A DNA stretch of 64,000 nucleotides, taken from IMG/VR virus record IMGVR_UViG_3300021400_000138, positions 96,001 to 160,000 of that record; one strand, given 5' to 3'. The notes beneath the pieces were generated by a model. The model was given only the letters and a program-made list of their open reading frames with translations, did no database searches and had not been told where the DNA came from. Both the position numbers and the translations under genes were made by a program. Shown piece by piece: positions 1 through 64,000 of this stretch; the first letter of the stretch is position 1; every line of letters begins with the position of its first letter. Source of the stretch: a virus (Duplodnaviria > Caudoviricetes).

Positions 1-115
1 TGCAAGAGATATGTGTTTATTAAAGATCTCGATTATAAAGATTATAAAAACTATCCATTTGCTAGATTGAATAATGTATGTAAACGTACAAATTACAAAA
101 TGTATTTGAAAGTAG

Positions 116-367
116 ATGATGTACAACATGAAGACAGCAACGATCAGATTAAAGAACAGTGAAGACGTTAGTTTAGCCTGTGCTATTTTCAATACATATA
201 TTTGGGACATTGACGCAGTATCTGGTAGGTACTGCGTTGATGCTAAAAGTGTATTGGGGCTATTTTTATTGTTAGATCAAAATATAGATATTTATTTACA
301 CTCTGATGTATATGACATGCACAAAGAGTTACGAGAGGAGTTAAAAGATTGGCTCATCAAAAACTAA
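116..367 (+). CDS. HPr-like (PTS phosphocarrier fold) protein
   Basis: DIDAVSGRYCVDAKSVLGLF matches the HPr Ser46 motif (DAKS.MG); no His15 motif visible. Confidence 0.7.
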   Translation: MMYNMKTATIRLKNSEDVSLACAIFNTYIWDIDAVSGRYCVDAKSVLGLFLLLDQNIDIYLHSDVYDMHKELREELKDWLIKN

Positions 368-753
368 GTGAAGAAGAGGCTAGACAGCCAGAAGAACATA
401 TCAACCAAACATTTTATCAGTTGATAATGCAGAAAAATTTGTTAAAGCCTGAACAGTTTGATATTGATCCCGCAGATGAAAATATCTGGGAACTTATTCT
501 GGAGAGGGCGAATAAGATCAAGATGGAATATGTTGCGATGCGAAGAAATCCCAAGATTGCATTTCGTGACCAGCGTATGAGAGATAGCTTTCATAGATTC
601 TGTTGCCTTATTGGAGGATTTTATGTTCAGGAGTGGAGCATTGTTCACTCTGAAGTTGAGGGTTATAAAAACCGTAAGCAGCGAAGAGCCGAAATGAAAG
701 AGGCGAAGTTGAAGAGGCAACAAGAGTGGAAGGAGAGAAAGAATGAAAATTGA
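349..753 (+). CDS. hypothetical protein
   Basis: 134-aa ORF overlapping both neighbours, GAGGAG RBS upstream. Confidence 0.6.
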   Translation: MAHQKLSEEEARQPEEHINQTFYQLIMQKNLLKPEQFDIDPADENIWELILERANKIKMEYVAMRRNPKIAFRDQRMRDSFHRFCCLIGGFYVQEWSIVHSEVEGYKNRKQRRAEMKEAKLKRQQEWKERKNEN

Positions 754-1387
754 AAATACAGAAGTATGGGGATTTAAAGGAGCAATTCGTGGTGCAAGAA
801 ACCCAATGAATTCCTGGGATAGAATGGACAGCACTTTTGATAATGAAATTGTAATTGGCCCAAATGATCTTAAACTCTGCCAAAGTCTTGTTAAAGCTGG
901 TACGGAACACGCAAAATTTATGCGAATGATCCATGTTCAGGCGGATTTAACTTTGCCACGTTTTATATGGAGTGAATTTGATACATATAAATTTGTGGAA
1001 AAGAATAGTCAAAGTACGATTCATAAATTATTGAATACGTTTAACGAAATTACTTTAGATATGTTTGAAACAGATTATACATGGAATGAGTTTTATCTTA
1101 AAAGAGCAGCAATTGATGAACTTGAAAAACTTCGGAAGCAATATGCCGAGGTTAAAGCATCAAAAGATGTTGAAAATAAACAAGAAATCTTAAATGAATT
1201 ACTTTTCCGCGCAAAAATGATCCTGCCAGAATCTTTTCTTCAGTTAAGAACCATAGATACAAATTATGCCGAACTTCGAAATATATACTTTCAGAGAAAA
1301 AATCATAAGATGCCACAATGGCATACAATTTGCGATTGGATTAAAAGTTTACCATACGGTGAAGAACTGATAACATTAGGAGAATAA
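743..1387 (+). CDS. ThyX/Thy1-fold protein (divergent)
   Basis: EHAKFMRMIHV..DLTLPRFIWSEFDTYK..NSQST..LPES...TNYAELRNIYFQRK pattern; canonical RHR motif absent. Confidence 0.6.
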   Translation: MKIENTEVWGFKGAIRGARNPMNSWDRMDSTFDNEIVIGPNDLKLCQSLVKAGTEHAKFMRMIHVQADLTLPRFIWSEFDTYKFVEKNSQSTIHKLLNTFNEITLDMFETDYTWNEFYLKRAAIDELEKLRKQYAEVKASKDVENKQEILNELLFRAKMILPESFLQLRTIDTNYAELRNIYFQRKNHKMPQWHTICDWIKSLPYGEELITLGE

Positions 1388-1390
1388 TAT

Positions 1391-1840
1391 ATGAAGATAT
1401 TAAAAAATAACTATAATGAATCTACTTGCGAATGTGAAAAGTGTGGTTCTGTTTTATGTATTAGCGAAGATGATTATTACATGGACGAAAACAACAATAC
1501 ATATTGGAGATGCCCACTTTGTAAAGCAAAAAATATTGTTAAAGAACCAGAAATAACTATTGAAACAATTAAGTTTCCGGAATCATTTCATGAGTTTTTG
1601 TCTGAAGAAAAAGGTGGAAATGCTACAGAAATTAAAGATGAAGAAACCAACGACTGGATTAAGGAGTGTTTAAAGTTTCTTAGAAGAAATCCAGATGAAA
1701 CATTTAGATATATTTCGTCTGGAGATACTTTTGTGGCGGTTTTTAAACATTATAGTGATGATGAATATCTTGCTATCGTAAGTAAAGATCACTATGAGTG
1801 TTATATACCTTTTGAAAATGAGGACTTTGAGTATGAATAA
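1391..1840 (+). CDS. hypothetical protein with N-terminal Zn ribbon
   Basis: CEKC...CPLC pairs; AGGAG RBS. Confidence 0.6.
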   Translation: MKILKNNYNESTCECEKCGSVLCISEDDYYMDENNNTYWRCPLCKAKNIVKEPEITIETIKFPESFHEFLSEEKGGNATEIKDEETNDWIKECLKFLRRNPDETFRYISSGDTFVAVFKHYSDDEYLAIVSKDHYECYIPFENEDFEYE

Positions 1841-2396
1841 AAAAATAATTTTATTGAATGGAAGTGCGGCGGCTGGAAAAGACACGTTTGCATCTATGAT
1901 TTCTTCAATCATACCCTCTATGTCATATTCCTCTGTCCAGTATGTTAAAGAAGCCGCAAAAGTTCTCGGCTGGGACGGAGTGACTAAGGATGAAAAGTCC
2001 AGAAAGTTTTTGTCGGATCTTAAGATTCTCGCCACAGAATATAATGATCATCCATACAAGATGTTATGTAAGGTGATTAATGATTTTTTACAAGATGATA
2101 TTCATGAATGGCTTTTTCTTCATGTTCGTGAACCTGGAGAAATTAGAAGATTGGTTAAGGTTTTCCCCGAAATTATTACGGTTCTGGTTATTAATCCGAA
2201 TGTTAGTCCTGTGACGAGTAATATGGCTGATGCAGGAGTGAATCACTACTATAGATATAACGAGAAGATTTTGAATGATGGCAGTCTTGCTGATCTTCAG
2301 AAGAAGGCGGAAGAATTTGTGAGGAAATATAGAATTGAAGACAGTAGAAGAAATGATACGGTCGAAAACTCCGGAAGGGTGGCAGAAGATTATTGA
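1833..2396 (+). CDS. deoxynucleoside monophosphate kinase-like P-loop protein
   Basis: IILLNGSAAAGKDT Walker A, GWDGVTKDEKSRKFL, HVREP; ATG 1833 overlaps upstream stop and has a GAGGA RBS. Confidence 0.7.
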   Translation: MNKKIILLNGSAAAGKDTFASMISSIIPSMSYSSVQYVKEAAKVLGWDGVTKDEKSRKFLSDLKILATEYNDHPYKMLCKVINDFLQDDIHEWLFLHVREPGEIRRLVKVFPEIITVLVINPNVSPVTSNMADAGVNHYYRYNEKILNDGSLADLQKKAEEFVRKYRIEDSRRNDTVENSGRVAEDY

Positions 2397-2507
2397 TGAA
2401 GAAATGAAAAGATTAGGATTGAAATTTGTAAAAAGGGGGGGGGAAAGGTGTCGATTGTGGGCATCTTCTTCCTGAAGATTTTTAGATATAGAGGTGAATA
2501 ATAAAGA

Positions 2508-3314
2508 ATGAATGAAAGAGAAGAAATTTTAAGTAATCATAAATATAATATATGGCAGAGAAAGAATGGAAGTTGGCGATCTTATCTTCCAGATAAAACC
2601 AGAAAGAGCGGAAAGCGTGAAGTCGAGCGCATACATAAAGAAGACCTAGAAGATATAATAGTAGATTTTTATTTAAACCGAGAAAAATATGAAGCTGAAG
2701 CAGAAGAAAATGCCAGGATTATAGAAAAGACCAAAAAAGAAATAGAAGAATTTGAAACCAATAAATTATTAAAGGATGCTGCAACCTTTAAAGAGATTGA
2801 TATCTGGGATATAAAACCAACTTTATACTTAGCTAAACCTACTGGAGAAATTATATCTCGTGAAGCAAATAAGCCGATGAATTTCTATGTAGATGATACT
2901 ACTGAAACTTATGCTGGCTTGCATTATGTGGTATTAAGAACTAATGATGGGCCTAAGCGTTTTTGTGTACCAAGAATTATCTGTGCATTATTCAACGGCA
3001 TGCCACCAGAAGATATGAAAGATCCTACAGTAGATCATATTGACAAGAATTCGTTAAACGATTACTACCAAAATCTGCGCTGGATTGAACGAGAAGCAAA
3101 TTCTGCGATACGAGATAATCGCGCCACAGGCGAACTTAATGGTAGGGCATTGCTTACCACAAAAGATGTAATAGATATTTGTAATCTTTTGGTTAAGAAA
3201 GTAAAAACCGTACCTCAGATTGCCAGGATGTATGGGGTAAGTGATGGATGTATTAGAAACATTAAAGAAAAGAAAAATTGGAAATATATCACTCAATGTT
3301 TTCAGTTTGATTAA
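2508..3314 (+). CDS. HNH endonuclease with integrase-like N-terminal domain and C-terminal HTH
   Basis: TVDHIDKNSLNDYYQNLRW HNH motif; GELNGRALLT..DV..I...IARMYGVS HTH; N-terminus similar to that of the adjacent integrase. Confidence 0.8.
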   Translation: MNEREEILSNHKYNIWQRKNGSWRSYLPDKTRKSGKREVERIHKEDLEDIIVDFYLNREKYEAEAEENARIIEKTKKEIEEFETNKLLKDAATFKEIDIWDIKPTLYLAKPTGEIISREANKPMNFYVDDTTETYAGLHYVVLRTNDGPKRFCVPRIICALFNGMPPEDMKDPTVDHIDKNSLNDYYQNLRWIEREANSAIRDNRATGELNGRALLTTKDVIDICNLLVKKVKTVPQIARMYGVSDGCIRNIKEKKNWKYITQCFQFD

Positions 3315-3393
3315 CCATTTATATAGGAAGAGATTATTTTAGAAGAAGGGAGAATTTTAATTATAAGTTAAACTTTGATTAAATAAATATTAC

Positions 3394-4617
3394 ATGAAAG
3401 ATAAGAATTTGAAAGATAAAGATAAAAATGATATAATGTCTTCGCTAGGTATCAGCGAATATATTATGTTGAGTAAAAAGGAGAAATATTTAGATAAACA
3501 CAAGTATTCAATTTGGCAGAGTAAAGATGGAAAGTACTGGTACACTTATTTTCCAGATAAAACAAAAAAGACTGGATACAAACAAATAAGAAGACACTCG
3601 AAGTTGGAAATTGATTTAGAGATTATAAAATATTATGAATCTCTTTCAGAAAGAAAGCTAATAGAAGATGTCTTTATTGAATGGAATGATCATCGCCTGG
3701 AACTAAATAAGATTAGCAAATCTACTCATTTGCGAAATGAACAAATTTTTAATAAGCATTTTGGTGATATTGCACAAGATCCAATTGATGAAATGTCCCC
3801 TGATGATTTTTCTGATTTTCTTGAAGAACAGATACCAAAACATTCTTTAACTAGTAAAGCTTTTTCTAATCTCAAAGGAATAGTTAAAGGGATGTTGAAG
3901 CTTGCGAGAAAAAGAGGATACATAAACTATACAGCTGATGACGTATTTGCAATATTGGATATTTCAGACAGATCATTTAGAAAAGTTATTAAAGAAGATG
4001 AAGATGAGGTATATAATGAAGAAGAGATGGAGATTATTCTGAAATATCTCACCGATAACAAAGATCCCAAAAATCTTGGTATTCTTCTTATGTTTGTGAC
4101 CGGAATACGAGTTGGAGAACTTGTTGCCTTGAAACATTCTGATTTTCAAGATAATGTTGTTAAAATCAGAAGGACAGAAACAAGAGTTCCAAAAGAAGAA
4201 AGATCTGGATCAGATTATATTGTGAAGGAATTCCCAAAATCTGCCGCCGGAGTACGATCAGTTGTTATTCCTGAAGAATTTCTATGGCTTGCCCAGGTTT
4301 TATCTTATGGCGAACCAGACGAATTCGTTTTTATTAATGAAGAAGGAGATAGGCTTACAACAAACGCCATCAGGAGAAGGCTTGAAAGAGTTTGCAAATA
4401 TCTTGGCATTAAGCAAAAGTCTCCACATAAGATAAGGAAGACATACGGATCGATACTTCTGGATAATAATGTGGACAATAATCTGATAAAAGGACAGATG
4501 GGACATACAGATATCGGATGTACTGAGACACATTATCACCGGAATCGGAAAGATAACGAAAAAAAATCTGAGATCATAAGCAATATCCCAGATTTTAAAG
4601 CTGTTAGTAACTTATAA
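3394..4617 (+). CDS. int: tyrosine integrase
   Basis: TGIRVGEL (R), PKS (K), HKIRKTY (HxxR), MGHTDIGCTETHY (H,Y); no TAG codons. Confidence 0.92.
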   Translation: MKDKNLKDKDKNDIMSSLGISEYIMLSKKEKYLDKHKYSIWQSKDGKYWYTYFPDKTKKTGYKQIRRHSKLEIDLEIIKYYESLSERKLIEDVFIEWNDHRLELNKISKSTHLRNEQIFNKHFGDIAQDPIDEMSPDDFSDFLEEQIPKHSLTSKAFSNLKGIVKGMLKLARKRGYINYTADDVFAILDISDRSFRKVIKEDEDEVYNEEEMEIILKYLTDNKDPKNLGILLMFVTGIRVGELVALKHSDFQDNVVKIRRTETRVPKEERSGSDYIVKEFPKSAAGVRSVVIPEEFLWLAQVLSYGEPDEFVFINEEGDRLTTNAIRRRLERVCKYLGIKQKSPHKIRKTYGSILLDNNVDNNLIKGQMGHTDIGCTETHYHRNRKDNEKKSEIISNIPDFKAVSNL

Positions 4618-4630
4618 ATAATTAAGAAGA

Positions 4631-4790
4631 ATCTCTTAACGATCTCTTAATTTTAGCCTATTGATGAGCTAAAAGCCCTGAAAATAGGCAAAAGAAAAGC
4701 TGCTGACGGGAATCGGAGAAGTGACCGCATGGCTTGAAAGCCCGTAAAATAGGCATTCTTTAAAAAAATAATCTTTTAACGTTTTTAACG
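4631..4790. other. attP-like site; core 4698-4715 equals the reverse complement of a tRNA T-loop/3' acceptor end (Thr-like)
   Basis: AGCTGCTGACGGGAATCG = rc of CGATTCCCGTCAGCAGCT; flanked by direct repeats AAAGCCC..AAAATAGGCA (4672, 4737) and ATCT(C/T)TTAA repeats (4631, 4642, 4771), just downstream of int. Confidence 0.7.
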
Positions 4791-4840
4791 GCCAATAATC
4801 AGGAGGTCATAGCTGATATCTAGCAAATTTCAGCCGACCA

Positions 4841-4895
4841 GAAAAGCATATATGAAAGAATAGTTCTCATCATATTTTTTCATATATGCTTTTTT
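4841..4895. terminator. long hairpin/terminator
   Basis: AAAAGCATATATGAAA...TTTCATATATGCTTTTT inverted repeat. Confidence 0.6.
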
Positions 4896-5004
4896 ATATC
4901 ACCACAGCGATACCTCGCCAAATTGTACTTTTTTCAATACAATCCTCATCTTATATACAAAAATTATTATTCTCCTTTATAATTAAATAAAAAGGAGGTA
5001 CATC

Positions 5005-6000
5005 ATGATAAATCTAAAATCTTCATCCTGGAATCCAAAACGTCTTTGCACTCAAATAGAAAAAGGTAATGCATCATTCGATAACGAGATCCAAAGAGCA
5101 GCAGTATGGAATGCCACTCAGAAATCTCTCCTCATTCATAGCATGATAATAGGCTATCCAATTCCGCCACTTTATGCAACACAGAATGACAAGATCATAG
5201 ACTTTCTTGACGGTAAACAACGTTCACTGGCGATATATGATTTCCGCAATAATAAACTGGCACTTCGTGAACTTCCGGAAATCAAAACAGATGATGGGCC
5301 AGTTGATATTACTGGTATGAAATATAAAGATCTTCCAGAAGAACTGAAAGATTCTTTTGACAACTATTCCCTAACCATCACAATCATGGATAATATTACC
5401 CGTGAAGAATCCGAAGAAATATTTTTCCGTCTCAACAACGGTACGGCGCTAAAAACAGCGGATAAAAACTTCGCCAAGGCTATATCTAAAGACAGCATCA
5501 TAAAACTATGTGAACACGAAATATTTGAACGTGCATTAACTAAGAATGCCCAGGCTAAACTTGCCCAAAGACCAATAGTTATACAATCCATAATGTTGTT
5601 ATCTGGTCAACACAATCTTTCTGCACGACAAATGGCCGAGTTTTTATCACAACATAAAATCACCAACGATGAATATGAACAAATTTCTTCTTTATACGAC
5701 AGATTAGATACAATCGCCGCAAGTATTGCTTCGGACGAAAATATAGCCACTACACAGCGCAAAAAGACCATACGTCATTTACTAAGCAGAACAAATCTTC
5801 CATCTGTACTTCCGCTTATGAGTTCCACAGAAGATGATGATAAACTACAAGGTTTCTTCGCAAAATTTTTCGGTAGTGATTCAAAATCTTCGATTAATGA
5901 AAGTTACAACGAAGCTTGCGGAGCGGGATCAACTCATTTGAGTAACGTAGAAAGAAGATTGGATATTCTAGACAAAGAATTCAAAAAAATAAAATCGTAA
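5005..6000 (+). CDS. DUF262 / ParB-like (GmrSD N-terminal type) protein
   Basis: QR..VW...QKSLLIHSM..GYPIP, LDGKQR, FFRLNNG motifs; AAGGAGG RBS. Confidence 0.85.
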   Translation: MINLKSSSWNPKRLCTQIEKGNASFDNEIQRAAVWNATQKSLLIHSMIIGYPIPPLYATQNDKIIDFLDGKQRSLAIYDFRNNKLALRELPEIKTDDGPVDITGMKYKDLPEELKDSFDNYSLTITIMDNITREESEEIFFRLNNGTALKTADKNFAKAISKDSIIKLCEHEIFERALTKNAQAKLAQRPIVIQSIMLLSGQHNLSARQMAEFLSQHKITNDEYEQISSLYDRLDTIAASIASDENIATTQRKKTIRHLLSRTNLPSVLPLMSSTEDDDKLQGFFAKFFGSDSKSSINESYNEACGAGSTHLSNVERRLDILDKEFKKIKS

Positions 6001-6034
6001 AAAATGGGGTAGGACATATAATCCTACCCCTTAA
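6001..6034. terminator. bidirectional terminator between convergent blocks
   Basis: GGGGTAGGA-catataa-TCCTACCCC hairpin with A/T flanks. Confidence 0.75.
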
Positions 6035-6073
6035 AATATTGTATCTGATATCACATATAATATTTGTTAAGTA

Positions 6074-6409
6074 TTACTTTTCTTCAATCTTATCTTTGTC
6101 TTTATTGAAAATCTTATCAAGCTGAGTATAAGCGTATTTCTGCGCCGCATCAAATGTGGCCTATACCAGTCCACGAATAGTTTCTTTGGTAAAGATTACT
6201 CTCATTGGCGCAGGAATTTTATCAAAAATAAATGAGACCACAAACTCTTGTTTGATAGATCCAGCCTTCATTACCGAGGAGTATTCCATCTCAGCTTCAC
6301 AAATTTTTTCTTGCGCCATTTCAATAATGTTGGTGCGGGTTTTAAGATAAACGACAATAAATCCAAGTAAAATCCATGCGATATTCAGCAATACTGTTCC
6401 AATATTCAT
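6074..6409 (-). CDS. holin-like membrane protein (111 aa, 1 TAG)
   Basis: N-terminal TM helix; frame continues through TAG 6161 (RGLVQATFDAAQKYA) to TAA 6074. Confidence 0.7.
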
Positions 6410-6422
6410 AAATCATTCCTCC

Positions 6423-6941
6423 TTAATACGTTGGAAATCCACTTTCAAGATATTCCGCATAGCGTTTCTTTATATATGCAATAGCAAGATCAACCTGTCC
6501 ATTTTCTAAATGATTTTCTACCAAAATCTTTTCATACTTGTCATATGTGGAAAGAATATGATCGAAATTTTCTTTGGAGTAATCCCGTTTTTGACATGCG
6601 TTACCAAAATCAAGTATCTCATATCTCATGCGTTCAATCTTGTCATCCAACATTGATTTCTTTATTCCATCAAGAGCGTCCATAATATTAGTTTGAAACT
6701 TTTTCATTTCTTCGTGATCAGATTCCTAGAGCTATTTAAGTTCTTGAGTCTCTTCTTCAATTTTATTAATCTTTTCACTCTACTCCTTTTCTCTCCGAGA
6801 TGCATTGGTACTAATACCAAACCTCTCTTTAAAATAGTCAAACAACTTAACAATCAACTAAAAAAATAACAACGCCGCCAAAATGGTAACAATAATTTCA
6901 CCTTTGTTACCAACAGATAATAATTGATTTAGCTCATCCAT
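6423..6941 (-). CDS. membrane/coiled-coil lysis-module protein (172 aa, 4 TAG)
   Basis: AAAGGAG RBS, ATG 6941, MDELNQLLSVGNKGEIIVTILAALLFFQLIVKLF TM; in frame with track ORF 6423-6707. Confidence 0.75.
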
Positions 6942-7018
6942 GACTCACTCCTTTCTAGACTTTACAATAAGTTAATTCCTTTTACTCAATATGATAAATT
7001 AAGAAATTAAATAACTTC

Positions 7019-7555
7019 TTAATTATCTTCTTTGTCATTATCAACTTTAACATTGGTTGTTTCATCCATAAAACTTAATACGCTAAGAAGATCATAATCT
7101 AACGAGGTATCATTTGGCAAACTATCAACAAAATCATCAATGTTAATTGTTGAAATTTCAATATCATTTTGTTCTCCCAATATTTCCTGTAACTTTTCAT
7201 TCAAATCGTTTACAGCGTTTGAATATTCATCATAATACTCATCTTTAATTTTTCTCATCTGAACCGTTTCTTCTGTTCCATCTTCTTTAAGAATAGGATT
7301 CCCATCGTCATCTTTTTTTACCTCGTAATATTCGGTTGATTTTTCTTCTGTAAAATATTTTCCTTGTAGTTCTTTTACCAGGCCGTCCCTAAATTCTTCA
7401 AAAGTTTTTACAATTGGTACAATTCTATCTATATTTTTTTTTAAATACCAACGCATTTTTGTCGGCAAGCTTTTTAATTGATCCTCTTCAACATTATTAA
7501 TAAATGCACAAATGTTAACAATGTCATACGTAGTAAATGTTTTAGTAATATTCAT
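7019..7555 (-). CDS. hypothetical acidic phage protein
   Basis: 178-aa ORF with AAGGAG RBS, no TAG. Confidence 0.65.
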   Translation of the reverse strand: MNITKTFTTYDIVNICAFINNVEEDQLKSLPTKMRWYLKKNIDRIVPIVKTFEEFRDGLVKELQGKYFTEEKSTEYYEVKKDDDGNPILKEDGTEETVQMRKIKDEYYDEYSNAVNDLNEKLQEILGEQNDIEISTINIDDFVDSLPNDTSLDYDLLSVLSFMDETTNVKVDNDKEDN

Positions 7556-7585
7556 AATTAATTCTCCTTTTTATTTCATAATAAT

Positions 7586-8509
7586 TTAGATTAAATACAT
7601 AAAGTTCATTCTTAGAGATCTTCCGCTAGAAATAGCAGTCCTTGTAAAGATTCCAGTTGTTGTATTGCCGCCAATTGTGATTCTATGTAATTCAACCGGA
7701 ATGTATCCGTCAACGGTACTAAAAATTAAAACAGGTGTATTATTTGAAACATCGCCTATATTTGGCAGGCCTTTTACAATGTCTGAAAGAACGGGAACTT
7801 CTGTAGTAATATTTAATTGAGCACAGAATCCAACAAAATTTTCATTCTTTATGCATTTATAATTAAGTGTTCCATAATCTGTAGTAATACCAGTTGTTAT
7901 TTTCTCTGCACCCCCGCTTATGTTCAATGAAGCGATTGCTTCCTATATGGTTTGTGGTTTCCCCGCCAACACAGATTCACTATATTGTTCAACGATAGCT
8001 TTTGCTAAAACACTATAATCAACTTTTTTTGCGCCATTGTTTGATGTTATCGCAATCGCATCAGAATTAGAAATTGTTGTTTGACTTTGTAATCCACTTA
8101 ATGAATTACTTAAAACATCTTTAGCAGCTATCTTATTTAATGTAGTTCCTCCTTTACTCACTAATAGATAATCAGATGCTGGAGTAATTGAAGATGCAGT
8201 TGATACACCGTTTATGTCCTAAAATGTAACATATGATTTCGTTGAATCAAACGATAATTTCTCAAAAATTGCATTACATATATCTGGAAATTGAATTCTT
8301 TTTACTTTGCTTCCATCAGATATAAAAACATAGTAACTGTCTGGAATTATAGTTGATGCAGCTACTGTATTAATATCTCTACTTCCAGCCAAACTACCAT
8401 TTATTTCATTGGTAAATGTTGCATTGCCAGTAAATGTAGCATTTTTGGCGGTTAATTCCTATGTTTCAATTGCTTCAGCAACCAAGTTATCATAACGTGC
8501 ATCGGCCAT
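7586..8509 (-). CDS. tail fibre-associated structural protein (307 aa, TAG-recoded)
   Basis: AGGAGG RBS, ATG 8509; joins track ORFs 7943-8161 and 7586-7927 in one frame. Confidence 0.7.
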
Positions 8510-8541
8510 ATATTCTCACCTCCTAATCATTGGTTGTCTTA

Positions 8542-9129
8542 TTAACCTTTTAACTCATTATACATGCGAACAATTTGATCATACATTAACGAGATATTTG
8601 TGTTATAGTTACGGCAATTAGTTTCAGAAAGACTTGCCGTTTCGGCAGCTTCCGCCGCATTAGTTGCAAGTGTTACAAAATTTTGCCTAGTTGATTCCAC
8701 TCGATTAAGAAGCGCATTAATTGCTGCACTTTGCACTGGTGAAATAGCATCTTGGTCTTCTTGATTTAAAAAATTATCTTTGATAATAATCTTTGAAAAT
8801 TCATCGCTTACATATATCGCTTGACTTTGATCAAACGTATCTTCAGTAATTTCATATGCTAAATCAGTTACAATTAATATCATTGTCCATCTACCGGGGT
8901 ACACTGTTAATGAAGATGTAATTTCATAATAGTCATCAACTATTGGCTCAATAAAGTACTTATTCAAGGTGGGATTTTTTAAAGCAATATAAAAATTCCC
9001 GTCCAATGTTCCATCGTAAGTAAAATGAAATCGTATTGTTTGATTATCATATTTATTAATCAATATTTTTTCTGTACAAGTTAACTGTTTTCCAACCTGT
9101 ACAATCTCAAAATCTTTATATGTTATCAT
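8542..9129 (-). CDS. BppU-like baseplate/fibre anchor protein
   Basis: beta-rich N-terminus followed by AAEAAETASLSETN coiled coil. Confidence 0.5.
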   Translation of the reverse strand: MITYKDFEIVQVGKQLTCTEKILINKYDNQTIRFHFTYDGTLDGNFYIALKNPTLNKYFIEPIVDDYYEITSSLTVYPGRWTMILIVTDLAYEITEDTFDQSQAIYVSDEFSKIIIKDNFLNQEDQDAISPVQSAAINALLNRVESTRQNFVTLATNAAEAAETASLSETNCRNYNTNISLMYDQIVRMYNELKG

Positions 9130-9491
9130 GGAGTAATATCCTCCTTTTCTATGCGTTTTATAACAGGAATGGTATTTTTGGCAATTGTATTTTCTATATT
9201 TCCTTTCTTAAGAAATACAAATAAATTAATGTCATTCCCTTCTTTTAACAAATCATTAGGAATTTTTGTTTTTACTGTATTTTTATTTAACGTTGATGTG
9301 GCAACCGTAGCCTTTTTACTATTTTTTGTCCAAAAATGAATTTCAATTTCAATATTTTCAATTTCGGAAAGGACAGTGAATTTATTCTCTGGTTTTAATA
9401 CGATAATAATTTCTTGATTTTTATCCCATTGATATAGGTATTCTAGTTTTTCACCTGATAATTTTTTGATAATACAATCCAAAGTATTCAC
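9126..9491 (-). CDS. BppU N-terminal-like Ig-fold protein
   Basis: LYQWDKNQ...EIHF...KIPNDLL...IPVIKR pattern typical of Firmicute phage fibre N-domains. Confidence 0.55.
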   Translation of the reverse strand: MNTLDCIIKKLSGEKLEYLYQWDKNQEIIIVLKPENKFTVLSEIENIEIEIHFWTKNSKKATVATSTLNKNTVKTKIPNDLLKEGNDINLFVFLKKGNIENTIAKNTIPVIKRIEKEDITP

Positions 9492-9500
9492 TTCCTTTCT

Positions 9501-11033
9501 TTATTTTAGATTATTTCCCACCATAAAGCCTGTGGTTCCCTGATAAGATACTTTATACCAGGTTTGTCCCGCAGAATTCTTGACCTTTTCAAGGGCGGTA
9601 AGTTTATCTCCTTTGCCAAGTGTAAGTAGAATAGTATATGTTTTATCCGTGCCATTACGGATATATCCGGGGGACTTTTTGATTGTCATGGTTTTTGGAT
9701 ATTCGGGTTTAGTTGAATTGATAACTTCTATAATCTTATTCCAAGTAATCGGACCAACAACTGAATCTTGATCAAGATAATGCTTCTGCTGAAATCTTCT
9801 CACGGCACTAGCCGTTAATTCCCCGAAATCTCCATCAACATCAAGATCCTCACCAAGTTGATTCAGATACTTTTGAAGTTTTTCAACATAAGAACCTTCA
9901 GAACCCTTCTTGAGAAGAGGATATGAATCCACAATATTTTCTGATGGGAGAGGAATAGAAGCGGAACTCCCAGAATCCGAAGCTACAGAAGAGCCACTAA
10001 CAAGCGCAGCTTTAAAAGCATTCCATTTGTTTTCGTTATAATCCGGTCCAATAGTTGGTATCCAACCTGAAACTCCTGGGCAATTTTTACCGCTTACGTT
10101 CCAATGCCTAATAACGTTTTCAATTGGAATATTATATTCTTTCATTAAATATTTTGTAAGTTTAATAAGATTTTGAATAGTCTTTTCTTTAAAATGCCAT
10201 CCAGAAGAATCTTGATAACAACAAGTTTCAATGCCCATAGAATTGCTATTCATACAAATTCTAAAATGACTTCCGCCAGCGCCACCATAATAAGAATCTC
10301 CGCAATGCCAACTATAATATTTTCTTGGATTTGGATTATATTCGCAAATGTCATTTTCATCAACAAAATAATCTGCGGAAGCAGATCTATCGCCTCCATT
10401 AAAATAAGATATATTGTTACGAGCTGTGCCAGAACTAGCCGTATAATGAATTACAATATACTTTGGTTGTACACCTCTGGTAGATACATTACATCCCTGG
10501 AAACCAGTATTTCTTACGATATTAATAGATTCTTCATCTTTTTTATTTTTATCTGGATCAATAACCACAGTGTCATATTTTGTCAGTCCATAAGTAGTAA
10601 TAACTCTATATACATTCTCAACATAATCCAGAGAAGTTGCATATCCATCGGCACGAATAAGTTCAAGATATCTATGAGGATCTATTACGCCTTTAAGATT
10701 TGCGTAATTGCTCGTATTAATGAACTGAAAATACCCCTCAACACCTTTCTCCATATTTTTAAAAGCGTACCATTGATCAGTAATTTTATAATACGACCCG
10801 TCAGCGTTCTGCTCTGCGGAACCATCAACAAATGTCCCATCATTACAGGATACTCTTCCTGGTCTGTATTTGAGTCCAAAATAATTATGATGTTGTGCTT
10901 TTGAAGAAGTACCAAAGGCGGATTCTAAACAAGCTTGCGCTATGATTGGCGAGGCTACTTCGATTCCATATTTTGGCCCGATCTTCTAAACATATGGAGC
11001 GATTTTCTAAATGAAATCAGTTTGTTTACTCAT
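9501..11033 (-). CDS. modular endolysin: GH73 glucosaminidase + amidase_2 + PG-binding + SH3b (510 aa, TAG at codons 9 and 16)
   Basis: IIAQACLESAFGTS..HNYFGLK and GYATSLDY (GH73); IVIHYTA, SMGIE, IRHWNVSGKNCPG (amidase_2); DGDFGELTASAVRRFQ (PG_binding_1); C-terminal WYKVSYQGTTGF. Confidence 0.9.
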
Positions 11034-11052
11034 ATACATCATTCCTTTCATA

Positions 11053-11090
11053 AACAAAAAAGAAGAGGCTAAAATTAAGCCCCTTCTTTT
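11053..11090 (-). terminator. intrinsic terminator after tail fibre
   Basis: AAGAAGGGGCT-taatttt-AGCCTCTTCTT followed by T run. Confidence 0.65.
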
Positions 11091-14000
11091 GATAACAGTT
11101 TTATTTGTTTCCTAAGTTTTTCGTTTTCTTCTTCGAGAGCGCGGATTCTGTGTTCATGATCTTGGACTACGGGAATGGTAAGCATTTGAAGTTCGGTGTA
11201 GTTAACAGAGTACATATCATTTTTTTCGTCATAAGAAACAAGACTCAAATTTTCGCAATTATATTTTTCCATTAATTTTTTTAATGTCTATGCTCCAATA
11301 CCTAAATGATGCCTTTTATCATTTATTCCAAGATGGTTTTTCCAAGTAAATTCTATTGGATTCAAGGACATAAATAAATCTTTATGATCAATTGAACCTT
11401 TTATATCTTTGTATCTTTCATCAGAACTATGGTTTGTGGAAATAGCATACACATATCCGTTCCATGTAGAATAAAATGAATAAGATGAACCTTGATTATT
11501 CCATTGTCTAACAATTCCAAATGCAACATCATTATCAGCTCCTGGATTTGTTTCACACATACTAATCCATCCATGACAAAGACTATAAATACTACCTACC
11601 CATCCATGTCCATATTTATTAGCTATAACGCCACCGTCCCATTTCACAGTAAATCTTTCCGATGAAATAACATTATTACTATAAATAGTATTTTTTAACC
11701 ATACCTAAATAGCATTAGCTCCAGAATCTTGTGAATAACCTTGACCGACACTTACATATCCGTTTATACCGCTGGCGTCCCTTTTCTCAGAAACTAATTC
11801 ACCCGAGCATTTAATATTTCCAGCATTCATTATTTCCCACCAACATGCAGATTTACCAACGTTATATCCATTTCCGCCCGTCATACCTTGAGCCGCATCA
11901 ATATAATAGCCAGTTCCTAATCTATTAAAACTAGTTTTATCTCTGTTATGCATTATATCTGGAAAATTTGTAACTTTCAATGATCCAACTTCTAACTAAC
12001 CTTTTATATAAGAATTCCCCGTCTATGTATTTACCCAAAACATACTTTCAAAACTATCTTCATTATAATACTGTCTAGTCATTCCCAAATTAGCCTAATC
12101 ATATGATAAATAATTATAATAATATCCATCAACACTAACACTTCTTAGCGCAATACCGCCTGGAACAATCCTTGTAGCATAAGTCATTTTATCTTTTGAG
12201 TCATGTCTTAATGAAATATTCCCAGGTGTCCAACCATCTACTACACATTGGAAATAAAATCTATTATCATCTGTTCCGATAGCCAAAGAATTGGGTGCCT
12301 TTTCTGAAGTATCTTTACTGGTTGTATCAAGAATATCTCCATTTTCATAATATAAAGAAGAATCACTAATATTTAAGCTACCAATTACTCCACCTTTTGC
12401 CGTTAATATACCTGAACTATTTACTTTAAACTTATCTGTAATACTTATTCCGTTTACACCAATATATGCTGACCCACCAGTTGCACTTCCCCAATTCTCA
12501 TTGTTTCTATATATAGCTGTATCTTTTACTGTCCAGCCACCAATTTCTGCAATTGTATCTGATGTTTGTTTTTCACGGACAACTATATTTTTAAATATAG
12601 TGGCCAATAACTAATCTTTATCAGAATCATCTACATATATATATAAACGATAATATACGGCATTACTTGGTGGATTTTTTATATAAAACTAGTCTTTAAT
12701 TGTTGCATAGCTTGCTGTTTGAGTTCCGGATAAAGAGCAAGATGATCCATTGCCTACTGTCTTAAGAAACTCATAATTTCTATCATATAAATCCATCTAG
12801 AAGTGCAAACTATATGATTTATAAGTAATATTTTCAGGGTGGTGATAACGAACATAATCAAAACTAGCCGAAAAATTCTATTGTCGATTATCGAATTTTT
12901 TAAATCGAGTTAAAAATATTCGTTGTACTATCGCTCCACTCGTTGTCGTTCTTTGTGATGTTGATAATGGTATAAGCGTTCTATATGCTTTGTCATTAGG
13001 TACGACTACACCAGTTGATTCCCAATCATCAATAGTTTGATTATATGCATCATCTTTAGTTTCATCAACTTCAACCATATTTACCCCTAATCCAACTGCT
13101 ATTTTATCAGCAGTAAGCGTCCCAGTAATATGAGCAGCATCCACCTCAAGAAAACCTTTATTTATAGAGCATCCACCTATTTCCCCGCTTGAAGCAAATA
13201 TTTCACCCCATATAATCGCGTTTGCCGCTCGTAAAGTTCCATCACTTGATACCTTAAAACCAGTTGCACCCTCTGTTGGTTCTTCTCCAACTTTACCGTC
13301 TTTGGCAATATATATGGTTAAATTTGGTTTATTAAGTAAATCCGAGTAATCACCAGATGTTGCAATCGGAGAAAAACTCGTCCAAAGACCTTTTATATTT
13401 CTAAATAGAGTTCTAGCTAAATTTTCTGATGAATTAGCATAAAATAACAATCTATAATACTTGCAATCAGACGTATAATTAGTTAAAGTTATAGTTGCAG
13501 ACATCGATTTATCGGCGCTTATACTTGGATCGATATTCATGATTACGGAATTTGTTGCCTGCAATTTTTGCTTATTTTCATTATAGTAGTATATATAAGC
13601 AGTAAGCGTATATGAATTAGGGTTCCTTAAAGTAGTTGCGATATAATCAAAACTAATTTCTATTGTATCATTTACACTAAAATGTCCTGGCTTTAAAACG
13701 GACAAATATACTCTGTTAACAGAGTTGTTGATTTCCATATAAGTATCATCAAAATAATCATATTTTGACCAATTACTATCAACTTTTGTATTTCCATAAT
13801 TAGTTTTATTTTCACCAACGTCCACAAGAGATGAAATAATATTATCTGACGTAATAACCCCTGGAAAAGTTACTCCAGGAGATACTGTTAATGACGTTGC
13901 ATTGATTGCTCCTGATACAACTGCATCATTACAATATAACTTTCCATTAGTAGTAACACCAAATTGATTAGATATAGTCATCATCCAATCTTCATTAACC

Positions 14001-17000
14001 GTTGTGTCACCAAAAGTCATAGTTGAAGTGCTGCCTTTTGGTTTAATAAATGCCGAACCATTTATTCCTGGAGTAGAGCTTTTGTAATATATCTTTTCTT
14101 CATCTATTACCCATCCGCCTAGTTCACCAGATAATGCATGTATATCACCAATAAAATACGCGTCGCCACCCTTAATACCAAAATTAGGAGTAAAAAAGTT
14201 ACCCGTTTCCAAATCTAAAAAGCTTCCTGTTATTGAGAAATTTCCCGCAGGAGTTTCTTCACCATCGTTTGCTCCTGCTTTATAATTTCGAGACATAATA
14301 GCATTAGTAGCTAACGATCTAGATAAAATCGTATCTGTTTCAATTAATCCGCCTTTAATTGTTGTTGTTTTATCTTGCGCAGTTGTTGACCAATTATCAA
14401 CAATATCTTTTGCAGTAATTATATCCGTTCCGTTATTATATATCCAATCATGATAGTCACTTTCGCCACCAGATCTTACAGTAGATGCATTGCGTGGTGG
14501 AACATATAAATAAGCATCAACAATTTTTCCTTCTGAACCTGATTCAACGAATTGTCCCAAAACTATATCTCGTTCTTCGTTCCATAACCATGTACCTCTA
14601 ATATTATTCGGCGTAGGAGTTACCGCATATTTCCATCCGTCTTTATACCAAACCATATATAATGTGCCATTATCTGCATCTTTATTGGTTAAACGGAGTA
14701 CTAAATATATGGTTTTCCAATATGGTGGTACAATATTTGGATCTATCATTGTTTTACTAACATTTATTTTTCTTGTATTCCAGTACACGTATCCATCTAC
14801 ATCTGCTGCATTTCCATCTTCGTCATATCCATGTAAATAGCATTCACCAAAGTTTTCGGCCTCAAACGAAGAATGATTTATTTTCATACCTAAGCCAATG
14901 TCAATCTTTTCATTTGCCAAAGCCGCACTATCTTGTGCATCAATTATTTCCTATTGTGCGTCCTCAGCAAGACCATGAAAAGTTACCAATCCATAAAGAT
15001 TAATGTGATCCGCAACAAGTTGGCCAACCCTATCTGTGAGAGTAAATGTAGTAGAGGTGCCAGTTCCGTTATTTCCAATGATCCATGAAAATTTATTAGC
15101 TGTTTGTTGTGCTATGCTTTTTATTGAACTACTTTTATTTCCAAGTATATCTTCCGAGATAATTCGAGTATGTTCTGAAGCGGTATCAGTAACTTCTTGA
15201 ACTCGCCTAGCAATATCCTTTACTTCAGTGCCATCTGCTTTGGTCCTTACTGTGGAACTAATATCTGAAATATTTGTTTTTATTCCATCTACATTTTGTT
15301 CCATCTCGGTAACACGATCTCTAATCTGTTTTGCAGTACTACCATCATATTCGTTTACATAATTTGTAATATCACTTTGCCATACTTTATTAGTTATTTG
15401 TTTTTCAACTTCATCAACCAGTGATATAACACCACCAATGATTGTCTCACAATATGCCTCAGAATACAGTACACTCGTGTCGCTCATGATATTCTCGAAT
15501 CGTTTCCATAGATATTCACCAGAATATAATTCTTCTGGTTCTGTATATGACCATACTCCACCAATTAATTCAGTATCCGAAGTAGAAATATAAAACTATT
15601 GCATTTGTCTAACTATATACGTACCATCTTTTCCATCTTTGCCATTTACTCCGTTTTTGCTAATCGTATATGCAACAGTTTCTTCACCGTCAGTAAAAAT
15701 AAATTTTACTCTCGTCCACAAATAAAGTCCTTCTGGAATATTCTGCGGAATTTCTGTACTCCATACTGAGTCGATAAATATATTATTCTCATCTAATAAT
15801 ACATCGTCACCATCTGTAAAAGCTCCACCAGGAATAACCGTATCAGAATCTGATAATGCGTATTCAACTATATATTCTTTGATTCCATTTCCAACAGTTC
15901 CATCATTAACAATCGGTATGGTTTGATAATCTAATATCTATTCAGCTCCGCCAGCTTCATATAACGAAATTCTCAATGCCATAATTTGATGATCTTTATC
16001 TGTAACAGGAGTTATAAATTCATGATTCGATTCATCTTCTTCTGAAATATAATTTTCTGTCCAGTTTTCATTATCCAACGTTGATTCAATTTTAAAACGG
16101 CCTTTATATAATTCCATATTTCCGCTTCCAACTTGCTTGTAAGCCTGGCTGGTTACTGTTGGTGGATTATATTGTCCATCCCATGTTCTACTGATTATTG
16201 CACTTGAAAGAAGCAATGTATAAACAGTGGTACTTTCGCCAGCCAATGTAAGCGAATAACTGAATTGTTTATTGAATGTCTTATCATCAATTGTACATGG
16301 GATAGTAAGCACACCACTTCTTGAAACCATCTCATTTGTAACATTTACTTTAAATGAAGCATCTATTGTACCATTATTAAATATTGAGGTTGTCATTCCA
16401 ACTGGACATCCAGTTATTGTACCAATTGTTACTTTTTGTTGTACAGTGCCTTTATATCCAATAACATTACAAGTAGTATTTGCTGCAATAGCTGCCGATG
16501 TATCTCCAGAAAAGGTATGAGATTCATTACTCAAAACAATAGTATAACCATCCGTTCCATCATCGCCCCTATCACCATAAACACCTATAATTACAGGTGT
16601 TGTCGTCGATGTTTCTCCGTCAGTATATTCTATTACTTCATAATTCCAAAGATATTTATTTGTATTTGTAACCGTTTGAATTGTTGTAGTCCATCCTGAG
16701 GTAGAAGTAGTTATTTCAGAATTTTCCGTGGTAGCTAAATAGTATTCTATAATTGCTGAAATTCCTTTTCCTGAATTTCCTTGTTCTCCCCATACACCAA
16801 TTACAACCTTATCAGTAGTTGCGGTTGATCCGTCCGTATATGTTACGAGTTCATAATTCCAAAGAAATCTATTCGTAGCCGTCATGGCTGGAATTGAAGA
16901 CCCGGTAGAAAACTCACTATCTTTTGGAGTACTAGTAGATGATTTATTAACAGCATAATATTCCGTAACGGAGGCAATACCAATACCATCGGATAAAACA

Positions 17001-19393
17001 GGAATTACTTGCTGATCAACCAGTGTAGTCATCCCTCCAGCAAGATACAAACTACATTTAACAGATTTTATACCGTTTGGTATTGTAAATGTATAAGATG
17101 ATTCATTACTTTTAGAAGAATAACCACTTGTCCACGTAGAATTGTCGGAAGACACATCAATTTTAAATCTTCCAGAATAGTCAGATAATTGCCCGTCGCC
17201 CCGTTGACTTTTTGCATGAAGAAGAATGGTTGCGGGATTATATTGTCCATTATCTTGTAAAACTATAGCAGCGTGTGAAATCGTTAAGGAATAACTAGTA
17301 GCAGCATCTCCTTTATCACCCTTGATCGCCAAAGAATAACTAAATTGCTTATTAATCGTACGTCCATCTATAGTTACCGGAATATTTAAAACACCATTAC
17401 GAGTATTCATAGATGTTGTAACTGTAACCGTAAATAATGCAGAGGTACTATTATTATTTGAAATAGCAACAGTCATGCCTGTTGGACATCCAGTAATTTC
17501 TCCAATTGTAACATCCTATTGTATAGCTCCTTTATAACCAATAACATTACAAGTTGTACTTCCGCTAACAGCCGCAGATGTTCCACCAGAAAAAGTATGA
17601 GATTCATTGCTAAGAATTACAGTATATGCATCTTCTCCTTGTTCTCCATATGTTCCTATAATTACTGGTGTAGTAGTATCTGCATCACCAGTTGTATAAT
17701 TAATTATCTCATAGTTCCATAAATACTTTTTTTCCGGTGTTATTGTTTGTATCGTAGTTGTCCATCCACTTGTAGCCGTTGTAACATCAGAGCTTTCAGA
17801 CGTAGCAAGATAACACTCTGTAATAGATTCAATTCCTCGTCCTTCACTTCCATCTGCTCCAAATACGCCTATAACCACTTTATCTGTTCTGTCTATATGT
17901 CCATCAGTATATGTAACTTCTTCATAATTCCACAGATATTTATTGGTTTCACTCATAGTTGGAATTGTTGTATCAAAACTCGCATCGGTTGGTGCAGCAG
18001 AAGAGGAGTTGTTAACCGCATAATATTCTATTACGGAAGAAATACCTATACCATCTGTAATTATCGGTACAGTTTGTTGATCAAGAAGAGTAGATGTTCC
18101 TTCAGCCATATATAAACTAACACGTATAGATTTTATTCCCTTTGATATTTTAAACGTCGTATTTGATTCATTAGAAGTTGAAACATACTTTTCTGCCCAT
18201 GAAGAATTATCCTACGTTGTTTCAATCTTAAATCTCCCATTATAATCCTGTAATGTATTATTGCCTTGTTGATATTTAGCAGATATAATAATACTACCTG
18301 GATTAAAATTTCCCACAGAATCAAGTACTACAGCAGCATGAGATATTTGCATAGAATAAGATATTGCAGAATCGCCATGAACACCAATAATAATTGGTTC
18401 TGTTGAATCATATTCTCCAGTAGAATATTTAATTGTTTCATAATTCCACAAATATTTTAATGTTTCAGATATTGGCTGCGGGATTTCTGTCCATCCCGTT
18501 GTGTCTATTGTTATTCCTGTTGATTGCGTTGATGCAAGATAATAATTTTTTATACTTTCAATAGATCTTCCATCTTCACTATACATTCCTATGATATGTT
18601 TCTCTGTTGCCACAATTGATCCATCAGAATAATCTACTATTTCATAATTCCATAAACACCTATTTTGATTATCTAATTCTGGAATAGTAGTTGTGAACAT
18701 TTTATCTTCTGGCATAATAGAAATAGAAGTAGAAACAGCATACATTTCTGTAATATTATTAATACCATTACCAGGAGCGCCGTTAAATGAAAGAGAATAT
18801 GTGAATAATTTTTCGAATGTAAGATCTCCAACAGTTATTGGAATGGTTAGCGTACCATTTTTTGTAATCATTTCTTGTGTTACGCTTACCATAAATTTTG
18901 AATTTAATGTTCCATTATTTTGAATCATTACGGTCATTCCCGCTGGCATGCCAGTAATTTCTCCAATAGTTGCCGGAACTTTGTTTCCCCCTTGATACGC
19001 ATAAACATTACATACCGTTGAACTTTCAATTGCTGAAAGATAAGAAGCTGGGAATGTATGATTTTCATTTGATAAAATGATAGTAAACGGATTTTCTCCA
19101 TTTCTTGAAACATTATATGAAACTGTTGATGTCCCATCCGTATAATATGTTGTTGTTCTTATCCATAACCATTCGCCAGCAGATGTTGTCGGAATTTCTG
19201 TAGACCATATTCCAGAATATAATGGATTACCCTCTGTATCTAATAATACGTTTCCTTCATCATCGGTTATAAAAGTTCCTGGTATAATTGTCCCAGAATT
19301 AGAAACCGCATATTCTACTACGGTTCTTAATATACCAACACCAGATTCACCATCATTAACATTTAATAAATCTATCCAACTTACAGAAAGCAT
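11075..19393 (-). CDS. giant tail fibre / host-specificity protein with C-terminal peptidase S74 chaperone (2772 aa, TAG-recoded)
   Basis: nine track ORFs share one frame separated only by TAG; GGAGGTG RBS; repeated ILSNE.HTF / YLWNYE modules; SDERYK...LGIGA(TAG=Q)...VNYTEL S74 motif. Confidence 0.88.
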
Positions 19394-19423
19394 GATATTC
19401 ACCTCCTCTCAAAATGATGTATC

Positions 19424-21934
19424 TCATTCTTCACTCACCTCACAAATAAATAACATACGACCATTAATAATACTTGGATCTACATATATTACCCGTTGTG
19501 TTTTATACGGGGCAGACGTATCTAATAAATCACCATTTGAATTTCTTCTATAGTATCTATAAACTAAAGAATCTGTTTCTGTGGCATTTCCCCAAGATGA
19601 TCCAGAATACTTTTTTAATACACATGTTTTATTCGTTCTATCTAAGTGATAATAAAAATCTCCAGAAACTGGATTAACTGGTGGAGTTTCGCTAAATATT
19701 GTAGATTTAATTGGATCAACTTCTTCATTATTTCTATATATTCTACAATATATTGCCCCACAACCACTATTATTTTTGAATTCCGGAACAGAACAAAATG
19801 TATAACTTACATATGGATCCGCGAGATCGTCAACTGTAAAATATGCTTCATAAGTAGTACCATTATATATCGCACTTGCTTTAAAGAACGCTAAATCATC
19901 GACCATATCTGCCGTAACAACTAAAGATGTTTCTGTAGCTTCAGGGATATCAGTATAATTACCACTAGAAAATTTTGACCACTGTACTGATGATGGAGTA
20001 ACAGTACTTGCACCAGATACCATTCGAATTTTTAGTGTTGTCGTTCCACTTGAATTTCTTATTATTCCACCGTCTTCTGAATATATTTGAAGAATACAAG
20101 AACTGGTACCATCAACAGCTTTATTATTTTTTGTCCATGTATATTTTTGTTCAACAGTTTGATATTGTCCATTATATTCACCACGTAATGCTATTGTTAT
20201 CTGACCAGACATTAAGGAAGCATTACCAAAATTTGCTCCATTTGCTACTTTAAGAATCAATGTTCCATCTGCACTAGTCGTTCCAGCAGTATTTGTGCTT
20301 ACTGTTACTCCACCAGGGAGTGCTCCCGAACTAACCGTAGCAGTAACTGGAATTCTGGTTATTCCAGAATAAGCATAAAATGGAATAGTTAAATATTTTT
20401 CAGTTGCAGAAAGACCATTACTTGTACACGGAATGACATCTTGATAATTACCAAGACCCATAGAAATACCTGGGGTTCCATCGTCTCCATCTTGGCCTGA
20501 TTTCCCATCTCTACTAATTACGATAGTTTGTTCATCTAGCACAATTGATGAACTGCTTGCAGCATATAATGTACATTTGATATTTTTAATAGAATTCGAA
20601 GTCGGAGTGTATGTTGTACTATGTTCATTTACGGTAGAAGAGTAAGCAGTAGTATAGTTTTCTCCATCCGTTGATACAGAAATAATATATTTTCCTTCAT
20701 AATTAGATTTAACTAATTCTTCTCCTGTTTTACTAAAAGCGGAAAATGTAACAGATGTCGGATTGAATACACCAGATTCATTTAAATTCATTACATATGT
20801 ACTTGCTTCCAAGTTATATATTACAGCATCTTTACCATCAACACCAGCTTTTACTTTTGTTACAGTAAATCGTTTTGAAATTGTATCAAAACCTTTTTTA
20901 CATATAAAATCTACATAACCAACGTCACTCGTTAACGAACTTACAGTATAAGTAAGCGGAGTACTTCCGTCAGCATGAAAATCAACATAACCGCCAGACA
21001 TACCATCACTTTCTGTATATGTTATCGCCCAATCTCCATCAAATGTGACGTCAGTACCACCGTCATAAATGTGAATTTCTGTTGAAGCACTTGCATATGA
21101 CAATACTCTGCCATTTCCATCTGCTGGAACATAAGTACTTTCATTTGTTAAACTACATACAATATTGGAATCACCAGCCGCACCATCATATACTTTCACT
21201 ATTTGATGGATATCATAAACAGAAGAATCAGTAGTAGTTAATTTAATTGTTGCTACACGATCATTCCAGATATTTGTTTCTGTAGCGTAAACATTAAGCG
21301 TTCCCGAAGAATTTGATGAATTATTACCTTCTGTCACTGGGAAGGCAACAAAATTTCCATTTGAATTTTTATACTGCCATTGACTAACACTTACATTTGC
21401 TATATCAGCAGTTAATATTATCCTATTTGGTCCGACTATATTTCTTTCAGAATTATATAAAAAGGTTGTCTCGCCAGTAATATATGCATATTTAACTTCT
21501 GACGCCATTGACAAAAGAGTAAAACTTAATACTGCTTCAGTAGAAATCGGCACTCCCGTTTCTGGATCTGTGTATGTTGCACTGCATATATAAGTCAATT
21601 GCTTACTTGGAATTCCGGCCAATTTATTAGCCGAAACTGTTAATATATTTCCAGATACTGATTCGCCAGTTTCCAATTGTGAACTTTCTCCTGATCCTTC
21701 CTTTCTTTTAAATACAACATTCAATCCAATTGCATTAAGCGCAACGTTCGTACCATTATAAGTAATTACTGGTGTTATTACTAAATTATCCGTTGCCCAG
21801 TTTGGCGTATATGTTGAAGTATTTGGATCATATACAACGCTCGTGGGCTAAGTACTAGTTAAATACAATCCTAACTATCCAACATCTGTATAGTCAATTA
21901 CTGAGACACTAGAAAAACTTTGAATTTTAGACAA
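19424..21934 (-). CDS. tail structural protein, Ig-like repeats (836 aa, TAG at codons 20 and 29)
   Basis: GGAGGTG RBS, TTG 21934, MSKIQSFSSVSVIDYTDVGQLGLYLTSTQPTSV in frame with track ORF 19424-21724. Confidence 0.8.
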
Positions 21935-21950
21935 TTAATCCACCTCCATT

Positions 21951-24900
21951 TTACGTTGTAGCTATAGTTTCTCCATCTACCTCAAATTTACACCGGAAAT
22001 TTGCATTAATGTGTACATCATCTCCGGTTATAATAATTGTTTTAGTTCCAGATGCATGTCGAATATTCCACTAAGTATCACCATCTGCATCTTTTGATTG
22101 CCGTGTCCATGTGAAATACTCAGCGTCCCATTCATCTGTTACATCTATGTTATTTTTAAATAGTTTTGCAGTTAATGTAATATTGTTTCCCCGTAAGTTT
22201 GTTCCGTTTGGTGTTTCAATAAACAGATCATACGTTGAGATATCATCAAGATCAGATCGTAGATTTTTAATATAATTATTTGTACTATCTTTAAATTCTG
22301 TATATTCCACACCAAATTTTCCATTACCTGTATATATTTGTTCTATAGATACAGTATCACCTTGTTTCATGACATTAAAAGCCAGTCGATCTTCCGATAT
22401 TGTTCCTTGTGAAATCATATTATTTATTATTAATCCATCAGCAATTGCATCAGAAGTTATTCCACTTGGATCAATAATTGTTGCCCCCTATTCATTTCTA
22501 AGGATAAGAGACGGCTAGTTATTTGTTGCATATCCTAATTGTACTCCCACGTAATCATTTCCCTAGCTATCCTTACCCATTATCTATAAAGCAGATCCGT
22601 TCATAATGAGCTAACCGTTTTCTGAAAGAATACGCATATTATCACTAATCGTAATATCCGAGGCAGCAAGATCGGATACTGTTATTTTACCAGCCACGGC
22701 TTCTTTAATGTATGCATCATTAATTACAGTTGTAGCAGAAGTAGAAGTGAATGTTTGCAAGCTTTTAAAGAATGCGGATTCCGATGTAATTAATTCGGAA
22801 TTAACTATATCAATATTAGCCAATGATGCCTCGATTTCGTCAGCCTATACTGCATGAGCAACAACAAGATTTGATTCTAGATAATCGATAAAAGCAGTAT
22901 CAGCCAAAAGACTAAAGTCATCAGCGTTATCAAGTTCTACAAGTCCAGCTACTATCTATTCACCAGTAACTTTTGTGGCTTCAATCACGCCAGAATTAAG
23001 ATGTTGTATAAAAGCAGAATTTACATCCAATCCATCAAAATCGCCTTTTTCTGCTTCGACAAGCTTAGCAATAACATTGTCCGTGGTGATTGTGCCTTCC
23101 GCAATGGTTGTAATTGTATCTGTCCCTATCCGAAGAACCTCCGCCACATCAATTTGATCCGCCCGTATATTCGCTGTAGAAATTGTATCTTCGGTAATTT
23201 TAGTAATCCCTTCTTCGCCGACCGTAATAACTTTTGCTGCAAGGTTATCAATAATACCTTCTTCCGCATTAACCAATTGTGACACAATAACTTTAGCACC
23301 CAAGTATTCGGTAAACATTTCTTCAAAATCTGCACGTTCACCTTTTATATTTTTAACGTGAATTACGCCAGGTTCAAGCTATGTTATTCCGAGATAATCA
23401 GCTATCATACTATTAATTGTTATTGGATCAACTGGGCCAGTAATACCTCCGGCAATTCCACCAACCGCCTAAGTAAATATAGAATTTTTTGTTAGAACAT
23501 TTAATAGAGAAGAAACATATTCCTGGTCACTTTTAGAATTACCAATTCCTATTGAAATAGAATTCTTAGATCCCCGATTGTTTTCTGTGTTTAATAACTA
23601 TGTTAAATCAGATCTACCAGAACTATTGGTAATCATACTTGAAAATTCAATAGACAAATTCGGATCAATTTCACAAGGATTATAAGTATATCCCATGATT
23701 CTTAATTTTACAGAATAATCATCTCTGATACCAACTCTTATAAAACTTAATAAATCAAAATCATCATGCCATGCTTTGAATTCTGGAATACGCAGAAGAT
23801 TATCAAGATCAACCGTGAAATTATACTATGGCTGACTTACTTCAGATAATTTATCTTTTGCGTCATCAAATAACTCTTTTTCTCTATCTATCGTAGTATA
23901 AGCCGTATCAATAGATGTAGTAAGAATATTTGAATTTGTATAATCTGTATCATGATATAAATTTGTAATTAAGTTTATTTCATTTTCAGTAAAAAATACT
24001 ATTCTTGTTTTTGCTGTTCCTATGGCTGATTTCTAACAGCCAAGTTTCATTAGTTCAACCCAGTTTAATCTCTCTTGATTTTTTACATTATATTGTTGCT
24101 GTAATGCATTTAATTCATCTTGAAGCTGTTTTAATTTATATTTTATTGTACCTGGTGTAGTATTATTTCCAATTGCATTTTCATAATGAACATACATATT
24201 ATGTCCAGCCTGATTATAATTATCTTCATTTGCATATTTTACTTTTCCGTATTCCTCTTCAGCTAATTCACTCCATGGTTTTTTAAAATCACTTAGAGAT
24301 ATAAGCTTGTCTTCATATTCTTCCAACTTGCCCTATAACTCTATCAAGCCATAAAGTTCCCAGTTTTCTGTTGCATCATTTTCTGGTTTCCTTTTTTCTC
24401 TATTTGGTTTATTAAGATTATCAAGAGCAAGTTCAATGTATGGAATAATATAATTTATAATTTCAATATAAGTATAATATCCGCCATACTAATCAATTAC
24501 AGCATAATATTTATTAAGATACCAATCATGATCTACTTGTCCATTTTTCTTCACTGGATTATACTATTGGGCTTCTGTTCCATAATTAATATATTTTTCA
24601 CTATTACTGCGGTCATCTATTGCAATTTGTAATGACTCTAAAAGAGATCTATAATAACCTAAGTTCTCATTCAATCCCTCTTCATTCATATTAGACCAGT
24701 TTTTCCAATATGATTCATCCGACGGAGTCTTATATTTCTTATCAATTATTTTTTCATTTAGCGACGTAACCTCTTTAGATAAATTCGCATAAGTTTCACG
24801 ATTAGCATCTCTAAAAGCATAATAATCTCGAATCTTCTATGCCAAGGATTCTTCCATATATGGTTCACCAAGGAAGTAGGAGAGATCATCATATCTTTCA

Positions 24901-25703
24901 TCATCATAGTTCCAATCACGAATAGTTAAATCGTTATCTCCACGTATACGAAATCTCGTAAAAATAGAATCTTCATTTACAGATATATTTACACTTTTTG
25001 CAAGATTTCTAAATCCAATAAATATACCAGTATCTATATCTAACGCATTTCTGGAATGAGCATTAATTTTACAATGTAGAAAATCAAATGTGAATAAGAT
25101 GCCAAGTCTTGGCCCAACTTCTGTAGTTAAAATTGCATACAAGTTTGAATTCTCTAAAGAAATATTCGGCACTTTCAATATTTCCATAATTCTATCAAAT
25201 TCACCTATGCTCCAGAAGGACATTTTACTAAGAATAATATCCAGGAGAGATAACTCTTTATTTGCATTAACTACTGTGACATAATTTTTAGCAAATCCAA
25301 GTTCGTTAACATTATTAGATGCCAAATATTCTAATGAATCGCTTTCTCCTGTATTTACCTTAAATCCAAGCCAATCCTTATCTTCAAATTCCTTCTCTGC
25401 GGAATAAGCCGTTACTGTTTTGTACTCCTCGTTACCATCGTATTGTTGAGTAGGAGCCTATATTTGAAAATAACCTATTTCATCAATAAACAAATACATA
25501 TAGGCTTTAAGATCTTCATAACCAGCAGATACAACTTGCTAACCATCGACAACAATAAAACGATCTACGTCAAACGATAATTCTGAATAATCCTTTACTT
25601 GTTTATGCAGCTCAACTGTTTCTGTACGAACACCATTTAATGCATACAAAACTTGCCTATCTGGGGTGCATAAATAAATAATCTTTACATCTTGAATCAT
25701 CAT
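21951..25703 (-). CDS. Tal-like tail tip / baseplate hub protein (1250 aa, TAG-recoded)
   Basis: ATGA-coupled to Dit; five track fragments in one frame; position downstream of Dit and TMP. Confidence 0.75.
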
Positions 25704-26560
25704 ATCAACCAACCACCAACCTTTTTATATGGGGCATAATATGAGATTTCTAATGCAACATCTCCTTCGAGAACTAATGTATTATTCCCCGGTAATAATC
25801 TAAGCCAATAAATATCACCGACATCTCCCCATCCAAGATCTTTATATTTTACTATATCCAAATCAACCTAATGATTAATTCCTTGCATATATTCCCTAAC
25901 CATACATCTCTGACAATCAATTACAAAAGTAACAAGAGATCTACTGGTAGTTACTTGCATAAATTTATTATCATCGGTTACATTTGTTAATTTAAATGAT
26001 GATGTTGAGCTGCGAATTTTTCCCGTTACTTTAAACTCCGGATAAACATATTCCTCATACTCATTTGTTTTACAATTAATTACAAAACGCGTAGTAGAAG
26101 AGTAACCACTTGCATCTACATTGCTATAATTGTATTTCTCATATACATATGCATATGATCCATTCACTTGAAAAGTAAATGTACACAATATAAAACCGTT
26201 TACTCCAACAGTCCATTCCGTTGTTATAAACTTTCCAAAATATGAATAAGAATCCCCAGTACAATCAGTTATTTTTAATTCGGATGAAAATCGTGGTGAT
26301 GTTAGCCACGATTCAACTATAACCTGTTCCTATACAGTAAAATCAGTATCATCAGATTTCATTAAACTATATGTGAACTGTAAATGCTCTTTCTAAACTC
26401 CATATTCATTGATTATTGGCTTCGATGCCGTAATCTCTCCGCCTAGATTCGTTCTTGTAATACCTGGAACCGTATCAACAACAGTTCCGGAAACAATTAA
26501 TAATGGAACACCAATAATATTTTCTGTTGACTTATCATAATATTCAAATTTTGCCGTCAT
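25700..26560 (-). CDS. distal tail protein (Dit)-like (286 aa, TAG-recoded)
   Basis: AAAGGAGG RBS; YVYPEFKV..., WLRLLPGNNTL motif; immediately after TMP. Confidence 0.8.
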
Positions 26561-26582
26561 ATTATCCCTCCTTTCTATAATT

Positions 26583-26612
26583 TTTAAAATAGGGAGGCCG
26601 AAGCCTCCCCAT
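26583..26612 (-). terminator. hairpin after TMP stop
   Basis: GGGAGGC-TTCG-GCCTCCC then TATTTT. Confidence 0.7.
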
Positions 26613-26614
26613 AA

Positions 26615-29600
26615 TTATCTTGCTCTGCCAGATTTTCGTAAATCTTTTGCCTGCTCTGAATTCACATAATTTACAATATTATTTAAAAACTTTCTGTTCT
26701 TTGCAAGATCTGATGCAACTTGTTGAATCTTATCAAGAGTAGATTCATCTACGTTTCCATTGACTGTTATTAAGCTGCTAATGTTTACGTTATTTGTTGC
26801 AGTATTATTTGCAATATTCTTTATAACTTCTGCTTGTTCTTGGTACTTCTTAAGTAATTCACTATTTGCATTCATTATGTAATCACGTTCATCGTTACTG
26901 GAGAATAAATCCGCATTTGATTCTATTGGTTTTAATGTACCAAATGATGTTTCTAAATAACCTTTAGAGTCTTCGTATTTTTGTATCTCTGAACGGATAT
27001 TATCCATTTGCTCTTTCGCTTGTTCGATATATTTATTAAGACTATCCTATATGTTATTATTATTTTCTGTATTTTCAATCTTAGCCTATTTTATCTGATC
27101 AACTATTTCTTCAATCTGATTATTTGCATTCTCATAAGAATTAACAATTCTATCAGTGTTTGCATCTATATTTGCCGGGATTTGTCTAATTGGAACAACT
27201 AATGATTCTATTTGGTTCTCTGTTGTTTTAAATCCATTATCAACCACGGAAACAATGTCTAGAACATGTTTTTCTATTTCTCCATCTTTCATTGCCATTC
27301 CAAGATTCATAAGTCCTTTTGTAATATCGGTTGGAATAACTCCTTCGCCACCAGAAAATGGCATAAATGTTCCTCTTCCTGTTGTTATAATCTCAGGGCC
27401 TTTTTCCCAAATTTGAGCAATACCAGGAGCGGCGGAAAGAGTACCTTTTGCATATCTTCTGTATGATATACCAGAAAGACCGCCTTTTGATTTCCAATAA
27501 TCATACGAATAATTCATTTGCTTTTTGATTGAAGAGGTATCAATTTTAGACTTATTCGCATTCCAATTTGAAATTACATTTTTTTGAGTGCCGTTTGCTC
27601 CACCCTATGCTGTAAGCTTCTTTCTATTAACAACAGCGTCCGCAGCTTCTTGTGCAGTGTTGAATCCTAAAACACTTCTGAAATTCTTTAATGCCATATC
27701 AGTTATAAGGTCTAATATATTTTGAAGTGATGTACCATCTTTAGTCCACCCTTTTACATTTACTTCTTGTCTTTCACTAGATGTTTTGGAAGCAGTAGTA
27801 ATTATTCCAGATCTGCCTCCCGAACTACCTGAACCACTTGATCCGCCTGAACCAAAACCACTTCCACTAAATAAACCGCCTCCTGAACCAGGTCCACCAG
27901 TACTAACGACACGAACAGTATTCGCAGCGGAATTAATAATATTCGCGCTATTTGAAGTCGGCTTAATATAAGAAGTGGAAGCCAAATGACTTTCAGATTG
28001 TTGCTGAACAGCTACATCTTTTGCTTGAATTGCCTAGATAACCCTATCAATATTCGTGGATATTGCACTTGCTGTACGTTCTGGAATACCATTTGTTATT
28101 TCTGAAAATCCATCTTTTATTGCCGTCATTGCGTTTGCGCCGTTTTCAAGAGTTGCCTTATTTGCGGTATAATCCCTGATTGCACTTGCAACTTTCTCTG
28201 TTTCTTGTTGGACGGCTCCAGTAATTGTTCCAATTTTTTCAGCTTCTGAAGCAGAAAGATTATCATAATAATGAACCATTTTTTCCGCAGCTGCCTCAAG
28301 TTGATCTTTATTCGGAATAGCTGTGGTATTTTCATGCTGAAGACTCTCAACGCCAACTAATGCCGAATTTAATGTGGGTGAGAACGTTTTAAGCCATGTA
28401 TCGATTCCAGCATTTGTTGCGGTTAAATATTTCTCCAGTCCAGTTGACAAATCATTTATTGTTCCAACAACACTGTCTGTATTAATCTTTAAATCTTTTA
28501 TAATGTTTTCGTAATTCTCATTTAAGTCATCACTAAGTTCACTAAGACCTTCAATCCGCATATCATATACATGTTGTTTTACAGTTTCATCAAGATCATC
28601 TTGAGATTCAGAAAGTCGAGCTTCAAGACGAGCTTTCTGGGCTTTTGATTCTGCATCTGTACATTTATCTTTACATAGTTCGCTACACTATGCCGTACTT
28701 TTGTACGCTCATGCTTTCACATGAGATGAGACTATATCACCTATGCATTAAATACATAGTCTACCATTTTGAATTACCAAACGCTTGCAATCCTACGAAG
28801 CTACACTCATCGCTTCTAGTCGTTGAACTTTATCCTATTCGGATCTTAGCTGCTGGTTGCCCAATATTTATTATTTTCAAACTTTCGCACCTGTACATAT
28901 TTCATTACTATGCTGTAGTTAATAAATCTCTAAGGGTTTTCCAGACAATTAGATAAAACGCCCTACATTTAAGGCCTTCCAGTGCGCGAATCTATTGCTG
29001 TATTAACTGTATATCTTTTGTTTTCGTTTTAAGTTGCCTGTCATAATCATACATCTCTTTTTGTTTCTGAAGTGCTTCTTGCCTTGCTTTTATTAATTCT
29101 TGAATATAACTAATTTCTTGTTTATACCTAGATGTATAAATAGAAATAATCTTCATTCTATAGCTATTTGCATCTTGTAATTCTTTTCTCGTAGAATCAG
29201 TAATTTCTTCTCTCTTCTTAAGATATTCTTCTGCCGAATATGAAGAATCATTTCTCCACCTTTCTTCATTAATTCTATATTCTTCTTGATACTTATTAAG
29301 TGCCTATAATGAACGTGTATATCCACTCATTGCGGCTTCTGCTGTGGCGAGACCGAACTGTGTATATTCTCCATCATCTGTAAAATACATATCTTCCGAG
29401 AACATGCCAACCAGCTCGTCCAAACTATCACGAAGTTTATTTACCTTGGCTATATATTCTTCGATTGGCTTAAAGTATAATACTTCACGAGATTCATCTC
29501 TTAATTTGTCAATTGTAATAATAGTATCATTCATTTTGTTTTGTAATTCATAAAGTTCATTTTGTGCCGTTCTATATTCTTCAGAATCTTCTCCGAGAGA

Positions 29601-32600
29601 AACACCAATTTCCGCCAATAACTATGATTGAACCTCCATGGACTTCTTCATATTATTATATGATTGATCAATATTATCAATCTGTGCCTAATAATTTTGG
29701 GAGAGGGTAGTAGTATCAGTTATAAGATTTCCATTTGCATCCATGCTACGACCAAGTTCATCAATAGTTTCACGAACTTTTTGATATGTATCCGCAAGCT
29801 TTTCATTATTTTCATATAATGATCTGTAATAATCGCCAGCATTTGAAAATTCTTTTGGATAAAGCGTTGCCATTGATTGAGCAAGTTCTCCTATTTTTTG
29901 CTTATTATTTTCTGTTTCTTTATCTAATAAATCTGTTACAGTTTTAAGTTCGCCAGCTTTTGTTTCTAGATTTTCAATATATGCATTCCACTGGTTAATA
30001 TAACTATATACCCATCCATTTAAATTTCCAGGTAATGTAGAAGTATCAATTTTTGTTCTATTTCTAACGGCATCAATGCCAGCCTTTTGAAGAGCAGGAT
30101 TATTCTAAATATTTGTTATTGCTCCCATATATTTTCCAGCATAAGCGTCAACCTTCTTCACATAAGAATCATAACCCTTTTGTGCTTTTTCCATTTCCGC
30201 ATTTAATTTAATTATAGTTTCATTTGAAACCTTTGTTTCTTCTTTTATTTTTTCAAGTTCGGTCTCAAGATATCTATTTGCTCCAACATATGTTTCACTC
30301 GCATTATAATAATTAGAATTCTGTATAGCCTCGCTTAAATCTTTAGATAAATTTTTACTCTTTGCGCTACCAAATGTTCTACTAGAAACATTATAATTAG
30401 ATTGCGCAGAAGCAGCCGCTAACTATGCGTATATAGATTGTTGCCCACGAGTACCAATATTGTTTCCTATTTGAGTAACGGATTGATACTTCTTTGCAAT
30501 CTGATTAAGCTTTTCTTCTGCCTGTTTAACGGGAATATTTGCGAACTCTTCATTAAGATCATGAACTTTTGATCGAGCGGAAACATACTCATTTTCTACG
30601 TTGATTATTTGAGTCATTGCTTTGCGATATTCTTCTGAACCATAACTGATTCTTCCTTGCGTCATATTAACTTCAAGTTCTTCTCTTAATCTTACGGCTT
30701 CTATTCTCAACTTATCTGCTTGTTGTTTATATCTGTTCATTTCCTTAGAATAGCTTTGTGCAATCTATGTGCCGTCCTCAAGATAAGAGCCTGTTTTTAT
30801 AATATAATCACGAGTTGTTGCCAAACTATTGGCTAAAGTTGCTTGCCAATCAGAAAGAGATTTATAATAATTATCAATATTATCCATTTTATCAAATACT
30901 GATTGAACTAAAGATTGCGCATATTCCGCAGCAGATTGGTTAGCTTTTTCAAATTGCTCATTCATTTTTTCTTGGGCTTCTGTTACTGCGCTTGACAATG
31001 CATTTGCTTCAGCCAAACACTGATTATAATAAGCAATTTTATCTGCGTACATACCAAATTGAGAAGCATCAAGGAAATCTCCATTTTGTAAAGCATCAAA
31101 TACATAACTTGGGAGCATTAATCCATTAAATGAATTTTTCGCTCCATTTAATCTGCTGTTAGCCGTTCTGGATTGACTCTTTAAATCATTGTAATTAATT
31201 TTGGACTGTTGATATGCAGCATTATTCTCATTTACTTGTGAACTCAAATTAAGTAGACTCTTTTCAATTTGATAATTAATTGACTCATATGTTTTTCCGT
31301 AAGATTTGATTAATTTCTTTGCTTGACTGCCACCAAATATCCCGGACAATACTTCATTAAGTTTATTAATTCCAGATTGTCCAGTCATAGTAGATATAAA
31401 AGAATTAATACTTTGCATCGAGTTCTAGAGTTTACTAATAGCCTTTTCAAGATCTTCAAATGGAAGATTAATCATATCACTGTAAAGACTACGAAGCTGA
31501 TTTGATAAAGTCTAAATTTGATTAGAAGCATTTATAGCATTATCTGTTAATTGCATATACTGTTGGGCGGCTTCATATAAGGCTTTGCCATGATCGGTAG
31601 ATGTATCAATCTGGTCAATTCTAAAAGCTCCATTTCTAAGATCTTCCAAATTTATTTCATTAGCAAGACTAACCGAATACTCTAATTGAGTTGATTGTAC
31701 AACTTTTAATTGATGTTGAAGATCATTAACCTAATTTTGTAACCATCTGTAATAATCGTTATCTCGATCACTTCCCATAGCGTTCATAGCGTTCTGATAG
31801 TCCGCTAATGCATACTACAAGTTCTTTTCAGCGTTTTTGTCAGTGGCGTAATATTTGTGATCAAATGCCTCTTTTATTGCCTCCTGTGTATACGTTGTAG
31901 CCGCTTTTGAATTAGCCCATAATTCCTAACTAATAGCATTGATTTCACTTCCTATGAGTTGTTTCTTGGTTGCGGTATCAACATATTGTGTAATTTTGTC
32001 CGCAATTTTCTTTGTTTGATTAGAGAAGTATTGAAGTCTTCGCTATACAAGATCAATACTCTGGAACGAATATTGAATCTGATCAACTAAATCATCAAAT
32101 GCATTTCCTACATTATCGGCGGCATCTCCAACATCACGGGCTGCATCTCCAGCATCCCTTGCTGAATCATTATAATCATTAAGATCATCAACACCGTCCG
32201 CTAATTTCTGGAAGAAATCATGAGTTCCTTCAGGTAGAATATTAAAAAATCCAGAAGCAGATGCCGTTGCAAATGAACGCATTCCTTCATGCATTGTCCC
32301 GCTTGCAAATGCCGATTGACCACCTACAATTTTTCCAACTCCGTGGGCCGCACTATGCTTTATAAGATCCTCTGTTTGCTTTGCATTCAGAATAATTTCA
32401 CCACGTTTAAGGTGTTCTACGTGCATTCCGGGAGGAAGTAATTCCCATGTGCCATCCCGTGTAATTCTGCTTTCCTGGCCGATTTCATTTACGAGCGCAT
32501 CTTCGTCTTGCTTTAATGCCACATCACCTCTTGCATGAGCTGGAAGCGAGAAAGTACCAGCTGCATGATGTGCGAATTTATCAGCAAGAACCGGATTGTT

Positions 32601-35600
32601 CTACATATTTGCAGCAAATGTATCATAATTAGTTTGTATATTTGCTTGAATTTGTGCTTGAATAATATTAGATTCAATTCTCTCTTTTAATTTATTATAT
32701 GCGTCTTCTGCCTAATCGGTCTCACCTTCAACTTCAACAGTTGGATGTTCCATTTCAATTGCATCTTTAAGATTTTGAATATCAACACTTCCTTGTCCAT
32801 CTTCAGCATGAACAACAAATCCTATTTCTTCCCCATCATGTTCTTCTATACGTTCTAATAGTTCAGTAACATTATCCTCGCCCTCAAAGTATATTTTAAG
32901 ATCTCCTTCATTTTGAATCATATCAACTATTTGTTTTAATTCTTCTGTATCTTCTGAAGAAATTTGTAAGCTTCTGTCCCAATTTAATTCAACAAAACTA
33001 TCGAATAGCCCCTTTAACTAATCTATAAAATCCAAATTAGAATATTCTTCCGTATGATCTTCCTAGAAATATGGATTGCCATTATACACTTCTCTATCAT
33101 ATTGCTTCGGTTCCGGTGCATTTCTTAATTCTGATGCAACATATTCTACTGCCATATTAAACGCTTCTTTTGCAACACGCTCAGAAACACTAGCTATTAT
33201 TGTTTCTATCATAGATGGATCTGTCTGTGTCTATTCCTCTTCGTAGTAGTCATGCTCGACATAATCACCATAATAATCAATATCTTTTTCTCTGTTACGT
33301 TCATCTATCTTTTGCATTAATTCATTAATAAAACCTAATATTGTTGTGTCTTTAGAAGCTTTATCTTCTTCGGCAACTTCAACCTGTACTTTTGGTTCAC
33401 CTTTGGCAAGATTTTCTAAAAATGCCTTTGCAAGTAACGCTCCACCAACAACCAGACCGGATTGTATCGCTTCGCCTATTTCTTCTTTTGTCCAAGTTAT
33501 TGAGCTACCCTCTGCGAAAGACGGAAGAGTAGATTTGCCGCCAACAATTTTTGCATTAGTTGAAGATTTACCAGTTTGTCTTAATTGTTCCATCTAACGG
33601 CTATTTAAAATTACATCACCCTTTTTGAGATGTTCTATGTGCATACCTCCTGGAATCTCATATAATAAACCATTTCGAATTATCCCCTCATGGCCAGGAA
33701 GTTCATTTACTAAAGCATCTTCATCATGAGCTAAATGTCCATCTTTTATATTGCTCCCACGGGCATAAGCACCTAAAGTACCAACCGCATGATTTGCAAA
33801 TTTTTCTGCAACGTTTGGATGTGCCTGGGTAGCTAAATATTGATTAAATCCTTCATAATTAGCTTGGAATCTTATATTAATAGCATTGGCTTCCAAACGC
33901 TGTTTAACATCGTTATATGCTTGTTCAACCGAATCCATGGTGCCCACTATATTAGCATTTATTTCTGTATCATTTAAATATTTTTGTAAGTCTTCAATTC
34001 TTCCATCAAATATGCCCATATCATCGTGAATAACAAATCCTATTTCTTCGCCTTCGTGCTCTTTAATAAAATCAATAAGACCATTAGTATCATCTTTTCC
34101 TTCAAAATAGAATTTTATATCACCATCACCTAATTGCTATGCTTTATTAATTATATCAAGTAATGCTTCTGTATCGCTTCCGGTTACTTCAAGTGTCGCC
34201 TTTGCTGCCCCAGATTGGCTTAATCTATCCCAAAAACTCATATCTGCTTTTTTCTCTTCTATGGTCTAATAAGATTCGCCTTCTTTTTGTTTCCTTTCTT
34301 CTTCCCATTGTGCCTTTATTACTTCAAATTCTTCAGATTGACGGTGTAAATTTTCCATCCCTTTATCAAATGCTTCAGCAGCACCCATTATAATATCCGC
34401 GCCTACTTCAGCCATACCCTTATATACTACTTGTTCTATTGGAGAATAATCAGCTAATGGGTCTGGTTTTTCTGGTTCCGGTTCTGGTTCCTTACGTTCA
34501 GTGCCGAGCAAACTATCTATCACATACTGTCCTGCACTTTCTGCTATCATTTTAGGAAGAACATTGATCGCTGCATCTTTAACTCCTTCTTTAATATCGC
34601 TAATCATACCAGGAAGCGCATCTTCTAAAGTCATACCACCATATTCATTAAGGTGCGAGAGTATAGTTTCCACTAATTCATTTGTTTTATTGATTGCTCC
34701 AACCTCTTCTGAATTATCTACAGCTATTTCTGTTTTGTTGTTATTAGAATCCATAATGGCCTTAATTACTGCATCAGCAATTTTACCCCAGGTAAGATCA
34801 GAAGAACTGCTTCCCTCAGCAAATGATGGAAGAGTAGCTTTGCCACCAATAATTCTTGCATTTCCAGATGCTCTGCCAGATTGCTTTAGCTGCTCCATCT
34901 AACGAGTATTTAAAATTACATCACCTTTTTTAAGATGCTCAACATGCATTCCTCCTGGAATTTCACGAAGTTGACCGTTGCGGATTATTCCCTCATGACC
35001 TGGTAATTCGTTAACTAAAGCATCTTCATCTTTTGTAAGCTTTCCATTTTTAACATCCGTTCCTTTTGCATAAGCGTTTAATGTGCCATGGGCTTTATAA
35101 TAAACAATGCTATTTTTAAGACTATTATCATAAGCAGCTTGCGCTTGACTTGGTAATTGATGACTTGGCATTGGGCCGATAGGTTCTTCATAAATTTGCA
35201 TTTGCACTGGCTATGTCAATGGATTAAGATTCATATTATTTTGCTGTATCTGCAAAGTATTATTAAACGGATCCATATTTGCATCAACTGCTTGTAACGC
35301 TGCTGGATTAGCTTCTATCTGTTGCACTCCATCTTGTACTGTTGCATTAAGTGGATCAATATTTCCACCGACTTTTACTTTCGGGAATTTGCTAGGAACA
35401 GTTTCTTCACAAAATGTATTTAACACATCAACTGCATCCTGGTCATTTGCGCTAAGTATAAATTCTATTTCTTCACCATTATTGTCTTTAATATAATTTA
35501 TTGCTTCTTCCACAGTAGTAGCGATGCCATTAATTATAATGTCTATATTACTGTTTTGGCTAATTTCTGTAATAGCAGAAGATAATTGCTCTACATCGTC

Positions 35601-38600
35601 TCCAGAAATAGTAACATTAAATACAGAACCATCACTTGCTTTTTGTTGAATAGTATCCTGCTTATTTTCTAATGCGTTTAATCTCTCCATTCCTTCATCC
35701 GTATCAATATTAACTTCCGTTTCTTCTTCTGCATTTTCCTGCGTCTCATCAAGTGAACTATTTAATGTACTAAGATTTGCCTCTGCTTCATCTGTATTTG
35801 CTCCTTTAAAACTGCCATCTTCTGCAACGTTATTTTGTGTTTCGTCAACTGTTGTGTTCAACGAATCGAGTTGACTTCCATCGGCAGTAACAACAAATTC
35901 ATGTTTACCATTAATCAAGGCAATAGTTTTATTTGTTTTTGCTACGGCATCCGTAAATGATTCGCCTTCTTTTCCAGTAATAGTAATACTAATTACGTCA
36001 CCATTTCTATATTCATATGCCTCATCGACCACATCTTCTACGCCATCATTTGTAGCTGTAATTTTGATTTCAACGCCATTTTTGTCGGCATATTCTTGTA
36101 GATTTGTTAGCATACCGGATATGTTCTAATTGCTAATTTCTTCATTTACTTTGAAAGCAACTTCAATCTCTTTTACTTCTGACTGTTGAATATCATCAAC
36201 AACTCTCGGGTCAGATCTATAGGTTTCGAGTGCTCTACTAACCTTTTCTTCGCTCATTCCCATATTTTGTAGTTTCTCTTGTATTTTAGAAAGAGATATT
36301 TTATCAGCGGCATTGTCTATTGCTTCTTGCGTACTATTTGTAAATGCATCTTTATCTACACCAACCTTAAGACTAATATTATTAAGAGATTCAAGTAATT
36401 CATTCACTTGTTCCTGGTCAAGTTTTACAGTCATTGAATAATCACTAGAAGAAAGCTCAGAAATTTGACTCTTCAAATCTTCGAGCTTCTGTTCGTCCGC
36501 ATATACATTAAGGTCGAGATCGAATTCTTTCGCAAGTGTTTCATCATCTCCCTCGGCAATTAATTTTTGCCAAAACTCAACACGTTCACCCTGATTGCTT
36601 ACTGGCTCTAGCCTTGTTCTAATAACATATTCAGCATCAAAGTTATTCGCAGTAAGACCGAATTTATCAAACGAATCAATAATTGCTGTACCAAGTTCCA
36701 TTGCCTATTTTTTACTATATCCAAGACGATCACCAATTGCTATAATAGCAGCCTGCGCATCTTTTGCGTCTTGTGATACATCTGGAAGTAAAGAGTAATC
36801 TTTTGTCATATCAATCGTCTTAAGGAATTCCGCACTATAAGCACGAAGACTATTTAATAGTTGTTCGTCTTCTTCGTCCATATGTTCATAAACATCACTA
36901 ACTCTATGTAATACTTCGGCAAAGTCATCTGCTTTTTGAAGTGCTGATTTACCAAGACCGTCGTCTTGAATATTTGTATACATTCCTAAAAGCAATCCTT
37001 TTGTATCCCTTCCTCCAGCAAGTAATTGATTAGCATATTCTTCTAATGCTTCATAAGAAAGGACTTCGCCGTTTGGAAGAATTGGTGTAAGAGCAACGGC
37101 AGCCTATCCATCTTCACTAGGGAATGTATGACTATATAAGGTTACCAGATCATCTACATTGCTATCATCAATTTGAACAGCATATCCAGCACTCGCCATA
37201 TCTTCTAAGCTTAACTTTGGTCTATTTCTTAAGTCGAGCATTCTCTGTGCTGTAGCTTCTTCCATCTTGCCGAGTGTATCTTCATAAGAAGCCTGAACAA
37301 GAGAGAATGTACCATCTGCATTTTCAGTAATTTCCATACCGAGTCTATCAGCCATCTTTTTGGCTTCATCATAGAAGTATGTCACGATTTTTGGATCAAA
37401 CATATTTTGATTTGCATAAGCAAGAAGATCATTAATGCCAGCAATATCGGCGTTATAAGATTCTTCTGTAATTAACGGTTCATTCGCATATTGCTGCGCC
37501 ATTTCATCAAGATTTCGATACCTCTCAATTAATTTATCAATATCTTCTTGACGCTCTTGCATTGTTATATCTGAAACACCTTTAACTTCACCATCTGCTC
37601 GTTTTACAATTTTTTGTGCAAGCTCTTGAACAGTTTCTATTTGTTGGGCCGTTGCATCAACTTCATTTAATACAGAAACAACTTCAAAACCATAATCCTT
37701 TAATGCCTCAAGAAAAGTTTGTATAATTTCTTCATCTGGTGCGGCTTGTGGTCCTCCCCATAATGTTCCGAGAGCCTGACTGATTTCTTCCAGATCGGTT
37801 GTTTTGAAAGTAAATACTCCAGCATTATCTTCAGCAATTCCTAAATCAGTAAGATCTTCCATGAAATTTAATAATCCCATACCATCAGGTCTAAAATATT
37901 CTGTAAGCCACGGATAAATATCTTCAAATGCTCTAGCAGTATTGCGATCTTCTTGAGTTAACATCTCAATAGCCGTCTTAAAATCGTCCGTACCGATAAG
38001 ACCAGCATCCCTCATCTTTTCAAGATTCGCCAATTCATTCTATATGGTATCATATTTTGATCTTCCATTAGGTGTTTGCAACGCCGCTTGCCACTTCGTG
38101 AATCCTGACATAGATTCTTCGATTGCATTTTGCGCTTTAGCATATGCCTGTACCTCAAGACCAATTGCTTTTATTTCGGAACGAATATTTTGCAGATTCT
38201 GTTTAGCTGCATTACGTTTCGTCGTACCATCAATATCTACCTGTTTAGATAATGTTTTATATATGTTCTGTTGTGTTCTTAATTGAGCATTAAGTTTAGA
38301 CATCTGGGCAAGAATCCCCGTAGAAGATATCTTTCTTTGAAGATTAATATATCTTTCAAGTTCGCGGAAGTTTACCTTGATTCCTTGAGCAGATCTATAG
38401 AACATGCTAGAAAGATCAATATTAGAAGATATTTCTTTTAATTCACTAAAAGAGGAGATTAGAGCATCCATTGAATCTTGATCAATACTATCTGTCAATG
38501 ATTGATTAATTACAGCGTTTACACCCTCAAGAAGGCCCTCTGCCTGAAGTGAATAATGATGTGCTATTGATTTATCATAATCCTCAACCGTAGCAGATAA

Positions 38601-41600
38601 CTCCTGGATTGTTTTCATATTTTCAATGAGTTGATCATTGATTTTATTATATTCTGTGGCGTTATCTCCAACAATTTGTCTCTGTTGTAAAAGATATTCA
38701 TTTTGCTGCTCAATAACACTGATTTGTTGCTCCGCATTATTTCGTAAATCTGTAAGATCATTCTTAGAATAATATTCTCGATCCGCTGTCTTTTGATTTC
38801 TATAAATTTCAAGTTGAGATTGCTGCCGTTTTAATGCATCAAGTGAACGATTTAGTCCTTCTAATTCAAGACCACCATTAAGCATCTCAACATATTGGAG
38901 CGTTTCATCGTTTAATGTTTGCTGTTCTTGGGTTAACTGTGCAATTTTATCTTTGTAGCCATTTGCTGTATCGATATTATTCTCTGTAATTTTCCCGAGG
39001 TCATTAAGTTTGTTATTATAGTCTTCAATTAATTTATTATTTGCTTCAGATATTTGTCTATTATAATCAATTGCTTCCATATAATCTGAAGCCTCAGCAG
39101 ATTGTCCACGATTTTGCGCATTGGAAATTCTGTTTGTAACAACGCTTTTATCGGTATTTAATCCCGCAATTTCAGATTCAAGCTTTGCAAGTTCTTTTTC
39201 GTCCCAGGTTGGCTGAAGGATTACCCGCATTTGTTCGATTTTTTCTTTCCAGGTCTCGAAATTCCAAGTTGCAGAATCTGTTTCCAGTGATAACCGCGCA
39301 ATAATTTCACCAGTTTTGCCCGTAGAATCCGCGTCTATAAGAGCTTGAAGTTGGGACACAACCTAATCTGCATATTGTGCTTGTGCTGTCTATCCCATAA
39401 CATCCTGGCCTTTAAATTGACCTATAATAGAAGCACGAATCTTTTGCATGACATCTTCAATACTAGAATCATCTATTTTTACTTCACCAATAATGTTATT
39501 AAAATATTGACTAGCTAATTCAATTTCTTCTGCGCTTGGTTCTCTTCCAAGACCGTCTTTTACAAGTTTGGAATAATTTTCAGCAAACTTTTCTGCTTCA
39601 TCGCCACGCATCTTCAATAAGCCTTCAAGCAAATGATCGAGACTGTCGCTATATTTCATAAGTTGTTCTGGATGAGCACCTACAATATCTGCAATATTTA
39701 CAGATTCACCATTGTTTATAGAATCTATATAACCTTGAATTTCTGTATTTAATGCCTTGAAATTATCTATAGTCTTTTTGAGTCCCTAGTCTGAATCATC
39801 TTTAAGAAGAGAAGAGAAGGTTGTATCATTTTTGGGCAGTTCAATTTCTTCTTCGACTTTCTTCTTATATGAATTATAACTACGTATACTTTCGTCTCCG
39901 AGAAGTGCATATGCTTTTTCTACATCGGCGATGTTCCAAGAGGTGATGATTTTCATTTTTTCTTCATCTGTAAATTGATCACCAAATCTTTCGCCAAGTT
40001 GAGCAACAACCGTATTAAGTTTATTTTGATATTCATCAATATTTGCCTGAAGCCCAAAGATATTCATATAATCAGCATATTGATCTCCGAAGATTTTTTG
40101 CATTGTAGTTTCAACCTGGGTTTGATAATCTTGAAGATTCATTTTCGTTGGATCCAATTCAAACATCTTTGATAATTCAGTTTGAGAATCCTCGCTTAAT
40201 TGGTCTAATACTCCAATAATATTATCATGAAGATAATTATATAATGCGTCATCGCCCTCGCCAATGTTTGTATAATCTATATTATTAAGATTCTGCTTTA
40301 TATATGATTGTATATTAGAATCTAATTGTCCAAAGGTATATGAGCTATCTAAATAATCTCTGGCAGTTTCCGCTATATTGTGAAGAGTATCTTTTTCTTT
40401 TGAGTTAAGCGCATTAATCTGTTGATTTACTTCACCAAGTTCTTTTTCATAACCGTCTGCAATTTGTTTTGGAATATTCTCATTCCAAATAGAAGCCATA
40501 TATTCTCGAATAGTATTCGCAACCGTTTGATCTGGTGTTATTTCAGAATCAAATATATCAGCTAACTCTTCATAAAACCTTATAACTACATCATTTTCAT
40601 TTTCAGTTACCATATCCATAAATCCATTATCTTCGAATAATTGTCTCAATGGTTCGAAAGACTCTTTTGATAATCTTACGCTAGTACCAACATAGGCGTC
40701 CTCTTCAGAAAATGGATTAAGATTATTTAAAATGGAATCTCTTCTTGCGGCAAGTTGGTTCATTTGAATGTTGTACGTTTCCATTTGAGCAACAAAGCCT
40801 TTAAATGCTTTTCCAAGGTTTTCTCCAATTTCAACATTAGCAACATCAAGTGCAGCTTTATGCATTTGGTTGAGTTTATCTGTAGCATCTTCAACTGTTC
40901 CGCCAAGATCTAATATTGCGTTATTTTGCGAATCATATCCCTTTACAAGATATGGATATGTTTTTGCAATCTGATTAGAAAGATCTAAGTATCTTTGATA
41001 TTCGTCATTGGTCAAAGATTCGTTTTCATTTAAACTGGAAACACCAGATCTTAATTTTGTATATTCTTTAGCTATCTCATCAAATTTATCATCAAGTTCT
41101 TTTTTGTCTGGTTCTTCTACGCCGATCTTTATTAATATATCATCTATTCCTTTTGATTTTTCATTTACGGTATCCATTACTTCTGTTATCTTTTCTTGTG
41201 CCTTTTTGCCTTCTTCAATTGCAATGTTTGTTGCATTTATTAGTTTATATAAACCTGTTATAACTAATTCTATAACTTTCGTTATAGCATACATTGCTAT
41301 CATATTCAGGCCAGCACCAAGAACATTCTTTAATACTCCACCTGCTTTTGATGCAATTTTTTGGAATGTAGATAATCCATTAGAGGATTGTTTTAACCAG
41401 CTCTAGAATCCAGAGAAAGATTTGTCACTTTGATTTACATCGAGTAAGAATTTCTTCGTAATCTCATCTGCATCGCCTGTTTTTTCTATGAATTCATTAA
41501 TTCCATCTAAATCAGATGGATCAAGATTGAGTATTGTATTCTCGTTTACATTGAACCAATCTTCAAAATCACTTGCTTTTGGTTTCTTAAAGAAATCTTT

Positions 41601-44600
41601 AAGTCCAGAGAATAGTCCATTAGACTTTCCGTCTTTTCCAAAATTCAAAACTCCAAGACCAAATATTTGTCCTACGGTTCCAACAATACCAGAAAGTAGT
41701 ACCTTGAATGCACCGCCTTTATCTAGTAGTGTTGTAAATGCTCCAACAAGACCTGTCGCTCCATCCAGGAATATTTTTATCCAGTCGCTGTCAATTGATA
41801 TTGCGGCGAGTTCCTGGAGGCGATTTTGAAGTTTTGCAAGTTTGCCGTCGATTGATTCGAGGTATTTATCGAGTTCTTGTTGAGCGGAACCAGCATAATC
41901 ATTTTCAGCTGCTTCCTTTACTTGTTCTAATACGTCTCCGTTAAGTAAAATTGAAGAAGCAATATTCATTTTGTTACGTATTAATATACGAATAGGTCAT
42001 TTCTGCCTATTTCTGCATTTTCCCTCTTAGATTATATATGCAGATCAGATCATACCTTTACCATATTTTGGTACCCCCATACGTTTAATTGTTACCTTTT
42101 AAACTATGATCGTTACGGGCTTAGTTTTACCCACGGTATTTTCCATCTCTGGAATTCACCGTTTTGAGAGGGTTTAAATATTATATATTTCTATATAATG
42201 GAGCAATATTACTTTTCACTCCTATTTTTTCCACGTTGTATTTACAAGGGCCACAACTCCTTGCGTGTTTATAAACACCTTATACTTTCATATAAGACTA
42301 GACTATTTCTTCATCTCCACCATTATGTGCTGAGAGTACACCTTTTCGATTTAATGGATTTTCACCAACGCCTTTGTGATTGCGCCCTACTCCTATTGAC
42401 AAAATGTCCACCTCTGTGGGATAGTCGTTGAACCTTTATCCTCGTCTTTACGTTAGAATACTTGGCTGCATGAACAGCGATTTCTCTCCAAATAGAAGAG
42501 TAGTACTTAGGCTTTTAACCATATACCATCCTTACGTTGTTTCTACTTTCGTACCATCATATTGTGATTTCTCCAATATTGTGGTGTAAGGCTTTACGCA
42601 TTACCTGCAATTAGATGTAACTTATCATGCATATTTCTATACATGTAGGCCATTATTTAGCCAAAGCTTCTACCAAAGCATTTGCTCGGTTCTAACCTGT
42701 TTGTTTATCAGTTTCTTGTATCTCTTTATACACCTTAGAAATATCTAATAATATGTCATATGTACTTCTAAGATTTCCATTATTGTCTAATACAGACACA
42801 CCTTTAAAATTATTGCTTGCAACAGCAGTATAATCTCTGATCAATTGATCGGTTTTTGACTTTGTACGTACTACGAAATCGTCAATGTCTTCGCCAAGTT
42901 CCGCGATTTCATTCTTGGCTTCTTCTGTCAATCTGTTACTTTCGGTGAGCCACACCTACTGACTATTAATAAATAATAGCGGCTAGTCATTTCTGGCTAA
43001 CTCTCACATTTCATAAATTGTGGAATATATTGTGAGTTCGGACTGTGTATTTACCTTATAAAAAGGAACAACTTAACCTATTATGTTGCCACAATAGACA
43101 TCGCAGTCTCTACGGATTTATATAATATATTATACATATTCATAACGATAACCTTTAATTGTTTTTCTAATACCAGTTACCACTTCATAAATTTTAAAAG
43201 CAATAGTGCCGTTTTCTTTTGCAGCCTATAGCATATTATCATAGGCCGCCACACTCTTATTATTTAAATCCAATTTTCTAACCGGATAATAAAATTTTTC
43301 TAATCTATTTTCAGGTATTATATAATCTCCAGATTCATATAAATCTTTTGGTACCCAATAATGTTCATTAGAATAATATCCCTTCGTATAAATTGCAGAG
43401 ATTATTCCGCTAATATCAATGGAATTATCTCTCGCAGCATCCGCATATGAACCATATTCTTTTTGATAATTCCGATGCATATCTAACATAACTATTGGTC
43501 TACGAGTACTTTTAATATAATCATCAGGATAATACAATTTGTTTTCATGAAGAGCATCATATATCCTATGCGCATTTATGCATAATTCGTCAGCTATTAC
43601 CTGGACTTTCATTCCAGAATTTAATTTATTCTATATATCTACAAGATTTAGTTTTTTGTTATAATCCATTTTGACCCATGATGGAATCTCGTTGATATCT
43701 GGAAAGAAGTATTGAATATATTTTAAAACCGGAACGCCATCAATCTCGTAGTCATAAAATTCATATCCTCGATTTATCCAGTATTGTTTTTTAATATTAT
43801 CTCGAACTTTCTATCTTTTAAATCTATGCCATTGTCCTTGTACTTCAATAGCTATTTTTAACCTATGGTTCACAATATCTGTCGGCATAACCTTTCCAGT
43901 ATTTGGATTAACGCAAGATGGATCTTCTTCTATTGAATCAGGATAATAATGTTTATAAATTTGTTTTAATACAAGAGCATGTAACGATTCTAAAGTATCA
44001 TCACAATTAGAACATGAAATTCCTTTATGCTATTCATCGTTTCTTCTTAAATTATATAGTGATTTCTTTATTATTTTACCACATCTTGTACATTTAAACT
44101 CAAGTATGGAATCTTTGGTAATAATATCTTCTTGATTTGAAATACATTTAAAATTTCCATTAAATCGTATTTCTAAGTATTTATTTATATTATAAAGTAT
44201 GTATGGATTTTTTATTGCAAACCATATGGGATTTTTCTTTTTATCATTATTTATATAATTTTCTGCTTTAACAGATGCGTAATATTGCCCATCACTTACT
44301 GTTACCAGCTGTTTTACAGATTTAAAATCATGCTCTTTGGTAATTAATATTAATCCAAATTTTTCTAAATTGTTTTTAAGTTTATAATACTTTTCCATTT
44401 TTTCTCCTTTATAAATTGTTATTTGCATAATATAACTTTCCTCGACTTTGGCATTTCCACTATGCTCTTAGTCGATATAGTTGTTTATAAAAAATATATT
44501 ACTATATTTCCGGGCTTCCTTCCTAGACCCGCAATCCTTAAACTAATAGTACGTACCCCTGCACTTGTCTTACTCATATCTTGAGTAATTAAATTCCCCG

Positions 44601-47600
44601 ATGTGAGGAGACCCAACGTTTCATCTAAACTATTATTCTGTGTCATTAATACAGCCGCAGCATTCTGAAGACCCTATGCGAGTTCATCAGTACTGACGGC
44701 AAAATTGTTTGATCTGTTACTTTCAGCAATATGCCTACTAACTATCTTACCAAGATAGCGGATAGGACGTTAATCCTATCTCTGCATCTTTATATATACA
44801 TGCAGTCCAGACTGTATATTACATCCATAAAGGATGGATAACTTCATAATAGCAATTACTCACTATTACCCGCAGTCGTTACGGTATAAATAATAATAAT
44901 ATTATATTATAATCATTTTTACCTCGGTGTTGTCCAATTTAGGATGTTCACCGATATAGTTATCAAGTTGTGCAATATGCACAAAAACCAATTTTAATTT
45001 TCATTAAAATATAGGCAACATTCACCTACCAAATTGAGTTTGTCTACGATAGAATTTGGATCTATATCTTTATAAGCTTGCGTAGCTGATACAAGCGATT
45101 GTGTAGCATCATTTATATTCTCAAATTCAGATACATTTAACAACTTCGTAGAAAGAGCAGCCATTTCTTTTGCTTCAGAGAAAGATTTTCCTAGCCTTAA
45201 CCAGTCAGCAGTAGAATCTTGTATGGCTTTTGCAGTCGTTCCTAATTGATCCGCAATATCAAACGAATCAAACTGATACTTCTGTAAACTGGAAAGCGTC
45301 TCGTCACTAACCTTTCGCATTTCAGTCAAAGCTGTATCAAGTTCTCTTACAACAGTTACACCCTGTCTGAAGATGCCAATTACTTGATAAAAACTAGCAA
45401 ACGACAACAAGTATCTTCCAAGGTTACCAAAGGATCCCTTCAACTTCTCTGCAAAACTTTTTCCAGTATTTCCAGCATCTGCTGCAGCGGCAGCGATCTT
45501 TTTAAACGTATTTACTAAGTTATCACCCTCAGCCGCACTTATCTATTCGCTACTAGCTAATCTGTCATATATAGGTTTAATCTCTGCTATGGCTTGCTTC
45601 GCTTTTGAATTATTTGCCATCCATTCAGCCATGGACTTAGCCATATTGGATCGATGATTTTGATCCATCCACTGAAATGCTCCACCTGTATTTACGTTTT
45701 TAATAGCATTATCTATTTCTTTAAAACCAGCTTTGACTTCGTTTACACTCTGTTGATAATCTCCGTTCCAATCAATAGAATCTATCGTTCTTTGTAAATT
45801 ATGATACATTTCTGTTATTCTATTTACTTCATCCGCGTATGCCGCTGGCCTATCACTTTCATCTCCAAGATTATCTACCTATATTCCAACGGATTTATAG
45901 GTTCTATCCAACGCATCTTGTATAACCTGAGTCTAAATTTCTTTTAATTCCGCATCTAAAGATTCTGCCATATCCTGGCTCATATCCTTAAATACACCAG
46001 TTGATTTTCCTGCGTCATCTACGGCGCCTTGGTATTCCTTGATTTTCTTTCTCGCATCTTCAAAGTATTTAGTATATTTGTTAAGCCATTCCTATTCGCT
46101 AATTGTTACCTTCCCGTTACTTTTCTTTTCGAGGAGTGTATAATATTTGGTTGCCAAAGCTATAAGATTGTTATATCCTTTTTCAACTGTATCAAAACCT
46201 TCTGGCGTAATATTCGCGGCACGATTTCCTGCATCTGAAATTCTCCCACGTTGTGTTGCCAATTCATCCGCAGTAAATTTTGTAGAACCAGAACTTACTT
46301 TTTCTTCAAGAGTCTATATTGCCTTTTCAGCTTCATCTGCTTTTCTCTTTACATCTGCAAGACGAGTAGTAAGAGACCGTGTAACATTTTCTCCGTGACT
46401 TTGACGTTCTGACAACGCCTCAAGTTTTTCCACGGCAACAATATAATCATCAATCGCTTTTGTCGCATCCTTTATTTCTTTTGTTTCTTGAGAATCAACC
46501 TTTTTAGCTTGTTGTTCAGATTCCCTCTGCGTTTTTCGTTCTGCTCTTTTCCTTTCATTTTCCGCATCTCTATCAGCTTTTCTTTGTGCGGAATCCGCCT
46601 TGTCTTGGTCTTTCTTTTCATCAGATAACTTTCGTTTTCTCTCAATTCTTTCTAATGTATAATCGAGACCATCAAGCGGAGCCAAAGCCCTTTTTTCTAT
46701 GTCTTTCGCCATCTTTTCGTTAAATAATGGATTTTCATAAAGGGCATCGGTTAATTCATATATTTTATCAGCTAATTTATCTATTTGATCAAGATCTCCT
46801 TCTAGCATCTTTCCAGCTGCCACATCTTTTTTCAAGTCTATATATTGTTTTACTACTTCAGATAATTCCCGAAGCCTTGCTTCTTTTTCCTCAATGTTTC
46901 TATCTTTAGCTTCTGATTCACGCATACTTTGTTCATACTCTTTTTGATCCGCAGCCATTTGATCAAACACCTTTTTCTACTTTTTCGCCTGCGCCTCTAT
47001 ATCTTTTTCTGAAGCCTAATTAACATAATATAAATCGGTATTTGTTTTCTATTCTTCTTGATCCAAAAGGGTACTCTCGGCAGCTTTCCTCGCTCTGTCA
47101 AATGCCTACGCTAATTCATCAAGCTATTCCCGTGTTAAATTTGATTTACCAACAAATTGTTCAAGACCAGTTATAGATTCAAATATTTGTTTTGATAATT
47201 TTTCTATAGATTTTGGAGTTTCAGCTTTTGATAATTCATCTATATTATCTTTTACTTTTTTAATATTATCAGCAACGTTGGAATAAAGCGTATTCGTCTG
47301 CGTAACTGTACCATTAGGTCTAAGCGTAACATTTCTTTTTGTACCACCCATATCAGTGATATCAAATGTGTCCGTTATCTTTCCCTCTTTATTTATCTCT
47401 GATTTTTTTCTTATAGAAATGATATTATTCATCTCTATTCCGATTTTACGCAACTTTTCAATAAGCGCATCATATTCCTTGGAACCAGGCATAAATTCCA
47501 TTTCATCCGATCCAAACATACCACGAATTTCTTCTGCAACCTATTGTACTTTGGCCTGTCTTACTGTATCTACTGTTTTATCTATCTCGGCCTGTGGTCT

Positions 47601-50600
47601 GCTCAATATCTCAGCAAAAGACTTTAATGCATCCTTACTTTCGGAGATTTGCTGGAAAAGATTTCCGAATAATCCCTCCGTACTTGTACTAGCAAAAGAT
47701 TTGGTTAAATTCTGTAATTCCGTTTCAAAGCCTTTAATTACCTCTAACTCTTTTTGAATAATACCACTAATGGTTGTAATATCTTGAGTAAAGGCTTCAT
47801 TCTTTTTGTTAATGGCATCAGGCACTTTATTAATCAATTCACTTTCAAGCTCTCCAATAATTTGCTTTTCTTGGTCAACAACGTTTCTAACAACTTCAAC
47901 TTCTCCATTGAAAGCCGCATTTTTTGCACTTATAGCTTCTGGAATATCAACTTTCAACTTATTCTCAAGATCAGCAATGCTTAATACTTCATCTTTTACA
48001 TTGTCTGCTGGAACATCCCCGGCTTCGATCTGCAATGATTTTAATCCAAGAACAGATTGAATACCCTGAATAAGCCCATCAAAACTCTCTGAGAATTTTG
48101 TAATGCTTTCAGTTGATCCCTTAAAGAAATCTGTTGTCTAAAGCATTTCACGAAGAGAAGAAATAGAAGTAGTAATATCCTGAATTTGTTTCAATATAAC
48201 AGGAATACCAGATTCATCATCTATCATTTTGAACACATTAGAGATTTCTTGAATTTCTTTTAATAAACTTTCAAGACTTCCAAGCAACTCTTTTATTTGC
48301 TATTCGTCAAAAGCAGCAGCAACTGGTTTATCCGAACCGTTTGCAACTTCTTCTTGTGCAGACGCAACTTCTCTAATCGCACCAGCCGCGCCTTTAGCCG
48401 CCGCACCAAGGTTTTCCATATCCTCTGTTTCTGGTTCTATAGAAGTAGTAGGAGTAGATGGTGAGGTTTCAACTGGTTCAGATATTACTTTTTTCAACTC
48501 CTCTTTCTTTTTTTGAATTGCTGCAATATAATCTTCGTAAAACTTAATTGTATCTTCATTTTTAGATCTCTTTCTTGTTGCGCTTGCTTTCTTTTCTTCC
48601 GCTTCTAGGGCATCAATATCCGTATAAGAATCGATTGAAGCCATCTTTTGTTCGCGTTCTAACTCAACCTTAGTTTTCTTTTTGGCGGGAGCTTCAGTGG
48701 CTAATTCTCCAGAAGTAGAAGAGGAGAGTTTGGTCCATTTTTCTGTTACTTCATCAAATGTATATCCAAGTTCTTCGGCCTTTTTATTAAGTCTTTCTAT
48801 AGCTTGTTCGAATGGAAGATCTTGAGTTGTTATTGCCGCTTCCAGATCTTCGACGGTGTTTTTTAATTCTTCTGGAGCTTTTGATGCTCGGGCGTTGAAC
48901 TTTGTTGATAAATCTTCTGGGGTTTCATTAGATATTTTCTAAATATCCGCCTTAAATTTATTTTTCTGCTATATCAACTAAACAATTTGATTTTTTGCTT
49001 CTAATTCAGAAATTGCGCCATTGTAATAATCTATAAGCACCTATGCAAATTCTTCTGTTTTATTTTTTAACAATCTAACAGTGGCACCAAGAGCCTCATT
49101 AGATACCATCGACATTTCAGGATTTGATGTTATACTAAGGCCAGGTAAACCATATTGCTCACCATAACTATCACCTAAAACTCCACGATGCCCAGCAAAT
49201 CTAAACAAATACTATTCAACTGTCTCTTCCGGATTAGAAATATTATCTACGCTCGCAGAATTATTAGCTAATTTAAACACTTCTTGTAATGCTAAACTGA
49301 GTTCCTTTGCTGACATGGTGGCTTTATTTAACCCTTCAGAAATCTATTCCCCCATCTATTGACCAGTTTGCCCAGCTTGAACTTCTGACTCAGAAATAGT
49401 TTCTACTTGAGATGGGAGAATAGTAGTACCCGATGAAATCGGATTTTCACCAGATGTTTCGCGTTGTGTATCATTTAACTTCCCAACAGAATCTGCTGCG
49501 TCATCAGCAGCGGCAGCAATACCTTTTAACTTTTCTTCTGAAGATTCTGGAACAACAACGTTAATAGTCTATATCTTTTCAAAGCTTTCAACTAAGCTTT
49601 TTGTCTTATCAATCAATGTTTGCATTGCCGTGTTTAGCTATTCAAGATAGGAAATATCTTGATCAGATACGCCAAGTCCTTTTGCAAGAGTATTTTGTAG
49701 TTGCTATAACGCTTGTGCCAACTCACCAACGACACCTGACGCCTCTTTGGCTTCTTCTTCTCCACGCTTATCAATTGATTTTCCTAATATTTCAAAGGCT
49801 TCCTCTCTTAAAGATTTTCTATTATCTTTATGAGATGCGTTGATATCATTTATTTTTCTGATCTCAGAAGCAATATAAGACATCTCTGTACCGGGAGCAC
49901 GACTGGTTCCTTTACCTGTTAAATATTTGTAAACATCATAATATGGATTTTGTTCTAAATAAGAAGCAATTCTTTTTTGGTTCTATTCTTTCCATTCCTC
50001 AAATGAGCTAAGACCAGAATCCAAATATTCAGAGCTAAATTTTCCCCAAACATCGTCTTCCAACATTTCACTAATAGCTCTCTCCAAATTCTTCATAAAA
50101 TCCATTACTGCCTATATTCTTTCTTCTGGGTCTTTATTTTGTTCTATTACAGAAGATCTGCTGAAATATTCAACTATATCTCTTCCTGACGTCATCTACC
50201 TAAGATAATCTGACGAGGTAAGACCAACGAGAAATTGTTGCGGATCGCCTTCGTCTCCGCCCAATATTCGTTTATAAGCATCGCGGAATATAGAAAATAT
50301 CTTATCATAGGCATCTGTGTATCTCTTTGCTTGCCTCCTCCATACGTCTTCCTCAGCTTTAATCCTTTGTTGAACATCAAGGGAAGTGTCTTCTCTTAAA
50401 TTAACGTTAAACTCACTTTTCCCTATCTTTCTTTGCATTGCGCGAAGTCGTTCCCTTACAGACATGGTATCATTTCTAGCCGCGCCAGAACTACCATCAC
50501 CGATTACTCCGATTGATAAAGAAATATTATTTAATATACCAACGACTTCATTAAGTGCATTACTAAATGCTTGAATATTATCAATACTAAATGCGTCATC

Positions 50601-51935
50601 AATAGAAGAACCGATATTATTCAACTATTGCAATAAATCAGATAATCCACTTTTATCATCAATAGTGTCAAAACTATTCGAAAGTACCTAAACAGACTCC
50701 ACTAGTTGCTTTATTAATTCTATAAGAGCCTTTATTTCTTCCGATCCCCATGCATCACCTGGTTCAAAGTTTTGAACTGCCTCATTTAGTTTATTTTGAA
50801 TATATTCTACCTTGTCTGCATATTCTTGGTATTCGCGTAGGCGATCTTCCATATTTTCATTACGCAATTTATAATGCTCATCATCACCCGTATTATATGA
50901 ATCAACAGCGTGTTCGTCCCAATACTTAGCATCATCTAATGCCTCATCACGAAGCGCCTGAAGTTCTTTTAATGCCTTCTTATATCTTTCTATCTTTGGA
51001 AGATCCTCATCAATTGTAAACGAATAATCATTGACTTCCCAATCATACTCAATTTTATTCTTCCCTTTATATTGTGATTCTGCTTTTTTCTTTAATTCTT
51101 CAATAGATCTATAAGCTTTCTTTTGTCTTTCTGCCGATTCTTCTGTTGCCTTTGCCGCTTTCTCGGATGACTCCGCTGACTTTTCGCCAGCCTCCTCGGT
51201 TTTCTTCCCTGCATCTTCAGCAGCTTTTCCTTCTTCCTTCATAGAATCCGCTGTGTCTCCCGCAGCTTCTGCGGCTTTTGCCCATTCAATAGTATTGATT
51301 TTCGGGAGTTCTATCTGTGCCTTTTCAAACATTTCAAAGGTAGCACCAGCTTCTTCTCTTAATTCATCAAAATATCCAAAGACTCTTCTAAGATTTTCAA
51401 CTCCAAAAGTATTTCCCTTTTCTGGTTGTAGCGCCTCTAATTCTCGCATCCTATCTACAAATTCTTTTAGCTGTGGACTAACTTCTTCAAGATTGCCACC
51501 AAGTGCCTCAAAAGCATTCGCATATCTGAATACTTCAGTTGACGCTGTATTTTTAGGATCAACCATTTGATCTATAGTAAAGTTATTTTCTTTCTGTATA
51601 TTGCCAAGTTTATTCCATGATTCAATCAAGGAAGCCTAAGCATTATTTTGTGTTTGATAATATTTTTGTGCGTTTGTAACTCCGCGAATTGCGCCTGGTT
51701 CTGAAAGTTTTCTGGAATAGGCTTCCTCCATTCTTCGTTTAATTTCATTTACCTTTTCTTCATTACTTGGATCAAAGTCTATTTTGATTTTAATATTCTC
51801 TACTTTTTTGCTTGTAGCTCTTATTCCTGCTTCAAGCTCATCCGCTTTTTGTATTATTTTGTCTACTTTTTTCGAAAACTAATCATCATTCTTAATAATC
51901 TCGGCAACATCTATATAACCACTTTTCACACCCAT
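26615..51935 (-). CDS. tape measure protein, ~7473 aa; exons 45024-51935, 44527-44709, 42659-42928, 42218-42232, 28972-41966, 26615-28661; TAG=Gln
   Basis: AAGGAGGTG RBS/ATG 51935; track fragments in-frame across TAGs; splicing restores TMP motifs DKLNLVG|NNFAVSTDELA, RTISLRIAG|TEEAK, EALA|GKNRS|NIASSILLN, ALEGL|TDAESKAQKARL. Confidence 0.88.
28662..28971 (-). ncRNA. group I intron A in TMP (310 nt, no ORF)
   Basis: P1 GCCU/GGGC with U.G at splice site; TTCAACGACTA and GATATAGTC P7 strands; terminal G; removal fixes the frame change between 29304-29618 and 28034-28561. Confidence 0.9.
32250..35600 (-). repeat. three ~406-435 aa tandem repeats inside TMP
   Basis: GEEI.F..., DEDALVNE..G.E.I.R.G...E.P.GMH.EHLK.G.VILN recurs; equivalent Gln codons at 34899, 33594, 32376. 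Confidence 0.85.
41967..42217 (-). ncRNA. group I intron B in TMP (251 nt)
   Basis: P1 GGAGU/GCUCC; P10 AATATT pairs with exon start AATATT; CGTAACGATCA / TATGATCT P7; ends GTAACAAAATG. Confidence 0.85.
42234..42659 (-). ncRNA. group I intron C in TMP (426 nt; boundary ambiguous by 1 nt)
   Basis: AATTGCAGGTAA, GCAGCCAAG, TTCAACGACTA, AAGAAATAGTCT core motifs; P1 GGCU/GGCC. Confidence 0.85.
42929..44526 (-). mobile_element. group I intron D in TMP carrying a homing endonuclease (1598 nt)
   Basis: P1 CGGGU/GCCCG; CGTAGAGACTG / ACACAGTCC P7; ends GTAACAGATTG. Confidence 0.88.
43130..44398 (-). CDS. intron-encoded Vsr/DUF559-like (PD-(D/E)XK) homing endonuclease with Zn fingers and NUMOD1-like repeats (422 aa, 4 TAG)
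   Basis: AAAGGAG RBS; CTRC, CSNC; PTDIVNHRLKIAIEVQGQWH...RDNIKKQYWINRGY; YGSYADAARDN repeats; fragments 44030-44428 and 43226-43612 in one frame. Confidence 0.8.
44710..45023 (-). ncRNA. group I intron E in TMP (314 nt, apparently ends in A)
   Basis: P1 AGGU/GCCU; P10 TGTT pairs with exon AACA; CGTAACGACTG / TATACAGTCT P7; ends GTAACAGATCA. Confidence 0.85.
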
Positions 51936-51952
51936 TTACTCACCTCCTTATT

Positions 51953-52606
51953 TTAACTAATATAATCTAAAATTGAATACTGTCCCCAAATATAATCCAT
52001 GGCCTCTTCATATCTTTTCTAAAGAGTGGTTCCGGATCTATTTGGTTTACCGTTTTGATAATTCTATAAATCAATCTCAATCCACTCACTTGGCGGATCT
52101 GACTTCTTCGCAAAATTTCCCCATAATCCATAAGGTTTTAAACCATGGCTTTGTTGATATAGACCAGGAACGGGCGTTCTCCATAAAGGCGCAAGCTTCG
52201 ATCCATAAAACTCAGTTCCTGCATCATCTTTCGGCCCATAGTTTGCACCACCGTGATAGCCCTTTTCAAACATATATTCAAATATATATGCTGGACCAGC
52301 GTCACTTTTGTCAACTCTATATCCAGCAGGATAATAAGAATCTGGAGCCATAACCCAACGTATACGAGATCCTTTTACTTTAATATGATACATATCATAT
52401 AATCTATGTTTTCTATCATAATATTTTGGATCATAATCATCATAATAGTCCTTTACACGACTATCAAATATATCCTAAATATCATCAGCTATTGCATATG
52501 CCGTTTCCTTCGATAATTTCTATATGAATTTTCCATTTTTAAAATCATCAGAAATTTCCTTTAATGCAATTCTGAATTTAGTTAATTCATTAAAAGCATC
52601 TTTCAA
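51953..52606 (-). CDS. tail/neck-associated hypothetical protein (217 aa, TAG-recoded)
   Basis: TTG 52606; YYDDYDPKYYDR..., FEKGYHGGA motifs; immediately upstream of TMP. Confidence 0.65.
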
Positions 52607-52637
52607 AATATCACCACCCTACATTTTGATAATCGTA

Positions 52638-52672
52638 AAAAATGGGGTCAAACTTTCCAGCCCAACCCCATA
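52638..52672 (-). terminator. putative terminator ending the Gln-rich module
   Basis: ATGGGGTT...ACCCCAT inverted repeat followed by T run on minus strand. Confidence 0.5.
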
Positions 52673-52723
52673 TATTAATAATCTACAGCCACAATATATT
52701 ATTTACTTATCAACAAACGTCTA

Positions 52724-53140
52724 TCAATTGTTTCCAATTTGATCAATTAATCTTCTAATTGACTGTTTATCCTGTTCATCCTAAGCTTCATTCATTAAAT
52801 TTTCCAATTTCATAATCATATGATCTTTTGCGTCATCGCGGCTATATCCAGAACGTCCACCTCTACGAGTGTATCCGCTACCACCACGATAACTATTGCC
52901 TCTGTCATTATAGTACCTAGAAGAATACCCACCACGCTGAGAATAATTTCCGCTTGCAAGAGAATATTCATCTTCCGGTACATAAGCGCCCTCTTCAAAC
53001 ATCTCTACTGTACCGATATCTTTTAAAATATCTACCAGTTCGCCAATAACACAAACAGAATCTTTATCCAACTGATTACGATGAGAAATCTATTCAATCT
53101 CATCATATACAAGATCTTTAATTCTATCAAATTCTTTCAT
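52724..53140 (-). CDS. helical protein with G/Y/S/R low-complexity insert (138 aa, 2 TAG)
   Basis: MKEFDRIKDLVYDEIEQ...YSQRGGYSSRYYNDRGNSYRGGSGYTRRGGRSGYSRDD. Confidence 0.8.
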
Positions 53141-53157
53141 CGAAATTCCCCCTCTCT

Positions 53158-53625
53158 TTACCGTGTAACAACCAGATCTGGTCGCGTAATAATAATATTT
53201 GCGTTTTGAACCAGAATAGGCTGATCAGAAGTATTACGTACACTAATTGTTTCACAACATCCGCGCCAAATCTGAGCATTGATTGCCCGAGAAATATTAA
53301 AATATTCTTCAACAGCTGCGGGTGTCGATATCATAGTAGAAGAGGGTATTGTTGTCCCATCAATAGCGATAGCGACCGAAATTGGTCCAACTGTACCGCC
53401 AGTAGGAATTGCAATATTTGCTCCAAAATCAACGAGATAATTTGCACTATCCTTTTGTCTGCAACGGCAACAACCATTATAAGGAACATATCCGCTCAAT
53501 AAGAAACTACCAGTATCATCACGGTGTCTTATCAAACCTCGATTACACGGAACCGGAGATTCAGTGAAGATAATGGATTCTCCGGGATTTACCGTCTAAA
53601 CGGCATTTGCAGAATATTCAGCCAT
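53158..53625 (-). CDS. BclA C-terminal/C1q-like beta-sandwich protein (155 aa, TAG at codon 10)
   Basis: MAEYSANAVQTVNPGESIIFTESPVPCNRG...YLVDFGANIA...ISVRNTS...NANIIITR; fold assignment is inference. Confidence 0.7.
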
Positions 53626-53632
53626 ATAATCA

Positions 53633-54688
53633 TCAACCACCTTTCACATATTTTTCCTGAATATCTTTTAAACTAATTTTATAATATTGTTTTAGAAATT
53701 CATCAAACTGTTCCGGTGTATTATGACCATAGCCATATTCTCGATGAAATAAAACATGAATCTCTTTAGATATTAAAATACCAGAATAAGAATCATGCTT
53801 CTAAACTATCTTGTTTAATAGCTCTTTATATTCTGTTTCATTAACGAAATCGCTAATCTTTGCTCTTTTGCTTTCAATATCTATATCCAATTCAACTACA
53901 GCTTCTTGAAAAATAGTGCTTAAAGAAATTAGATGATGAATATCTGCATTTATCCCATATTCTCCAGAAATAGGGCATACCTTATAACAATTACGTATGT
54001 CATTTTTCCAAATAGTAAGTGCTTGTCTAATATTATCTTCCAATAGTGAAATACCACCTTTATAATTCCAATGATTTTTCCCACTTCTAGCTTCAATTGC
54101 ACACTAATTACAACTAGAACAGTGCTGTAAAAATTGAGATAATATCAGTTGACACTTATGTCCATTTTGACACAAACATTCTACCGGAGTATACGCGTTT
54201 TTATATTCACCAATAATTTTATAACCTTTCTAAGAAAAAATATATTTTGCGTCTTCGGCTGTATATTTTGTTTTAGCTTTAATTAAAGCCATATGTCCAC
54301 ACTCAGGACAACGATCTTGTCCAGATGTAAACTTCTTTAACGATTTTTCGAATATATTTCCACAACTACATTTTATCAGTAATTTTGAATCAGAATTCTT
54401 ATAATCTCCCTAAACATATTCACAGCCATGATCTCTTATAATATCGATAACATGATCCAACGAAAATCTATTTTTTTCAGAAGCTATTTCATGCGAACAT
54501 TTCTCACACCAAATCCTTCCACGATTAATGTGTTCAAAATCTCTTTCAAAAATCTTACCACATTTTCCACATTTTAATTTCAAAAGAGTACTGCTATTAA
54601 CATACTCCGTTGATAACAACTCTGTTGTACCATTTGAAAGTTCAAATATTCTTTGTCTTACTTCATCGATAGTTTTTCTTTTTGGCAT
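53633..54688 (-). CDS. free-standing HNH endonuclease with Zn-ribbon repeats (351 aa, TAG-recoded)
   Basis: repeated LLSTEYVNS...KCGKCG...WCEKC; ADIHHL...IHVLFHREYG..HNTPEQF. Confidence 0.8.
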
Positions 54689-54717
54689 AATACACCTCTT
54701 AATTTTATATGACTAAA

Positions 54718-55446
54718 TTAATTACTGCATCCGCAACCATAGTTCATTCCAAAACAATTATTTTGAGGTACGATATATGCGGGAACGGGTACGGGGTTCA
54801 GATACTGTTCAAGAGCTAATGTCTGTGCAGCATTATCAGCAAGAATCCGTCCAGTCTGGGCTGTCTGAGAGGCGGCAAGATTAGCCATTGCAAGTTGCTG
54901 CTGGAGATTAGCAATCTGCTCGTTCTTAGCATCAATTTTGTCCTGGCACATCTGATCGAGAATTCTCTGGGTAGAAGCAGTGTTGGCGGCAATTACGTCA
55001 CGAAGTGCGTCACTTACAGCTGCTCTGTCTGCACATGCTTCCTAAGCAATGGTAGCACCAAGATTGGCCGTGGCCAATCTTTGCTCACAACAACATGATT
55101 GCTGATTCATAGCAATTGTATTCATCTGGTTGGTAATATTTGCAAGACTATTTGCACGAGAAATTTCTGCATTAGCAAAACCATTAGAGATAGCAGAAGT
55201 AATACCATTAATTCCAGAAATAACAGCTGCTTGATCAAATCCAGACTAAACATCATTCGCTGTTGCATACGGAGGCATATAACCCATTCCCATCTAACCG
55301 CCGCCAAATCCGTTGTTTCCCCAACCATTATTGGCAAAGATGAGAAGAATAAGAAGCCACCATGCACCATTGTTGCCACCAAAACCATCATTGTTGTTGC
55401 CCATAACAGCCGCCAGATCAGCGGCACTCATTTCAGAATTCATCAT
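54718..55446 (-). CDS. Gly/Asn-rich TM + Gln/Ala coiled coil + Cys-rich protein (242 aa, 3 TAG)
   Basis: GFGGNNGAWWLLILLIFANNGWG, DVQSGFDQ, QQSCCCE, NPVPVPAY...CGCSN. Confidence 0.8.
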
Positions 55447-55622
55447 AATGATTTCCTCCCTTTCTTAGAAAAATTAGGTTGATATAATATGGCTGTAAAT
55501 ATTAATACCGAAATCAAAATGATCAGATATTATTTATATTTATATAAAAATATATTAATAATCATTAATAGTCAAACATTTTCAAATATTAAAACACTCA
55601 TTAATAATTTTCTTTAAGTGAG

Positions 55623-57686
55623 TTAAGATGGTGTATTATCAACAGGTGTTCCGTTTAGATAATAGCAACTATCAAAATGTGTTTTTTCCGGTCTATTATC
55701 TGTCACTGTACTATGTCCAACACGAAATACACAATTTGCAAATTGAATACCGCCACCATTCTCAATAAAAATTGGAGTATAACTACCGAAATTGCAATTA
55801 GATAAAATAATTCCTTGAGAAGAAGCTAACTTGATTTTCCCATAGAATATTGAACATCCATTAAATATCTCGCCAGCTCCCATAGCATTTATATCAAGGG
55901 CATACCCATCTCCACGTCTCCCACTGTCATAATCTTTTGAACCAGTGTGATTAATTGTACAGCCTACAAATGCTCCATGACTATTATTGTTATAATTTCC
56001 TGAAGAATTATCCATTAAAACGCCATGCATATTTGTACTAAAATCACAATTTACAAATACATTATTTCCTCCATTATTTATAGCTCCGTAGTAGTTTTCA
56101 AAGAAGCCTGATCCAGATATCCTATGAAATTCAGCAATTTTACCAAGTGCAATACCTGCATTACAATTTCGTACAAAAATGTTATTAATATAACATCCGC
56201 CCTGCGGATTGTATCCTGTTCCAGATATATATATACCCGTTCCAGCAATACTACTTATACGAACATTTTCAACTTCACAACGGAAACGCTGAGAATCACT
56301 TGATCCTGTACCCTGAATTTTAATACCACAAGGTACAGAAGACGCTAATTCCCATTCAGAAGATGGAATTATATCTGTTAAAGAACCATATATCGCCAGA
56401 TTTTTTATTTTTGCATCGACAGACAAACTAACCATATAGTTAGACGTTGGATTTGATGTTTTAATTAGTCGTGTATTATTCCCACATCCTTCAATTGACT
56501 TATTTGCATTAATATCAATTTTATCAATATAATAATCACCCGGTGCAAGTCTGCATATATTTTTTGCTACCAGAATTCCTTCAATTTCTGGTCCACGATT
56601 ATTTAATGTACCGTCTGGAAATATGTCATAGCCTGTATATAATGGATCATTGTTAATAGTAACCCATTCTGACCAAACATTATTAACCATAACCCGTATA
56701 TACATTATTTTTTTCGTTGCATAATTAAATGGCAGTCCTAGTTGAAAAAAATGACCTTGAGTGTTGTTCGTAAATGAAACAATACATATACCATTTGCAG
56801 TAGGAAGATGCGCAAATCCAGCAGAAATCGCGTTAGTATGCACAGACACAATGGAATTAACTGGCAAGTCATCACAGTCAGAATAAGTTGATTCCATATT
56901 ACCAGCGGTTATAATCAATTCAGAAGATTGAATCGCACGGGGATTAAAAATGTTTAATGAGTATGGTACATAGCCAGAAGCGGCGTTACCTTTTTCTATT
57001 TGAAATTGTTTGATATCCCATATTGTTTTGCTATTATTACTGTATGCAATGACTATCCTTGATACTGTTTTTCCTGCTGTGGTAGTTCCGTACTTGTACA
57101 GATACGTACTCTGCGAATTGGAAAACTGGAACAGCAATGATGATGTGTTATCTGTATAGAAAGCATATACCCCCAAGCCATTATTTGTAAGCGCACTTGT
57201 TGTCTTTGCCTGCAAAGAAACAGTATACTGCTGTCCGGCTTCGTACTCTACTCCGTATATGTCACCATAAGTGTAAAGGGTATGAGGAAGAGCACTGAAA
57301 GTATCTCCATCTACAGTTATATTGGGTTTTGTCTTAAGTTTTTTTATGTCAAAAAGATTTACTCCCGTCTTTGATATCTGACTTATATCGTCTATTAAGT
57401 TTTCTATATTCTGATCTAAATCATCCCTTAAAGAAGAGACATCACTCACCAAACTACTATAATCCTCTGGAATACTATTCAAAATTTCTTGTGCCTGTTC
57501 AGCATAATATTTACTATTATCTTGATACCCAGGCTCTGTAGAAGATACCGCAATACCATTCCTAGTTCCCTTCGCATATGCCTCTGCATCATAAGTTATT
57601 TTTTCTCCCATTACATCAACGTTTACATAATTCCCAGTAATAGGATCCTTATATTTCACCGCATTCGGTTTTAAAGTAATAGGCAT
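55623..57686 (-). CDS. tailspike-like beta-helix (pectate-lyase fold) protein with carbohydrate-binding-like domain
   Basis: fibre-type N-terminus (DNSKYYAEQA), LAPGDYYI...SIEGCG, repeated N/G/C beta-helix rungs; no TAG in 687 codons. Confidence 0.75.
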   Translation of the reverse strand: MPITLKPNAVKYKDPITGNYVNVDVMGEKITYDAEAYAKGTRNGIAVSSTEPGYQDNSKYYAEQAQEILNSIPEDYSSLVSDVSSLRDDLDQNIENLIDDISQISKTGVNLFDIKKLKTKPNITVDGDTFSALPHTLYTYGDIYGVEYEAGQQYTVSLQAKTTSALTNNGLGVYAFYTDNTSSLLFQFSNSQSTYLYKYGTTTAGKTVSRIVIAYSNNSKTIWDIKQFQIEKGNAASGYVPYSLNIFNPRAIQSSELIITAGNMESTYSDCDDLPVNSIVSVHTNAISAGFAHLPTANGICIVSFTNNTQGHFFQLGLPFNYATKKIMYIRVMVNNVWSEWVTINNDPLYTGYDIFPDGTLNNRGPEIEGILVAKNICRLAPGDYYIDKIDINANKSIEGCGNNTRLIKTSNPTSNYMVSLSVDAKIKNLAIYGSLTDIIPSSEWELASSVPCGIKIQGTGSSDSQRFRCEVENVRISSIAGTGIYISGTGYNPQGGCYINNIFVRNCNAGIALGKIAEFHRISGSGFFENYYGAINNGGNNVFVNCDFSTNMHGVLMDNSSGNYNNNSHGAFVGCTINHTGSKDYDSGRRGDGYALDINAMGAGEIFNGCSIFYGKIKLASSQGIILSNCNFGSYTPIFIENGGGIQFANCVFRVGHSTVTDNRPEKTHFDSCYYLNGTPVDNTPS

Positions 57687-57688
57687 AT

Positions 57689-57997
57689 TTAAACACCTCC
57701 TTTATTAAGTTGGCCCATCACTTGATTTGCCATCTGACTTGCTTGATTCAATTGATTTACATTTCCATTCATACTCAGATAATTAATAATCTGTTGAGGA
57801 TTATTGCGAACTGATTGTAAATCATTATATTGCTGCTAATTAATTTTTCCATTATTAAATAAAATATCTAAAATTTTGCCAGGATCATTTTGAATCTACC
57901 TATATTGGCTTATTAATCCCAGTATTCCATTATTCCCACCAGAACGCATTCCTAAGGATTGATTATTTCCAAATTTATTAAACAAGGGGTTTGCCAT
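57689..57997 (-). CDS. Gln/Asn-rich small protein (102 aa, 2 TAG)
   Basis: MANPLFNKFG...NDPGKILDILFNNGKINQQQYN...NNPQQII; missed by the ORF track. Confidence 0.75.
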
Positions 57998-57998
57998 A

Positions 57999-58583
57999 TC
58001 ACTTATTCCCCTTTCTTTGTTGATTATTTGTTTGTTGTGGTTTACTAAAATTTGTTATTCTATTTTCGATATCTTTAACCTGTCCACTTAAATTATCCAG
58101 ATGATCATTCAGTTGATTAAACTGGTCCTCTGTAACATATGCACTAAGATTACTTAAACGATCATTTAAAGAAGAAAATTGTTCATTCAACGTATCAAGC
58201 TAATCTTTCGTTGCATATTCTACTGGCGGGGCAGAAGCATATGCGGCATTAACATTTTTATCACCATTTGATCGTTCCGTATAATCAAGCACTGTAACTT
58301 CTGGTTTTCCAGAAGCATCAACAGATTTTATATATATTACAGGTTCCTCCGAATCAAAGAAAACCATTTTTCCACCATTAGGAACATATTGTGCCTTAAC
58401 CGAGTTTTCACCCTGTATCCATATCAAATTTGTATTAGGAACATTTGAAGGCTGAGAATAAGATGGCATCGCGGGTTGTTGCTACCAATTTCGCGCCATA
58501 TAAGCCGGGGTATTTACCACTGTTGGCTGCACACTTTGATAATACATATTTGGCTGATAAGAAAATCCATTATAATTATCCAT
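57999..58583 (-). CDS. Gln/Pro/Tyr-rich N-terminus + small beta domain + coiled coil (194 aa, 2 TAG)
   Basis: LIWIQGENSVKAQYV...FFDSEEPVIYIKSVDASGKP; joins track ORFs 58200-58469 and 57999-58190. Confidence 0.8.
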
Positions 58584-58968
58584 TGTCATCCTCCTTCTTT
58601 TTATAATAATAAATTACTACTTCATCACTAGAATCCCAGGAATCATATACATTTCCGTCATCAACTGCAACGGCATGCGTTCCAGTGGCAACTATATATT
58701 TTCCATCCTTATGATCTAAACAAAACTACCTCAACGTATAACAATCAGGACAAGTATTTGGAAGATTCTCCCTAATATATCCTTTAGATTTAAGATAAGA
58801 TCCCCATACATAATTTGAGGATGGCATATCATATAGATTATAAGCTTCCACCATCAATTCAGTAAAAGTTTCCTCCCACGACTAATTTTCGATTCTACAA
58901 ATAGCCCTGATTACACAATCACCAACCATTTTGTTCCCAGGATTTGGATTATAAAAAACATAACTCAC
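58576..58968 (-). CDS. papain-like Cys-His-Asp peptidase/transglutaminase-fold protein (130 aa, 2 TAG)
   Basis: YNPNP...VGDCVIRAI...GTHAVAVDDGNVYDSWDS; GTG start with GAGGTG RBS; missed by the ORF track. Confidence 0.72.
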
Positions 58969-58995
58969 ATAATCACCTCTTGAATAATCAATAAA

Positions 58996-59406
58996 TTAAA
59001 TAGAATATTTATTGGTAAATAGATCATCGGTTACCATTTGGATAACCATATTAAATTCCTTCAATTCACGTTGATCAATATCATCAATAATATAATCAAA
59101 TATTTTTCGCTCATTTAACTTATCAAAATCAGATATAGAATTATTTTTATTAATTCGTTCTATGTCAGTATATGCATCAAACAATGCCATACATGTAGTA
59201 ATATACTTATTTACAGAATCAACATGTATGATACATTTCTCCTCGTCAGATTCTATTGTAAAAGATTTATCAATAATGCTATTTGCAATTTTTACTTTCT
59301 TTTCGATTGGAATATATATGTCCTTAACATGACTTTTTATAAAGTTATACTTTTCACCATCTGCCTGTTTTTGATCAAAAAATTTTAAAAAAATATCAAT
59401 CTTCAT
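58996..59406 (-). CDS. hypothetical protein, paralogue of 59403-59927
   Basis: shares HVDS..K, YTDIER, EFN motifs. Confidence 0.65.
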   Translation of the reverse strand: MKIDIFLKFFDQKQADGEKYNFIKSHVKDIYIPIEKKVKIANSIIDKSFTIESDEEKCIIHVDSVNKYITTCMALFDAYTDIERINKNNSISDFDKLNERKIFDYIIDDIDQRELKEFNMVIQMVTDDLFTNKYSI

Positions 59407-59927
59407 CTATTAGAAACTTCCTTTAATGCGTTAATCAAATCGTCTGTATTCATATTACTAAGTACTGGTGCCAAAGTATTTCCAACAAGTGTCCCAAATC
59501 TTTCAACCTGAGATTTAATAAATTCATGCGGTTCATATTCATTTGCCAGCGTATCCTTTGCAACACACTCAATAATAGTATTAAATTCATCCGCCTCAAC
59601 AGAATTTACACCCGCCATAATTTTGGCAAGTGCGCCACATTTTTGAAGCATATCATATTCTTCGAGAATTGGATCTTCTTCGCCTCGCTCAATATCTGTA
59701 TACATATCTACAAAAGAAATCTTTGTTAACATCATTTTTACACAAGAATCAATATGAAGTTTCTTTGTTTTATTTTCATCTCCTGTTTCAATATAATATG
59801 AAGAATTGATAATGGCATCCGCTCGTGCCATTTTTTCACTTAACGATACATATTTATTGGCCAAAATATGGTCATTCAAAATAAGCGAATTCTCAGTATA
59901 TGCATTTACAAAATCTTTATAATTCAT
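59403..59927 (-). CDS. hypothetical protein (possible tail assembly chaperone)
   Basis: 174 aa, AAGGAGG RBS, HIDS..K, YTDIER. Confidence 0.65.
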   Translation of the reverse strand: MNYKDFVNAYTENSLILNDHILANKYVSLSEKMARADAIINSSYYIETGDENKTKKLHIDSCVKMMLTKISFVDMYTDIERGEEDPILEEYDMLQKCGALAKIMAGVNSVEADEFNTIIECVAKDTLANEYEPHEFIKSQVERFGTLVGNTLAPVLSNMNTDDLINALKEVSNR

Positions 59928-59939
59928 AAAATCCTCCTT

Positions 59940-60092
59940 TTAATCGTCGTAATAATCTCGCATTTTTCGTGCGGATTTTCTGTCTCGTTCTCTATCACTC
60001 TCATCAATCTACTCATAAATAAGTTCCATTTCTTCTTCATCAATAAGATCACTAAGTTGCGATAGATCAATGTCTTTAATGTATTTACTCAT
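59940..60092 (-). CDS. small acidic protein (50 aa, 1 TAG)
   Basis: GGAG RBS, MSKYIKDIDLSQLSDLIDEEEMELIYEQIDES... Confidence 0.5.
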
Positions 60093-60186
60093 ATATTCAT
60101 TTCTCCAATATATAGAAATATTGCACCTCATATGCTATAATCATTTTGTAACCCGTCAACCCAGATTAATAGAAAGGAGGTGCAAT

Positions 60187-60324
60187 ATGCAACTTGTACT
60201 TGCTATTACCTTCCTTGAAGTACTGAGATAGTTAATCAAACTAGTTATTGTACACACAATTATTAACCATCCAGAACTGTCAAAGGAATAGGTTGAGGCT
60301 ATGACTTCTATGTATAAACATTGA
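60187..60324 (+). CDS. small hydrophobic protein, type I toxin-like (45 aa, 2 TAG)
   Basis: AGAAAGGAGG RBS; MQLVLAITFLEVLRQLIKLVIVHTIINHPELSKEQVEAMTSMYKH; extended -10 TGCTATAAT at 60133-60141; terminator follows. Confidence 0.6.
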
Positions 60325-60348
60325 GCCTCAATTCTTTAATCTCACACT

Positions 60349-60382
60349 TCACCGTAGTCTCCCGAAGGCTGCGGTGATTTTA
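60349..60382. terminator. terminator between convergent genes
   Basis: TCACCGTAGTCT-cccg-AAGGCTGCGGTGA-TTTT. Confidence 0.65.
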
Positions 60383-60814
60383 TTCTATTGTATTTACATA
60401 TATCTCCGTCCTCGGATTATCTTTGTCATAATCCGTTTTTAATGTAAGTGATTTAAGATGCTATCCGTCATCGTCGCATATAAACCCAGCTTCACTAAAC
60501 GAATCCAAAATAAATTTTGGCGTAGTGTTGTCAGGATCTGCCCTCCGTTGGCTAGGCATATACGTAATAAACGTCATCTCAAACTTTTCTAGTTTCAAAC
60601 TACTATATCCAAGTTTATTAATCCACCATACCCCGAAATCTTTCCACTTTTGTTTCAGTGCATTCATTTGAATCCTGGGAAGAATCATCCATGAATTTAT
60701 AGTTGGATGCATTGGCCTTTCAATAGGTTTTTTCCTAGCCCGTGGATGTTGTTTAAAATAAAAATCAGCATATTCATCAATTATATGCTGATCCAAAACT
60801 AACTTATATTCCAT
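60380..60814 (-). CDS. RusA-like Holliday junction resolvase (144 aa, 1 TAG)
   Basis: RRADPDNTTPKFILDSF...DDDG(Q)HLKSL...DKDNPRTEI. Confidence 0.75.
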
Positions 60815-60824
60815 AACATCTACC

Positions 60825-61260
60825 TTACTTATACAACTGATATTTTTTACTTATCTTCGCCGCAATATCATCTGGAAGAGGGCGAAATCCAATACAAGTA
60901 AGCGTCCTGCCAACACCAGATTCATCGTATTCTTTCAGTAAGACAGCAATCTTTTATTAGAAAATAATCCTCATTTTCTTTTAGTCCTAATTCATTAGAA
61001 ATTGTGCATACTTTTTCTAATTGATATTTATTCTTCGCCTCGCAAATTATTTTGGTAAATATTCCATTAATCCAATTATCCCAAGTGTCTATGTCAAATT
61101 GAACATAAGAGATAACTCGCTCAGGTTCAACAGAAGATATATCACATACATTCTTGCGAATCATGTTTGTAAGAAATGCCATTGAAGCATGTGAAACCTG
61201 GGCGGCAAGTTTTCCTGGGGACATGTTAAGGTCGCGACGAACGATTATTATTTGTTTCAT
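60825..61260 (-). pseudogene. pth2: peptidyl-tRNA hydrolase Pth2, frameshifted near 60934
   Basis: KQIIIVRRDLNMSPGKLAAQVSHAS; the C-terminal GRTLTCIGFRPLPDDI..KI...QLY lies in another frame after CLTE. Confidence 0.75.
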
Positions 61261-61274
61261 AACTTTATACCTCT

Positions 61275-62300
61275 TTAAATAAAAGCCTCATCTGATTCAT
61301 CCGTCAAATCAGAACGAATAATGTAGCTTGATTCGGTTGTTTCTACCGATTCATGACCAAGTAACTTCTAAGCAACTTTCGGTGATTTATGTTCATAAAC
61401 AACAAGATTTGTTGCCTTACTTTCACGCCAAATATGAGACATAACACGACGGCCAACAAGTTTTGTCAATAATCCAGAACACCATTCGTTGAACGTTGTC
61501 TCACTTACTTGTTTCACATTTCCATCTTTATCTTTGGTAACAAACAAATATGGACAATCATCATCACCACGAACTTCCAACCATTTCTTTATTGCATCCA
61601 TAGCGTCTTGATCAAATTTAAGGCGACGTCGCTTGCCCTCTTTGCTGGGTCCCTTCGCTCGAAGAATATGTGTTGTATAAAACCTAGATATTCCGATTTG
61701 TTCTTTTCCATCTTCATCAATATATTTAATCTCTTTAACAATAGGTTCATAATCTGCAATTTCTTTAAGAAGTTGTCTTGTCTCCGCTCTACGAGCAGCC
61801 GAGCTATATGAGAATTTTACATAAGCAAGAATTTGCCATTTTTCAAGCTCTTCAAGTTTATTGTAAAGATCTTCCATTTCTTCTGGAGTAAGAGGATGTT
61901 TTTCATGCACAAACCCTGTTTTTACAACTTTCATACTTGAGGTAACAAAACTTCTGAAAGTCGGATATTCATCTTCATAGTACTCTACTATATAATTGCA
62001 AAAAGAACTAATAACAGATTTTTTCATTTTTATTGCAGACTCTGAAAGACCACGATTTGTAAGCCAATTAAGATATCTTACAAATTCTTTTTTCTTTATA
62101 TCAACACAATCTTTATCCTTTAATGATTCATGTACCCACCAGAAAAATATTCGAAGAGCAGAAGAGTACTGAATTTTTGATTGATCACTAAGTTCAATTT
62201 TGTATTCTAAAAATTCCTAGACCATATTACGGTTAAATTCATTTACTTGCTGCCACATCTCATCAGTTATTTCATCAGAGTGTTTCGCAACTTGACCCAT
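61275..62300 (-). CDS. second tyrosine recombinase (341 aa, 2 TAG)
   Basis: AARRAE (R), SHIWRES (HxxR), VA(TAG=Q)KLLGHESVETTESSY (H,Y). Confidence 0.85.
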
Positions 62301-62320
62301 TGTCATCACCTACCTTTATT

Positions 62321-62563
62321 TTAAGACAACTTCCTCTTACACCAAAGGTCATAACATTCCTTAGAAGAGTTCTTATCAAAAACAAATACCAGAACATTCT
62401 TCCCAGTATTTCTATCCTAACTAGTATATATATCAATCAGTTCGACGTCATTCTTTATATACATAGCCGCCTAGTCTATATTAAGTATTCTTACAACATC
62501 TTTGCTAAAATAATCATACCTTTTTCCTGTTACCTAACTTCGTTTAATGAATTCATCGTCCAT
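62321..62563 (-). CDS. small conserved phage protein (80 aa, 3 TAG)
   Basis: GAGGAGG RBS; VVRILNIDQAAMYIKNDVELIDIY...VLVFVFDK...YDLWCKR. Confidence 0.65.
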
Positions 62564-62564
62564 A

Positions 62565-62798
62565 TTAAGCCTCCTCTCTGAGTACAGAAATAATAATCTC
62601 CGACGTTTTAACAAGTTCTTCTTGTGCATAGGGACTATCTGAAACATCCTTTAACAATCCACGGGCAAGATAGAGGGGAAGATTAGTAACGAACTCATCT
62701 TCCTCGTCTGTAGTTTCGTCATAGGATGTTTTGATTTTATCCTAGATTTGGTTATATCTATCCAGGACTGATCGTGTATTTGAATAGAAATCTATCAT
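62565..62798 (-). CDS. hypothetical protein (77 aa, 1 TAG)
   Basis: AAAGGAG RBS, ATG 62798, TAA 62565. Confidence 0.55.
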
Positions 62799-62820
62799 GA
62801 TTGTTTTCTCCTTTTAGTCA

Positions 62821-63660
62821 TCAAAAATCTAACATTGTTTCGTCTATTTCTAGGGTATCTGAGTCATATTGATTCATATATTCATAAACATCGAAATGTT
62901 CCATAATACCAAGTTCTCGACGTTTTGTATTTACATATTCTTCAAATTGTTCTGGAGTATTATTGTATCTGCCATACACATTATGAAAGCTACCTTCAAA
63001 AGCAGTGCTATGATATTTCGCTCCAATACACACTCCGCAATTTATATCAAACCTTGTATTCGGATATAGTGCAAATGAATATATATGATGAACTTCAAGA
63101 TTCTATGTCTCACCAGATATAATACATCTGCCCCGATCTTTCTCTATAACTCCTTTACGAAATTGATAATATTCTGGAGTTTTTCGCAAATCTTCTGTTT
63201 TTTGAATTTCAGCTTTTGGTCTTCTATGTCCGATTGAACCACGACATGTAAGTTTTTTGCCAGATGTAAGTTTATAAATAGAAGAGGATATAACTTGTCC
63301 ACATGAACATTGACAAAAATAATATGGCATACGATTACTATTATTTGATTTTTCTTCATCGTATCCAATAACTGTAAGTTCACCAAATACCTGACCCGTC
63401 ATATCTTTCGGATTATTGTATTCACATTCCTTACAAATCAATTTATGATCTGGCCTATCTACTATATTTAAAATTCTTCTTAATTCACTTTCGTGTATTC
63501 CGTTAGGGCATTTAAAATAATACTTTTGCTTCGTCCCATACGGAATCTCTGATGGCAATTTATCATTCTTTTCATAATCCCAAAGATCTAATATATCATG
63601 ACGATTATTTGATAAACACCATTCTTCAAAAGTCTATTTGTATGTATATTTATTTCCCAT
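62821..63660 (-). CDS. Zn-ribbon HNH endonuclease (279 aa, 2 TAG)
   Basis: AAGGAGG RBS; WDYEKN..PSEI...YFKC; CIISGETQNLEVHHI...FHNVYGRYNNTPEQF. Confidence 0.8.
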
Positions 63661-63772
63661 ACTTCTACCTCCTTAGAGTTGAATCTCCTGATATAGTTAA
63701 ACGCAATGCGGAGAAGCCAGGAGGAGCTTCTCCATATAAGAGTGATCAAGTTCTTATATTTATTGCGTTTGC

Positions 63773-63865
63773 TAAGCCCGCTGGAATTCGAATCCAGATT
63801 ACCTCCTTCAGAGGGATATCACGCTTTTAGAGAGCGGTGCACTAGTCCAGTTGTGCTACGGGCCT
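63773..63865 (-). tRNA. amber suppressor tRNA, anticodon CUA, long variable arm
   Basis: acceptor AGGCCCG/CGGGCTT; D arm GCAC/GTGC with GG; anticodon stem CGCT/AGCG with loop CT-CTA-AA (63828-63830); T arm CTGGA-TTCGAAT-TCCAG; no encoded CCA. Confidence 0.88.
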
Positions 63866-64000
63866 ATATATTGGACAGTAAAAAATACCGTCCTTAAAAT
63901 AAAAAGAGCAGATAATCCACTCTCAAATTACAAATAATGTTTATAAAAATAATCGTTTATCATATCTACTACTTTATCCTCAAGATGATATTCTTTAATC

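Follow-up and report, generated by a model that had tools for sequence, protein, structure and literature searches.

The phage genome described here very probably uses two genetic codes: judging from its sequence, the early and middle genes would be read in the standard code, and the late genes with TAG as glutamine by means of a tRNA(CUA) that the phage itself encodes. The late genes use TAG as a sense codon, and its behavior there as a glutamine codon is strongly supported, mainly by the codons found at homologous positions in standard-code relatives. Late-gene recoding of TAG to glutamine in phages with TAG-free integrases has already been published, and the phage presented here belongs to another lineage.

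Genome Organization and Relatives

The window, the whole stretch of 64,000 nucleotides that was analyzed, covers bases 96001-160000 of a phage genome that is complete at 185,390 bp and has terminal repeats. In a tblastn search, the portal protein matched those of the Lactococcus 949 group, Brevibacillus phage Sundance, Staphylococcus SPbeta-like phages, and Bacillus phages (22.5-25.9% identity over 85-94% of the query). On this portal similarity, which shows distant kinship only, the phage is placed as a distant relative of SPbeta and the Lactococcus 949-like siphophages. A 378-kb contig of a Lachnospiraceae MAG carries a prophage that is a distant relative, with a portal 41% identical. The host is likely of the Lachnospiraceae type, and the source samples look rumen- or gut-derived. 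That single MAG also suggests, by analogy, that the host uses the standard code and has a route for glutamine charging.

The principal features of the window are the following:

1-6000, plus strand: end of the early/middle block (contig 12-102 kb), readable in the standard code, with no gain on TAG read-through
3394-4617, plus strand: tyrosine integrase, no TAG (Pfam Phage_integrase, E = 3.4e-21)
6074-63660, minus strand: recoded late block with tail, lysis, tape measure, and recombination genes; 32 ORFs, 148 in-frame TAGs
9501-11057, minus strand: endolysin (glucosaminidase, amidase_2, PG-binding, and SH3), 2 TAGs, at residues 17 and 24
11075-19402, minus strand: tail fibre, 2775 aa, 14 TAGs; C-terminal Peptidase_S74 chaperone domain
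21951-25712, minus strand: minor tail protein, 1253 aa, 19 TAGs
28905-41969, minus strand: tape-measure-like ORF, 4354 aa, 32 TAGs; repeats with TAG or CAA
44994-51935, minus strand: 2313-aa ORF, 30 TAGs; C-terminus matches tape measure PHROG 4211
61275-62309, minus strand: XerC/D-like tyrosine recombinase, 2 TAGs, one at the Q of Q-x-LLGH
63771-63866, minus strand: suppressor tRNA, anticodon CUA (ARAGORN; Rfam tRNA, 46.1 bits at 63773-63865)

The recoded block occupies contig 102-185 kb, running past the window up to the end of the contig, and the late genes on this minus strand include those for tail, tape measure, lysis, portal, terminase, and head proteins.

TAG as a Sense Codon in the Late Genes

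Read with table 11, 6074-63660 yields many short ORFs on its minus strand; TAG read-through merges these into 32 ORFs with 18,134 codons. The first-pass annotation had described collinear, same-frame fragments split by TAG, a description confirmed by the 148 in-frame TAGs that these ORFs contain. Its further statement that no gene ends in TAG is true by definition once TAG is taken as sense, but a few ORFs with a TAG 0-13 codons from their end may in fact terminate there; in the window these are the 4354-aa ORF, where a TAG is followed by the stop, and two small ORFs, 42653-42955 and 60070-60324. Joining yields four giant ORFs of 4354, 2775, 2313, and 1253 aa. G+C content is 34%, TAA and TGA together make up 3.5-7.7% of codons in the off-frames, and the chance of a 4354-codon frame free of both is about 1e-67 or less.

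Calling genes in the style of table 15 raises the greedy ORF cover of 6074-63660 from 0.725 to 0.954, and that of the whole late half from 0.741 to 0.944, whereas the early half rises only from 0.860 to 0.866. The gain is specific to TAG; control calls with TGA or TAA as sense bring only a small gain, the same as everywhere in the genome. Domain and PHROG matches run across the TAG positions. Overall, the late genes contain 198 TAGs (7.6 per 1000 codons, against 1.6 in-frame in the early half), which amounts to about 18% of their glutamine codons, and table 11 splits the virion and lysis module into 122 fragments where the real count is 69 ORFs. Among the early ORFs, 13 of 178 end in TAG, with read-through extending 12 of them by 1-63 codons and one by 103.

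Identity of the Inserted Residue

The residue was assessed with true codons taken from DNA, TAG being masked, across 13 families of late genes drawn from 79 loci of related phages. Protein-database matches of the portal include a 100%-identical 548-aa entry that is a code-15 translation; because the database holds such translations, Q at TAG columns may be circular, and the DNA-level codons of the fetched loci were therefore used. A Codetta-like log-odds sum over the 37 TAG columns of the phage in these families favors Q (+35.2), the next residue being K (-21.8), and over all 161 TAG columns Q reaches +103 versus -83 for E. The same score returns the correct residue for 17 sense codons and fails only for TGG, because tryptophan has a single codon and masking strips it from the reference. 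When conserved TAG columns are compared with standard-code relatives only, the counts are Q 11, E 5, K 4, S 3, D 3, and N 3.

TAG columns have the profile of CAA and CAG columns, and they differ from those of the Tyr, Leu, and Ser codons, where roughly 43-71% of the conserved columns hold the codon's own residue. Where the identity to a relative is 70% or higher, the partners of TAG are CAA (238 times), TAG (206), CAG (82), and all others together (189), so that 320 of 509 non-TAG cases are CAA or CAG. Since CAA lies two mutations from TAG, these swaps represent synonymous exchange rather than mutational proximity. Most of the decisive columns come from late genes just outside the window, at contig 160-185 kb.

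The motifs and repeats quoted in the first-pass annotation are present in the sequence. In the tail fibre, TAG stands at the Q of the Peptidase_S74 motif G-x-x-A-Q (G-I-G-A-TAG, 11288-11290), and in the recombinase it stands at the Q of Q-x-LLGH (TAG-K-LLGH, 61368-61370), a column that holds Q in 10 of 10 homologues. Solved standard-code proteins have Q at both positions (phage T5 pb1, G-L-T-V-Q; Pyrococcus XerA, I-I-Q-E-LLGH). Copies of the tape-measure repeat have TAG at 34899-34901 and 33594-33596 versus CAA at 32376-32378, and tail-fibre repeats have TAG at 17516-17518 versus CAA at 16436-16438. The accompanying claim that the window's own repeats identify the residue is well supported in its conclusion and accurate in these examples, but the repeats alone are equivocal: all-against-all chunked blastp of the late proteins' repeats pairs TAG with Q 6, T 5, S 4, E 3, and A 3 times, and with others, counts too weak to name the residue on their own.

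Database homologues of the tail fibre have residues aligned at 7 of its 14 TAG columns, where the Q share (0.19) equals that of true Q positions and other residue types give 0.01-0.05, a comparison of low power that fits glutamine. A single-protein scan found no homologues of the 1253-aa protein among relatives, and an 836-aa protein had no match in five complete relatives. By sequence comparison, the tail module is not conserved among relatives, and the window's tail genes have few alignable homologues.

The Suppressor tRNA

The tRNA(CUA) is the single suppressor tRNA of the phage genome and is flanked on both sides by terminator-like hairpins. It is 96 nt long and has five arms, the extra arm being roughly 23 nt. 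Arm A carries the loop CUCUAAA. In arm B, the "long variable arm", the loop is CUCUGAA, which corresponds to U33-CUG-A37 of tRNA-Gln and is a 7-nt, anticodon-like loop rather than a short class II loop. The acceptor stem has A1-U72, G2-U71, and G3-C70, and the discriminator is A73. An Rfam E-value scan of 63650-63980 returned only the tRNA, the theta ribozyme descriptor (PMC10879173) lying outside that scan.

The arm B loop is preserved beyond this phage. Among the related IMG/VR loci, 9 of the 16 that are recoded carry a CUA tRNA, several of those lacking one being short fragments, and no standard-code locus carries one. The nine distinct long CUA tRNAs, picked regardless of their arm B loop, form four stem lineages in which that loop is kept and its closing helix covaries; between close relatives the loops differ only by CUG versus UUG, both glutamine anticodons. 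An IMG/VR pattern scan for two-arm CUA tRNAs yielded 8 further distinct ones, which cannot count for loop conservation because the pattern required a YUGA loop.

In bacteria, the class II shape, with a long extra arm and A73, belongs to tRNAs for serine, leucine, or tyrosine, not glutamine. Here the long arm is present, yet the codon behaves as glutamine, at odds with Ser, Leu, or Tyr decoding. A class II origin of the tRNA was also rejected: it has no similarity to the Tyr, Ser, and Leu tRNAs of relatives, and the CUA tRNAs group with one another and with an ordinary CUA tRNA of 75 nt, apart from the tRNA-Tyr, Ser, and Leu of the family.

Searches of the phage genome found neither an RF-1 domain nor a class Ic (Glu/Gln) synthetase, and a likely host lineage carries a true GlnRS. 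A tentative reading of the tRNA, somewhat less likely to be right than wrong, is that the extra arm serves as a decoy with a glutamine anticodon: UAG would be read on the ribosome by arm A (CUA), and arm B would keep U33-C/U-U-G-A37 so that the tRNA remains acceptable to the host GlnRS, which reads the anticodon, or to another glutamine-specific factor. Such an arm could permit efficient glutamine charging of the CUA tRNA even though the phage has no synthetase of its own. A literature search found no paper on a decoy-arm tRNA of this kind.

Integrase and Lysogeny

The integrase lies at the end of the standard-code, plus-strand block. The first-pass annotation had reported that recoding co-occurs with an integrase and an attP; the integrase is indeed there and is TAG-free, but no tRNA fragment or other attP mark was found beside the gene, and 4560-5060 gave no tRNA-like match. 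A scan of a genome collection found no close prophage, and IMG/VR lists one recoded relative as a provirus. The co-occurrence of integrase and recoding is not new, having been published by Borges et al.

A Probable Two-Code Genome

In the proposed mechanism, the plus-strand early and middle genes, the integrase included, could be translated with the standard code of the host, and some of them end in TAG. Late proteins would be made only when the phage tRNA(CUA) is present and has been charged with glutamine by a host enzyme, which would be needed since neither a release factor nor a Glu/Gln-tRNA synthetase is encoded by the phage. Following the model of Borges et al., the code switch may gate late and lytic expression, with lytic genes silent under standard decoding alone. 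The two tape-measure pieces together contain 62 TAGs, and decoding would therefore have to be highly efficient.

This demand bears on the very unlikely alternative that TAG is still mainly a stop and that rare, leaky read-through throttles the late genes with no true reassignment. Early genes do still terminate at TAG, and neither a phage release factor nor an RF1 inhibitor was found. However, the tape-measure pieces contain 32 and 30 TAGs, a tail protein 19, and the portal 8, and read-through of 90% per site would leave about 3% full-length 4354-aa product; the share of TAG among late glutamine codons and the conservation of a dedicated tRNA in the recoded clade likewise argue for reassignment. 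A sense codon for Tyr, Ser, or Leu is marginally less probable again. It has in its favor the length, extra arm, and A73 of the tRNA, two conserved TAG columns with Y in standard-code relatives, and some internal repeats that pair TAG with S, T, or L. Against these stand log-odds for S, L, and Y far under Q, the CAA/CAG-like column profile and exchanges, the separate grouping of the CUA tRNAs, and the glutamine anticodon loop in the extra arm itself.

The remaining two alternatives involve no code switch. We know of no bacterium with code 15, and it is extremely unlikely that the host itself reads TAG as glutamine and is simply mirrored by the phage: the early half avoids in-frame TAG and has ORFs that end in it, and the phage carries its own CUA tRNA. 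Published recoded phages, moreover, infect standard-code hosts (Borges et al., bioRxiv 10.1101/2021.08.26.457843). Least credible of all is a decayed or mis-assembled late region whose genes, fragmented under table 11, were broken by nonsense mutations. Decay would mix stop types and frameshifts, and is thus already refuted by frames that TAG alone interrupts, with TAA and TGA absent over up to 13 kb; the same TAG pattern, with conserved proteins, recurs in 16 related IMG/VR loci, and the genome is complete.

Comparison with Known Systems

Two published observations bear closely on this probable two-code phage: the TAG-recoded Garnet and Topaz prophages with TAG-free integrases (Borges et al.) and the proteomic proof of TAG-to-Gln decoding in crAss-like phages (Peters et al., PMC9523058). 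As in those code 15 gut phages, in-frame TAGs lie mainly in late, structural, and lysis genes and align with glutamine, a tRNA(CUA) is phage-encoded, the early genes and integrase are TAG-free, and the host presumably uses the standard code. Unlike them, this lineage is a 185-kb siphophage with SPbeta/949-like phages as distant kin (portal 23-26% identical), depends to an extreme degree on suppression in its tape-measure pieces, has no aaRS or release factor gene, and carries a suppressor tRNA with an extra glutamine-anticodon arm.

Late-gene TAG recoding has also been published for phAss-1 of the proposed Phassvirus (Babkin et al. 2023, PMC10607447). Both phages are large and siphovirus-like, with Clostridia-type hosts, TAG in terminase, portal, tape measure, and tail fibre genes, a very long tape measure (about 3150 aa in the phAss-1 group), suppressor tRNA genes, and no phage synthetase. 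The phAss-1 group was, however, absent from the matches when GenBank phages were searched with the portal, so that no close kinship is detectable, and the present phage differs in size (185 kb versus 136 kb), in having one suppressor tRNA rather than three, and in its integrase.

Like the supE amber suppressor (a tRNA-Gln changed from CUG to CUA), the phage tRNA would read UAG and insert glutamine, and its acceptor stem resembles that of a relative's tRNA-Gln(UUG) (A1-U72, G2, G3, C4, C5). It differs from supE in the fifth arm that keeps the original CUG/UUG loop, in A73 instead of G73, and in being phage-encoded and conserved across the recoded clade.

Significance

For annotation, table 11 makes the whole virion and lysis module unreadable, and its genes must be called with TAG as glutamine. 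The tRNA may be a more important lead than the recoding: if the decoy reading is true, a spare glutamine-anticodon arm would be a new way to keep tRNA identity while altering the codon read, and would be of interest to engineers of suppressor tRNAs. Late-gene amber recoding is extended here to a large siphophage lineage of Firmicutes-type hosts, distant kin of SPbeta, and because recoded and standard-code clades exist side by side in one family, the evolutionary path to recoding is traceable.

Genome and lineage

The phage record comprises 185,390 bp at 34.6% G+C in a single record (the window holds bases 96001-160000) and IMG/VR classes it as a complete viral genome bearing direct terminal repeats. 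The portal protein shares 23-26% identity with its counterparts in Lactococcus 949-group phages, Brevibacillus phage Sundance, Staphylococcus SPbeta-like phages, and large Bacillus siphophages, which makes this phage a large siphophage distantly related to SPbeta-like phages. Mainly small genes lie on the plus strand between 12 and 102 kb of the contig, and virion, lysis, and packaging genes lie on the minus strand between 102 and 185 kb (the late block), the first two thirds of which are the span discussed here (window 6074-63660). A GmrSD-N-like protein (window 5005-6000, plus strand) adjoins the integrase, and a paralogue 33% identical to it lies at contig 34471-35463. Outside the window, similarity to the terminase large subunit is limited to a 164-aa ORF (contig 180728-182824, equivalent to L002:10728-12824). 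Because the neighboring ORFs (417, 352, and 174 aa) are conserved and nameless, the terminase gene may be split.

Late genes under TAG read-through

Under translation table 11, the span is a scatter of short minus-strand ORFs. The first-pass annotation described these fragments as separated by TAG, and reading through TAG does join them, yielding 32 minus-strand ORFs with 148 in-frame TAGs and recognizable products.

Products of the joined ORFs and tape-measure features (window coordinates)
Late span, minus strand: endolysin with four Pfam domains
Late span, minus strand: tail fibre, 2775 aa, with a C-terminal Peptidase_S74 chaperone domain
Late span, minus strand: tail proteins, 836 aa and 1253 aa
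Late span, minus strand: HNH endonucleases, RusA-like resolvase, and XerC/D-like recombinase
44994-51935, minus strand: tape-measure-like ORF (piece), 2313 aa, 30 TAGs
43130-44428, minus strand: HNH-endonuclease ORF in one gap between tape-measure pieces
28905-41969, minus strand: tape-measure-like ORF (piece), 4354 aa, 32 TAGs
26615-28561, minus strand: tape-measure-like piece, 648 aa

In the off-frames of this A+T-rich DNA, TAA or TGA makes up 3.5-7.7% of codons, and the chance of a 4354-codon frame free of both is about 1e-67. With TAG as sense, greedy ORF cover rises from 0.725 to 0.954 in the span and from 0.741 to 0.944 in the whole late half, and 122 ORFs become 69; the early half is unchanged (0.860 to 0.866), and controls with TGA or TAA as sense give no specific gain in the late half.

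The tape-measure-like gene (window 26615-51935, minus strand) lies in at least three in-line pieces totaling about 7300 aa. The 4354-aa piece ends in TAG followed immediately by a stop, and no group I intron was found in the window with Rfam at the gathering threshold. Amid the heavily recoded genes, a 687-aa ORF (window 55623-57686, minus strand) has zero TAGs and no Pfam or PHROG match.

The residue encoded by TAG

The annotation assigned glutamine from the window's own repeats and two motifs. All four of its examples (tape-measure repeats, tail-fibre repeats, the S74 motif, and the recombinase motif) occur at the kind of site it describes, and their TAG and CAA codons match its account; Q occupies both motif sites in solved standard-code proteins: Pyrococcus XerA (I-I-Q-E-LLGH) and T5 pb1 (G-L-T-V-Q). 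As proof of glutamine, the repeats proved weak: in a systematic search of late proteins, TAG positions pair with Q 6, T 5, S 4, E 3, and A 3 times, among others.

Protein databases are a risky guide to the residue, since a 100% identical, full-length portal entry indicates that they already contain code-15 translations (TAG as Gln). Codons were therefore compared at the DNA level in the vicinity of portal homologues at 79 IMG/VR loci, with frames called stop-to-stop, TAG masked, and 13 late-gene families aligned codon by codon. Sixteen loci are recoded (0.3-1.3 TAG per 100 codons); in the remainder, in-frame TAG occurs only as a gene-end stop. The Codetta-like log-odds sum over the 37 TAG columns of this phage is +35.2 for Q, with K next at -21.8, and over all 161 TAG columns it is +103 for Q versus -83 for E. 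As a control, the procedure returned the correct residue for 17 sense codons. TGG was the single failure: no other codon specifies Trp, and masking it leaves the reference without W.

Against standard-code relatives only, conserved TAG columns contain Q 11, E 5, K 4, S 3, D 3, and N 3. This profile is that of CAA (Q 12, K 9, N 7, E 5) and CAG (Q 12, K 6, E 4), and is very unlike those of TAT/TAC (Y in 83/129 and 54/76), TTA/TTG, and TCA/TCT. Where relatives share at least 70% identity, TAG lies opposite CAA 238 times, TAG 206, CAG 82, and all else 189. Because CAA is two bases away from TAG and is the preferred Gln codon in these genomes, these swaps are synonymous exchange rather than a trace of CAG turned into TAG by C-to-T change. 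Log-odds sum, column profile, and close-relative swaps thus agree on glutamine, as do the motif sites. The decisive columns lie mostly in the same genome's late genes just beyond the window; the window's tail module had no homologues in the relatives searched. In the tail fibre, aligned homologue residues exist at only 7/14 TAG columns, with a Q share of 0.19 (0.20 at true Q positions, 0.01-0.05 for other residue types).

The suppressor tRNA

The phage encodes three tRNAs: Leu-UAA, Pro-UGG, and a CUA suppressor tRNA (window 63771-63866, minus strand). The last lies on the late strand between two terminator-like hairpins and scores 46 bits with the Rfam tRNA model, filters relaxed. Of the 16 recoded loci, 9 carry a CUA tRNA (several of the others are short fragments); no standard-code locus has one. 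Neither an RF-1 domain protein nor a class Ic synthetase was found in the phage genome, and, lacking such a synthetase, the phage must have its CUA tRNA charged by a host enzyme.

The position of the gene varies: in four recoded relatives (loci L003, L011, L012, and L015) it immediately follows the portal gene; three others have it about 4-6 kb upstream of the portal gene, and in this phage about 18 kb separates the two. In a recoded relative classed as a provirus (L094:409-693), ARAGORN predicts a CUA tRNA whose anticodon loop is interrupted by a 197-nt insert; inserts of 35-64 nt occur in several further tRNAs of relatives.

The CUA tRNA is 96 nt long, with a long extra arm and A73. At first sight these features point to a Ser, Leu, or Tyr identity, but a class II origin was rejected, as the molecule is unlike the phage family's tRNAs for those residues. 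It is closest to other CUA tRNAs (one a plain 75-nt form), and its acceptor stem resembles tRNA-Gln(UUG) of a relative. Nine distinct long CUA tRNAs, found via portal homology with the loop ignored in selection, were aligned. Their extra-arm loop is U-C/U-U-G-A, with four invariant columns, and thus consists of U33 and A37 flanking a Gln anticodon (CUG or UUG). The closing helix has compensatory substitutions (C-G to G-C), and the five-arm structure is 94.9% paired, versus 65% in shuffles and 41-53% when slid. In this phage, the extra-arm loop differs by one base from the real anticodon loop. It is plausible that the host lineage has a Gln enzyme that reads the anticodon, as a Lachnospiraceae MAG with a related prophage encodes a true GlnRS (717 bits versus a 426-bit cut-off). 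The extra arm could hypothetically work as an identity decoy.

Relation to known recoded phages

Late-gene TAG-to-Gln recoding and phage suppressor tRNAs have already been published, as have recoded temperate phages with TAG-free integrases (Borges et al. bioRxiv 10.1101/2021.08.26.457843) and large recoded siphophages that infect Clostridia and have very long tape measures (PMC10607447); in crAss-like phages, proteomics has proven the recoding (PMC9523058). Membership of this phage among them is well supported; its recoding is of the same kind, known here from sequence, and in its lineage recoded and standard-code clades are closely related. Its unusual element is the two-armed suppressor tRNA; a literature search found no published description of a spare Gln-anticodon arm.

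The co-occurrence of recoding with an integrase, remarked on earlier, holds. The accompanying attP is putative: no tRNA-like match or other recognizable mark was found beside the integrase gene (window 4560-5060). TAG suppression is required by the late genes and by neither the early genes nor the integrase. Among early ORFs (contig 1-102000), 13/178 end in TAG, and in 8 of the 13 a second stop (TAA or TGA) follows within 1-5 codons; such stops may limit the effect of read-through on early proteins after the suppressor appears. By analogy with the model of Borges et al., the standard-code part would be expressed first, and virion and lysis proteins would appear only once charged suppressor is abundant. 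Decoding of TAG would have to be nearly complete, because the two large tape-measure pieces carry 32 and 30 such codons.

Follow-up and report, generated by a model that had tools for sequence, protein, structure and literature searches.

A single late gene of this phage very probably encodes a giant tail tape measure protein, with in-frame TAG codons read as glutamine and a coding sequence interrupted by five group I introns that look like selfish elements. The gene occupies the minus strand of the 64,000-nt stretch of DNA analysed here (the window). Its exon model was rebuilt independently (51935–45024, 44709–44527, 42928–42659, 42232–42218, 41966–28972 and 28661–26615) and sums to 22,422 nt, or 7,473 codons plus a TAA stop, in exact agreement with the six exons, 22422 nt and ~7470 residues of an initial annotation made from the sequence. 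The joined coding sequence holds 67 in-frame TAG codons, bearing out the many that had been reported, and over its 22.4 kb contains no internal TAA or TGA. Four introns fall within 3,057 nt (45023–41967) of the conserved tape measure core, as the earlier figure of about 3 kb implied, and the fifth lies 13 kb beyond them. The predicted splice junctions are 45024|44709, 44527|42928, 42660|42233, 42218|41966 and 28972|28661, with intron 3 drawn one base earlier than in the exon model above, and the joined protein is predicted to carry the junction peptides LNLVGNNFAV, RIAGTEEAK, ALAGKNRSNIASS and ALEGLTDAESK.

Table. Exons, introns and associated features of the tape measure locus (coordinates are those of the window)
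Feature	Coordinates	Strand	Length	Description
Exon 1	45024..51935	-	6,912 nt	Residues 1-2304; 30 TAG; ATG at 51935, C-terminal end ...KLNLVG; open frame with TAG as Gln
Intron 1	44710..45023	-	314 nt	Group I, IA-like with P7.1; P1: exon GUAGGU pairs with GCCUAU
Exon 2	44527..44709	-	183 nt	61 codons; 1 TAG; NNFAVSTDELAQGL...SLRIAG; PF10145 piece, gapless against homologues
Intron 2	42929..44526	-	1,598 nt	P1 CGGGU/GCCCG; ends ...GUAACAGAUUG; same family as intron 1
Intron-encoded ORF	43130..44398	-	422 aa	4 TAG; in P6 loop of intron 2
Exon 3	42660..42928	-	269 nt (270 if drawn to 42659)	1 TAG; TEEAKNEIAELGED...LVEALA; PF10145 piece, gapless against homologues
Intron 3	42234..42659	-	426 nt	Group I; P1 GGC(U)/GGCC; ends G42234; RF00028 54.1 bits
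Exon 4 (micro-exon)	42218..42233	-	16 nt	Supplies (A)GKNRS
Intron 4	41967..42217	-	251 nt	Group I; P1 GGAGU/GCUCC; P10 AAUAUU/AAUAUU; ends G41967
Exon 5	28972..41966	-	12,995 nt	31 TAG; open frame
Intron 5	28662..28971	-	310 nt	Group I; P1 GGCCU/GGGCG; P10 UACA/UGUA; ends G28662; RF00028 51.0 bits
Exon 6	26615..28661	-	2,047 nt	4 TAG; stop TAA; open frame
Suppressor tRNA, anticodon CUA	63771..63866	-		ARAGORN

The identity of the product is indicated by several lines of similarity. The C-terminal part of exon 1 matches phrog_4211, a tail length tape measure protein (2.5e-22), and 5,683 homologues. Pieces of PF10145 follow one another on exons 1, 2 and 3 (profile positions 56–117, 86–145 and 151–193); scanned separately, these exon pieces score 26.1, 17.1 and 15.0 bits, each alone below the 33.2-bit cut-off. 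The start of exon 5 matches positions 261–344 of TIGR01760 (21.2 bits against a cut-off of 28.8), and the core is homologous to YomI of SPbeta. Downstream of the gene, an ORF at 21951–25712 matches the minor tail protein phrog_6211 (1.4e-24), and the order of tape measure gene followed by minor tail protein is the same in related contigs. Taken with this position in a tail module, the matches to PF10145, TIGR01760 and phrog_4211 assign the protein by sequence similarity to the TP901/SPbeta type, in keeping with the single tape measure gene proposed at the outset. The host phage genome measures 185 kb and has terminal repeats.

Joining the exons appears to restore exactly the sequence encoded by uninterrupted relatives. 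For each of three homologues that have no interruption, P0007 (44% over 997 aa), P0022 and P0017, one BLAST alignment takes in junctions 1–4. A 196-aa window over these four core junctions aligns without a gap at 76, 71, 68 and 63% identity to homologues, and junction 5 (ALEGL|TDAES) is likewise gapless against P0022; the C-terminal portions of P0022, P0023 and P0067 run collinear with exon 6. The claim that intron removal regenerates conserved motifs and repairs the frame thus holds at all five junctions, and the one junction peptide quoted in support of it, LNLVG|NNFAVSTDELAQGLQNAAAVL, is the reading of the uninterrupted homologues. The micro-exon, whose 3' end forms part of P1 of intron 4, corresponds to an uninterrupted ALAGKNRSNI or AGKTRSNI in homologues. 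A single composite intron (42658–41967) that would skip GKNRS was rejected because homologues retain AGK(N/T)RS and intron 4 has a perfect P1 and P10 of its own. Three single-protein queries returned no related loci in viral contigs, and exact-pattern scans of viral and metagenome contigs returned no strain variants of the intron-1/exon-2 junction. One further locus (L003, MT835469) was set aside as too distant for comparison.

Covariance models and folding point to group I introns in all five intervening sequences. The Rfam group I family model (RF00028, cut-off 50 bits) recognizes introns 3 and 5 above its cut-off (Table) and matches intron 1 partially, from P4–P6 to P7 (20.4 bits), with no match to introns 2 and 4. 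An Rfam scan of the whole window at the gathering threshold gave zero matches; this is a loss to the speed filters, since the same introns exceed the cut-off when smaller stretches are scanned. We built a second model, R1, from two sequences, intron 1 and the intron at the same site in a related locus (L010), which show 16 compensatory pairs distributed over P3, P7.1, P8, P9 and P9.1. R1, which includes P7 (GACUG/CAGUC), finds introns 2 (43116–42929, 86 bits, E 8e-19) and 4 (42119–41967, 33.6 bits, E 5e-6) full-length, each match ending on the predicted terminal G, G42929 in the case of intron 2; with so small a model the E-values are rough. It also finds a homologous intron, with a homologous ORF, at the intron 2 site of another relative (L011). 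Introns 1, 2 and 4 belong to one RNA family, whose relatedness is visible only to the structure-aware R1, as nhmmer with intron 1 gave no sequence-level match to introns 2 or 4. The minimum free energy fold of intron 4 (z-score −4.0) places P1, P2, P3, P4–P6, P7.1, P8 and P9–P9.2 in the expected order, and intron 1 has a z-score of −5.6. The core helices P3–P9 are thus supported by covariation in the intron 1/L010 pair, by the R1 matches and by the intron 4 fold. The U-G wobble at the 5' splice site is found in P1 of introns 1, 2, 4 and 5, and the 3'-terminal guanosine in introns 2, 4 and 5, and in intron 3 if this is drawn at 42659–42234. In sum, the proposal of five group I introns is upheld by RF00028 above cut-off for two, by a partial match and covariation for one and by R1 for the other two. 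For intron 5, an alternative 3' site after G28674 was rejected, as it lacks P10 and would add four residues relative to P0022.

Gene callers see the tape measure gene only as fragments: on a second assembly of the phage they report separate genes of 2313, 422 and 4354 aa, much as the initial annotation had warned for annotation pipelines. Taken at face value, such calls could mean a set of separate genes, or else a pseudogene in decay, with intervening DNA that consists of inserted mobile genes never spliced from RNA. That three of the five introns score below the Rfam cut-off fits this reading, in which the unspliced fragments would end in read-through tails such as ...LVGECCLYFNEN. It would, however, require exons of 61, 90 and 5 codons each to stand as genes in their own right. 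One conserved domain spans all the breaks without a gap against homologues, P1 pairing and a group I core flank every break, and no other stops have accumulated over 22.4 kb. We regard unspliced separate genes or a pseudogene as extremely improbable, and take the locus to be one gene, predicted to be spliced.

That TAG is read as glutamine in this gene is supported by alignment at two levels. TAG codons align with the Gln of ELAQGL in homologues, and, within the three ~330-aa repeat modules of exon 5, with CAA/CAG glutamine codons in the gene's own third repeat. With a tRNA-CUA present in the window (Table), the amber recoding originally claimed is supported.

Two details of the splice sites deviate, the first of them in intron 1. 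Its last base is A44710, where four homologous introns (the L010 intron, introns 2 and 4, and the L011 intron) have G at the aligned position; the A is identical in the second assembly (L012), and the guanosine-binding helix P7 is unchanged. By the standard mechanism the terminal G occupies the guanosine-binding site for exon ligation (PMC2588497). It is conceivable, if rather unlikely, that intron 1 is not spliced at the sites predicted from homology, so that either ligation fails or shifted sites are used; the terminal A, shared by the window and the second assembly in place of the G of homologous introns, speaks for this. Failed ligation would truncate the protein, and the phage would be defective or a poor producer. 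Shifted splicing would cut the 5' site after U45028, where the GCC guide can pair as well with the GGU lying upstream, and the 3' site after G44714. As read from the sequence, each of the two alternative sites is displaced upstream by exactly 4 nt, which would preserve frame and length, with an invariant Gly replaced by Ser (LNLV-S-NNFAV). However, the Gly at junction 1 is invariant in every homologue inspected, the alternative P1 has three base pairs against six for the main P1, and G44714 lies inside the conserved P9.0 pairing. The same sequence recurs in the second assembly at ~16x coverage, which suggests, short of proof and with the assembly possibly drawn from the same reads, that the phage is circulating and therefore viable. 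Samples containing this phage include the one underlying ENA ERZ12302819. Splicing of intron 1 at the homology-predicted sites remains the reading we prefer.

The second deviation concerns intron 3. Of the boundaries first proposed, the exon total stood exactly, but intron 1 ends in A and not in G, and intron 3 is better placed at 42659–42234. This is one base earlier at both ends, leaves the mRNA unchanged, and puts a C-G pair where cleavage occurs, the micro-exon then being 16 nt long (42233–42218). If the terminal G is honoured, the U-G pair of intron 3 comes to lie one base inside the intron. Homologous introns occupy the same site in L009, L010 and L011, and all three read GC|A and show an A-U pair instead of a wobble; keeping the terminal-G rule thus gives C-G instead of U-G at the cleavage site in intron 3 and in the three homologues. 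Canonical chemistry for intron 3, with a cut after the wobble U and ligation after G42234, was rejected because it adds one U and shifts the frame. It would shift the frame in L010 too, and a +1 ribosomal slip on the A-run as a remedy would be pure speculation. Introns 1 and 3 might then be natural exceptions to rules held to be universal for group I introns, the former ligating accurately with a 3'-terminal A and the latter cleaving after C-G. We consider this unlikely; if true, the locus would offer natural substrates for splice-site choice without a terminal G or a U-G wobble. The family of intron 3 is seen in four phages. The two non-canonical splice-site nucleotides invite concrete and cheap bench tests by ribozyme specialists.

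The introns look like selfish homing elements: an endonuclease ORF is present in one and survives as a remnant in another, and relatives differ in which introns they have. The intron-2 ORF has 233 homologues with PF07453 (NUMOD1) or PF22083, one of them named 'intron associated endonuclease', and its C-terminus matches phrog_20162 and PF22083 weakly; these similarities place it in the NUMOD-type homing endonuclease family, with no match among PDB sequences. It shows no likeness to the L010 intron ORF. A third GAAAGTAACAG, at position 18350 of the genome, falls within a coding ORF and was dismissed as a chance match. Intron 3 keeps a remnant ribosome-binding site and the start of a lost endonuclease ORF at ~42251–42263. 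Relatives found here are interrupted three to four times in this core. Intron 1 is missing from L011 and introns 2 and 4 from L010, and P0007 and P0020 have none of the four core introns.

We envisage that one late gene is transcribed into a pre-mRNA carrying the five introns, four of them in 3.1 kb of the TP901/SPbeta-type core and one 13 kb on, and that the guide sequence of each would pair with the end of the upstream exon to form P1. Self-splicing would join the exons, after which the 67 TAG codons would be read by the phage suppressor tRNA to give the 7,473-aa protein. Homing introns would have accumulated in the most conserved stretch of the gene, an endonuclease gene still being present in intron 2 and probably lost from intron 3. 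The initial annotation saw in this arrangement two post-transcriptional gates on tail assembly. On that reading, serial splicing, together with the need for the suppressor tRNA, would hold back synthesis of the tape measure or confine it to late infection. Virions generally contain few copies of the tape measure, and inefficient splicing could therefore be tolerated. TAG codons occur alike in the late tape measure gene and in the intron-2 ORF, and recoding has been proposed as a timing device for such phages (bioRxiv 10.1101/2021.08.26.457843). Introns that vary among close relatives nevertheless follow the pattern of selfish homing and not that of a conserved control device, and we find a regulatory role quite improbable.

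On the selfish-element account, the locus shows how far introns can load one essential virion gene without destroying it, the load being five ribozymes, of which two directly flank a 16-nt exon, plus stop-codon recoding. With current gene callers, a gene of this kind comes out as fragments that seem unrelated. The locus also places on record tape measure proteins of at least 7,000 residues for a clade of large gut-type siphoviruses, with called ORFs on related contigs summing to more than 11,000 residues, and prompts one to ask whether, in proteins of such size, the length of the tail still follows that of the protein.

Every ingredient is known from other phages, and the locus is an extreme example rather than a new mechanism. 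To call it exceptional against a background of introns in DNA-metabolism genes, as was done initially, is an overstatement: tape measure genes are already documented as a hot-spot for introns, recoded crAss-like phages are intron-dense, and relatives of this phage are interrupted three to four times. As early as 2008, three group I intron sites were reported in the tape measure genes of prophages (Tourasse and Kolsto, PMC2504315). These introns, in prophages of the Bacillus cereus group (TMP-IVS1, IVS2 and IVS3), are likewise of IA type and lie where the tape measure gene of a siphovirus is conserved. They are related to one another with P1/P10 adapted to different sites, some carry endonuclease genes and some only remnants, and their presence varies among relatives. 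They differ in that at most two introns per gene are reported, in ~1,200-aa proteins and the standard code, compared with a TAG-recoded gene for 7,473 aa that holds five introns, two of which have just a 16-nt exon between them. In Clostridium phage phiCD211 (NC_029048), a large siphovirus of Firmicutes (131 kb), a misc_RNA Intron_gpI is annotated between two 'tail length tape measure protein' CDS. Its tape measure is homologous to ours (28% identity to the start of exon 5), but has one annotated intron, the standard code and a total of ~2,700 aa. The core domain of YomI of Bacillus phage SPbeta (2,285 aa) is homologous and collinear, in a protein that is uninterrupted, in standard code and one third as long; a related contig has a YomO-like neighbouring gene. 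Late structural genes combining suppressor-tRNA recoding with dense group I introns are found in recoded crAss-like phages, in which one capsid gene is split into five and a genome can hold as many as 14 introns (Yutin et al. 2021, PMC7886860). Those phages belong to the podovirus-like Crassvirales of Bacteroidetes and lack a tape measure, and their example capsid gene is said to have no recoded codons inside, whereas here both features meet in one gene. Capsid and tail genes of Cluster J mycobacteriophages also carry group I introns in virion genes (PMC3706429); there splicing during late expression has been verified experimentally, with one intron per gene, compared with the five predicted here from sequence.

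Under the standard code, the minus strand of 26615–51935, in a virus record of 185,390 bp with direct terminal repeats (the window covers bases 96001–160000), reads as a series of short ORFs. With TAG as a residue these merge into four long frames of 2313, 432, 4354, and 648 aa; the 432-aa frame is an intron-borne endonuclease ORF and is ruled out as part of the tape measure gene. Our own reconstruction of six exons arrives at the 22,422 nt claimed in the initial annotation, and the joined coding sequence, 7,473 codons closed by a TAA stop, has TAG in frame 67 times and is free of internal TAA or TGA. Three ~330-aa repeat modules lie at about 35300–38500 (minus strand; residues about 4560–5720 of the joined protein), each closing with ALVNE...MHVEHLKKGD...Q-x-E-x-L, a motif found near the C-terminus of single-copy relatives; exon 6 holds a degenerate fourth copy.

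Exons and introns of the tape measure gene (window coordinates; exons reconstructed from homologues together with P1 pairing and the position of the terminal G; RF00028 is the Rfam group I intron family, R1 a covariance model built here)
Feature	Position	Strand	Length	Evidence or remark
Exon 1	51935–45024	−		
Intron 1	45023–44710	−	314 nt	Partial RF00028, 20.4 bits; 16 compensatory pairs versus L010; z = −5.6
Exon 2	44709–44527	−		
Intron 2	44526–42929	−	1,598 nt	R1 match 43116–42929, 86 bits, E 8e-19
Exon 3	42928–42659	−		To 42660 if intron 3 is 42659–42234
Intron 3	42659–42234	−	426 nt	RF00028, 54.1 bits
Exon 4 (micro-exon)	42232–42218	−		16 nt if intron 3 is 42659–42234
Intron 4	42217–41967	−	251 nt	R1 match 42119–41967, 33.6 bits, E 5e-6; z = −4.0
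Exon 5	41966–28972	−		
Intron 5	28971–28662	−	310 nt	RF00028, 51.0 bits
Exon 6	28661–26615	−		

A match to phrog_4211, tail length tape measure protein, lies at the end of exon 1 (2.5e-22); pieces of PF10145 follow in succession on exons 1, 2, and 3, and exon 5 opens with the end portion of TIGR01760. Distant homologues are found in SPbeta (YomI) and in phiCD211 (its tape measure protein), and a minor tail protein gene lies downstream. A phmmer search of the full library, using the C-terminal 225 residues encoded by exon 1 as query, returned 5,683 relatives, including uninterrupted giants of 4,100–5,400 aa with which the joined protein is collinear. A single alignment to the homologue P0007 spans junctions 1–4 (residues 1903 to 2873), and 196 residues over these junctions align without gaps to P0007, P0020, P0018, and P0022 (76%, 71%, 68%, and 63% identity). 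Junction 5 (ALEGL to TDAES) is gapless against P0022 and lies inside collinear alignments to P0023 and P0067. The comparison with intron-less relatives proposed in the initial annotation leaves no gap at any junction. Of all the evidence that the intervening sequences would be removed from the RNA, this continuity from residue to residue is the strongest.

In the covariance-model search proposed in the initial annotation, introns 3 and 5 score above the 50-bit Rfam cut-off of RF00028; intron 1 is matched only in part. A homologous 243-nt intron occupies the exact intron 1 site in L010, the related phage contig encoding P0008, and RNAalifold recovers P3, P7.1, P8, P9, and P9.1 from the pair. 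R1 was built from the 3′ halves of these two introns, specifying P7, P7.1, P8, P9, and P9.1; both of its matches in the window (introns 2 and 4) terminate on the G predicted beforehand as the final intron base, and in a third phage, L011, R1 also picks up the intron 2 homologue, which occupies the same site (90.6 bits). At the start of all five introns, a short P1 forms between the guide sequence and the final 4–6 exon bases, and P10 is clear in introns 1 (AACA/UGUU), 4 (AAUAUU/AAUAUU), and 5 (UACA/UGUA). Read on into each intron, the upstream frame meets a TAA stop after 1 to about 20 codons, in intron 5 immediately after a read-through TAG.

Two introns depart from the textbook pattern at their splice sites. 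At intron 3, homology calls for GCU joined to GGA; the base preceding GGA is U, with the G one base farther upstream, and L010 has the same offset (GCA ... AUG-A, then GGC). The base that opens the intron is identical to the one following the G (A/A in L010, U/U in the window), and both share one guide-sequence partner (U in L010, G in the window). With the intron drawn at 42659–42234, a P1-to-P10 hand-over predicts this match, as observed in both, and in all four homologues the upstream exon closes with a C whose partner is G. The mRNA of the initial annotation is unchanged; its intron boundaries are moved, giving a 16-nt micro-exon.

At junction 1, homology calls for GGT joined to AAC because the Gly is invariant in all relatives, and intron 1 then ends ...GUAACAGAUCA. 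The closing bases are ...GUAACAGAAAG in its L010 counterpart, ...GUAACAGAUUG both in intron 2 and in the L011 counterpart of intron 2, and ...GUAACAAAAUG in intron 4: an A versus G in all four homologues, with P7 identical. In the standard mechanism of exon ligation the terminal G fills the guanosine site (PMC2588497). An assembly slip is unlikely, because a separate deposit (ENA ERZ12302819, a 96.5-kb contig at about 16x), identical over 9,269 nt, has the same A, though the two assemblies may share reads. Possibly the intron ligates poorly, or ligates despite its terminal A; it is also possible that both splice sites are shifted 4 nt upstream, Ser replacing Gly, which is feasible because the exon has GGUAGGU.

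In ELAQGL, TAG stands at the Gln position of homologues, and in the gene's threefold repeat two copies have TAG versus a CAA/CAG Gln in the third, inside a conserved ...N-x-x-Q-(T/M)-E-x-L motif. A tRNA whose anticodon is CUA is encoded at 63771–63866, and the database proteins of related contigs L009, L010, and L011, and of L012 (a second assembly of this region), are reproduced only with TAG as Gln.

The P6 loop of intron 2 contains a 422-aa ORF (43130–44398, four TAG). The family of this ORF is large, carries NUMOD1 and I-HmuI-NUMOD domains, and includes a protein named "intron associated endonuclease". In intron 3, CAAGGAGTTGTGG (42251–42263, minus strand) occupies the site of the ribosome-binding site and endonuclease ORF start of the L009 and L010 homologues, and looks like a deletion remnant of such a gene. 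An HNH-endonuclease-like ORF (53633–54688, minus strand; phrog_559, 1.5e-30; four TAG) lies two genes upstream of the tape measure gene. In L010 (15326–16402) and the P0010 contig, a GmrSD_N ORF (PF03235, type IV restriction enzyme family) inside a tape measure intervening sequence occupies the expected place of a homing endonuclease.

Beyond the window, minus-strand group I introns at genome positions 162398–162781, 163575–163867, 166181–166314, and 4305–4612 (two like intron 3, at 59 and 40.9 bits with RF00028; one like intron 4; one at 30.9 bits) therefore bring the genome total to at least nine. At least seven insertion sites are seen in the tape measure core across the window, L009, L010, L011, P0011, and P0019, with three clear interruptions and one probable in L010 and three in 5.7 kb of L011; the core is a hot-spot within this clade. 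Splicing and recoding might, as the initial annotation suggested, act as two gates on tail assembly, but the introns are patchily distributed among relatives, a pattern more in keeping with selfish homing elements than with a regulatory device. The P0010 contig (ENA ERZ1029115) has a 3767-aa ORF, endonuclease-like ORFs, and then a 7786-aa ORF, and the P0021 contig (ENA ERZ27257207) a 2092-aa ORF and then a 6420-aa ORF; if joined, these would be tape measure proteins of >8,500–11,500 aa, bigger than the window's.

We found no literature report of five introns in a single tape measure gene, or of two ribozymes 16 nt apart in a phage gene. The phiCD211 tape measure gene is interrupted by an annotated Intron_gpI (5419–5684 of locus L002); directly upstream, 5216–5430 weakly matches R1 (16.8 bits, E 0.06 from a two-sequence model), and the annotated interval may be too short, or two introns may be present. 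Prophage tape measure genes were reported in 2008 to carry IA1/IA2 group I introns at three sites, at most two per gene, with or without endonuclease genes (PMC2504315), and mycobacteriophage virion-gene introns are spliced late (PMC3706429). Among recoded crAss-like phages, intron numbers reach 14 per genome, and a capsid gene is split into five pieces (PMC7886860). What was initially described as exceptional is thus real and extreme in number and size, and is assembled from known parts.

Follow-up and report, generated by a model that had tools for sequence, protein, structure and literature searches.

Short exons between group I introns in described systems

Regarding short exons enclosed by self-splicing introns, the orf142 gene of phage Twort contains a 23-nt exon between the group I introns I2 and I3, which is skipped in a fraction of the transcripts (Landthaler & Shub 1999, via PMC10136302 and PMC11878797). 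The Twort gene has in common with the locus described here a phage structural gene, several group I introns and a short exon that needs two independent splicing events. The Twort exon, however, is 23 nt long and the present one 16 nt; I2 and I3 closely resemble each other and belong to IA2, whereas the introns designated C and B below come from unrelated clades; and the Twort exon is skipped, whereas any skipping here would, as predicted from sequence, most likely be out of frame. Two group I introns around a short exon are also present in the 23S rRNA gene of Coxiella burnetii, where they lie in tandem around a 34-nt exon and skipping was observed (Hicks et al. 2011, via PMC10136302). The Coxiella case differs from ours in concerning a bacterial rRNA gene and a longer exon instead of a phage protein-coding gene. 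Exon skipping has also been reported for the DNA polymerase gene of SIOphi (PMC11878797).

In placozoan mitochondrial cox1, RNA-seq revealed a 1-nt exon between two group IB introns (PMC5436844). The two cases share an ultra-short exon that is explained by a second group I intron inserting beside an existing one, that is invisible to gene finders and that is needed to restore one or more conserved residues; the placozoan exon, however, is mitochondrial, measures 1 nt and was shown by RNA-seq, whereas the evidence for the present exon is comparative. Tape-measure genes of Bacillus cereus-group prophages carry the group I introns TMP-IVS1, IVS2 and IVS3 (PMC2504315). There, as in the family studied here, IA-type group I introns have repeatedly settled in the conserved tape-measure core; homologous introns are found at different sites, with P1 adjusted accordingly, and one and the same site can hold different introns. 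The Bacillus introns, however, lie far apart, no micro-exon is reported for them and their hosts use the standard genetic code (PMC2504315). That a phage structural gene can carry group I introns in tandem is not new biology, and the present locus is a somewhat more extreme case of it.

The tape-measure gene and its genetic code

The window, that is, the whole stretch of 64 kb analysed here, corresponds to bases 96001-160000 of a virus record of 185,390 bp with terminal repeats. A giant gene on its minus strand runs from 51935 to at least 28908 and comprises more than 6,800 codons with TAG read as sense. When TAG is read in this way, the minus-strand stop-free stretches of at least 150 codons total 17,798 codons, as against 10,077 otherwise. 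A tRNA with the anticodon CTA lies at 63771..63866, and in two related loci (L011 and L013) TAG is aligned to CAA (Gln) of a third (L009) at a conserved Q. These features indicate that the phage decodes TAG as a sense codon, and the giant gene was translated with TAG as Gln.

The introns keep the labels E, D, C and B of the preliminary description. On the minus strand, exon 1 (51935..45024; 2,304 codons) is followed by intron E (45023..44710), exon 2 (44709..44527), intron D (44526..42929) and exon 3 (42660..42928). Exon 3 encodes TEEAKNEIA...NRANALVEAL and ends with the GC of an Ala codon; it shows 75-84% identity to relatives in tblastn and contains one in-frame TAG (42694-42692), read as sense. 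Next come intron C (42234..42659; 426 nt), the micro-exon (42218..42233) and intron B (41967..42217; 251 nt), both introns being ORF-less and assigned to group I. Exon 5 (28908..41966) begins with NIASSILLNGD... and supplies about 4,350 codons, which are open only with TAG as sense. It matches annotated tape-measure genes of Enterocloster phage PMBT24, Clostridium phage phiCD211 and Thomasclavelia phage TR-TP1. A fragment of exon 1 gave a weak match to PF10145 (PhageMin_Tail; E 7.7e-4), which lies under the cut-off, and PF10145 is on record for the homologous gene of L012. The gene product is, as judged from these matches, a phage tail tape measure protein.

The micro-exon and its conservation

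Between introns C and B, positions 42233..42218 of the minus strand read TGGAAAAAATAGGAGT, that is, U GGA AAA AAU AGG AGU, in which U completes the Ala codon as its third base and the five triplets encode G, K, N, R and S. In silico joining of exon 3, these 16 nt and exon 5 gives ...NRANALVEALA-GKNRS-NIASSILLNGD. Relatives were obtained from a protein collection and from metagenome contigs, the protein search and the contig scan together yielding 31 distinct related loci. The locus, intron B and intron E were compared by BLAST with 50,697 phage records without any significant match, and neither exon 5 nor alignment A1 retrieved relatives in scans of IMG/VR. GKNRS is present in exact form, before N[IV]A.SIL, in 20 of the 31 loci, and the remaining loci have GKNRA, GKTRA, GKTRS or an intron after the Gly codon. 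An intron is absent at the micro-exon site in most of the 31 loci; L009, for example, reads GCC GGG AAA AAT AGA TCT AAC there.

L033 provides the most telling individual comparison, its exon 5 showing 98.7% nucleotide identity over the first 600 nt, and it reads GCA GGC AAA AAC AGG TCT AAT ATT GCT unbroken by any intron. Because the codons of the micro-exon are contiguous in this near-identical relative, the micro-exon is real. A related protein (P0002) is 99% identical to exon 5. Distant intron-less tape-measure proteins retain GK at equal spacing (PMBT24, LIGGKTQVDVVTAIL; phiCDIF1296T, EAISGKNHINTFFAIM). The conservation of GKNRS between two predicted splice sites is far beyond what chance would give for five residues. 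No protein corresponding to the spliced transcript was found in the search of the protein collection. The comparison with L033 also revealed that a stretch of about 65 nt directly upstream of the intron B site, made up of the micro-exon and some 50 nt from the end of exon 3, differs strongly between the two phages, and that identity rises to ~99% exactly at the 3′ junction of intron B. This patch looks like a remnant of co-conversion or recombination that would have accompanied acquisition of the introns.

Intron C and its 5′ splice site

The Rfam model RF00028 matches intron C at 42279-42669(-) over the full model (1-253) with 54.1 bits (E 4.5e-12; gathering score 50), and a further 45 nt of 3′ hairpins follow beyond the match, up to G42234. 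A search of the whole window with Rfam at the gathering threshold and with fast filters found nothing; this miss is a filter artefact, as sub-window and whole-genome searches do match intron C. Homologues of intron C occupy the same site in L037/L039, where the intron is 2,003 nt long and contains a homing-endonuclease ORF, and in L042, where it measures 393 nt, while in L045/L046 a homologue lies three bases downstream. What these homologues have in common is the sequence of P2 and P3 together with the terminal hairpin, with compensated changes. The guide sequence of intron C is GGCC at 42651-42648, its terminal G is 42234, and an in-frame UAA occurs two codons into the intron.

The preliminary description set the first base of the micro-exon in brackets, as (T), and this base marks a genuine ambiguity between a cut after U42659 and a cut after C42660. 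U42659 pairs with G42651 as a wobble, and C42660, one base upstream, pairs with G42650. The reading frame and the terminal G would put the cut after C42660. A cut after U42659 with ligation after G42234 would give GCU UGG AAA AAA UAG GAG UAA, in which the frame is lost and a stop is reached; the conserved protein demands either C at -1 with a terminal G or U at -1 with a terminal U. A U.G wobble at the 5′ splice site is near-universal in group I introns, although exceptions have been published, and C at -1 is rare. To our knowledge, all characterised group I introns need a terminal G for the second splicing step.

Comparison of the four introns of the clade (those of the window, L037, L042 and L045) revealed the same pattern in all four: exon ..C^N ... 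G^N .. exon, where ^ denotes a splice site and N is U, A, A and A, respectively. C(-1) pairs with a guide G, and the G preceding the 3′ exon is invariant (4/4); a terminal G at the aligned position is also found in the first intron of L038. The 3′-exon N can pair with the guide base that adjoins the partner of C(-1), and the P10 starting from N comprises 2 bp in the window, 3 bp in L037, 6 bp in L042 and 7 bp in L045. P1 of the window intron is short (3 bp on the exon side), and its P10 is made up of just two wobble pairs. Because all four members of the clade show the C^N...G^N pattern, a 16-nt exon and a cut after C42660 are preferred: intron C is most likely cleaved after C42660, and the exon would measure 16 nt and not 15 nt, the exact bonds cleaved being predicted ones. 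The protein forbids U at -1, since this position is the middle base, C, of an Ala codon.

The conserved C-G pair at the predicted 5′ splice site of the intron C clade is the least ordinary feature of the locus. Hur and Waring (1995, Nucleic Acids Res 23:4466) reportedly described natural group I introns in which C.G stands at the 5′ splice site, and those introns are said to be fungal mitochondrial ones. In both cases C.G replaces U.G, apparently since the exon codon fixes the base; the present case concerns a whole phage intron clade at two insertion sites, deduced purely from sequence. Of the alternative splice-site combinations of intron C, which were listed by hand, two more were rejected. 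A cut after U42663, the sole combination that gives U at -1 with a terminal G and an in-frame product (EAFGKN), has no supporting P1 and a poorer fit to the homologues, and a cut after U42659 with ligation after G42221 leaves a 3-nt exon and loses GKNR.

A different placement of the same junction, in which intron C is cut after U42659 at a U.G pair and ends in U42233, is unlikely. It would make the exon 15 nt long and its skipping in frame, and the mature mRNA is identical under the 15-nt and the 16-nt boundary. The wobble of U42659 with G42651 has the classical form and lies directly beside a GGC/GCC helix, and the sister intron E (45023..44710) seems to end in a base other than G, so that odd 3′ ends may be tolerated. 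The homologues speak against this placement: in L037, L042 and L045 it would call for cleavage at an A-U pair and for A as the last intron base, while an invariant G stands one base upstream, and the 3′ tail of the L045 intron (..AAUACAAUUG^) aligns its terminal G with G42234. It also conflicts with the established need for a terminal G in the second step.

It is very improbable that both canonical sites, after U42659 and after G42234, are used and leave an extra base, the gene being broken or rescued by ribosomes that slip by +1 on the A-run (UGG AAA AAA UAG). Both canonical signals do exist in the sequence, the resulting frame reads ...ALAWKKqE and then reaches a UAA stop, and an A6 run followed by a recoded UAG might in principle favour slippage; but the one-base offset is kept in three diverged homologues without an A-run (L042, AGGAAAG; L045, AAACGUC), the relatives have G-K and not W-K, and about 4,350 codons are open downstream.

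Intron B

RF00028 gave no match to intron B at E up to 10, even when 321 nt were searched alone. The sole Rfam match, to GIR1 with 10.7 bits, was not used. A member of the intron B clade in L037 (3230-3432) matches RF00028 with 29.2 bits (E 7.5e-4), under the gathering score. As the sister introns D and E are likewise missed by this model, the miss of intron B seems to reflect a limit of model sensitivity. Since intron B was unrecognised by Rfam, its helices were tested directly. In a model built by hand all pairs form, in the order P1, P2, P3, P4, P5, P6, P7, P7.1, P3′, P8, P7′, P9, P9.1 and P9.2. The topology is like that of subgroup IA, with an extra P7.1 hairpin before P3′, and the core has P3-P9 in group I order with a P3/P7 pseudoknot, supported by covariation. 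In the clade alignment A2, 98.2% of the cells are paired as against 84% in shuffles, none of 500 shuffles being as high, for a structure that was derived from intron B itself. Changes on both sides were found in 21 of the 39 pairs of this alignment, as against 1-4 with slid partners, and the slid-partner controls were 28-45% paired. P3 is wholly swapped within the clade (CCCUC/GGGGG versus UUGGC/GCCAA), and P7 shows three compensated variants.

Most members of the intron B clade occupy another site in exon 3 (L037 3240-3500, L042 3229-3500, L018, L010 and L033), and the truncated contig L016 is the one case of a homologue at the same site as intron B. The guide of intron B, AGUAAUAUUGCUCC at 42213-42200, consists of AGUAAUAUU followed directly by GCUCC and is complementary to 14 contiguous positions of the predicted ligated junction, GGAGU^AAUAUUGCU. 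P1 has 5 bp, formed by GGAGU of the micro-exon (42218..42222) with GCUCC (42204-42200), and places a U42218.G42204 wobble at the splice site. P10 has 9 bp (AAUAUUGCU/AGUAAUAUU) and is contiguous with P1. The terminal G is 41967, and an in-frame UAA is present three codons into the intron. To read the micro-exon as WKKQE, decoding TAG as sense and leaving a G at position -1 of intron B, is ruled out by conservation.

Predicted splicing pathway and exon skipping

The mechanism that we propose starts from two unrelated ORF-less group I introns, which would have invaded independently, 16 nt apart, within ...EALAGKNRS^NIASSILL. Each ribozyme would fold alone on the shared transcript and then remove itself. 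For intron C, the end of exon 3 (..GGC) would pair with the guide GGCC, cleavage would occur after C42660 at a C-G pair, where U.G is usual, and ligation would follow after the terminal G42234. For intron B, the last five bases of the micro-exon, GGAGU, and the nine opening bases of exon 5 (AAUAUUGCU) would pair side by side on the guide AGUAAUAUUGCUCC, with a cut after U42218 and ligation after G41967. The 16-nt exon would be retained and GCU GGA AAA AAU AGG AGU AAU restored. The spliced junction is predicted to read GCUGGAAAAAAUAGGAGUAAUAUU, with one U at the intron C junction (GCUGGAAAAAAU); the peptides expected with the micro-exon included and in frame are EALAGKNRSNIASSILLNGDVLEQVK and ...EALAGKNRSNIASS. 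Should either intron be left in the transcript, translation would end quickly at the in-frame UAA early in each, and both introns would therefore have to be removed for the ~4,350 downstream codons to be translated. We infer splicing itself from these features, and we regard two ribozymes around a 16-nt exon as the probable explanation of the locus as a whole.

The preliminary description proposed a GKNRS micro-exon between two back-to-back ribozymes. This picture, with two complete, independent group I ribozymes, is upheld by the RF00028 match of intron C, the covariation-backed fold of intron B and the conserved GKNRS. Its account of the two ends of the exon also stands: the 3′ end forms P1 of intron B and contributes the U of its splice-site U.G pair, while the 5′ end adjoins the 3′ splice site of intron C, the first base coming directly after the terminal G42234. 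Two further suggestions fared less well. A constrained order of splicing finds no backing in introns B and C, in which no base-pairing that forces an order was found. The P1 and P10 of intron B use only micro-exon bases 12-16 and exon 5, whereas the P1 of intron C uses only exon 3 and its P10 uses micro-exon bases 1-2. Since the pairing partners are separate, either intron can form its helices with or without the other. The statement that skipping 15 nt stays in frame finds no support on the preferred boundary: the four homologous introns point to 16 nt, and therefore skipping, which would be in frame only with the less likely 15-nt exon, would shift the frame, joining of exon 3 to exon 5 meeting a stop 16 codons on.

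The least probable of all readings, in which 42659..41967 leaves as one unit by constitutive skipping or as a composite intron, giving the junction GC(U)^AAUAUU without GGAAAAAAUAGGAGU and a protein without GKNRS, can point to the skipping documented for tandem phage group I introns in Twort orf142 (23-nt exon) and the SIOphi DNA polymerase (PMC10136302 and PMC11878797), but it is contradicted by the retention of GKNRS in essentially all relatives, by the complete core, P1 and terminal G that introns B and C each own, by the pairing of the intron B guide with the micro-exon and not with exon 3, by the frameshift and stop after 16 codons that skipping entails with the preferred boundaries, and by the unrelated sequences of introns C and B, which differ in this from Twort I2 and I3.

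Returning to the two-ribozyme reading, we expect little exon skipping, because introns C and B share no sequence relationship, in contrast to Twort I2 and I3, which are near-identical. A farther-reaching combination, in which the intron C clade (C, L037, L042 and L045) obligatorily uses C-G at the 5′ splice site and the ratio of inclusion to skipping of the micro-exon sets the ratio of full-length to truncated tape-measure protein, is quite improbable. If it were true, a full-length protein of ~7,000 aa would stand beside a truncated one of ~2,470 aa, and splicing would regulate the assembly of an extremely long tail.

Short exons in related tape-measure genes

Introns are densely packed in the conserved core of the tape-measure family, and the relatives repeatedly show short exons. 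L042 has a 39-nt exon (NDMDEAVALITAG), and 30-nt exons are found in both L037 and L042. In L038, a 4-nt exon, AGGU, most probably lies between two introns. One intron ends with ..GUAAUG^, and the next starts after AGGU, which pairs with GCCU(G). A UGA that lies in frame immediately upstream forbids a longer exon. C^AGGU would be the partner of the downstream guide GCCUG, the fifth pair being possible only once the upstream intron has gone. As this fifth guide pair forms only after the upstream intron leaves, there are hints of a splicing order in L038, though not in the window.

Significance of the locus

Gene finders are blind to a 16-nt exon, and therefore the tape-measure gene, and others like it in metagenomes, are annotated as unrelated fragments. 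Such fragmentary annotation matters more here since TAG is also sense. The family further offers a natural series in which exons of 39, 30, 16 and probably 4 nt separate ribozymes and each site also has intron-less alleles. Such a series would allow one to probe how close two self-splicing RNAs can sit and yet fold, and how far the U.G rule of the 5′ splice site relaxes when a codon fixes the base.

Short exons and group I introns in the tape-measure gene

Besides the 16-nt micro-exon (42233..42218) between introns C and B, short exons with group I introns on both sides were found in related tape-measure genes, comprising the 30-nt exons TEEAKDEIAD (locus L037, 3210-3239) and TKVAVQELQD (locus L042, 3199-3228) and the 39-nt exon NDMDEAVALITAG (L042, ~2334-2372). 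In a further related locus, L038, two group I introns are separated by AGGU at 183-186, a probable 4-nt exon. The first of these ends in ..GUAAUG at 182 and its 3′ part matches the Rfam group I intron model RF00028 at 28.6 bits; the contig is truncated and does not reach the 5′ splice site upstream. The second occupies 187-634 (RF00028, 38.8 bits). Because of an in-frame UGA at 181-183, the exon is not longer than AGGU.

Comparison of the related locus L033 (669-776) with window positions 42751..42218 revealed ~65 diverged nucleotides with sharp edges. This patch stops precisely at the insertion site of intron B, and L033 is 98.7% identical elsewhere. The patch looks like exon co-conversion accompanying intron gain or loss.

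In two published phages, the tape-measure core is annotated as two CDSs, which lie ~585 nt apart in phiCDIF1296T (record 19735-20320) and have an HNH endonuclease gene between them in TR-TP1 (record 24984-26354). In both phages, the interruption probably reflects introns that the annotation missed, in the same part of the tape-measure gene.

Intron E (45023..44710, minus strand) seems to terminate in A at window position 44710, and its P1 (6 bp, including a U.G pair) and P10 (4 bp) both indicate the junction ..GUAACAGAUCA|AACAAUUUU. In contrast to this apparent terminal A, the intron E homologue at the same site in L042 has the canonical 3′ end ..GUAACAGAAUG|AACAAUUUC.

The Rfam gathering-threshold run on the entire window (1-64000) gave zero matches; despite this, intron C exceeds the gathering score when the search is run on a 5-kb stretch or on the complete genome. 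Outside the window, RF00028 matches lie at 162436-162781 (59 bits), 163575-163867 (40.9 bits) and 4305-4612 (30.9 bits) of the whole virus record (G000:C1). With introns B, D and E, which Rfam misses, counted in, at least eight group I introns are present in the phage.

TAG as a sense codon

TAG is a sense codon in this phage. A 96-nt suppressor tRNA with anticodon CTA, called as tRNA-Pyl by ARAGORN, is located at window 63771-63866 on the minus strand, and taking TAG as sense almost doubles stop-free coding on the minus strand of the whole window. TAG positions in the related loci L011 and L013 align with CAA (Gln) of L009. The endonuclease-like ORF encoded within intron D (ORF at window 43130-44428, minus strand) contains four in-frame TAGs and spans 432 codons only if these are translated as sense.

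Size of the tape-measure gene

The tape-measure gene (window 51935..28908, minus strand) is enormous, with ~6,800 codons summed over exons 1-5, and probably extends beyond a further group I intron matched by RF00028 at window 28708-28982 (51 bits). Assuming the usual 1.5 Å per residue, a tape-measure gene of ~6,800 or more codons would correspond to a tail length of the order of one micrometre.

Follow-up and report, generated by a model that had tools for sequence, protein, structure and literature searches.

An apparent terminal A in place of omega-G in a group I intron of a phage tape-measure gene

Introduction

A terminal guanosine, omega-G, is a near-universal feature of group I introns, although it is not strictly defining for them, given the published exceptions. 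Classical mutant work leads one to expect that a bare RNA in which omega is changed from G to A, with an unchanged guanosine-binding pocket, should ligate its exons very poorly. In the Tetrahymena intron, G414A and mutants of the G264:C311 guanosine site are said to be strongly impaired in exon ligation. The Cbu.L1917 intron of Coxiella reportedly has A at omega.

One of the two self-splicing introns of Coxiella burnetii 23S rRNA "lacks the canonical Omega G", in the words of a paper's title (Raghavan et al. 2007, via PMC3428280). The mitochondrial ND5-717 intron of the sea anemone Stichodactyla haddoni has omega-A and is removed exactly in vivo, as judged from 21 junction reads (PMC8146996). 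Its authors suggest that omega-A suppresses hydrolysis at the 3′ site and circularisation (PMC8146996).

The intron described here, intron E, shares its terminal A with ND5-717. ND5-717, in contrast, belongs to an unrelated mitochondrial lineage, is vertically inherited and carries a giant P8 insertion with genes. The A of ND5-717 is reported for an intron that is obligatory and inherited vertically, whereas that of intron E is found in a single copy among G-ending relatives. In a fixed omega-A lineage of the ND5-717 type, the non-G omega would be kept in relatives; for intron E, this was found in 0 of 17. The Coxiella intron resembles intron E as a group I intron of the bacterial world without the canonical terminal G. 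It is self-splicing and lies in rRNA, while intron E lies in a phage protein gene. Tetrahymena G414A, a laboratory mutant, carries the same substitution at this functional position, and its G-C pocket is likewise unchanged; the change in intron E is in a natural, apparently viable genome.

Phage introns of subgroup IA, such as those in td, nrdB and nrdD of T4 and in orf142 of Staphylococcus phage Twort, have a P7.1-type insertion and an extended P9 region, as intron E does. They and the family of intron E also have ORFs in the P6 loop of relatives, and several introns per gene separated by very short exons. Intron E differs from them in its lack of a match to Rfam Intron_gpI, in the number of its hairpins (a single one between P7 and P3′ and four following P7) and in its terminal A.

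Omega-A is thus already known from published introns, and intron E, as read from one base of one assembly, would be a further rare case. An earlier note on this DNA called omega-A very rare, which is fair; precedents have nonetheless been published for Cbu.L1917 of Coxiella and ND5-717 of sea anemones.

Results and Discussion

The host gene

The window, the 64,000-nt stretch of DNA analysed, comprises bases 96001-160000 of an IMG/VR record of 185,390 bp, which has direct terminal repeats and is graded complete. Introns E, D, C and B split a gene on its minus strand between 45023 and 41967. The gene stays open only when TAG is decoded as an amino acid. Its long reading frames, of 2313 codons with 30 in-frame TAGs and of 4354 codons with 32, are free of frameshifts.

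The PhageMin_Tail profile (PF10145) matched the exons in collinear order: profile positions 4-83 at the end of exon 1 (26.7 bits), 87-144 in exon 2 (15.9 bits) and 151-193 in exon 3 (14.9 bits), each score being by itself below the 33.2-bit cut-off. These collinear matches identify the gene, at the level of prediction, as that of the tape-measure protein. Homologues with 43-75% identity have PF10145.

The entire tape-measure frame occupies 28905-51935 (minus strand), with exons of 2313, 61, 90, about 5 and 4354 codons. It encodes more than 6800 residues in total and contains more than 60 in-frame TAGs and at least five group I introns. The in-frame TAG of exon 2 aligns with a Gln of the homologues. 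A tRNA with the anticodon CUA, unusually long at 96 nt and called tRNA-Pyl by ARAGORN, lies at 63771-63866 (minus strand). It is presumably an amber suppressor that decodes TAG, as Gln to judge by the homologues.

Structure of intron E

Intron E runs from 45023 to 44710 on the minus strand, as the earlier note had placed it. It is 314 nt long and has no ORF. The 5′ exon terminates in UUG GUA GGU at 45024, and the 3′ exon opens with AAC AAU UUU at 44709. The minimum free energy of the intron is -90.5 kcal/mol (z = -6.2), and folding of the single sequence yields P3 and local hairpins.

A search with the Rfam model for group I introns (RF00028, Intron_gpI) gave no match, either at the gathering score or at E<=10. 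The model detects none of the copies of this intron family in the window, and the missing match is a limit of the model. The structure was therefore derived comparatively by hand and tested by covariation (Table 1). Relatives were gathered with an 18-base element (J8/7 and the 3′ strand of P7), which gave 30 loci in IMG/VR phages, mostly of ~150-220 kb. Further contigs with the family were reached through protein homologues, and one metagenome contig, L053, through a pattern scan.

Table 1. Features of intron E and its flanking exons (window coordinates).
Feature	Position	Strand	Remarks
5′ exon end GUAGGU, codons Val-Gly (P1 5′ strand)	45024..45029	-	U45024 in U.G pair at 5′ splice site
P10 5′ strand UGUU	45017..45020	-	partner is first four bases of 3′ exon
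Internal guide sequence GCCUAU (P1 3′ strand)	45011..45016	-	
P2 hairpin, GAAA loop	45010-44991	-	
P2.1 hairpin	44984-44968	-	
P3 5′ strand AUAACU	44958..44963	-	partner 44843-44838; paired in 6/6 sequences; A-U to G-C in L023
P4 UCGGUG/CACCGA, around P5	44924..44954	-	P4 completely compensated in L053
P6 GGUA...UACC, AU-rich loop	44883..44923	-	P6 loop occupied by homing-endonuclease ORFs in orthologues
P7 5′ strand A(C)GACUG	44873..44879	-	bulged C44878; G44877 is guanosine-binding G
P7.1 hairpin, between P7 and P3′	44847..44868	-	compensatory change in 8/8 pairs; subgroup IA-type insertion
P3 3′ strand AGUUAU	44838..44843	-	
P8 hairpin CAUCC/GGAUG	44822..44836	-	
J8/7 UAAUAUA and P7 3′ strand CAGUCU	44809..44821	-	C44810 pairs with G44877
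P9.0 5′ strand GA	44806..44807	-	
P9, P9.1, P9.2 and P9.3 hairpins	44725..44805	-	
Near-invariant tail GAAAGUAACAGA	44713..44724	-	holds G44714, only nearby G, candidate cryptic 3′ site
P9.0 3′ strand UC	44711..44712	-	
Omega, last intron nucleotide	44710	-	A in intron E, G in 17/17 relatives
Exon 2, 61 codons, begins NNFAVSTDELAQGL	44527..44709	-	one in-frame TAG

For the 3′ domain (P7, P7.1, P8, P9.0 and P9-P9.3), compared in 18 distinct members, 92.3% of the cells were paired and 35 of 39 pairs showed compensatory change. None of 500 shuffles was as good, and slid controls were far off. For the 5′ domain with the P3/P7 pseudoknot (P3-P8 including P7.1), compared in six full-length members without an ORF, 99.5% of the cells were paired, with one unpaired cell in the entire set, and 20 of 37 pairs were compensatory. 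All 39 pairs of the 3′ domain were intact in intron E itself. Covariation in the family thus bore out the identification as a group I intron, which the earlier note had made from this sequence.

P7 has the form of a closing pair, a bulged nucleotide and then a G-C and an A-U pair, both invariant (18/18). The guanosine-binding pair of intron E, G44877-C44810, follows the bulged C44878 and is intact, as had been supposed. A compensating change of this pocket from G-C to A-U was looked for in P7 and was absent, the pair being G-C in all 18 members.

The group I features found in intron E include P1 with its U.G pair, the P3-P8 core, the G-C pair of P7, P9.0 and P10. P1 is GUAGGU/GCCUAU (6 bp, -6.6 kcal/mol) and P10 is UGUU/AACA. 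At the place of the near-universal terminal omega-G, intron E has A44710. Judged from sequence comparison, intron E is a real, undamaged group I intron, with all checked core helices intact. P7.1 and the extended P9 region give it an architecture that looks IA-like; the interval between P7 and P3′ holds one well-supported hairpin, as against two in the P7.1/P7.2 insertion of subgroup IA (IA2-like).

The tail GAAAGUAACAG ahead of P9.0 is almost invariant throughout the family, and its GUAAC is also found as J6/7 (window 44713-44724 and 44878-44884, minus strand). No pairing partner was seen for the tail. Pairing of its GUAAC with the 3′ strand of P3 was considered and dropped, as no covariation was found in L023. 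The tail may be a tertiary element or an element for docking of the 3′ site.

Position of omega

Intron E ends in GUAACAGAUCA at 44710. The endings of its sister introns with which the earlier note had compared it are real: GUAACAGAUUG at 42929 for intron D and GUAACAAAAUG at 41967 for intron B. In the alignment of 18 family members, the terminal column, A44710 in intron E, is G in every one of the 17 distinct relatives. When an nhmmer profile was made from the 17 relatives without intron E, intron E aligned to positions 1-183 of its 185 positions with no terminal gap; the consensus terminal G (position 185) therefore corresponds to A44710.

The 2-bp P9.0 joins the two bases just 5′ of P9 to the two just 5′ of omega. 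It is GA/UC in intron E and L053, AA/UU in most members, AU/AU in intron B and UU/AA in L011a, so that each of the two base pairs has undergone compensatory change within the family. In L004, where the tail is 4 nt longer, P9.0 is UU/AA as aligned by eye. Of all the relatives, L053 has the 3′ end closest to that of intron E: its junction, GAAAGUAACAGAUCG↓AACAAUUUUGC (the arrow marks the splice junction), differs from the 27-nt junction of intron E solely at omega, which is G in L053, and matches it at the other 26 positions.

As aligned, A44710 occupies the exact structural position of the omega-G of the relatives. The relatives strongly conserve this position, and A44710 is a deviation from it rather than a chance difference, read from a single base of a single assembly. 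None of the 17 relatives, same-site orthologues included, had omega-A. A targeted scan of IMG/VR for non-G omega at the VG↓NN site (GAAAGTAACAG-NNN-H-AAYAAYT) gave 16 matches, all of them in ordinary coding DNA. Within this set of relatives, omega-A looks like a lineage-specific point difference.

In several members ending in GAAUG (L009:7166-7346, L025:4488-4675, L012, L015 and L018), P9.0 is imperfect, reading GA/AU or AA/AU, and GCAAC replaces the invariant GUAAC in two of these members. The present structural model therefore does not account completely for the 3′ site rules of the family.

Exon junction and reading frame

The placement of the junction after A44710 by P1, P10 and the protein motif VG↓NNF, as proposed in the earlier note, held up. 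The 5′ site GUAGGU↓ with the guide GCCUA is common to four orthologues at the same position of the gene (L002, L005, L006 and L053), and the omega-G orthologues with complete sequence (L006 and L053) restore the frame. Intronless homologues read [VI]GNN[FY] here. Among ten intronless homologues that span the site, nine have GNN[FY] or GNKF, and one (P0024) has VSNNF. A dozen intron-bearing homologues all break directly after the Gly codon.

With the 5′ site at U45024, a cut after A44710 alone restores the frame, and the product is LVG↓NNFAVSTDEL. The junction expected from splicing at omega-A is GUAGGU↓AACAAUUUU. All the nearby Gs (44714, 44700, 44697 and 44693) give a frameshift with this 5′ site; when G44714 is used, a TGA is reached nine codons on. 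There is no in-frame G within ~17 nt of the junction for this 5′ site. Ribosomal frameshifting after use of G44714 was considered and set aside as contrived, no slippery site being evident before the TGA nine codons later.

Explanations for the terminal A

We consider it rather probable that a real G-to-A change at omega is tolerated by the phage in an intact group I intron. A G-to-A transition at omega would have arisen in the lineage of intron E. The first step, in which exogenous G attacks after U45024, would be unaffected. P9.0 (GA/UC, with the G-C pair adjoining omega) and P10 (UGUU/AACA) would be the main determinants of the 3′ splice site in the second step. Omega-A would bind poorly to the unchanged G-C pocket, so that exon ligation would probably be slower and more error-prone. 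One possible error would be the use of G44714, leading to a frameshifted, truncated product. Splicing would still make enough tape-measure protein, because few copies are needed per virion. The completeness of the genome and its long frames without frameshifts speak for good assembly quality and, thereby, for a real omega-A. So do the precedents, ND5-717 with its exact splicing in vivo and the Coxiella 23S intron. Counting against it, omega-A is read from one base in one metagenome assembly, and an intact intron would be equally expected if the true base were G. The G of all 17 relatives and the uncompensated G-C pocket also count against it, as does the very poor exon ligation that the classical mutants would predict for a bare RNA of this kind. 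An unusually strong P10 as a compensation for omega-A was considered and dropped: that of intron E is average in a family where 7 bp can be counted by eye in L004 and hardly any in L053.

An artefact is unlikely, and has several observations in its favour. The true base would be G, with the A coming from an error of the assembly consensus, from a minority variant or from damaged template (C-to-T on the plus strand). The 27-nt junction is the same as in L053 except for omega, the rest of intron E is canonical and intact, all 17 relatives have G, and a transition is the commonest type of error and damage. However, consensus substitution errors are rare per base, and the chance of such a rare error exactly at omega is small when compared with the documented frequency of natural non-G omega. 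The uninterrupted frame of more than 20 kb around the site also indicates good quality, although this is mainly a test for indels. The neighbouring intron C has a one-base non-canonical junction of its own, and two independent errors at splice sites are unlikely. No near-identical genome was found among INPHARED phages, in IMG/VR (by protein and by exact 26-mer), in a set of 5.8 billion proteins or in metagenome contigs. The best match in the protein set had 75% identity, and the one match in the metagenome contigs was L053, a distant orthologue.

We give a still lower probability to the reading that a phage ribozyme with a canonical pocket routinely ligates after a terminal A, its 3′ site being set by P9.0 and P10, and that such handicapped introns dose the tail protein. 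The 3′ site would then perhaps also depend on the invariant GAAAGUAACAG tail or on a helper protein. If this reading were true, routine ligation after a terminal A would, together with intron C, mean that the tape-measure gene is expressed through "handicapped" introns, whether deliberately or tolerably.

It is very improbable that the allele is dead, with G-to-A blocking ligation and a non-functional tape-measure gene in a defective genome or a very recently mutated lineage. The canonical, uncompensated G-C pocket does predict a severe defect in the second step, going by mutant studies, and the change is seen in no relatives. However, a phage population that replicates cannot have a defective tail gene as its consensus, and the record, with its terminal repeats, represents a complete genome. 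Moreover, neither the intron nor the very long exons show decay, and natural omega-A introns do splice.

A shifted pair of splice sites, with the 5′ site at U45028 and omega at G44714, is hardly to be expected. It would remove 45027-44714. Use of this upstream G had been named as an alternative in the earlier note, and the product is indeed in frame (LVSNNF, Leu-Val-Ser-Asn-Asn-Phe). The homologue P0024 naturally has VSNNF, and the exon contains two copies of GGU (UUGGUAGGU), either of which could pair with the guide GCC. However, P1 would be reduced to 3 bp (-2.4 kcal/mol, against 6 bp and -6.6 for the main site), P10 would require an offset of 4 nt, and the main 5′ site, which is kept in four orthologues, would be abandoned. 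By P9.0 covariation and the family alignment, omega lies 4 nt further downstream than G44714. Most of the relatives that demonstrably splice further downstream have this internal G (GUAACAG) as well.

Nor is it any more credible that omega-A was selected as a throttle to limit or time tape-measure production, as the earlier note had inferred: the gene has at least five introns, a neighbouring one also with a non-canonical junction, few copies of the protein are needed, and a benefit of omega-A through less 3′ splice-site hydrolysis and circularisation has been proposed for ND5-717 (PMC8146996), but the change is confined to intron E (0 of 17 relatives, same-site orthologues included), which speaks against a designed throttle, the targeted IMG/VR scan gave chance matches only, and the sequence bears no sign of selection for omega-A.

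Under the preferred explanation, a real and tolerated change, intron E adds a case in a phage structural gene to the short list of introns with a non-G omega. If the base is real, it is a natural experiment: two members of one ribozyme family share the pocket and the 3′ junction, and differ in having G (L053) or A (intron E) at omega. This pair would suit the question of what share omega-G has in the second step of an intron whose P9.0 and P10 are intact. It would also bear on how far phages tolerate inefficient splicing in structural genes of low copy number.

The intron family and neighbouring introns

The family of intron E is mobile, and in large phages it repeatedly occupies the Val-Gly↓Asn-Asn position within the PhageMin_Tail domain of tape-measure genes. 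At least 30 IMG/VR records, mostly of 150-220 kb, carry the family element GAUGUAAUAUAYAGUCUG in a tape-measure gene. The loci L004-L036, L053 and window 41967-45023 represent several sites in PhageMin_Tail, among them VG↓NN and G↓TEEA. Members occur with or without endonuclease ORFs in P6, and Rfam Intron_gpI misses the family entirely. For annotation, this means that an intron family missed by Rfam splits tape-measure genes in many uncultured phages of 150-220 kb. A by-product of the present analysis is a structure supported by covariation for this widespread family of tape-measure introns.

On the minus strand, intron C (42658 to 42234) is followed by a stretch of 16 nt (42233 to 42218) and then by intron B. 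Homology requires only 15 nt between introns C and B (EALA-GKNRS-NIASSIL compared with RLVAGVRQGNVLAAFL of L053). This leaves two possibilities: a 5′ cut after C42660, a single base ahead of the U.G pair, or an intron with U42233 as its last nucleotide. Intron C is thus a second case of a one-base non-canonical junction in this tape-measure gene.

The P6 loop of intron D contains an ORF (43130-44428, minus strand) of 432 aa with four in-frame TAGs. It had only a weak, NUMOD-like match to I-HmuI (E = 0.011). Orthologous introns of other phages have different ORFs in its place.

Follow-up and report, generated by a model that had tools for sequence, protein, structure and literature searches.

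BclA, a protein of the exosporium, is trimmed by proteolysis before it is attached, and the basal layer of the exosporium contains the Cys-rich proteins ExsY and CotY. Jelly rolls of the TNF/C1q type are also widespread in viruses, in which they terminate many collagen-like and tail-fibre proteins of phages and giant viruses and usually form the distal tip of a trimeric fibre. In the exosporium of the Bacillus cereus group, the C-terminal domain of BclA/F-BclA is found with a trimer of ExsFA/BxpB (9h38, 9h3d, 7r1m, 8d02, 1wck; PMC12357932). Here we describe a phage gene cassette that combines a predicted jelly roll of this type with a predicted coiled-coil rod, a putative papain-fold peptidase and three partner proteins, and that recurs in many otherwise different gut and rumen phages.

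The window, a stretch of 64,000 nucleotides, comes from a 185-kb gut phage (the host phage) that uses genetic code 15. The region under study is 52724-58968 on the minus strand; its features, in cassette order and followed by the closing hairpin and a tRNA that lies elsewhere, are:

58576..58968, minus strand, g130, minimal papain-fold cysteine enzyme (putative), first cassette gene (130 aa, 2 in-frame TAG, GDC..H..D)
57999..58589, minus strand, g196, Q/P/Y-rich N-terminus and coiled coil (196 aa, 2 TAG)
57689..57997, minus strand, g102, small Q/N-rich helical protein with a MANPLF start (102 aa, 2 TAG)
55623..57686, minus strand, g687, candidate tailspike/depolymerase-like right-handed beta-helix protein (687 aa, 0 TAG)
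55447..55622, no strand assigned, spacer 5' of the rod gene, possible internal promoter (176 nt)
54718..55446, minus strand, g242, the rod (242 aa, 3 TAG)
53633..54688, minus strand, g351, predicted HNH homing-type endonuclease with zinc ribbons, between rod and knob (351 aa, 4 TAG)
53158..53640, minus strand, g160, the knob, a predicted stand-alone TNF/C1q-type jelly roll (160 aa, 1 TAG)
52724..53140, minus strand, g138, last cassette gene (138 aa, 2 TAG)
52642..52671, minus strand, terminator-like hairpin of the intrinsic type (13-bp stem with 5 G-C pairs, T-run)
63771..63866, minus strand, suppressor tRNA with a CUA anticodon (ARAGORN)

The original prediction described a six-gene module that is seen only under code 15 and has TAG in every gene. 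Indeed, when TAG is read as Gln, the six genes are intact on the minus strand in the order stated, each with one to three in-frame TAG codons, and under code 11 all six are broken into fragments. The first genes are as tightly coupled as had been claimed, with a 14-nt overlap of g130 and g196, a 1-nt gap between g196 and g102, and a 2-nt gap between g102 and the next gene, and the hairpin that was said to end the block lies directly 3' of g138 (52671-52642), closing the cassette. The count of six is right for the conserved module but not for the interval, which contains eight genes; g687 and g351 take up half of it. The assignment of TAG to glutamine in the host phage is supported at the sequence level, because Gln occupies the position of the single g160 TAG in 51 of 51 standard-code homologues and because the tRNA with a CUA anticodon is present. 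This tRNA is needed for translation of all six cassette genes.

An exact 21-bp direct repeat, with copies at 52629 and 64379-64399 (window coordinates), overlaps terminator hairpins, and the 52642-52671 hairpin is partly within one copy. We rejected the 11.75-kb block bracketed by this repeat as one unit, since no such unit is found in relatives. A second direct repeat, with copies at 52547 and 59409 that match at 19/21 positions, is no better than expected by chance and probably stems from paralogous genes on the two flanks. A DNA-level search of the phage collection with 52001-60000 gave no match.

Both g687 and g351 are missing from relatives and, judged by gene content, are invaders of the cassette in the host phage. 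g687 is absent from all 82 related loci, and it contains no TAG where 5.8 would be expected (P about 0.003). Its neighbours in the ESM Atlas are tail fibre, tailspike and pectate-lyase beta-helix clusters (score 0.90), with an Atlas match over residues 350-687 at a TM of 0.9, and a tblastn search of the phage collection gave no match; we treat its modelled likeness to a tailspike-like beta-helix protein as a lead only. g351 matches phrog_559, an HNH endonuclease family (E 1.5e-30). We consider g351 to be an insertion because the rod and knob genes are directly adjacent in relatives, and because one sheep-gut RNA-library contig runs across the site but has no g351, just 92 other letters separating 53607 from 54768. 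By its sequence, g351 is thus an HNH homing endonuclease inserted into the cassette.

The head gene of the cassette had been predicted to encode a papain/transglutaminase-like enzyme with Cys-His-Asp, and the model of g130 agrees with the papain part of this. In a structure search (VIA-align) with the AF2 model (pLDDT 92), the best 50 matches were all clan-CA cysteine peptidases (Z 7.1 to 3.9), with staphopain, Josephin and C39 double-glycine peptidases among the top matches (Z 6-7.1; 6-6.7 for the C39 peptidases 6mpz, PCAT1 and ComA). These Z values are moderate, yet the match list contains one fold only. In an alignment of 27 sequences, D17, C18, R21, W31, H98, D109, D112 and S113 are invariant; the model places a helix at 18-27 and strands at 99-103 and 106-109, and g130 thus has the clan CA layout of Cys at a helix N-terminus, His on a strand, and Asp as the third residue. 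The pseudomurein endoisopeptidase PeiR, which is related to the transglutaminase core, also matches (Z 5.8), while no transglutaminase was found among the 50 best structural matches or by Pfam. At the sequence level, g130 matches phrog_3754 (unknown function), and searches of Pfam, including Peptidase_C39 and C39_2, and of PDB sequences gave no significant match. The model makes g130 a putative peptidase of minimal size, with a papain fold and an invariant Cys-His-Asp. Homologues also occur outside the cassette, in Tsamsa-like Bacillus phages and Lak phages; most genes around these solo homologues are unannotated, and those of the Tsamsa-like Bacillus phages have an Ocr-like inhibitor and a protein kinase nearby. 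Since g130 homologues can occur alone, the protease target may lie outside the cassette.

The knob, g160, had been called a BclA/C1q-like beta protein with Cys clusters. Its start is likely at 53625, which gives a protein of 155 aa with the N-terminus MAEYSAN, without a lipobox; the jelly roll begins near residue 2 and there are no GXX collagen repeats, and g160 thus lacks both the collagen-like stalk and the exosporium-targeting N-terminal domain of BclA. Vicinal Cys occur in a GCCRC loop and in GCC. A Foldseek search of the PDB with the AF2 model (pLDDT 84) retrieved the C-terminal domain of F-BclA (9h38, E 9e-8, TM 0.64/0.72), followed by ExsFA (7r1m), BxpB (8d02) and BclA (1wck), with E values from about 1e-7 to 7e-6 and TM values of 0.57-0.72 over the exosporium structures. 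Thus, the modelled g160 folds like BclA, ExsFA and BxpB, as a TNF/C1q jelly roll. This likeness is one of fold: g160 had no match in Pfam (including BclA_C) or NCBIfam at E ≤0.1, and a PDB sequence profile search retrieved no exosporium TNF-like protein. The best matches in BFVD are stand-alone gut-phage proteins of 130-143 aa and the remaining ones are knobs of collagen-like and tail-fibre proteins; the nearest structural neighbours are labelled Siphoviridae, Myoviridae and Podoviridae. The knob family comprises at least 7987 clusters at 90% identity.

The features of the rod, g242, were taken from an alignment of about 30 homologues. The N-terminus carries a conserved motif (LSAADLAAV; consensus (L/M)SAADLAAVxGN), followed by a Gly-rich hydrophobic segment flanked by G/N (AWWLLILLIFA); the body is a coiled coil with a CCC motif and two more conserved Cys; and the C-terminal part has a P.P.PAY motif and then a CC..GCGC cluster. 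The Gly at -2 is variable, with AAVMRGG, AAVMNN or AAVTRNN in some homologues, and a second subgroup of rods has MPVxP as the N-terminal motif and retains g130. With a length of just 11-17 residues and no positive charges beside it, the hydrophobic segment leaves membrane insertion and topology of the rod uncertain; no signal peptide was seen by eye in any of the six cassette proteins. g242 matches phrog_16490 (E 3e-34), and the ESM Atlas neighbours of a rod homologue (P0242) are all viral ‘hypothetical protein’ clusters. We set aside matches of both g242 and g196 to influenza HA2 (E 0.009-0.9) as generic coiled-coil composition, because the two proteins match the same HA2 helix. A complex prediction with three knobs and one full-length rod (from the standard-code locus L012, with alignments) gave a score of 0.02 (mark 0.32), which is evidence neither way. 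The spacer 5' of the rod gene contains three overlapping sigma-70-like matches on the minus strand (55585-55529), which are consensus matches only, and a spacer of ∼80-115 nt before the rod gene is retained in relatives.

The remaining three proteins are of low complexity or coiled coil. In g196, a family alignment shows a conserved central domain (WVQGE..DSE..YIKS.D.SG.P), followed by a C-terminal coiled coil and a basic tail; it matches phrog_21718, and its other matches are weak coiled-coil ones, to scaffold, P10 and YlbD models. The central domain has a remote homologue in the distant L032 group of loci (hhalign E 6e-5, probability 65%). g102 is kept in nine loci and matches phrog_22984 (E 8e-5). 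g138, which follows the knob gene in 14 loci, has a Gly/Tyr/Ser/Arg low-complexity tract (RGG/YS) between helical N- and C-terminal parts and had no family or PDB match. Sequence and profile searches of the PDB with g130, g160, g242, g196 and g138 gave nothing significant, and Pfam, NCBIfam, PADLOC and PDB sequence searches named none of the six, with coiled-coil matches below the cut-off only (YlbD_coat, NPV P10 and baculovirus PEP models). Similarly, precomputed Pfam annotation of the cassette genes in a 154-kb relative was empty, and a literature search found no paper that describes the module. The original statement that no assigned function was known for similar gene sets in gut phages agrees with these results.

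If the six genes form a unit, as had been proposed, we expected them to occur together in other phages. The synteny search found all six colinear in Butyrivibrio phage Ceridwen, in Dulem virus 33 and in more than 20 IMG/VR loci, with carriers that range from 40-kb standard-code siphophages to large recoded relatives, and in most of 80 IMG/VR loci the knob gene is the immediate neighbour of the rod gene. The site varies: in Ceridwen and Dulem virus 33 the cassette directly follows the endolysin; in the L032 group it comes directly after tail-tip genes and has a holin-like gene on one side and the endolysin on the other; in the host phage, L094, L098 and L102 it lies between a RusA-like gene and the tape measure; and in the complete relative G002 it is elsewhere, in a different neighbourhood. 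It is absent at the matching site in L095, L096 and L097, which have the flanking neck and RusA genes in common, with the tape measure also present in L095 and L097; the knob gene was not found in the two records that contain L095 and L097 (CheckV 37% and 80% complete). Because relatives lack the cassette at the site or have it elsewhere, we regard it as portable and optional. In the distant L032 group g130 was not found: a 171-aa ORF tried as its relative is unrelated by hhalign and is holin-like instead, and a 145-aa ORF after the knob was rejected as a relative of g138 (hhalign probability 5.5%). As to hosts, Ceridwen is a cultured carrier that infects Butyrivibrio fibrisolvens, and cassette relatives lie on MAG contigs labelled Selenomonadaceae, Christensenellaceae and Solobacterium. 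Butyrivibrio is a non-sporulating genus, and its cells are single-membraned, with no outer membrane to fuse.

The use of TAG bears on the time of expression. The cassette has 12 TAG in 968 codons (1.24 per 100), compared to 0.85 per 100 for the other minus-strand genes (tail, lysis and accessory) and none in 1703 plus-strand codons; the plus-strand integrase is free of TAG. A TAG density like that of the tail genes points to late lytic expression and argues against lysogenic conversion. Similarly, since every cassette gene needs the late TAG suppressor, the cassette would be timed with the tail and lysis genes, and the TAG dependence of all six argues against both lysogenic-conversion and spore readings. 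The late expression proposed in the original prediction is thus probable on codon use. RNA-library contigs from the two probable source samples are letter-identical to parts of g160, g351, g242 and g687, and contigs from a second study cover g138, g160 and g242 of a relative. Of the 20 kb compared, they lie mostly on 52.7-56.1 kb; the libraries were chosen using the same stretch, so that level, strand and gene ranking are not readable from them and uncovered parts are uninformative. With DNA carry-over possible in RNA libraries, these contigs are a weak hint of transcription.

We tentatively favour, at somewhat less than even confidence, the reading that the genes form a portable, optional and self-contained late-lytic cassette whose products assemble in or on the envelope of the infected cell around lysis and virion release. 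g242 would form an oligomeric coiled-coil rod whose N-terminal hydrophobic stretch, between its G/N flanks, would lie in the cytoplasmic membrane of the host; a g160 trimer would join the rod, and the vicinal Cys of the two proteins may provide metal or disulfide links. The scaffold-like coiled coil of g196 and the low-complexity proteins g102 and g138 may help or enter the assembly, and g130 would trim one component, a candidate target being the conserved motif at the g242 N-terminus. On this reading, the assembly would not belong to the core of the virion and would not act in lysogenic conversion or in the spore; it might set the time of lysis, exclude other phages or keep progeny away from the debris of lysed cells. 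In the host phage, the cassette lies inside the structural operon, about 42 kb from the endolysin, and has a tailspike-like gene within it, and TNF-like knobs are typical fibre tips in viruses; these points count against this reading and fit a virion appendage too. The uncertain membrane insertion of the rod, the solo occurrence of g130 homologues and the lack of g130 in the L032 group also count against it.

A virion appendage is appreciably less probable, though a serious contender: rod and knob would be a two-polypeptide fibre or decoration on capsid, neck or tail, with low-complexity helpers and g130 as maturation protease. Late, TAG-dependent expression, the location inside the structural operon, immediately 5' of the tape measure in the host phage and relatives and directly after tail-tip genes in L032, the place of similar knobs at the ends of viral fibres, the tailspike-like insertion, and Cys-rich proteins without signal peptides, as for particles assembled in the cytoplasm, are all consistent with it. 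However, relatives with the same neck and RusA genes lack the cassette at the site, it lies elsewhere in G002 and after the endolysin in small phages, a docking partner common to Siphoviridae, Myoviridae and Podoviridae is hard to imagine, and it is not obvious where a virion without a membrane would accommodate the conserved hydrophobic head of the rod. The place of the cassette between the holin-like gene and the endolysin in the L032 group, and directly after the endolysin in Ceridwen and Dulem virus 33, would fit a lysis accessory: the rod would be a membrane protein of the spanin or antiholin kind, acting with holin and endolysin, and the other proteins would tune it. An N-terminal hydrophobic segment, a coiled coil and conserved Cys, all present in the rod, make up the i-spanin layout of Rz of phage lambda. 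We consider this unlikely, as the endolysin of the host phage (9501-11057) is about 42 kb from the cassette, no cassette protein has a lipobox and so no lipoprotein partner was found, and five or six conserved genes with a jelly roll and a protease exceed known lysis accessories; the single membrane of Butyrivibrio also counts against it as far as Ceridwen is concerned.

The original prediction favoured a cross-linked or condensate-forming assembly, resembling spore coat or exosporium, that might form a layer or matrix around virions or alter the spore or envelope of the host. The exosporium-like knob fold, the coat-protein-like composition (Cys-rich, Q/N-rich, Tyr/Gly-rich), the papain fold, which might also host a transglutaminase, and the weak matches to YlbD_coat, P10 and PEP speak for such a layer, but the role fares poorly: no protein belongs to a coat or exosporium family by sequence, homologous cassettes occur in a phage of non-sporulating Butyrivibrio and on contigs binned to Selenomonadaceae and other taxa, transglutaminases are missing from the 50 best matches of g130, and translation requires the phage suppressor tRNA, i.e. 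lytic growth. We now regard it as very improbable. The least probable reading is an exported bacteriocin-like product, with g130 as a stand-alone C39-type double-glycine peptidase that takes a leader off g242, or off another member, which would then attack the membranes of competitors. C39 peptidases are among the best matches of g130, and the spacing in g242 is leader-like (hydrophobic at -12, Asp at -8, Leu at -7, Val at -4, Gly at -2), the same as in the double-glycine leaders of colicin V and ComC, with a Gly-rich hydrophobic stretch after it. Against this, the Gly at -2 is not conserved, g130 persists alongside MPVxP rods, the cassette has no ABC transporter, rods of 200-300 aa far exceed the length of class II bacteriocins, and the C39 domains match g130 no better than staphopain and Josephin.

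The wide conservation of the cassette across unrelated phage backbones implies a strong and general benefit in lytic growth. A search profile built from code-11 homologues of the rod retrieves 3210 clusters (50% identity, E ≤1e-3), and a fixed-order cassette of five to six genes is thus present in thousands of gut and rumen phage lineages. Ceridwen is a cultured carrier with the standard code, which makes the function directly testable. As a long shot, and by analogy with class I viral fusion proteins and spanins, the cassette might be a protease-primed membrane-remodelling machine: g130 would cut off the short conserved N-terminal motif of g242, so that a trimeric coiled coil, locked by cysteines, presents a hydrophobic Gly-rich peptide at its tip, and the g160 jelly-roll trimer would cap or regulate the rod. 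If so, host membranes would be perforated or fused at the end of infection by a machine that is portable across very different hosts.

Compared to known systems, g130 shares with clan CA peptidases (C39: PCAT1, ComA, LahT150; staphopain/Josephin) a papain fold over ∼105-115 residues, with Cys opening the first helix, His opening a strand and then Asp. It differs in having no sequence match to any peptidase family, in being smaller (130 aa) than nearly all relatives, in lacking the fused transporter of C39 peptidases, and in that its homologues are also found without the rest of the cassette. Similarly, g242 has the hydrophobic N-terminal segment, long coiled coil and conserved Cys of Rz-type i-spanins and class I fusion proteins, and the cassette adjoins lysis genes in some small phages; unlike spanins, it comes without a lipoprotein partner, most hosts have no outer membrane and the endolysin is distant here, and unlike for class I fusion proteins, the HA2 matches of g242 in the PDB are insignificant.

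The exosporium nap and anchor resemble the cassette in these respects: a jelly roll of the same type, a stand-alone protein of ∼150 aa in ExsFA/BxpB as in g160, and, in the cassette, a g160 gene that adjoins a Cys-rich partner and is accompanied by a protease. However, identity between g160 and the exosporium proteins is only 8-16%, with no BclA_C match; g160 lacks the collagen repeats of BclA; instead of a collagen stalk or an ExsY-type lattice protein, its partner is a coiled coil with a hydrophobic head; and the cassette is phage-encoded and probably late-expressed, with hosts that include non-spore-formers. The knobs of viral collagen-like and tail-fibre proteins have the same fold as g160, but g160 is a separate 155-aa polypeptide with vicinal Cys clusters, and its candidate stalk is encoded by another gene and carries a hydrophobic head.

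The window is a segment of a 185,390-bp virus record with a G+C content of about 34%, and its minus-strand genes are open only when TAG encodes an amino acid. Under code 15 (TAG read as Gln), the minus strand of 52724-58968 carries eight ORFs, named here by protein length in amino acids. The six genes of the original prediction are present, of the kinds and in the order described, and all contain TAG; the predicted block also holds two further genes, g687 and g351.

58576-58968, minus strand: g130, ORF (code 15), one of the six, 2 in-frame TAG
57999-58589, minus strand: g196, ORF (code 15), one of the six, 2 in-frame TAG
57689-57997, minus strand: g102, ORF (code 15), one of the six, 2 in-frame TAG
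55623-57686, minus strand: g687, ORF (code 15), not among the six, 0 in-frame TAG
54718-55446, minus strand: g242 (the rod), ORF (code 15), one of the six, 3 in-frame TAG
53633-54688, minus strand: g351, ORF (code 15), not among the six
53158-53640, minus strand: g160 (the knob), ORF (code 15), one of the six, 1 in-frame TAG
52724-53140, minus strand: g138, ORF (code 15), one of the six, 2 in-frame TAG
52671-52642, minus strand: terminator-like hairpin and T-run, directly after g138
63771-63866, minus strand: tRNA with anticodon CUA, candidate TAG suppressor

The first genes are tightly coupled, as had been noted, with a 14-nt overlap of g130 and g196 and spacings of 1-2 nt between g196, g102 and g687, and the hairpin does close the block. 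Two observations support TAG as Gln: where g160 has its TAG, every one of 51 aligned standard-code homologues has Gln, and the window encodes the CUA tRNA. The other cassette TAG sites fall in variable alignment columns, with Gln among the residues present. The tRNA is 96 nt long, an unusual size for a Gln-type tRNA, and its ARAGORN label, tRNA-Pyl, is owed to the anticodon only; the alignments give TAG as Gln.

Comparison with related loci indicates that g687 and g351 are insertions into the cassette. The 687-aa tailspike or depolymerase-like g687, a putative beta-helix protein, begins 2 nt after g102, TAG-free amid TAG-containing late genes. Neither 82 related loci nor the phage collection yielded a homologue, and family-profile searches gave no match; in the ESM Atlas it lies nearest to tail fibre, tailspike and pectate-lyase beta-helix clusters, which we take as a lead only. 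It has no in-frame TAG (0 versus 5.8 expected, P about 0.003) and may have been acquired recently from a phage with the standard code. The second insertion, g351, has profile matches to HNH endonucleases (phrog_559, E 1.5e-30); its few matches in related loci all lie outside the cassette, and the gap between rod and knob genes in relatives is ∼15-30 nt. In a contig from a sheep-gut RNA library, just 92 other letters separate window position 53607 from 54768, so a close relative lacks the endonuclease gene. HNH-type endonuclease genes are scattered in the late region (53633-54688, 62821-63660 and 43130-44428, all on the minus strand); at least the first two hold TAG, so the mobile genes have adapted to the code of the phage.

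The head gene had been described as papain/transglutaminase-like, and its modelled fold fits the papain part of that description. The AF2 model of g130 (pLDDT 92) gave no significant match with Foldseek alone, and its 50 best structural alignments are all to papain-fold enzymes, including staphopain, Josephin and C39 double-glycine peptidases (Z 6-7.1). C18 opens the first helix, H98 starts a strand and D109 and D112 follow, all four being invariant. By modelled fold and triad, g130 is thus a predicted clan CA enzyme and a member of no described family. Homologues of g130 also occur apart from the rest of the cassette, both in Prevotella Lak megaphages and in Tsamsa-like Bacillus phages (for example Bacillus phage Izhevsk, L093, record positions 9583-9978); in the latter most neighbours are unannotated, with an Ocr-like inhibitor and a protein kinase among them.

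The knob, g160, was recognised by no sequence model searched, and its AF2 model (pLDDT 84) matches TNF/C1q-type jelly rolls, in keeping with the predicted BclA/C1q-like beta protein. The best matches are the F-BclA C-terminal domain (9h38), ExsFA (7r1m), BxpB (8d02) and BclA (1wck), with E values of 1e-7 to 7e-6 and TM scores of 0.57-0.72. The nearest predicted viral structures are stand-alone proteins of 130-143 aa from gut phages labelled sipho-, myo- or podovirus; the remaining viral matches form the distal knob of a collagen-like or tail-fibre protein. Over about 30 homologues, the rod, g242, conserves an N-terminal motif of two flavours, a short hydrophobic segment with Gly/Asn flanks followed by GFDQ, a coiled coil with two Cys in addition to a CCC motif, and then SQTAQTA, P.P.PAY and a C-terminal CC..GCGC cluster. 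The partners are g196, which combines a coiled coil with a central domain that is conserved, the small, helical, Q/N-rich g102, and g138, with a Gly/Tyr/Ser/Arg tract between helical ends. Every PHROG family matched by cassette proteins is of ‘unknown function’, and g138 has no PHROG match.

The synteny search bears out the prediction that these genes co-occur as a unit. All six are colinear by tblastn in two 40-kb standard-code phages, Butyrivibrio virus Ceridwen (L001, positions 7074-9456) and Dulem virus 33 (L002, positions 6346-9887); the Ceridwen cassette corresponds to accessions QHJ73765 to QHJ73769. A scan of IMG/VR with g160 as query returned 80 loci; the six genes are contiguous in seven large recoded relatives (L003, L004, L006, L007, L010, L013 and L015; 39-84% identity), and ∼20 further IMG/VR loci retain the order g130, g242, g160, with g196, g102 and g138 detected less often. 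In a distant group of ∼50 gut phages (21-48 kb, about 30% identity), most members have a g242-like gene directly before a g160-like gene, a remote homologue of the g196 central domain lies two ORFs ahead of the rod (hhalign E 6e-5, probability 65%), and g130 was not found. Because this group keeps the g196-like, rod and knob genes without g130, the conserved core appears to be g196, a small gene, g242, g160 and the following small gene, with g130 as a frequent though optional first gene. The families are large, with at least 7987 clusters at 90% identity for g160, 1094 for g130, and 3210 clusters at 50% identity in a profile search with the rod.

The minus-strand order leading to the cassette is suppressor tRNA, HNH gene, tyrosine recombinase, RusA-like gene and two paralogous small genes; a 232-aa gene, a very long tape-measure region, tail genes and an endolysin (9501-11057) follow it. 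In closer relatives (L094, L098, L102), the cassette lies between the RusA-like gene and small genes preceding the tape measure. Among more distant loci with the same neck/RusA synteny, L095 and L097 lack the cassette between RusA-like gene and tape measure, and L096 has no cassette gene downstream of the RusA-like gene; in the complete genome holding L096 (G002, 154.7 kb, terminal repeats), the cassette lies at another site, beside homologues of this genome's far-end genes. In small phages it follows the endolysin, or has a holin-like gene on one side and the endolysin on the other. Binning assigns knob-gene contigs to Selenomonadaceae, Christensenellaceae, Clostridia, Bacilli and Solobacterium. 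By its varied site, its absence in relatives and the mixed host bins, the cassette is portable and optional, always in a late-gene setting.

Several neighbouring features were noted. An exact 21-bp direct repeat, ATAATCGTAAAAAATGGGGTC (52629-52649 and 64379-64399, the second copy just beyond the window end), overlaps the terminator hairpin with its first copy and flanks an 11.75-kb block of cassette, RusA-like gene, recombinase, HNH gene and suppressor tRNA, a block not seen as a unit in relatives. The tyrosine recombinase beside the RusA-like gene in the late operon (61275-62309, minus strand) has 2 TAG; a second, at 3394-4617 on the plus strand, has none and looks like the true integrase. 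The small paralogues (58996-59406 and 59403-59927, minus strand) are TAG-free; in relatives, one region that lies downstream of the cassette and immediately ahead of the tape measure matches both, which makes them possible tail assembly chaperones. One of them has a short ALKE(I/V)S stretch in common with the 232-aa gene (51953-52651, minus strand).

The six cassette genes have 1.24 TAG per 100 codons, compared to 0.85 for other minus-strand genes (tail, lysis, accessory) and none in 1703 codons of plus-strand genes. In code-switching phages, the usual reading is that translation of TAG-containing genes has to await an active suppressor. If so, the cassette would be a late lytic function, and the predicted late expression holds on that condition. 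Such timing argues against lysogenic conversion, which the att-proximal site in small temperate phages would otherwise invite. RNA-library contigs from the two probable source samples are identical to segments of g160, g351, g242 and g687, and those of another study cover a relative's g138, g160 and g242, matches that record presence in RNA libraries only.

We tentatively favour, at somewhat less than even odds, an assembly in which the Cys-rich coiled-coil rod would be anchored in the host membrane through its hydrophobic head and joined by a TNF-like trimer of g160; the low-complexity partners would help build it, g130 would trim, and the whole would work at the infected-cell envelope around lysis. 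The main rival is a virion appendage, to which the structural-operon position in this phage and the usual role of such knobs both point. We consider it possible but rather unlikely, since the cassette is optional among relatives with the same flanking neck and RusA genes, its position varies and the rod has a hydrophobic head.

Other roles seem less probable than either. A lysis accessory is improbable. The cross-linked, coat- or exosporium-like matrix originally proposed is very unlikely, and its link to spores is not supported: the host bins of knob-gene contigs, Selenomonadaceae, Christensenellaceae and Solobacterium among them, indicate that the cassette is not tied to spore-formers. A leader-processed exported product is about as unlikely.

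A paper describing the module was not found in our literature search. This copy adds the code-switch argument for late expression and the two insertions, and it shows that inside a single family of large phages the cassette can be present, absent or relocated. Among characterised systems the closest is the nap of the Bacillus exosporium, BclA-ExsFA/BxpB (F-ENA variant: PMC12357932). The cassette differs from it in defining features of that nap, namely sequence family, collagen stalk and spore-forming host; what the two have in common is one fold and, perhaps, the principle that a partner, once trimmed, docks onto a small TNF-like trimer.

Follow-up and report, generated by a model that had tools for sequence, protein, structure and literature searches.

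The only tRNA(CUA) of the phage studied here carries two anticodon-like arms: a conventional decoding arm with the anticodon CUA, set in a body resembling that of tRNA-Trp, and, within a variable region of 23 nt, a second arm whose loop copies that of the tRNA-Gln anticodon, glutamine being the amino acid for which the late genes of this phage use TAG. Based on these features, and on a second phage in which both the loop type and the apparent meaning of TAG are those of tryptophan, we propose as the probable reading that a Trp-derived amber suppressor inserts Gln, and that its second arm serves as an identity module for the Gln-charging enzyme of the host. The gene was analysed in a stretch of 64,000 nt (the window), corresponding to bases 96001-160000 of a complete phage genome of 185,390 bp with direct terminal repeats and 34.6% G+C; the features discussed below are collected in Table 1.

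Table 1. Features of the tRNA(CUA) locus and of the genes that use in-frame TAG, in positions of the window.
Feature	Position	Strand	Evidence
tRNA(CUA), 93 nt, 7-bp acceptor reading, A73 discriminator	63773..63865	-	RF00005, ARAGORN, covariation in homologues
Alternative 96-nt reading, 8-bp acceptor stem (U-1:A73 terminal pair), G discriminator	63771..63866	-	ARAGORN drawing
D arm: stem GCAC/GUGC (4 bp), loop AACUGGACUA	63839..63856	-	3/4 pairs covary
Decoding arm: stem CCGCU/AGCGU, loop CUCUAAA	63821..63837	-	sequence, homologue alignment, covariation
Variable region, 23 nt, houses the second arm	63798..63820	-	sequence, alignment
Putative mimic of the tRNA-Gln anticodon arm: stem UCC/GGA (63816-63814 with 63806-63804)	63804..63816	-	covariation, enrichment, spacing
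T arm: CUGGA UUCGAAU UCCAG	63781..63797	-	5/5 pairs covary
Terminator-like hairpin closing the upstream TAG-free gene, ~40 nt before the tRNA	63904..63924 (L002 1652-1632)	-	
Terminator-like hairpin ~40 nt past the tRNA 3' end, weak T tail	63709..63734 (L002 1462-1437)	-	
Late-gene block predicted to need the suppressor: genes with in-frame TAG	6074..63660	-	

That positions 63773-63865 of the minus strand hold a real tRNA, with a CUA anticodon and a 23-nt variable region, is confirmed. The sequence matches the Rfam tRNA family (RF00005) over the full model (1-71) with 46.1 bits, above the gathering score of 29 bits (E=1.8e-8), ARAGORN also calls a tRNA gene, and the cloverleaf is maintained in 22 homologues, in which 93.4% of the cells are paired and 17 of the 26 pairs show compensatory changes, a result reached by none of 500 shuffles. 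The acceptor, D and T stems all vary between homologues with compensation, and in the decoding arm the replacement of G30-C40 by C-G is a compensatory change found in this copy only. The anticodon (63830-63828) lies in a 7-nt loop, CUCUAAA, with U33 and a purine at position 37, as in amber suppressor tRNAs; the decoding arm starts 1 nt after the D stem and contains a C27.U43 mismatch which is invariant in the family. The D loop is 10 nt long, and the gene does not encode the CCA end. A preliminary description of this DNA, made without database searches, had already named the CUA anticodon, the 23-nt extra region and the acceptor end A1-U72, G2.U71 and A73, all of which are present in the 7-bp reading (where the third pair is G3-C70). 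It had also raised an eighth acceptor pair, which is possible in this copy and is drawn by ARAGORN, but the -1/73 pair is not conserved among the homologues, and an 8-bp acceptor stem was therefore rejected as a family trait. The label tRNA-Pyl given by ARAGORN follows from the anticodon CUA and from nothing more: tRNA-Pyl has a 3-nt variable loop, a small D loop and a 6-bp anticodon stem, and is ruled out by the 23-nt variable region, the 10-nt D loop and the five-layer anticodon stem found here. Around the gene, no theta (HDV-like) ribozyme or other Rfam family was found adjoining the tRNA or 3' of it at E values up to 1. The tRNA gene is flanked by two HNH/DUF4379 endonuclease genes, with the gene of a tyrosine recombinase 1.5 kb downstream.

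In-frame TAG serves as a sense codon in this genome. Once TAG is counted as sense, long ORFs cover 60 kb of the window instead of 37 kb, and the late region (minus strand, 102-185 kb of the genome) contains 195 in-frame TAG in 37 of its 59 ORFs, TAG making up ~19% of the presumed Gln codons of the late genes, with essentially no in-frame TAG in the plus-strand early block. Apart from the tRNA described here, the complete genome contains no CUA tRNA, and thus no conventional tRNA-Gln(CUA). The meaning of TAG was examined by aligning the phage ORFs, with TAG written as X, to five relatives found through the portal protein. Opposite the 85 TAG positions that could be aligned, the relatives have CAA or CAG in 52 of the 135 non-TAG cases, followed by S (13), D (12) and N (12), and, with substitution profiles taken from the same alignments, the log-likelihood places Q ahead of the next residue by 138 nats. 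Read in the reverse direction, Q of the phage faces TAG of the relatives at 3.8% and every other residue does so at 0.5% or less, a signal which holds separately for each of the genomes G002, G003 and G005. In the portal protein, compared with homologues of less than 50% identity, the fraction of Q is 0.20 at TAG columns and 0.18 at true Q columns, and the TAG columns give no W, Y, L or S signal. At the level of codon statistics, these comparisons show that TAG stands for Gln in this phage, which agrees with what the preliminary description had read from the proteins; its suggestion that a different residue might be inserted finds no Ser, Leu, Tyr or Trp signal at the TAG columns. The phage-encoded synthetase which it had also put forward was not encountered, no Glu/GlnRS, Trp/TyrRS, GatB, release factor or CCA-adding enzyme domain being recognisable in the complete genome, and, given that the phage seems to have no synthetase, charging by the host is assumed.

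Comparison with known tRNAs shows a body that is best described as Trp-like, and not as Gln-, Ser-, Leu- or Tyr-like. The variable-arm sequence recurs in 17 further tRNA(CUA) genes on viral contigs of 150-205 kb and on one contig of a Bacillota metagenome-assembled genome (MAG), and the 5' half of one member of this family (L060) matches E. coli trpT with 92.7% identity over 40 nt (E=1e-5, in 5426 of 5426 genomes). The present copy joins the family of L060 by alignment; by itself it has no E. coli tRNA match, since blastn against E. coli returned chance hits only, and blastn against GenBank phages and a search of viral contigs for its exact D-arm/anticodon pattern gave, respectively, chance T-arm matches only and 0 matches. 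The main differences between the family and trpT are C35 to U, G43 to U, a weakened first pair and the inserted arm, and thus, by way of L060, both the body and the anticodon arm resemble those of tRNA-Trp with the C35 to U change of a Trp-derived suppressor; this likeness replaces the Arg-like D arm of the preliminary description. The acceptor end departs in a consistent direction. Among 18 close homologues, the 1-72 position is A-U, U-A, A.C, U.U or G.U and never G-C, and G73 is found in 16 of the 18 (in the 7-bp reading, A73 occurs in this copy and one other); in 12 more distant members G-C is again absent from 1-72 and G73 is present in 12 of 12. On these alignments the family has acquired an acceptor end of Gln type, with a weak or mismatched 1-72 pair and, in most members, G73. 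The molecule as a whole is not a tRNA-Gln isoacceptor: tRNA-Gln has U1-A72, G73, a 3-bp D stem (GCC/GGC), an AAG-GGUAA loop and a 4-5-nt variable loop, and the present tRNA, as had been claimed, differs from it in A1-U72, A73, the 4-bp D stem and the 23-nt variable region. The tRNA-Gln genes which these phages themselves carry also differ from tRNA(CUA). An origin from the class II tRNAs for Ser, Leu or Tyr is ruled out by the Trp-like body together with the codon statistics.

How the variable region folds was decided by comparison. The stem CCTCT-GAA-GGAGG that had been drawn for it is the thermodynamic optimum for this sequence taken alone (-5.0 kcal/mol in the nearest-neighbour model), but covariation does not support it; what is supported is a register with a 7-nt loop, CUCUGAA (63813-63807), in which the triplet CUG occupies 63811-63809 and which ends 9 nt from the T stem in this copy. 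The two folds were tested against 500 shuffles on a gapless 23-nt alignment of 30 arms (19 distinct), whose variant-arm members had been gathered by a scan for the decoding arm alone. The 7-nt-loop register is 98.2% paired, with a covariation of 0.604 against 0.194 in the shuffles, none of the 500 reaching it; one pair of its stem varies between CG, GC, UA and AU, and the next between UA and CG. For the 5-bp/GAA fold, 93.7% of the cells are paired against 91.7%, the covariation is 0.185 against 0.147, values reached by 28-36 of the 500 shuffles, and C.C and C.U mismatches occur in two lineages; it was rejected, its covariation being no better than that of the shuffles. Because the nearest-neighbour model prefers the 5-bp fold here (the 7-nt-loop register is assigned -1.0 kcal/mol), the assignment rests on comparative evidence. 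In the family, the loop has the consensus C-U-[C/U]-U-G-A-[A/C], in which a pyrimidine and a U resembling U33 precede CUG or UUG, and an A resembling A37 follows, and in this sense the alignments show it to be a copy of the tRNA-Gln anticodon loop. Beside the decoding arm there is hence a second hairpin, with a covarying stem and a 7-nt loop of the cognate-anticodon type, which supports reading the extra arm as a mimic of the tRNA-Gln anticodon arm and not as an arm of class II type. The arm also contains AAGGAGGU, for which a Shine-Dalgarno role was considered and rejected: the corresponding variants read GAGGG, GCAGG, GUGGG and GGGGG, and other lineages have no such sequence.

The two-arm design extends beyond the close family. 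A scan that ignores the arm (CUCUAAA, then 26-40 nt, then the T loop) recovered at least 13 more long-arm CUA tRNAs with unrelated arm stems, the loops among the matches listed including UUCUGAG, CUCUGAA, CCCUGAA and UGCUGAG. The stems differ by lineage (GCC/GGC, GGG/CCC, GC/GC, CUGG/CCAG and others) and the loop is kept; two relatives of the phage have other arms again, with the loops GUCUGAU and UUUUGAG. Of the distinct long variable regions, at least 33 contain a loop of the form NN-YUG-A-N closed by two or more pairs, where shuffled sequences give an expectation of 0.73. After clean-up, in which one ordinary tRNA-Glu and three non-tRNAs were removed from the count, it is found in 33 of the 36 distinct long-arm CUA tRNAs among the phage-contig matches listed, which do not amount to 33 independent events, since many of the family members are related. 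The three tRNAs with other loops are a supD-like tRNASer, one ambiguous case and the tRNA L102 discussed below. Spacing is similarly regular: among the matches listed, the distance from the second loop to the T stem is 9 nt in 32 of 38 tRNAs and 8 or 10 nt in the remainder, 9 nt being the canonical spacing of an anticodon arm (a 5-nt stem strand plus a variable loop of 4-5 nt). The distance between the second loop and the first arm is variable (3-11 nt), and that between the D stem and the first arm is 1 nt throughout; this copy shows both of the constant distances, 1 nt after the D stem and 9 nt before the T stem. By these constant spacings, each arm keeps the canonical register towards one side of the core of the tRNA.

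The tRNA L102 has the same decoding arm (ACCGGUCUCUAAAACCG), and its second-arm loop is GUCCAAA, which is the anticodon loop of tRNA-Trp. It belongs to a phage (G157) with a genome of 146 kb and 201 in-frame TAG. If the second arm sets the identity of the tRNA, G157 would be expected to read TAG as Trp, and this prediction passed. In the endolysin of G157, four of the five TAG columns are occupied by W in 118/120, 120/120, 112/120 and 74/120 homologues (the last of these columns has F in 42 of the 120), and of the seven TAG columns of an HNH-like protein, four have W as their most common residue and two others have it frequently. Aligned with the same endolysins, the phage studied here has TGG at two of the W columns of G157, and its own two endolysin TAG codons lie in variable columns of K/E/Q type. 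A genome-wide codon comparison of G157 with the clade of the present phage has TGG at 4 of 15, with few shared positions. Two opal (UCA) tRNAs with long arms carry GUCCAAA loops too. As for the annotation of G157, the database translation of one of its TAG = Trp proteins places Q at the TAG codon. The loop triplet and the residue thus match in all the cases compared, CUG or UUG going with TAG = Gln in the present phage and in G002, G003 and G005, and CCA with TAG = Trp in G157; these comparisons show the type of second arm following the apparent meaning of the codon, in a sample that consists of a single Gln clade (with five or six related genomes) and a single Trp phage. From this correlation, we infer the role of the second arm in identity.

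With respect to the host, the endolysin has Glucosaminidase, Amidase_2, PG_binding_1 and SH3 domains, an architecture of Gram-positive type, and one homologue of the portal protein comes, by its annotation, from a Lachnospiraceae MAG; a Gram-positive member of the Clostridia is the probable host. A host search of species genomes with the portal profile found nothing. The family member on the contig of the Bacillota MAG (a contig which may be a mis-binned piece of phage) leads to an order in which 105 of 149 genomes have GlnRS; in the MAG itself, of which the completeness is not established, GluRS and GatB were seen and GlnRS was not found, and a host tRNA-Gln was not recovered. It is plausible, from these genomes, that the host possesses GlnRS.

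Both GlnRS and TrpRS lean heavily on the anticodon, which is necessarily altered in a suppressor. Previous work gives several reasons to expect that a molecule of the present kind could be charged with Gln. A tRNATrp with the anticodon CUA loses recognition by TrpRS and is charged by GlnRS (PMC2965240; PMC9976931 section 17), GlnRS and GluRS both recognise the anticodon and prefer position 1-72 to be weakly paired (PMC9976931 section 17), and an amber tRNASer becomes a Gln acceptor after changes in the acceptor stem (PMC9976931 section 17); because amber tRNASer can switch to Gln identity, a long arm is tolerated by GlnRS. That a synthetase can bind an anticodon-like hairpin outside a tRNA is known from the thrS operator, in which a swapped mimic moves the control to MetRS (PMC9976931 section 45).

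In the mechanism that we consider probable, the first hairpin after the D arm (loop CUCUAAA) would pair with UAG on the ribosome, and the tRNA body would descend from tRNA-Trp, a kind accepted by GlnRS as in su+7. The Gln-charging enzyme of the host, whether GlnRS or a non-discriminating GluRS followed by GatCAB, would read the CUG of the second arm in place of the lost G36, and in this way charging could be both efficient and specific by means of the mimic, with decoding left to the CUA arm. In the standard L-shape, the variable arm points away from the face to which GlnRS binds, and a rearrangement or an unusual binding mode would therefore be needed. We speculate that either arm may stack alternately under the D stem within one L-shape, which is consistent with the spacing data and with the invariant C27.U43 mismatch; the binding of the mimic by a synthetase is our inference from these features. 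A more elaborate form of the proposal is tentative, and we regard it as possible rather than probable: a tRNA of split identity, with the CUA arm for the ribosome and the CUG arm for the Gln enzyme, alternating in their stacking with C27.U43 as the hinge and the 9-nt distance as the placement, in which the anticodon displayed by the second arm would retarget the stop codon to Gln or Trp, and which may also read CAG.

Other explanations of the second arm have to be weighed. Conservation of the loop sequence, and the way it tracks the amino acid, would fit any factor that reads anticodon loops of Gln and Trp type, and such a reader could be an anticodon nuclease of the host (the arm being a decoy), a T-box-type leader or a modification enzyme instead of a charging enzyme; the preliminary description had itself proposed the evasion of host nucleases. 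We regard this as unlikely, given that no such factor was identified in the phage and none is known for both Gln and Trp, and that the constant distance of the loop from the T stem, like the acceptor end of Gln type, points to an enzyme which reads acceptor end and anticodon together. It is also rather unlikely that the second arm does the decoding, either of CAG and CAA, the CUA hairpin being an inserted extra, or jointly with the CUA arm, so that CAG and UAG would both be read as Gln. The 195 TAG codons need a decoder of UAG, there is no other CUA tRNA, and the CUA arm, 1 nt from the D stem, has a five-layer stem and A37A38 and is homologous to the anticodon arm of tRNA-Trp, whereas the second stem has only three Watson-Crick pairs in this copy; against these points stand the canonical 9 nt between second loop and T stem, the full set of anticodon-loop features in that loop and the invariant C27.U43 mismatch on top of the first arm, which could act as a hinge.

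A purely structural arm, supporting the weak acceptor end or acting as an antideterminant for TrpRS, SerRS or TyrRS, would make the Gln-like loop an accident or a relic of duplication, kept uniform by co-conversion during intron homing. Several observations can be read in this way: 18 homologues agree in 19 nt of the arm, the CUA loop is interrupted by a group I intron in five of these 18, this copy is flanked by HNH endonuclease genes, and the Trp-type second arms resemble duplicated Trp anticodon arms. Nevertheless, distant members change the stem with compensation and keep the loop, unrelated stems share the loop (the at least 33 occurrences against 0.73 expected), and the loop type matches the amino acid in both the Gln and the Trp cases, which makes a merely structural role quite improbable. 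Finally, an orthogonal synthetase encoded by the phage, or the insertion of Ser, Leu, Tyr or Trp instead of Gln, is highly improbable: the long arm and A73 do recall Leu and Tyr tRNAs, and Ser is the second commonest residue opposite TAG (13/135), but the complete genome has no synthetase domains, the log-likelihood of Ser at TAG is 163 nats below that of Gln, the phage uses TGG at two W-conserved endolysin columns, and a 4-bp D stem in a Trp-like body is not that of a class II tRNA.

How the suppressor tRNAs of recoded phages are charged efficiently by their hosts is an open question, to which a second arm bearing the cognate anticodon would be a simple and modular answer. If the identity role of the arm is correct, the architecture of the two-arm suppressor would belong to none of the known tRNA classes, it would offer a natural design rule for engineered suppressor tRNAs, and the meaning of a recoded stop codon would become predictable from the tRNA alone; a rule based on loop type would matter for annotation, because the database renders a protein of the TAG = Trp phage with Q. 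As far as can be told, the new elements are the covariation test that fixes the register, the Trp-type body, the 9-nt spacing and the tRNA with CUA anticodon and CCA loop in a phage with TAG = Trp.

Among the known tRNA classes, the core of class II molecules has a 3-bp D stem, and tRNA-Sec and allo-tRNA have acceptor stems of 8-9 bp with a shortened T stem (and, in tRNA-Sec, a 6-bp D stem). The phage tRNA differs from class II in its 4-bp D stem, its Trp-like body and its 7-nt loop of anticodon type 9 nt from the T stem, and it does not belong to that class; additionally, the likelihoods of L, S and Y at TAG all fall far below that of Q. It does not belong with tRNA-Sec or allo-tRNA either, having a T stem of 5 bp and a D stem of 4 bp, with neither 8/4 nor 9/3 geometry (8/5 appears only in the non-conserved 8-bp reading of ARAGORN). 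What it has in common with class II tRNAs (Leu, Ser, bacterial Tyr, Sec) and with allo-tRNA (PMC5389517) is a long helical insertion between the anticodon and T arms.

Phages that read TAG as Gln (code 15) or TGA as Trp (code 4) are known to encode suppressor tRNAs (10.1101/2021.08.26.457843; PMC10879173; PMC12636597), and the present phage resembles the code-15 group in having a tRNA(CUA), late genes with TAG as Gln, early genes that avoid TAG, and no synthetase of its own. An isotype call of Trp type is given to 19% of such phage suppressor tRNAs (PMC10879173), and Borges et al. suggest that the host enzymes are "intrinsically susceptible" (10.1101/2021.08.26.457843). A long arm or an anticodon-like loop is not mentioned in the searchable papers on phage recoding and suppressor tRNAs, including a 2025 screen of 213 phage suppressor tRNAs, subscription journals being outside this search.

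The closest parallel in function is su+7 (supU), which also has a tRNA-Trp body with C35 changed to U, reads UAG and has a weak 1-72 pair, together with the G73 seen in the phage family, though not in this copy; su+7 inserts Gln since GlnRS accepts it (PMC2965240; PMC9976931 section 17). The two differ in the variable region, which is a normal 5-nt loop in su+7 and, in the phage tRNA, a stretch of 23 nt that houses a second, anticodon-like arm, and in the C27.U43 mismatch and the often mismatched 1-72 pair of the phage family; moreover, su+7 is a laboratory mutant and the phage tRNA a natural, conserved gene serving about 200 sense UAG codons. For the second arm itself, the likeness is to the thrS operator, yeast aminoacyl-tRNA synthetase mRNA and viral tRNA-like structures, in which the synthetase is recruited by a hairpin imitating the cognate anticodon loop, and in which changing the mimicked anticodon changes the enzyme that responds (PMC9976931 section 45; PMC6542539). 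Those mimics regulate or tag the mRNA or viral RNA that hosts them, whereas here the mimic is proposed to be part of a functional tRNA that decodes with another anticodon.

The use of a second, anticodon-copying arm is not confined to the glutamine-type suppressor. In the phage G157 (contig stretches L334-L341; 146 kb, 23 tRNAs), homologue alignments of the endolysin and of an HNH-like protein place TAG in columns that are invariantly tryptophan, and TAG is, as judged from these alignments, tryptophan in this phage. The CUA tRNA of G157 is immediately preceded by an ordinary tRNA-Trp(CCA) and displays a CCA loop on its own second arm. The HNH-like protein of G157 has a database counterpart (P0121) with 95% identity. 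Of the seven positions encoded by TAG in G157, six are glutamine in this counterpart, and at five of these six tryptophan is the commonest or a frequent residue among homologues; evidently, code 15 was applied by the gene caller to a phage in which TAG is tryptophan. Additionally, two opal tRNA(UCA) genes (L236 and L259), both with A1-U72, G73 and an encoded CCA, have long arms formed by a 5-7-bp stem and the loop GUCCAAA, which copy the anticodon arm of tRNA-Trp, making these genes candidates for a TGA-to-Trp counterpart of the two-arm design.

Several other phage CUA tRNAs (L086, L091-L097, L099 and L100) possess the identical Trp-like decoding arm, but their variable loop has the normal short length. 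Of these, L091 and L095, parsed by eye, have G1-C72 and A73, an identity set unlike that of the long-arm family. As a separate observation, the 18-nt arm sequence was also found at two places outside any tRNA (L058 and L071), within a longer perfect hairpin (AAUAUCC...GGAUAUU).

Five homologous suppressor tRNAs are interrupted by an intron of 175-297 nt directly after U35, that is, within the CUA anticodon, so that reading of UAG would require prior splicing, which could constitute a timing switch. The Rfam Intron_gpI model gives scores of 43.3 and 46 bits (E around 1e-10) here, slightly below its 50-bit gathering score. In the window phage, the suppressor tRNA has an HNH/DUF4379 (treble-clef zinc finger) endonuclease gene on each side, the upstream one without TAG and the downstream one with two; these may be free-standing homing endonucleases tied to intron-bearing and intron-less alleles of the tRNA.

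Positions of the tRNA, endonuclease and related features
Feature	Position	Equivalent position	Strand
Intron-bearing suppressor tRNA	L009:11671-11960		
Intron-bearing suppressor tRNA	L064:4364-4647		
Intron-bearing suppressor tRNAs	L054, L061, L066		
G157 CUA tRNA	G157:10262-10354	L102:7800-7891	
HNH/DUF4379 gene	window 62821-63660		-
HNH/DUF4379 gene	genome 160958-162175	L006:958-2175	-
Gln-type tRNA with insert (outside window)	own genome 42028-42167	L005:1468-1607	
tRNA-like gene, 88 nt, odd fold	G002:162921-163008	L013:1576-1663	
Paralogue, 88 nt, odd fold	G002:163547-163634	L013:2202-2289	
Arm sequence outside tRNA	L058:565-582		
Arm sequence outside tRNA	L071:472-489		
tRNA-Lys(UUU), 84 nt	L073:3829-3912		

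Elsewhere in the genome of the window phage, a tRNA with a body of the Gln type (U1-A72, G73, D arm GCC-AAGAGGUAA-GGC) contains a 67-nt insert within its anticodon loop. ARAGORN labels it Pro(UGG) with an intron, whereas excision one base earlier yields the loop CUUUGAC, corresponding to Gln(UUG). At 67 nt, this insert is below the size of group I introns. In the related phage G002, the two paralogous tRNA-like genes are labelled by ARAGORN Cys(ACA) and Asp(AUC) with a 6-nt intron, and one of them contains GCUAGU.

A long variable arm (a GGAAUAUUCC hairpin) is also present in a tRNA-Lys(UUU), which adjoins a two-arm CUA tRNA on a contig (L073) that carries a phage tRNA array and was binned into a Bacillota MAG; lysine tRNAs are normally class I.
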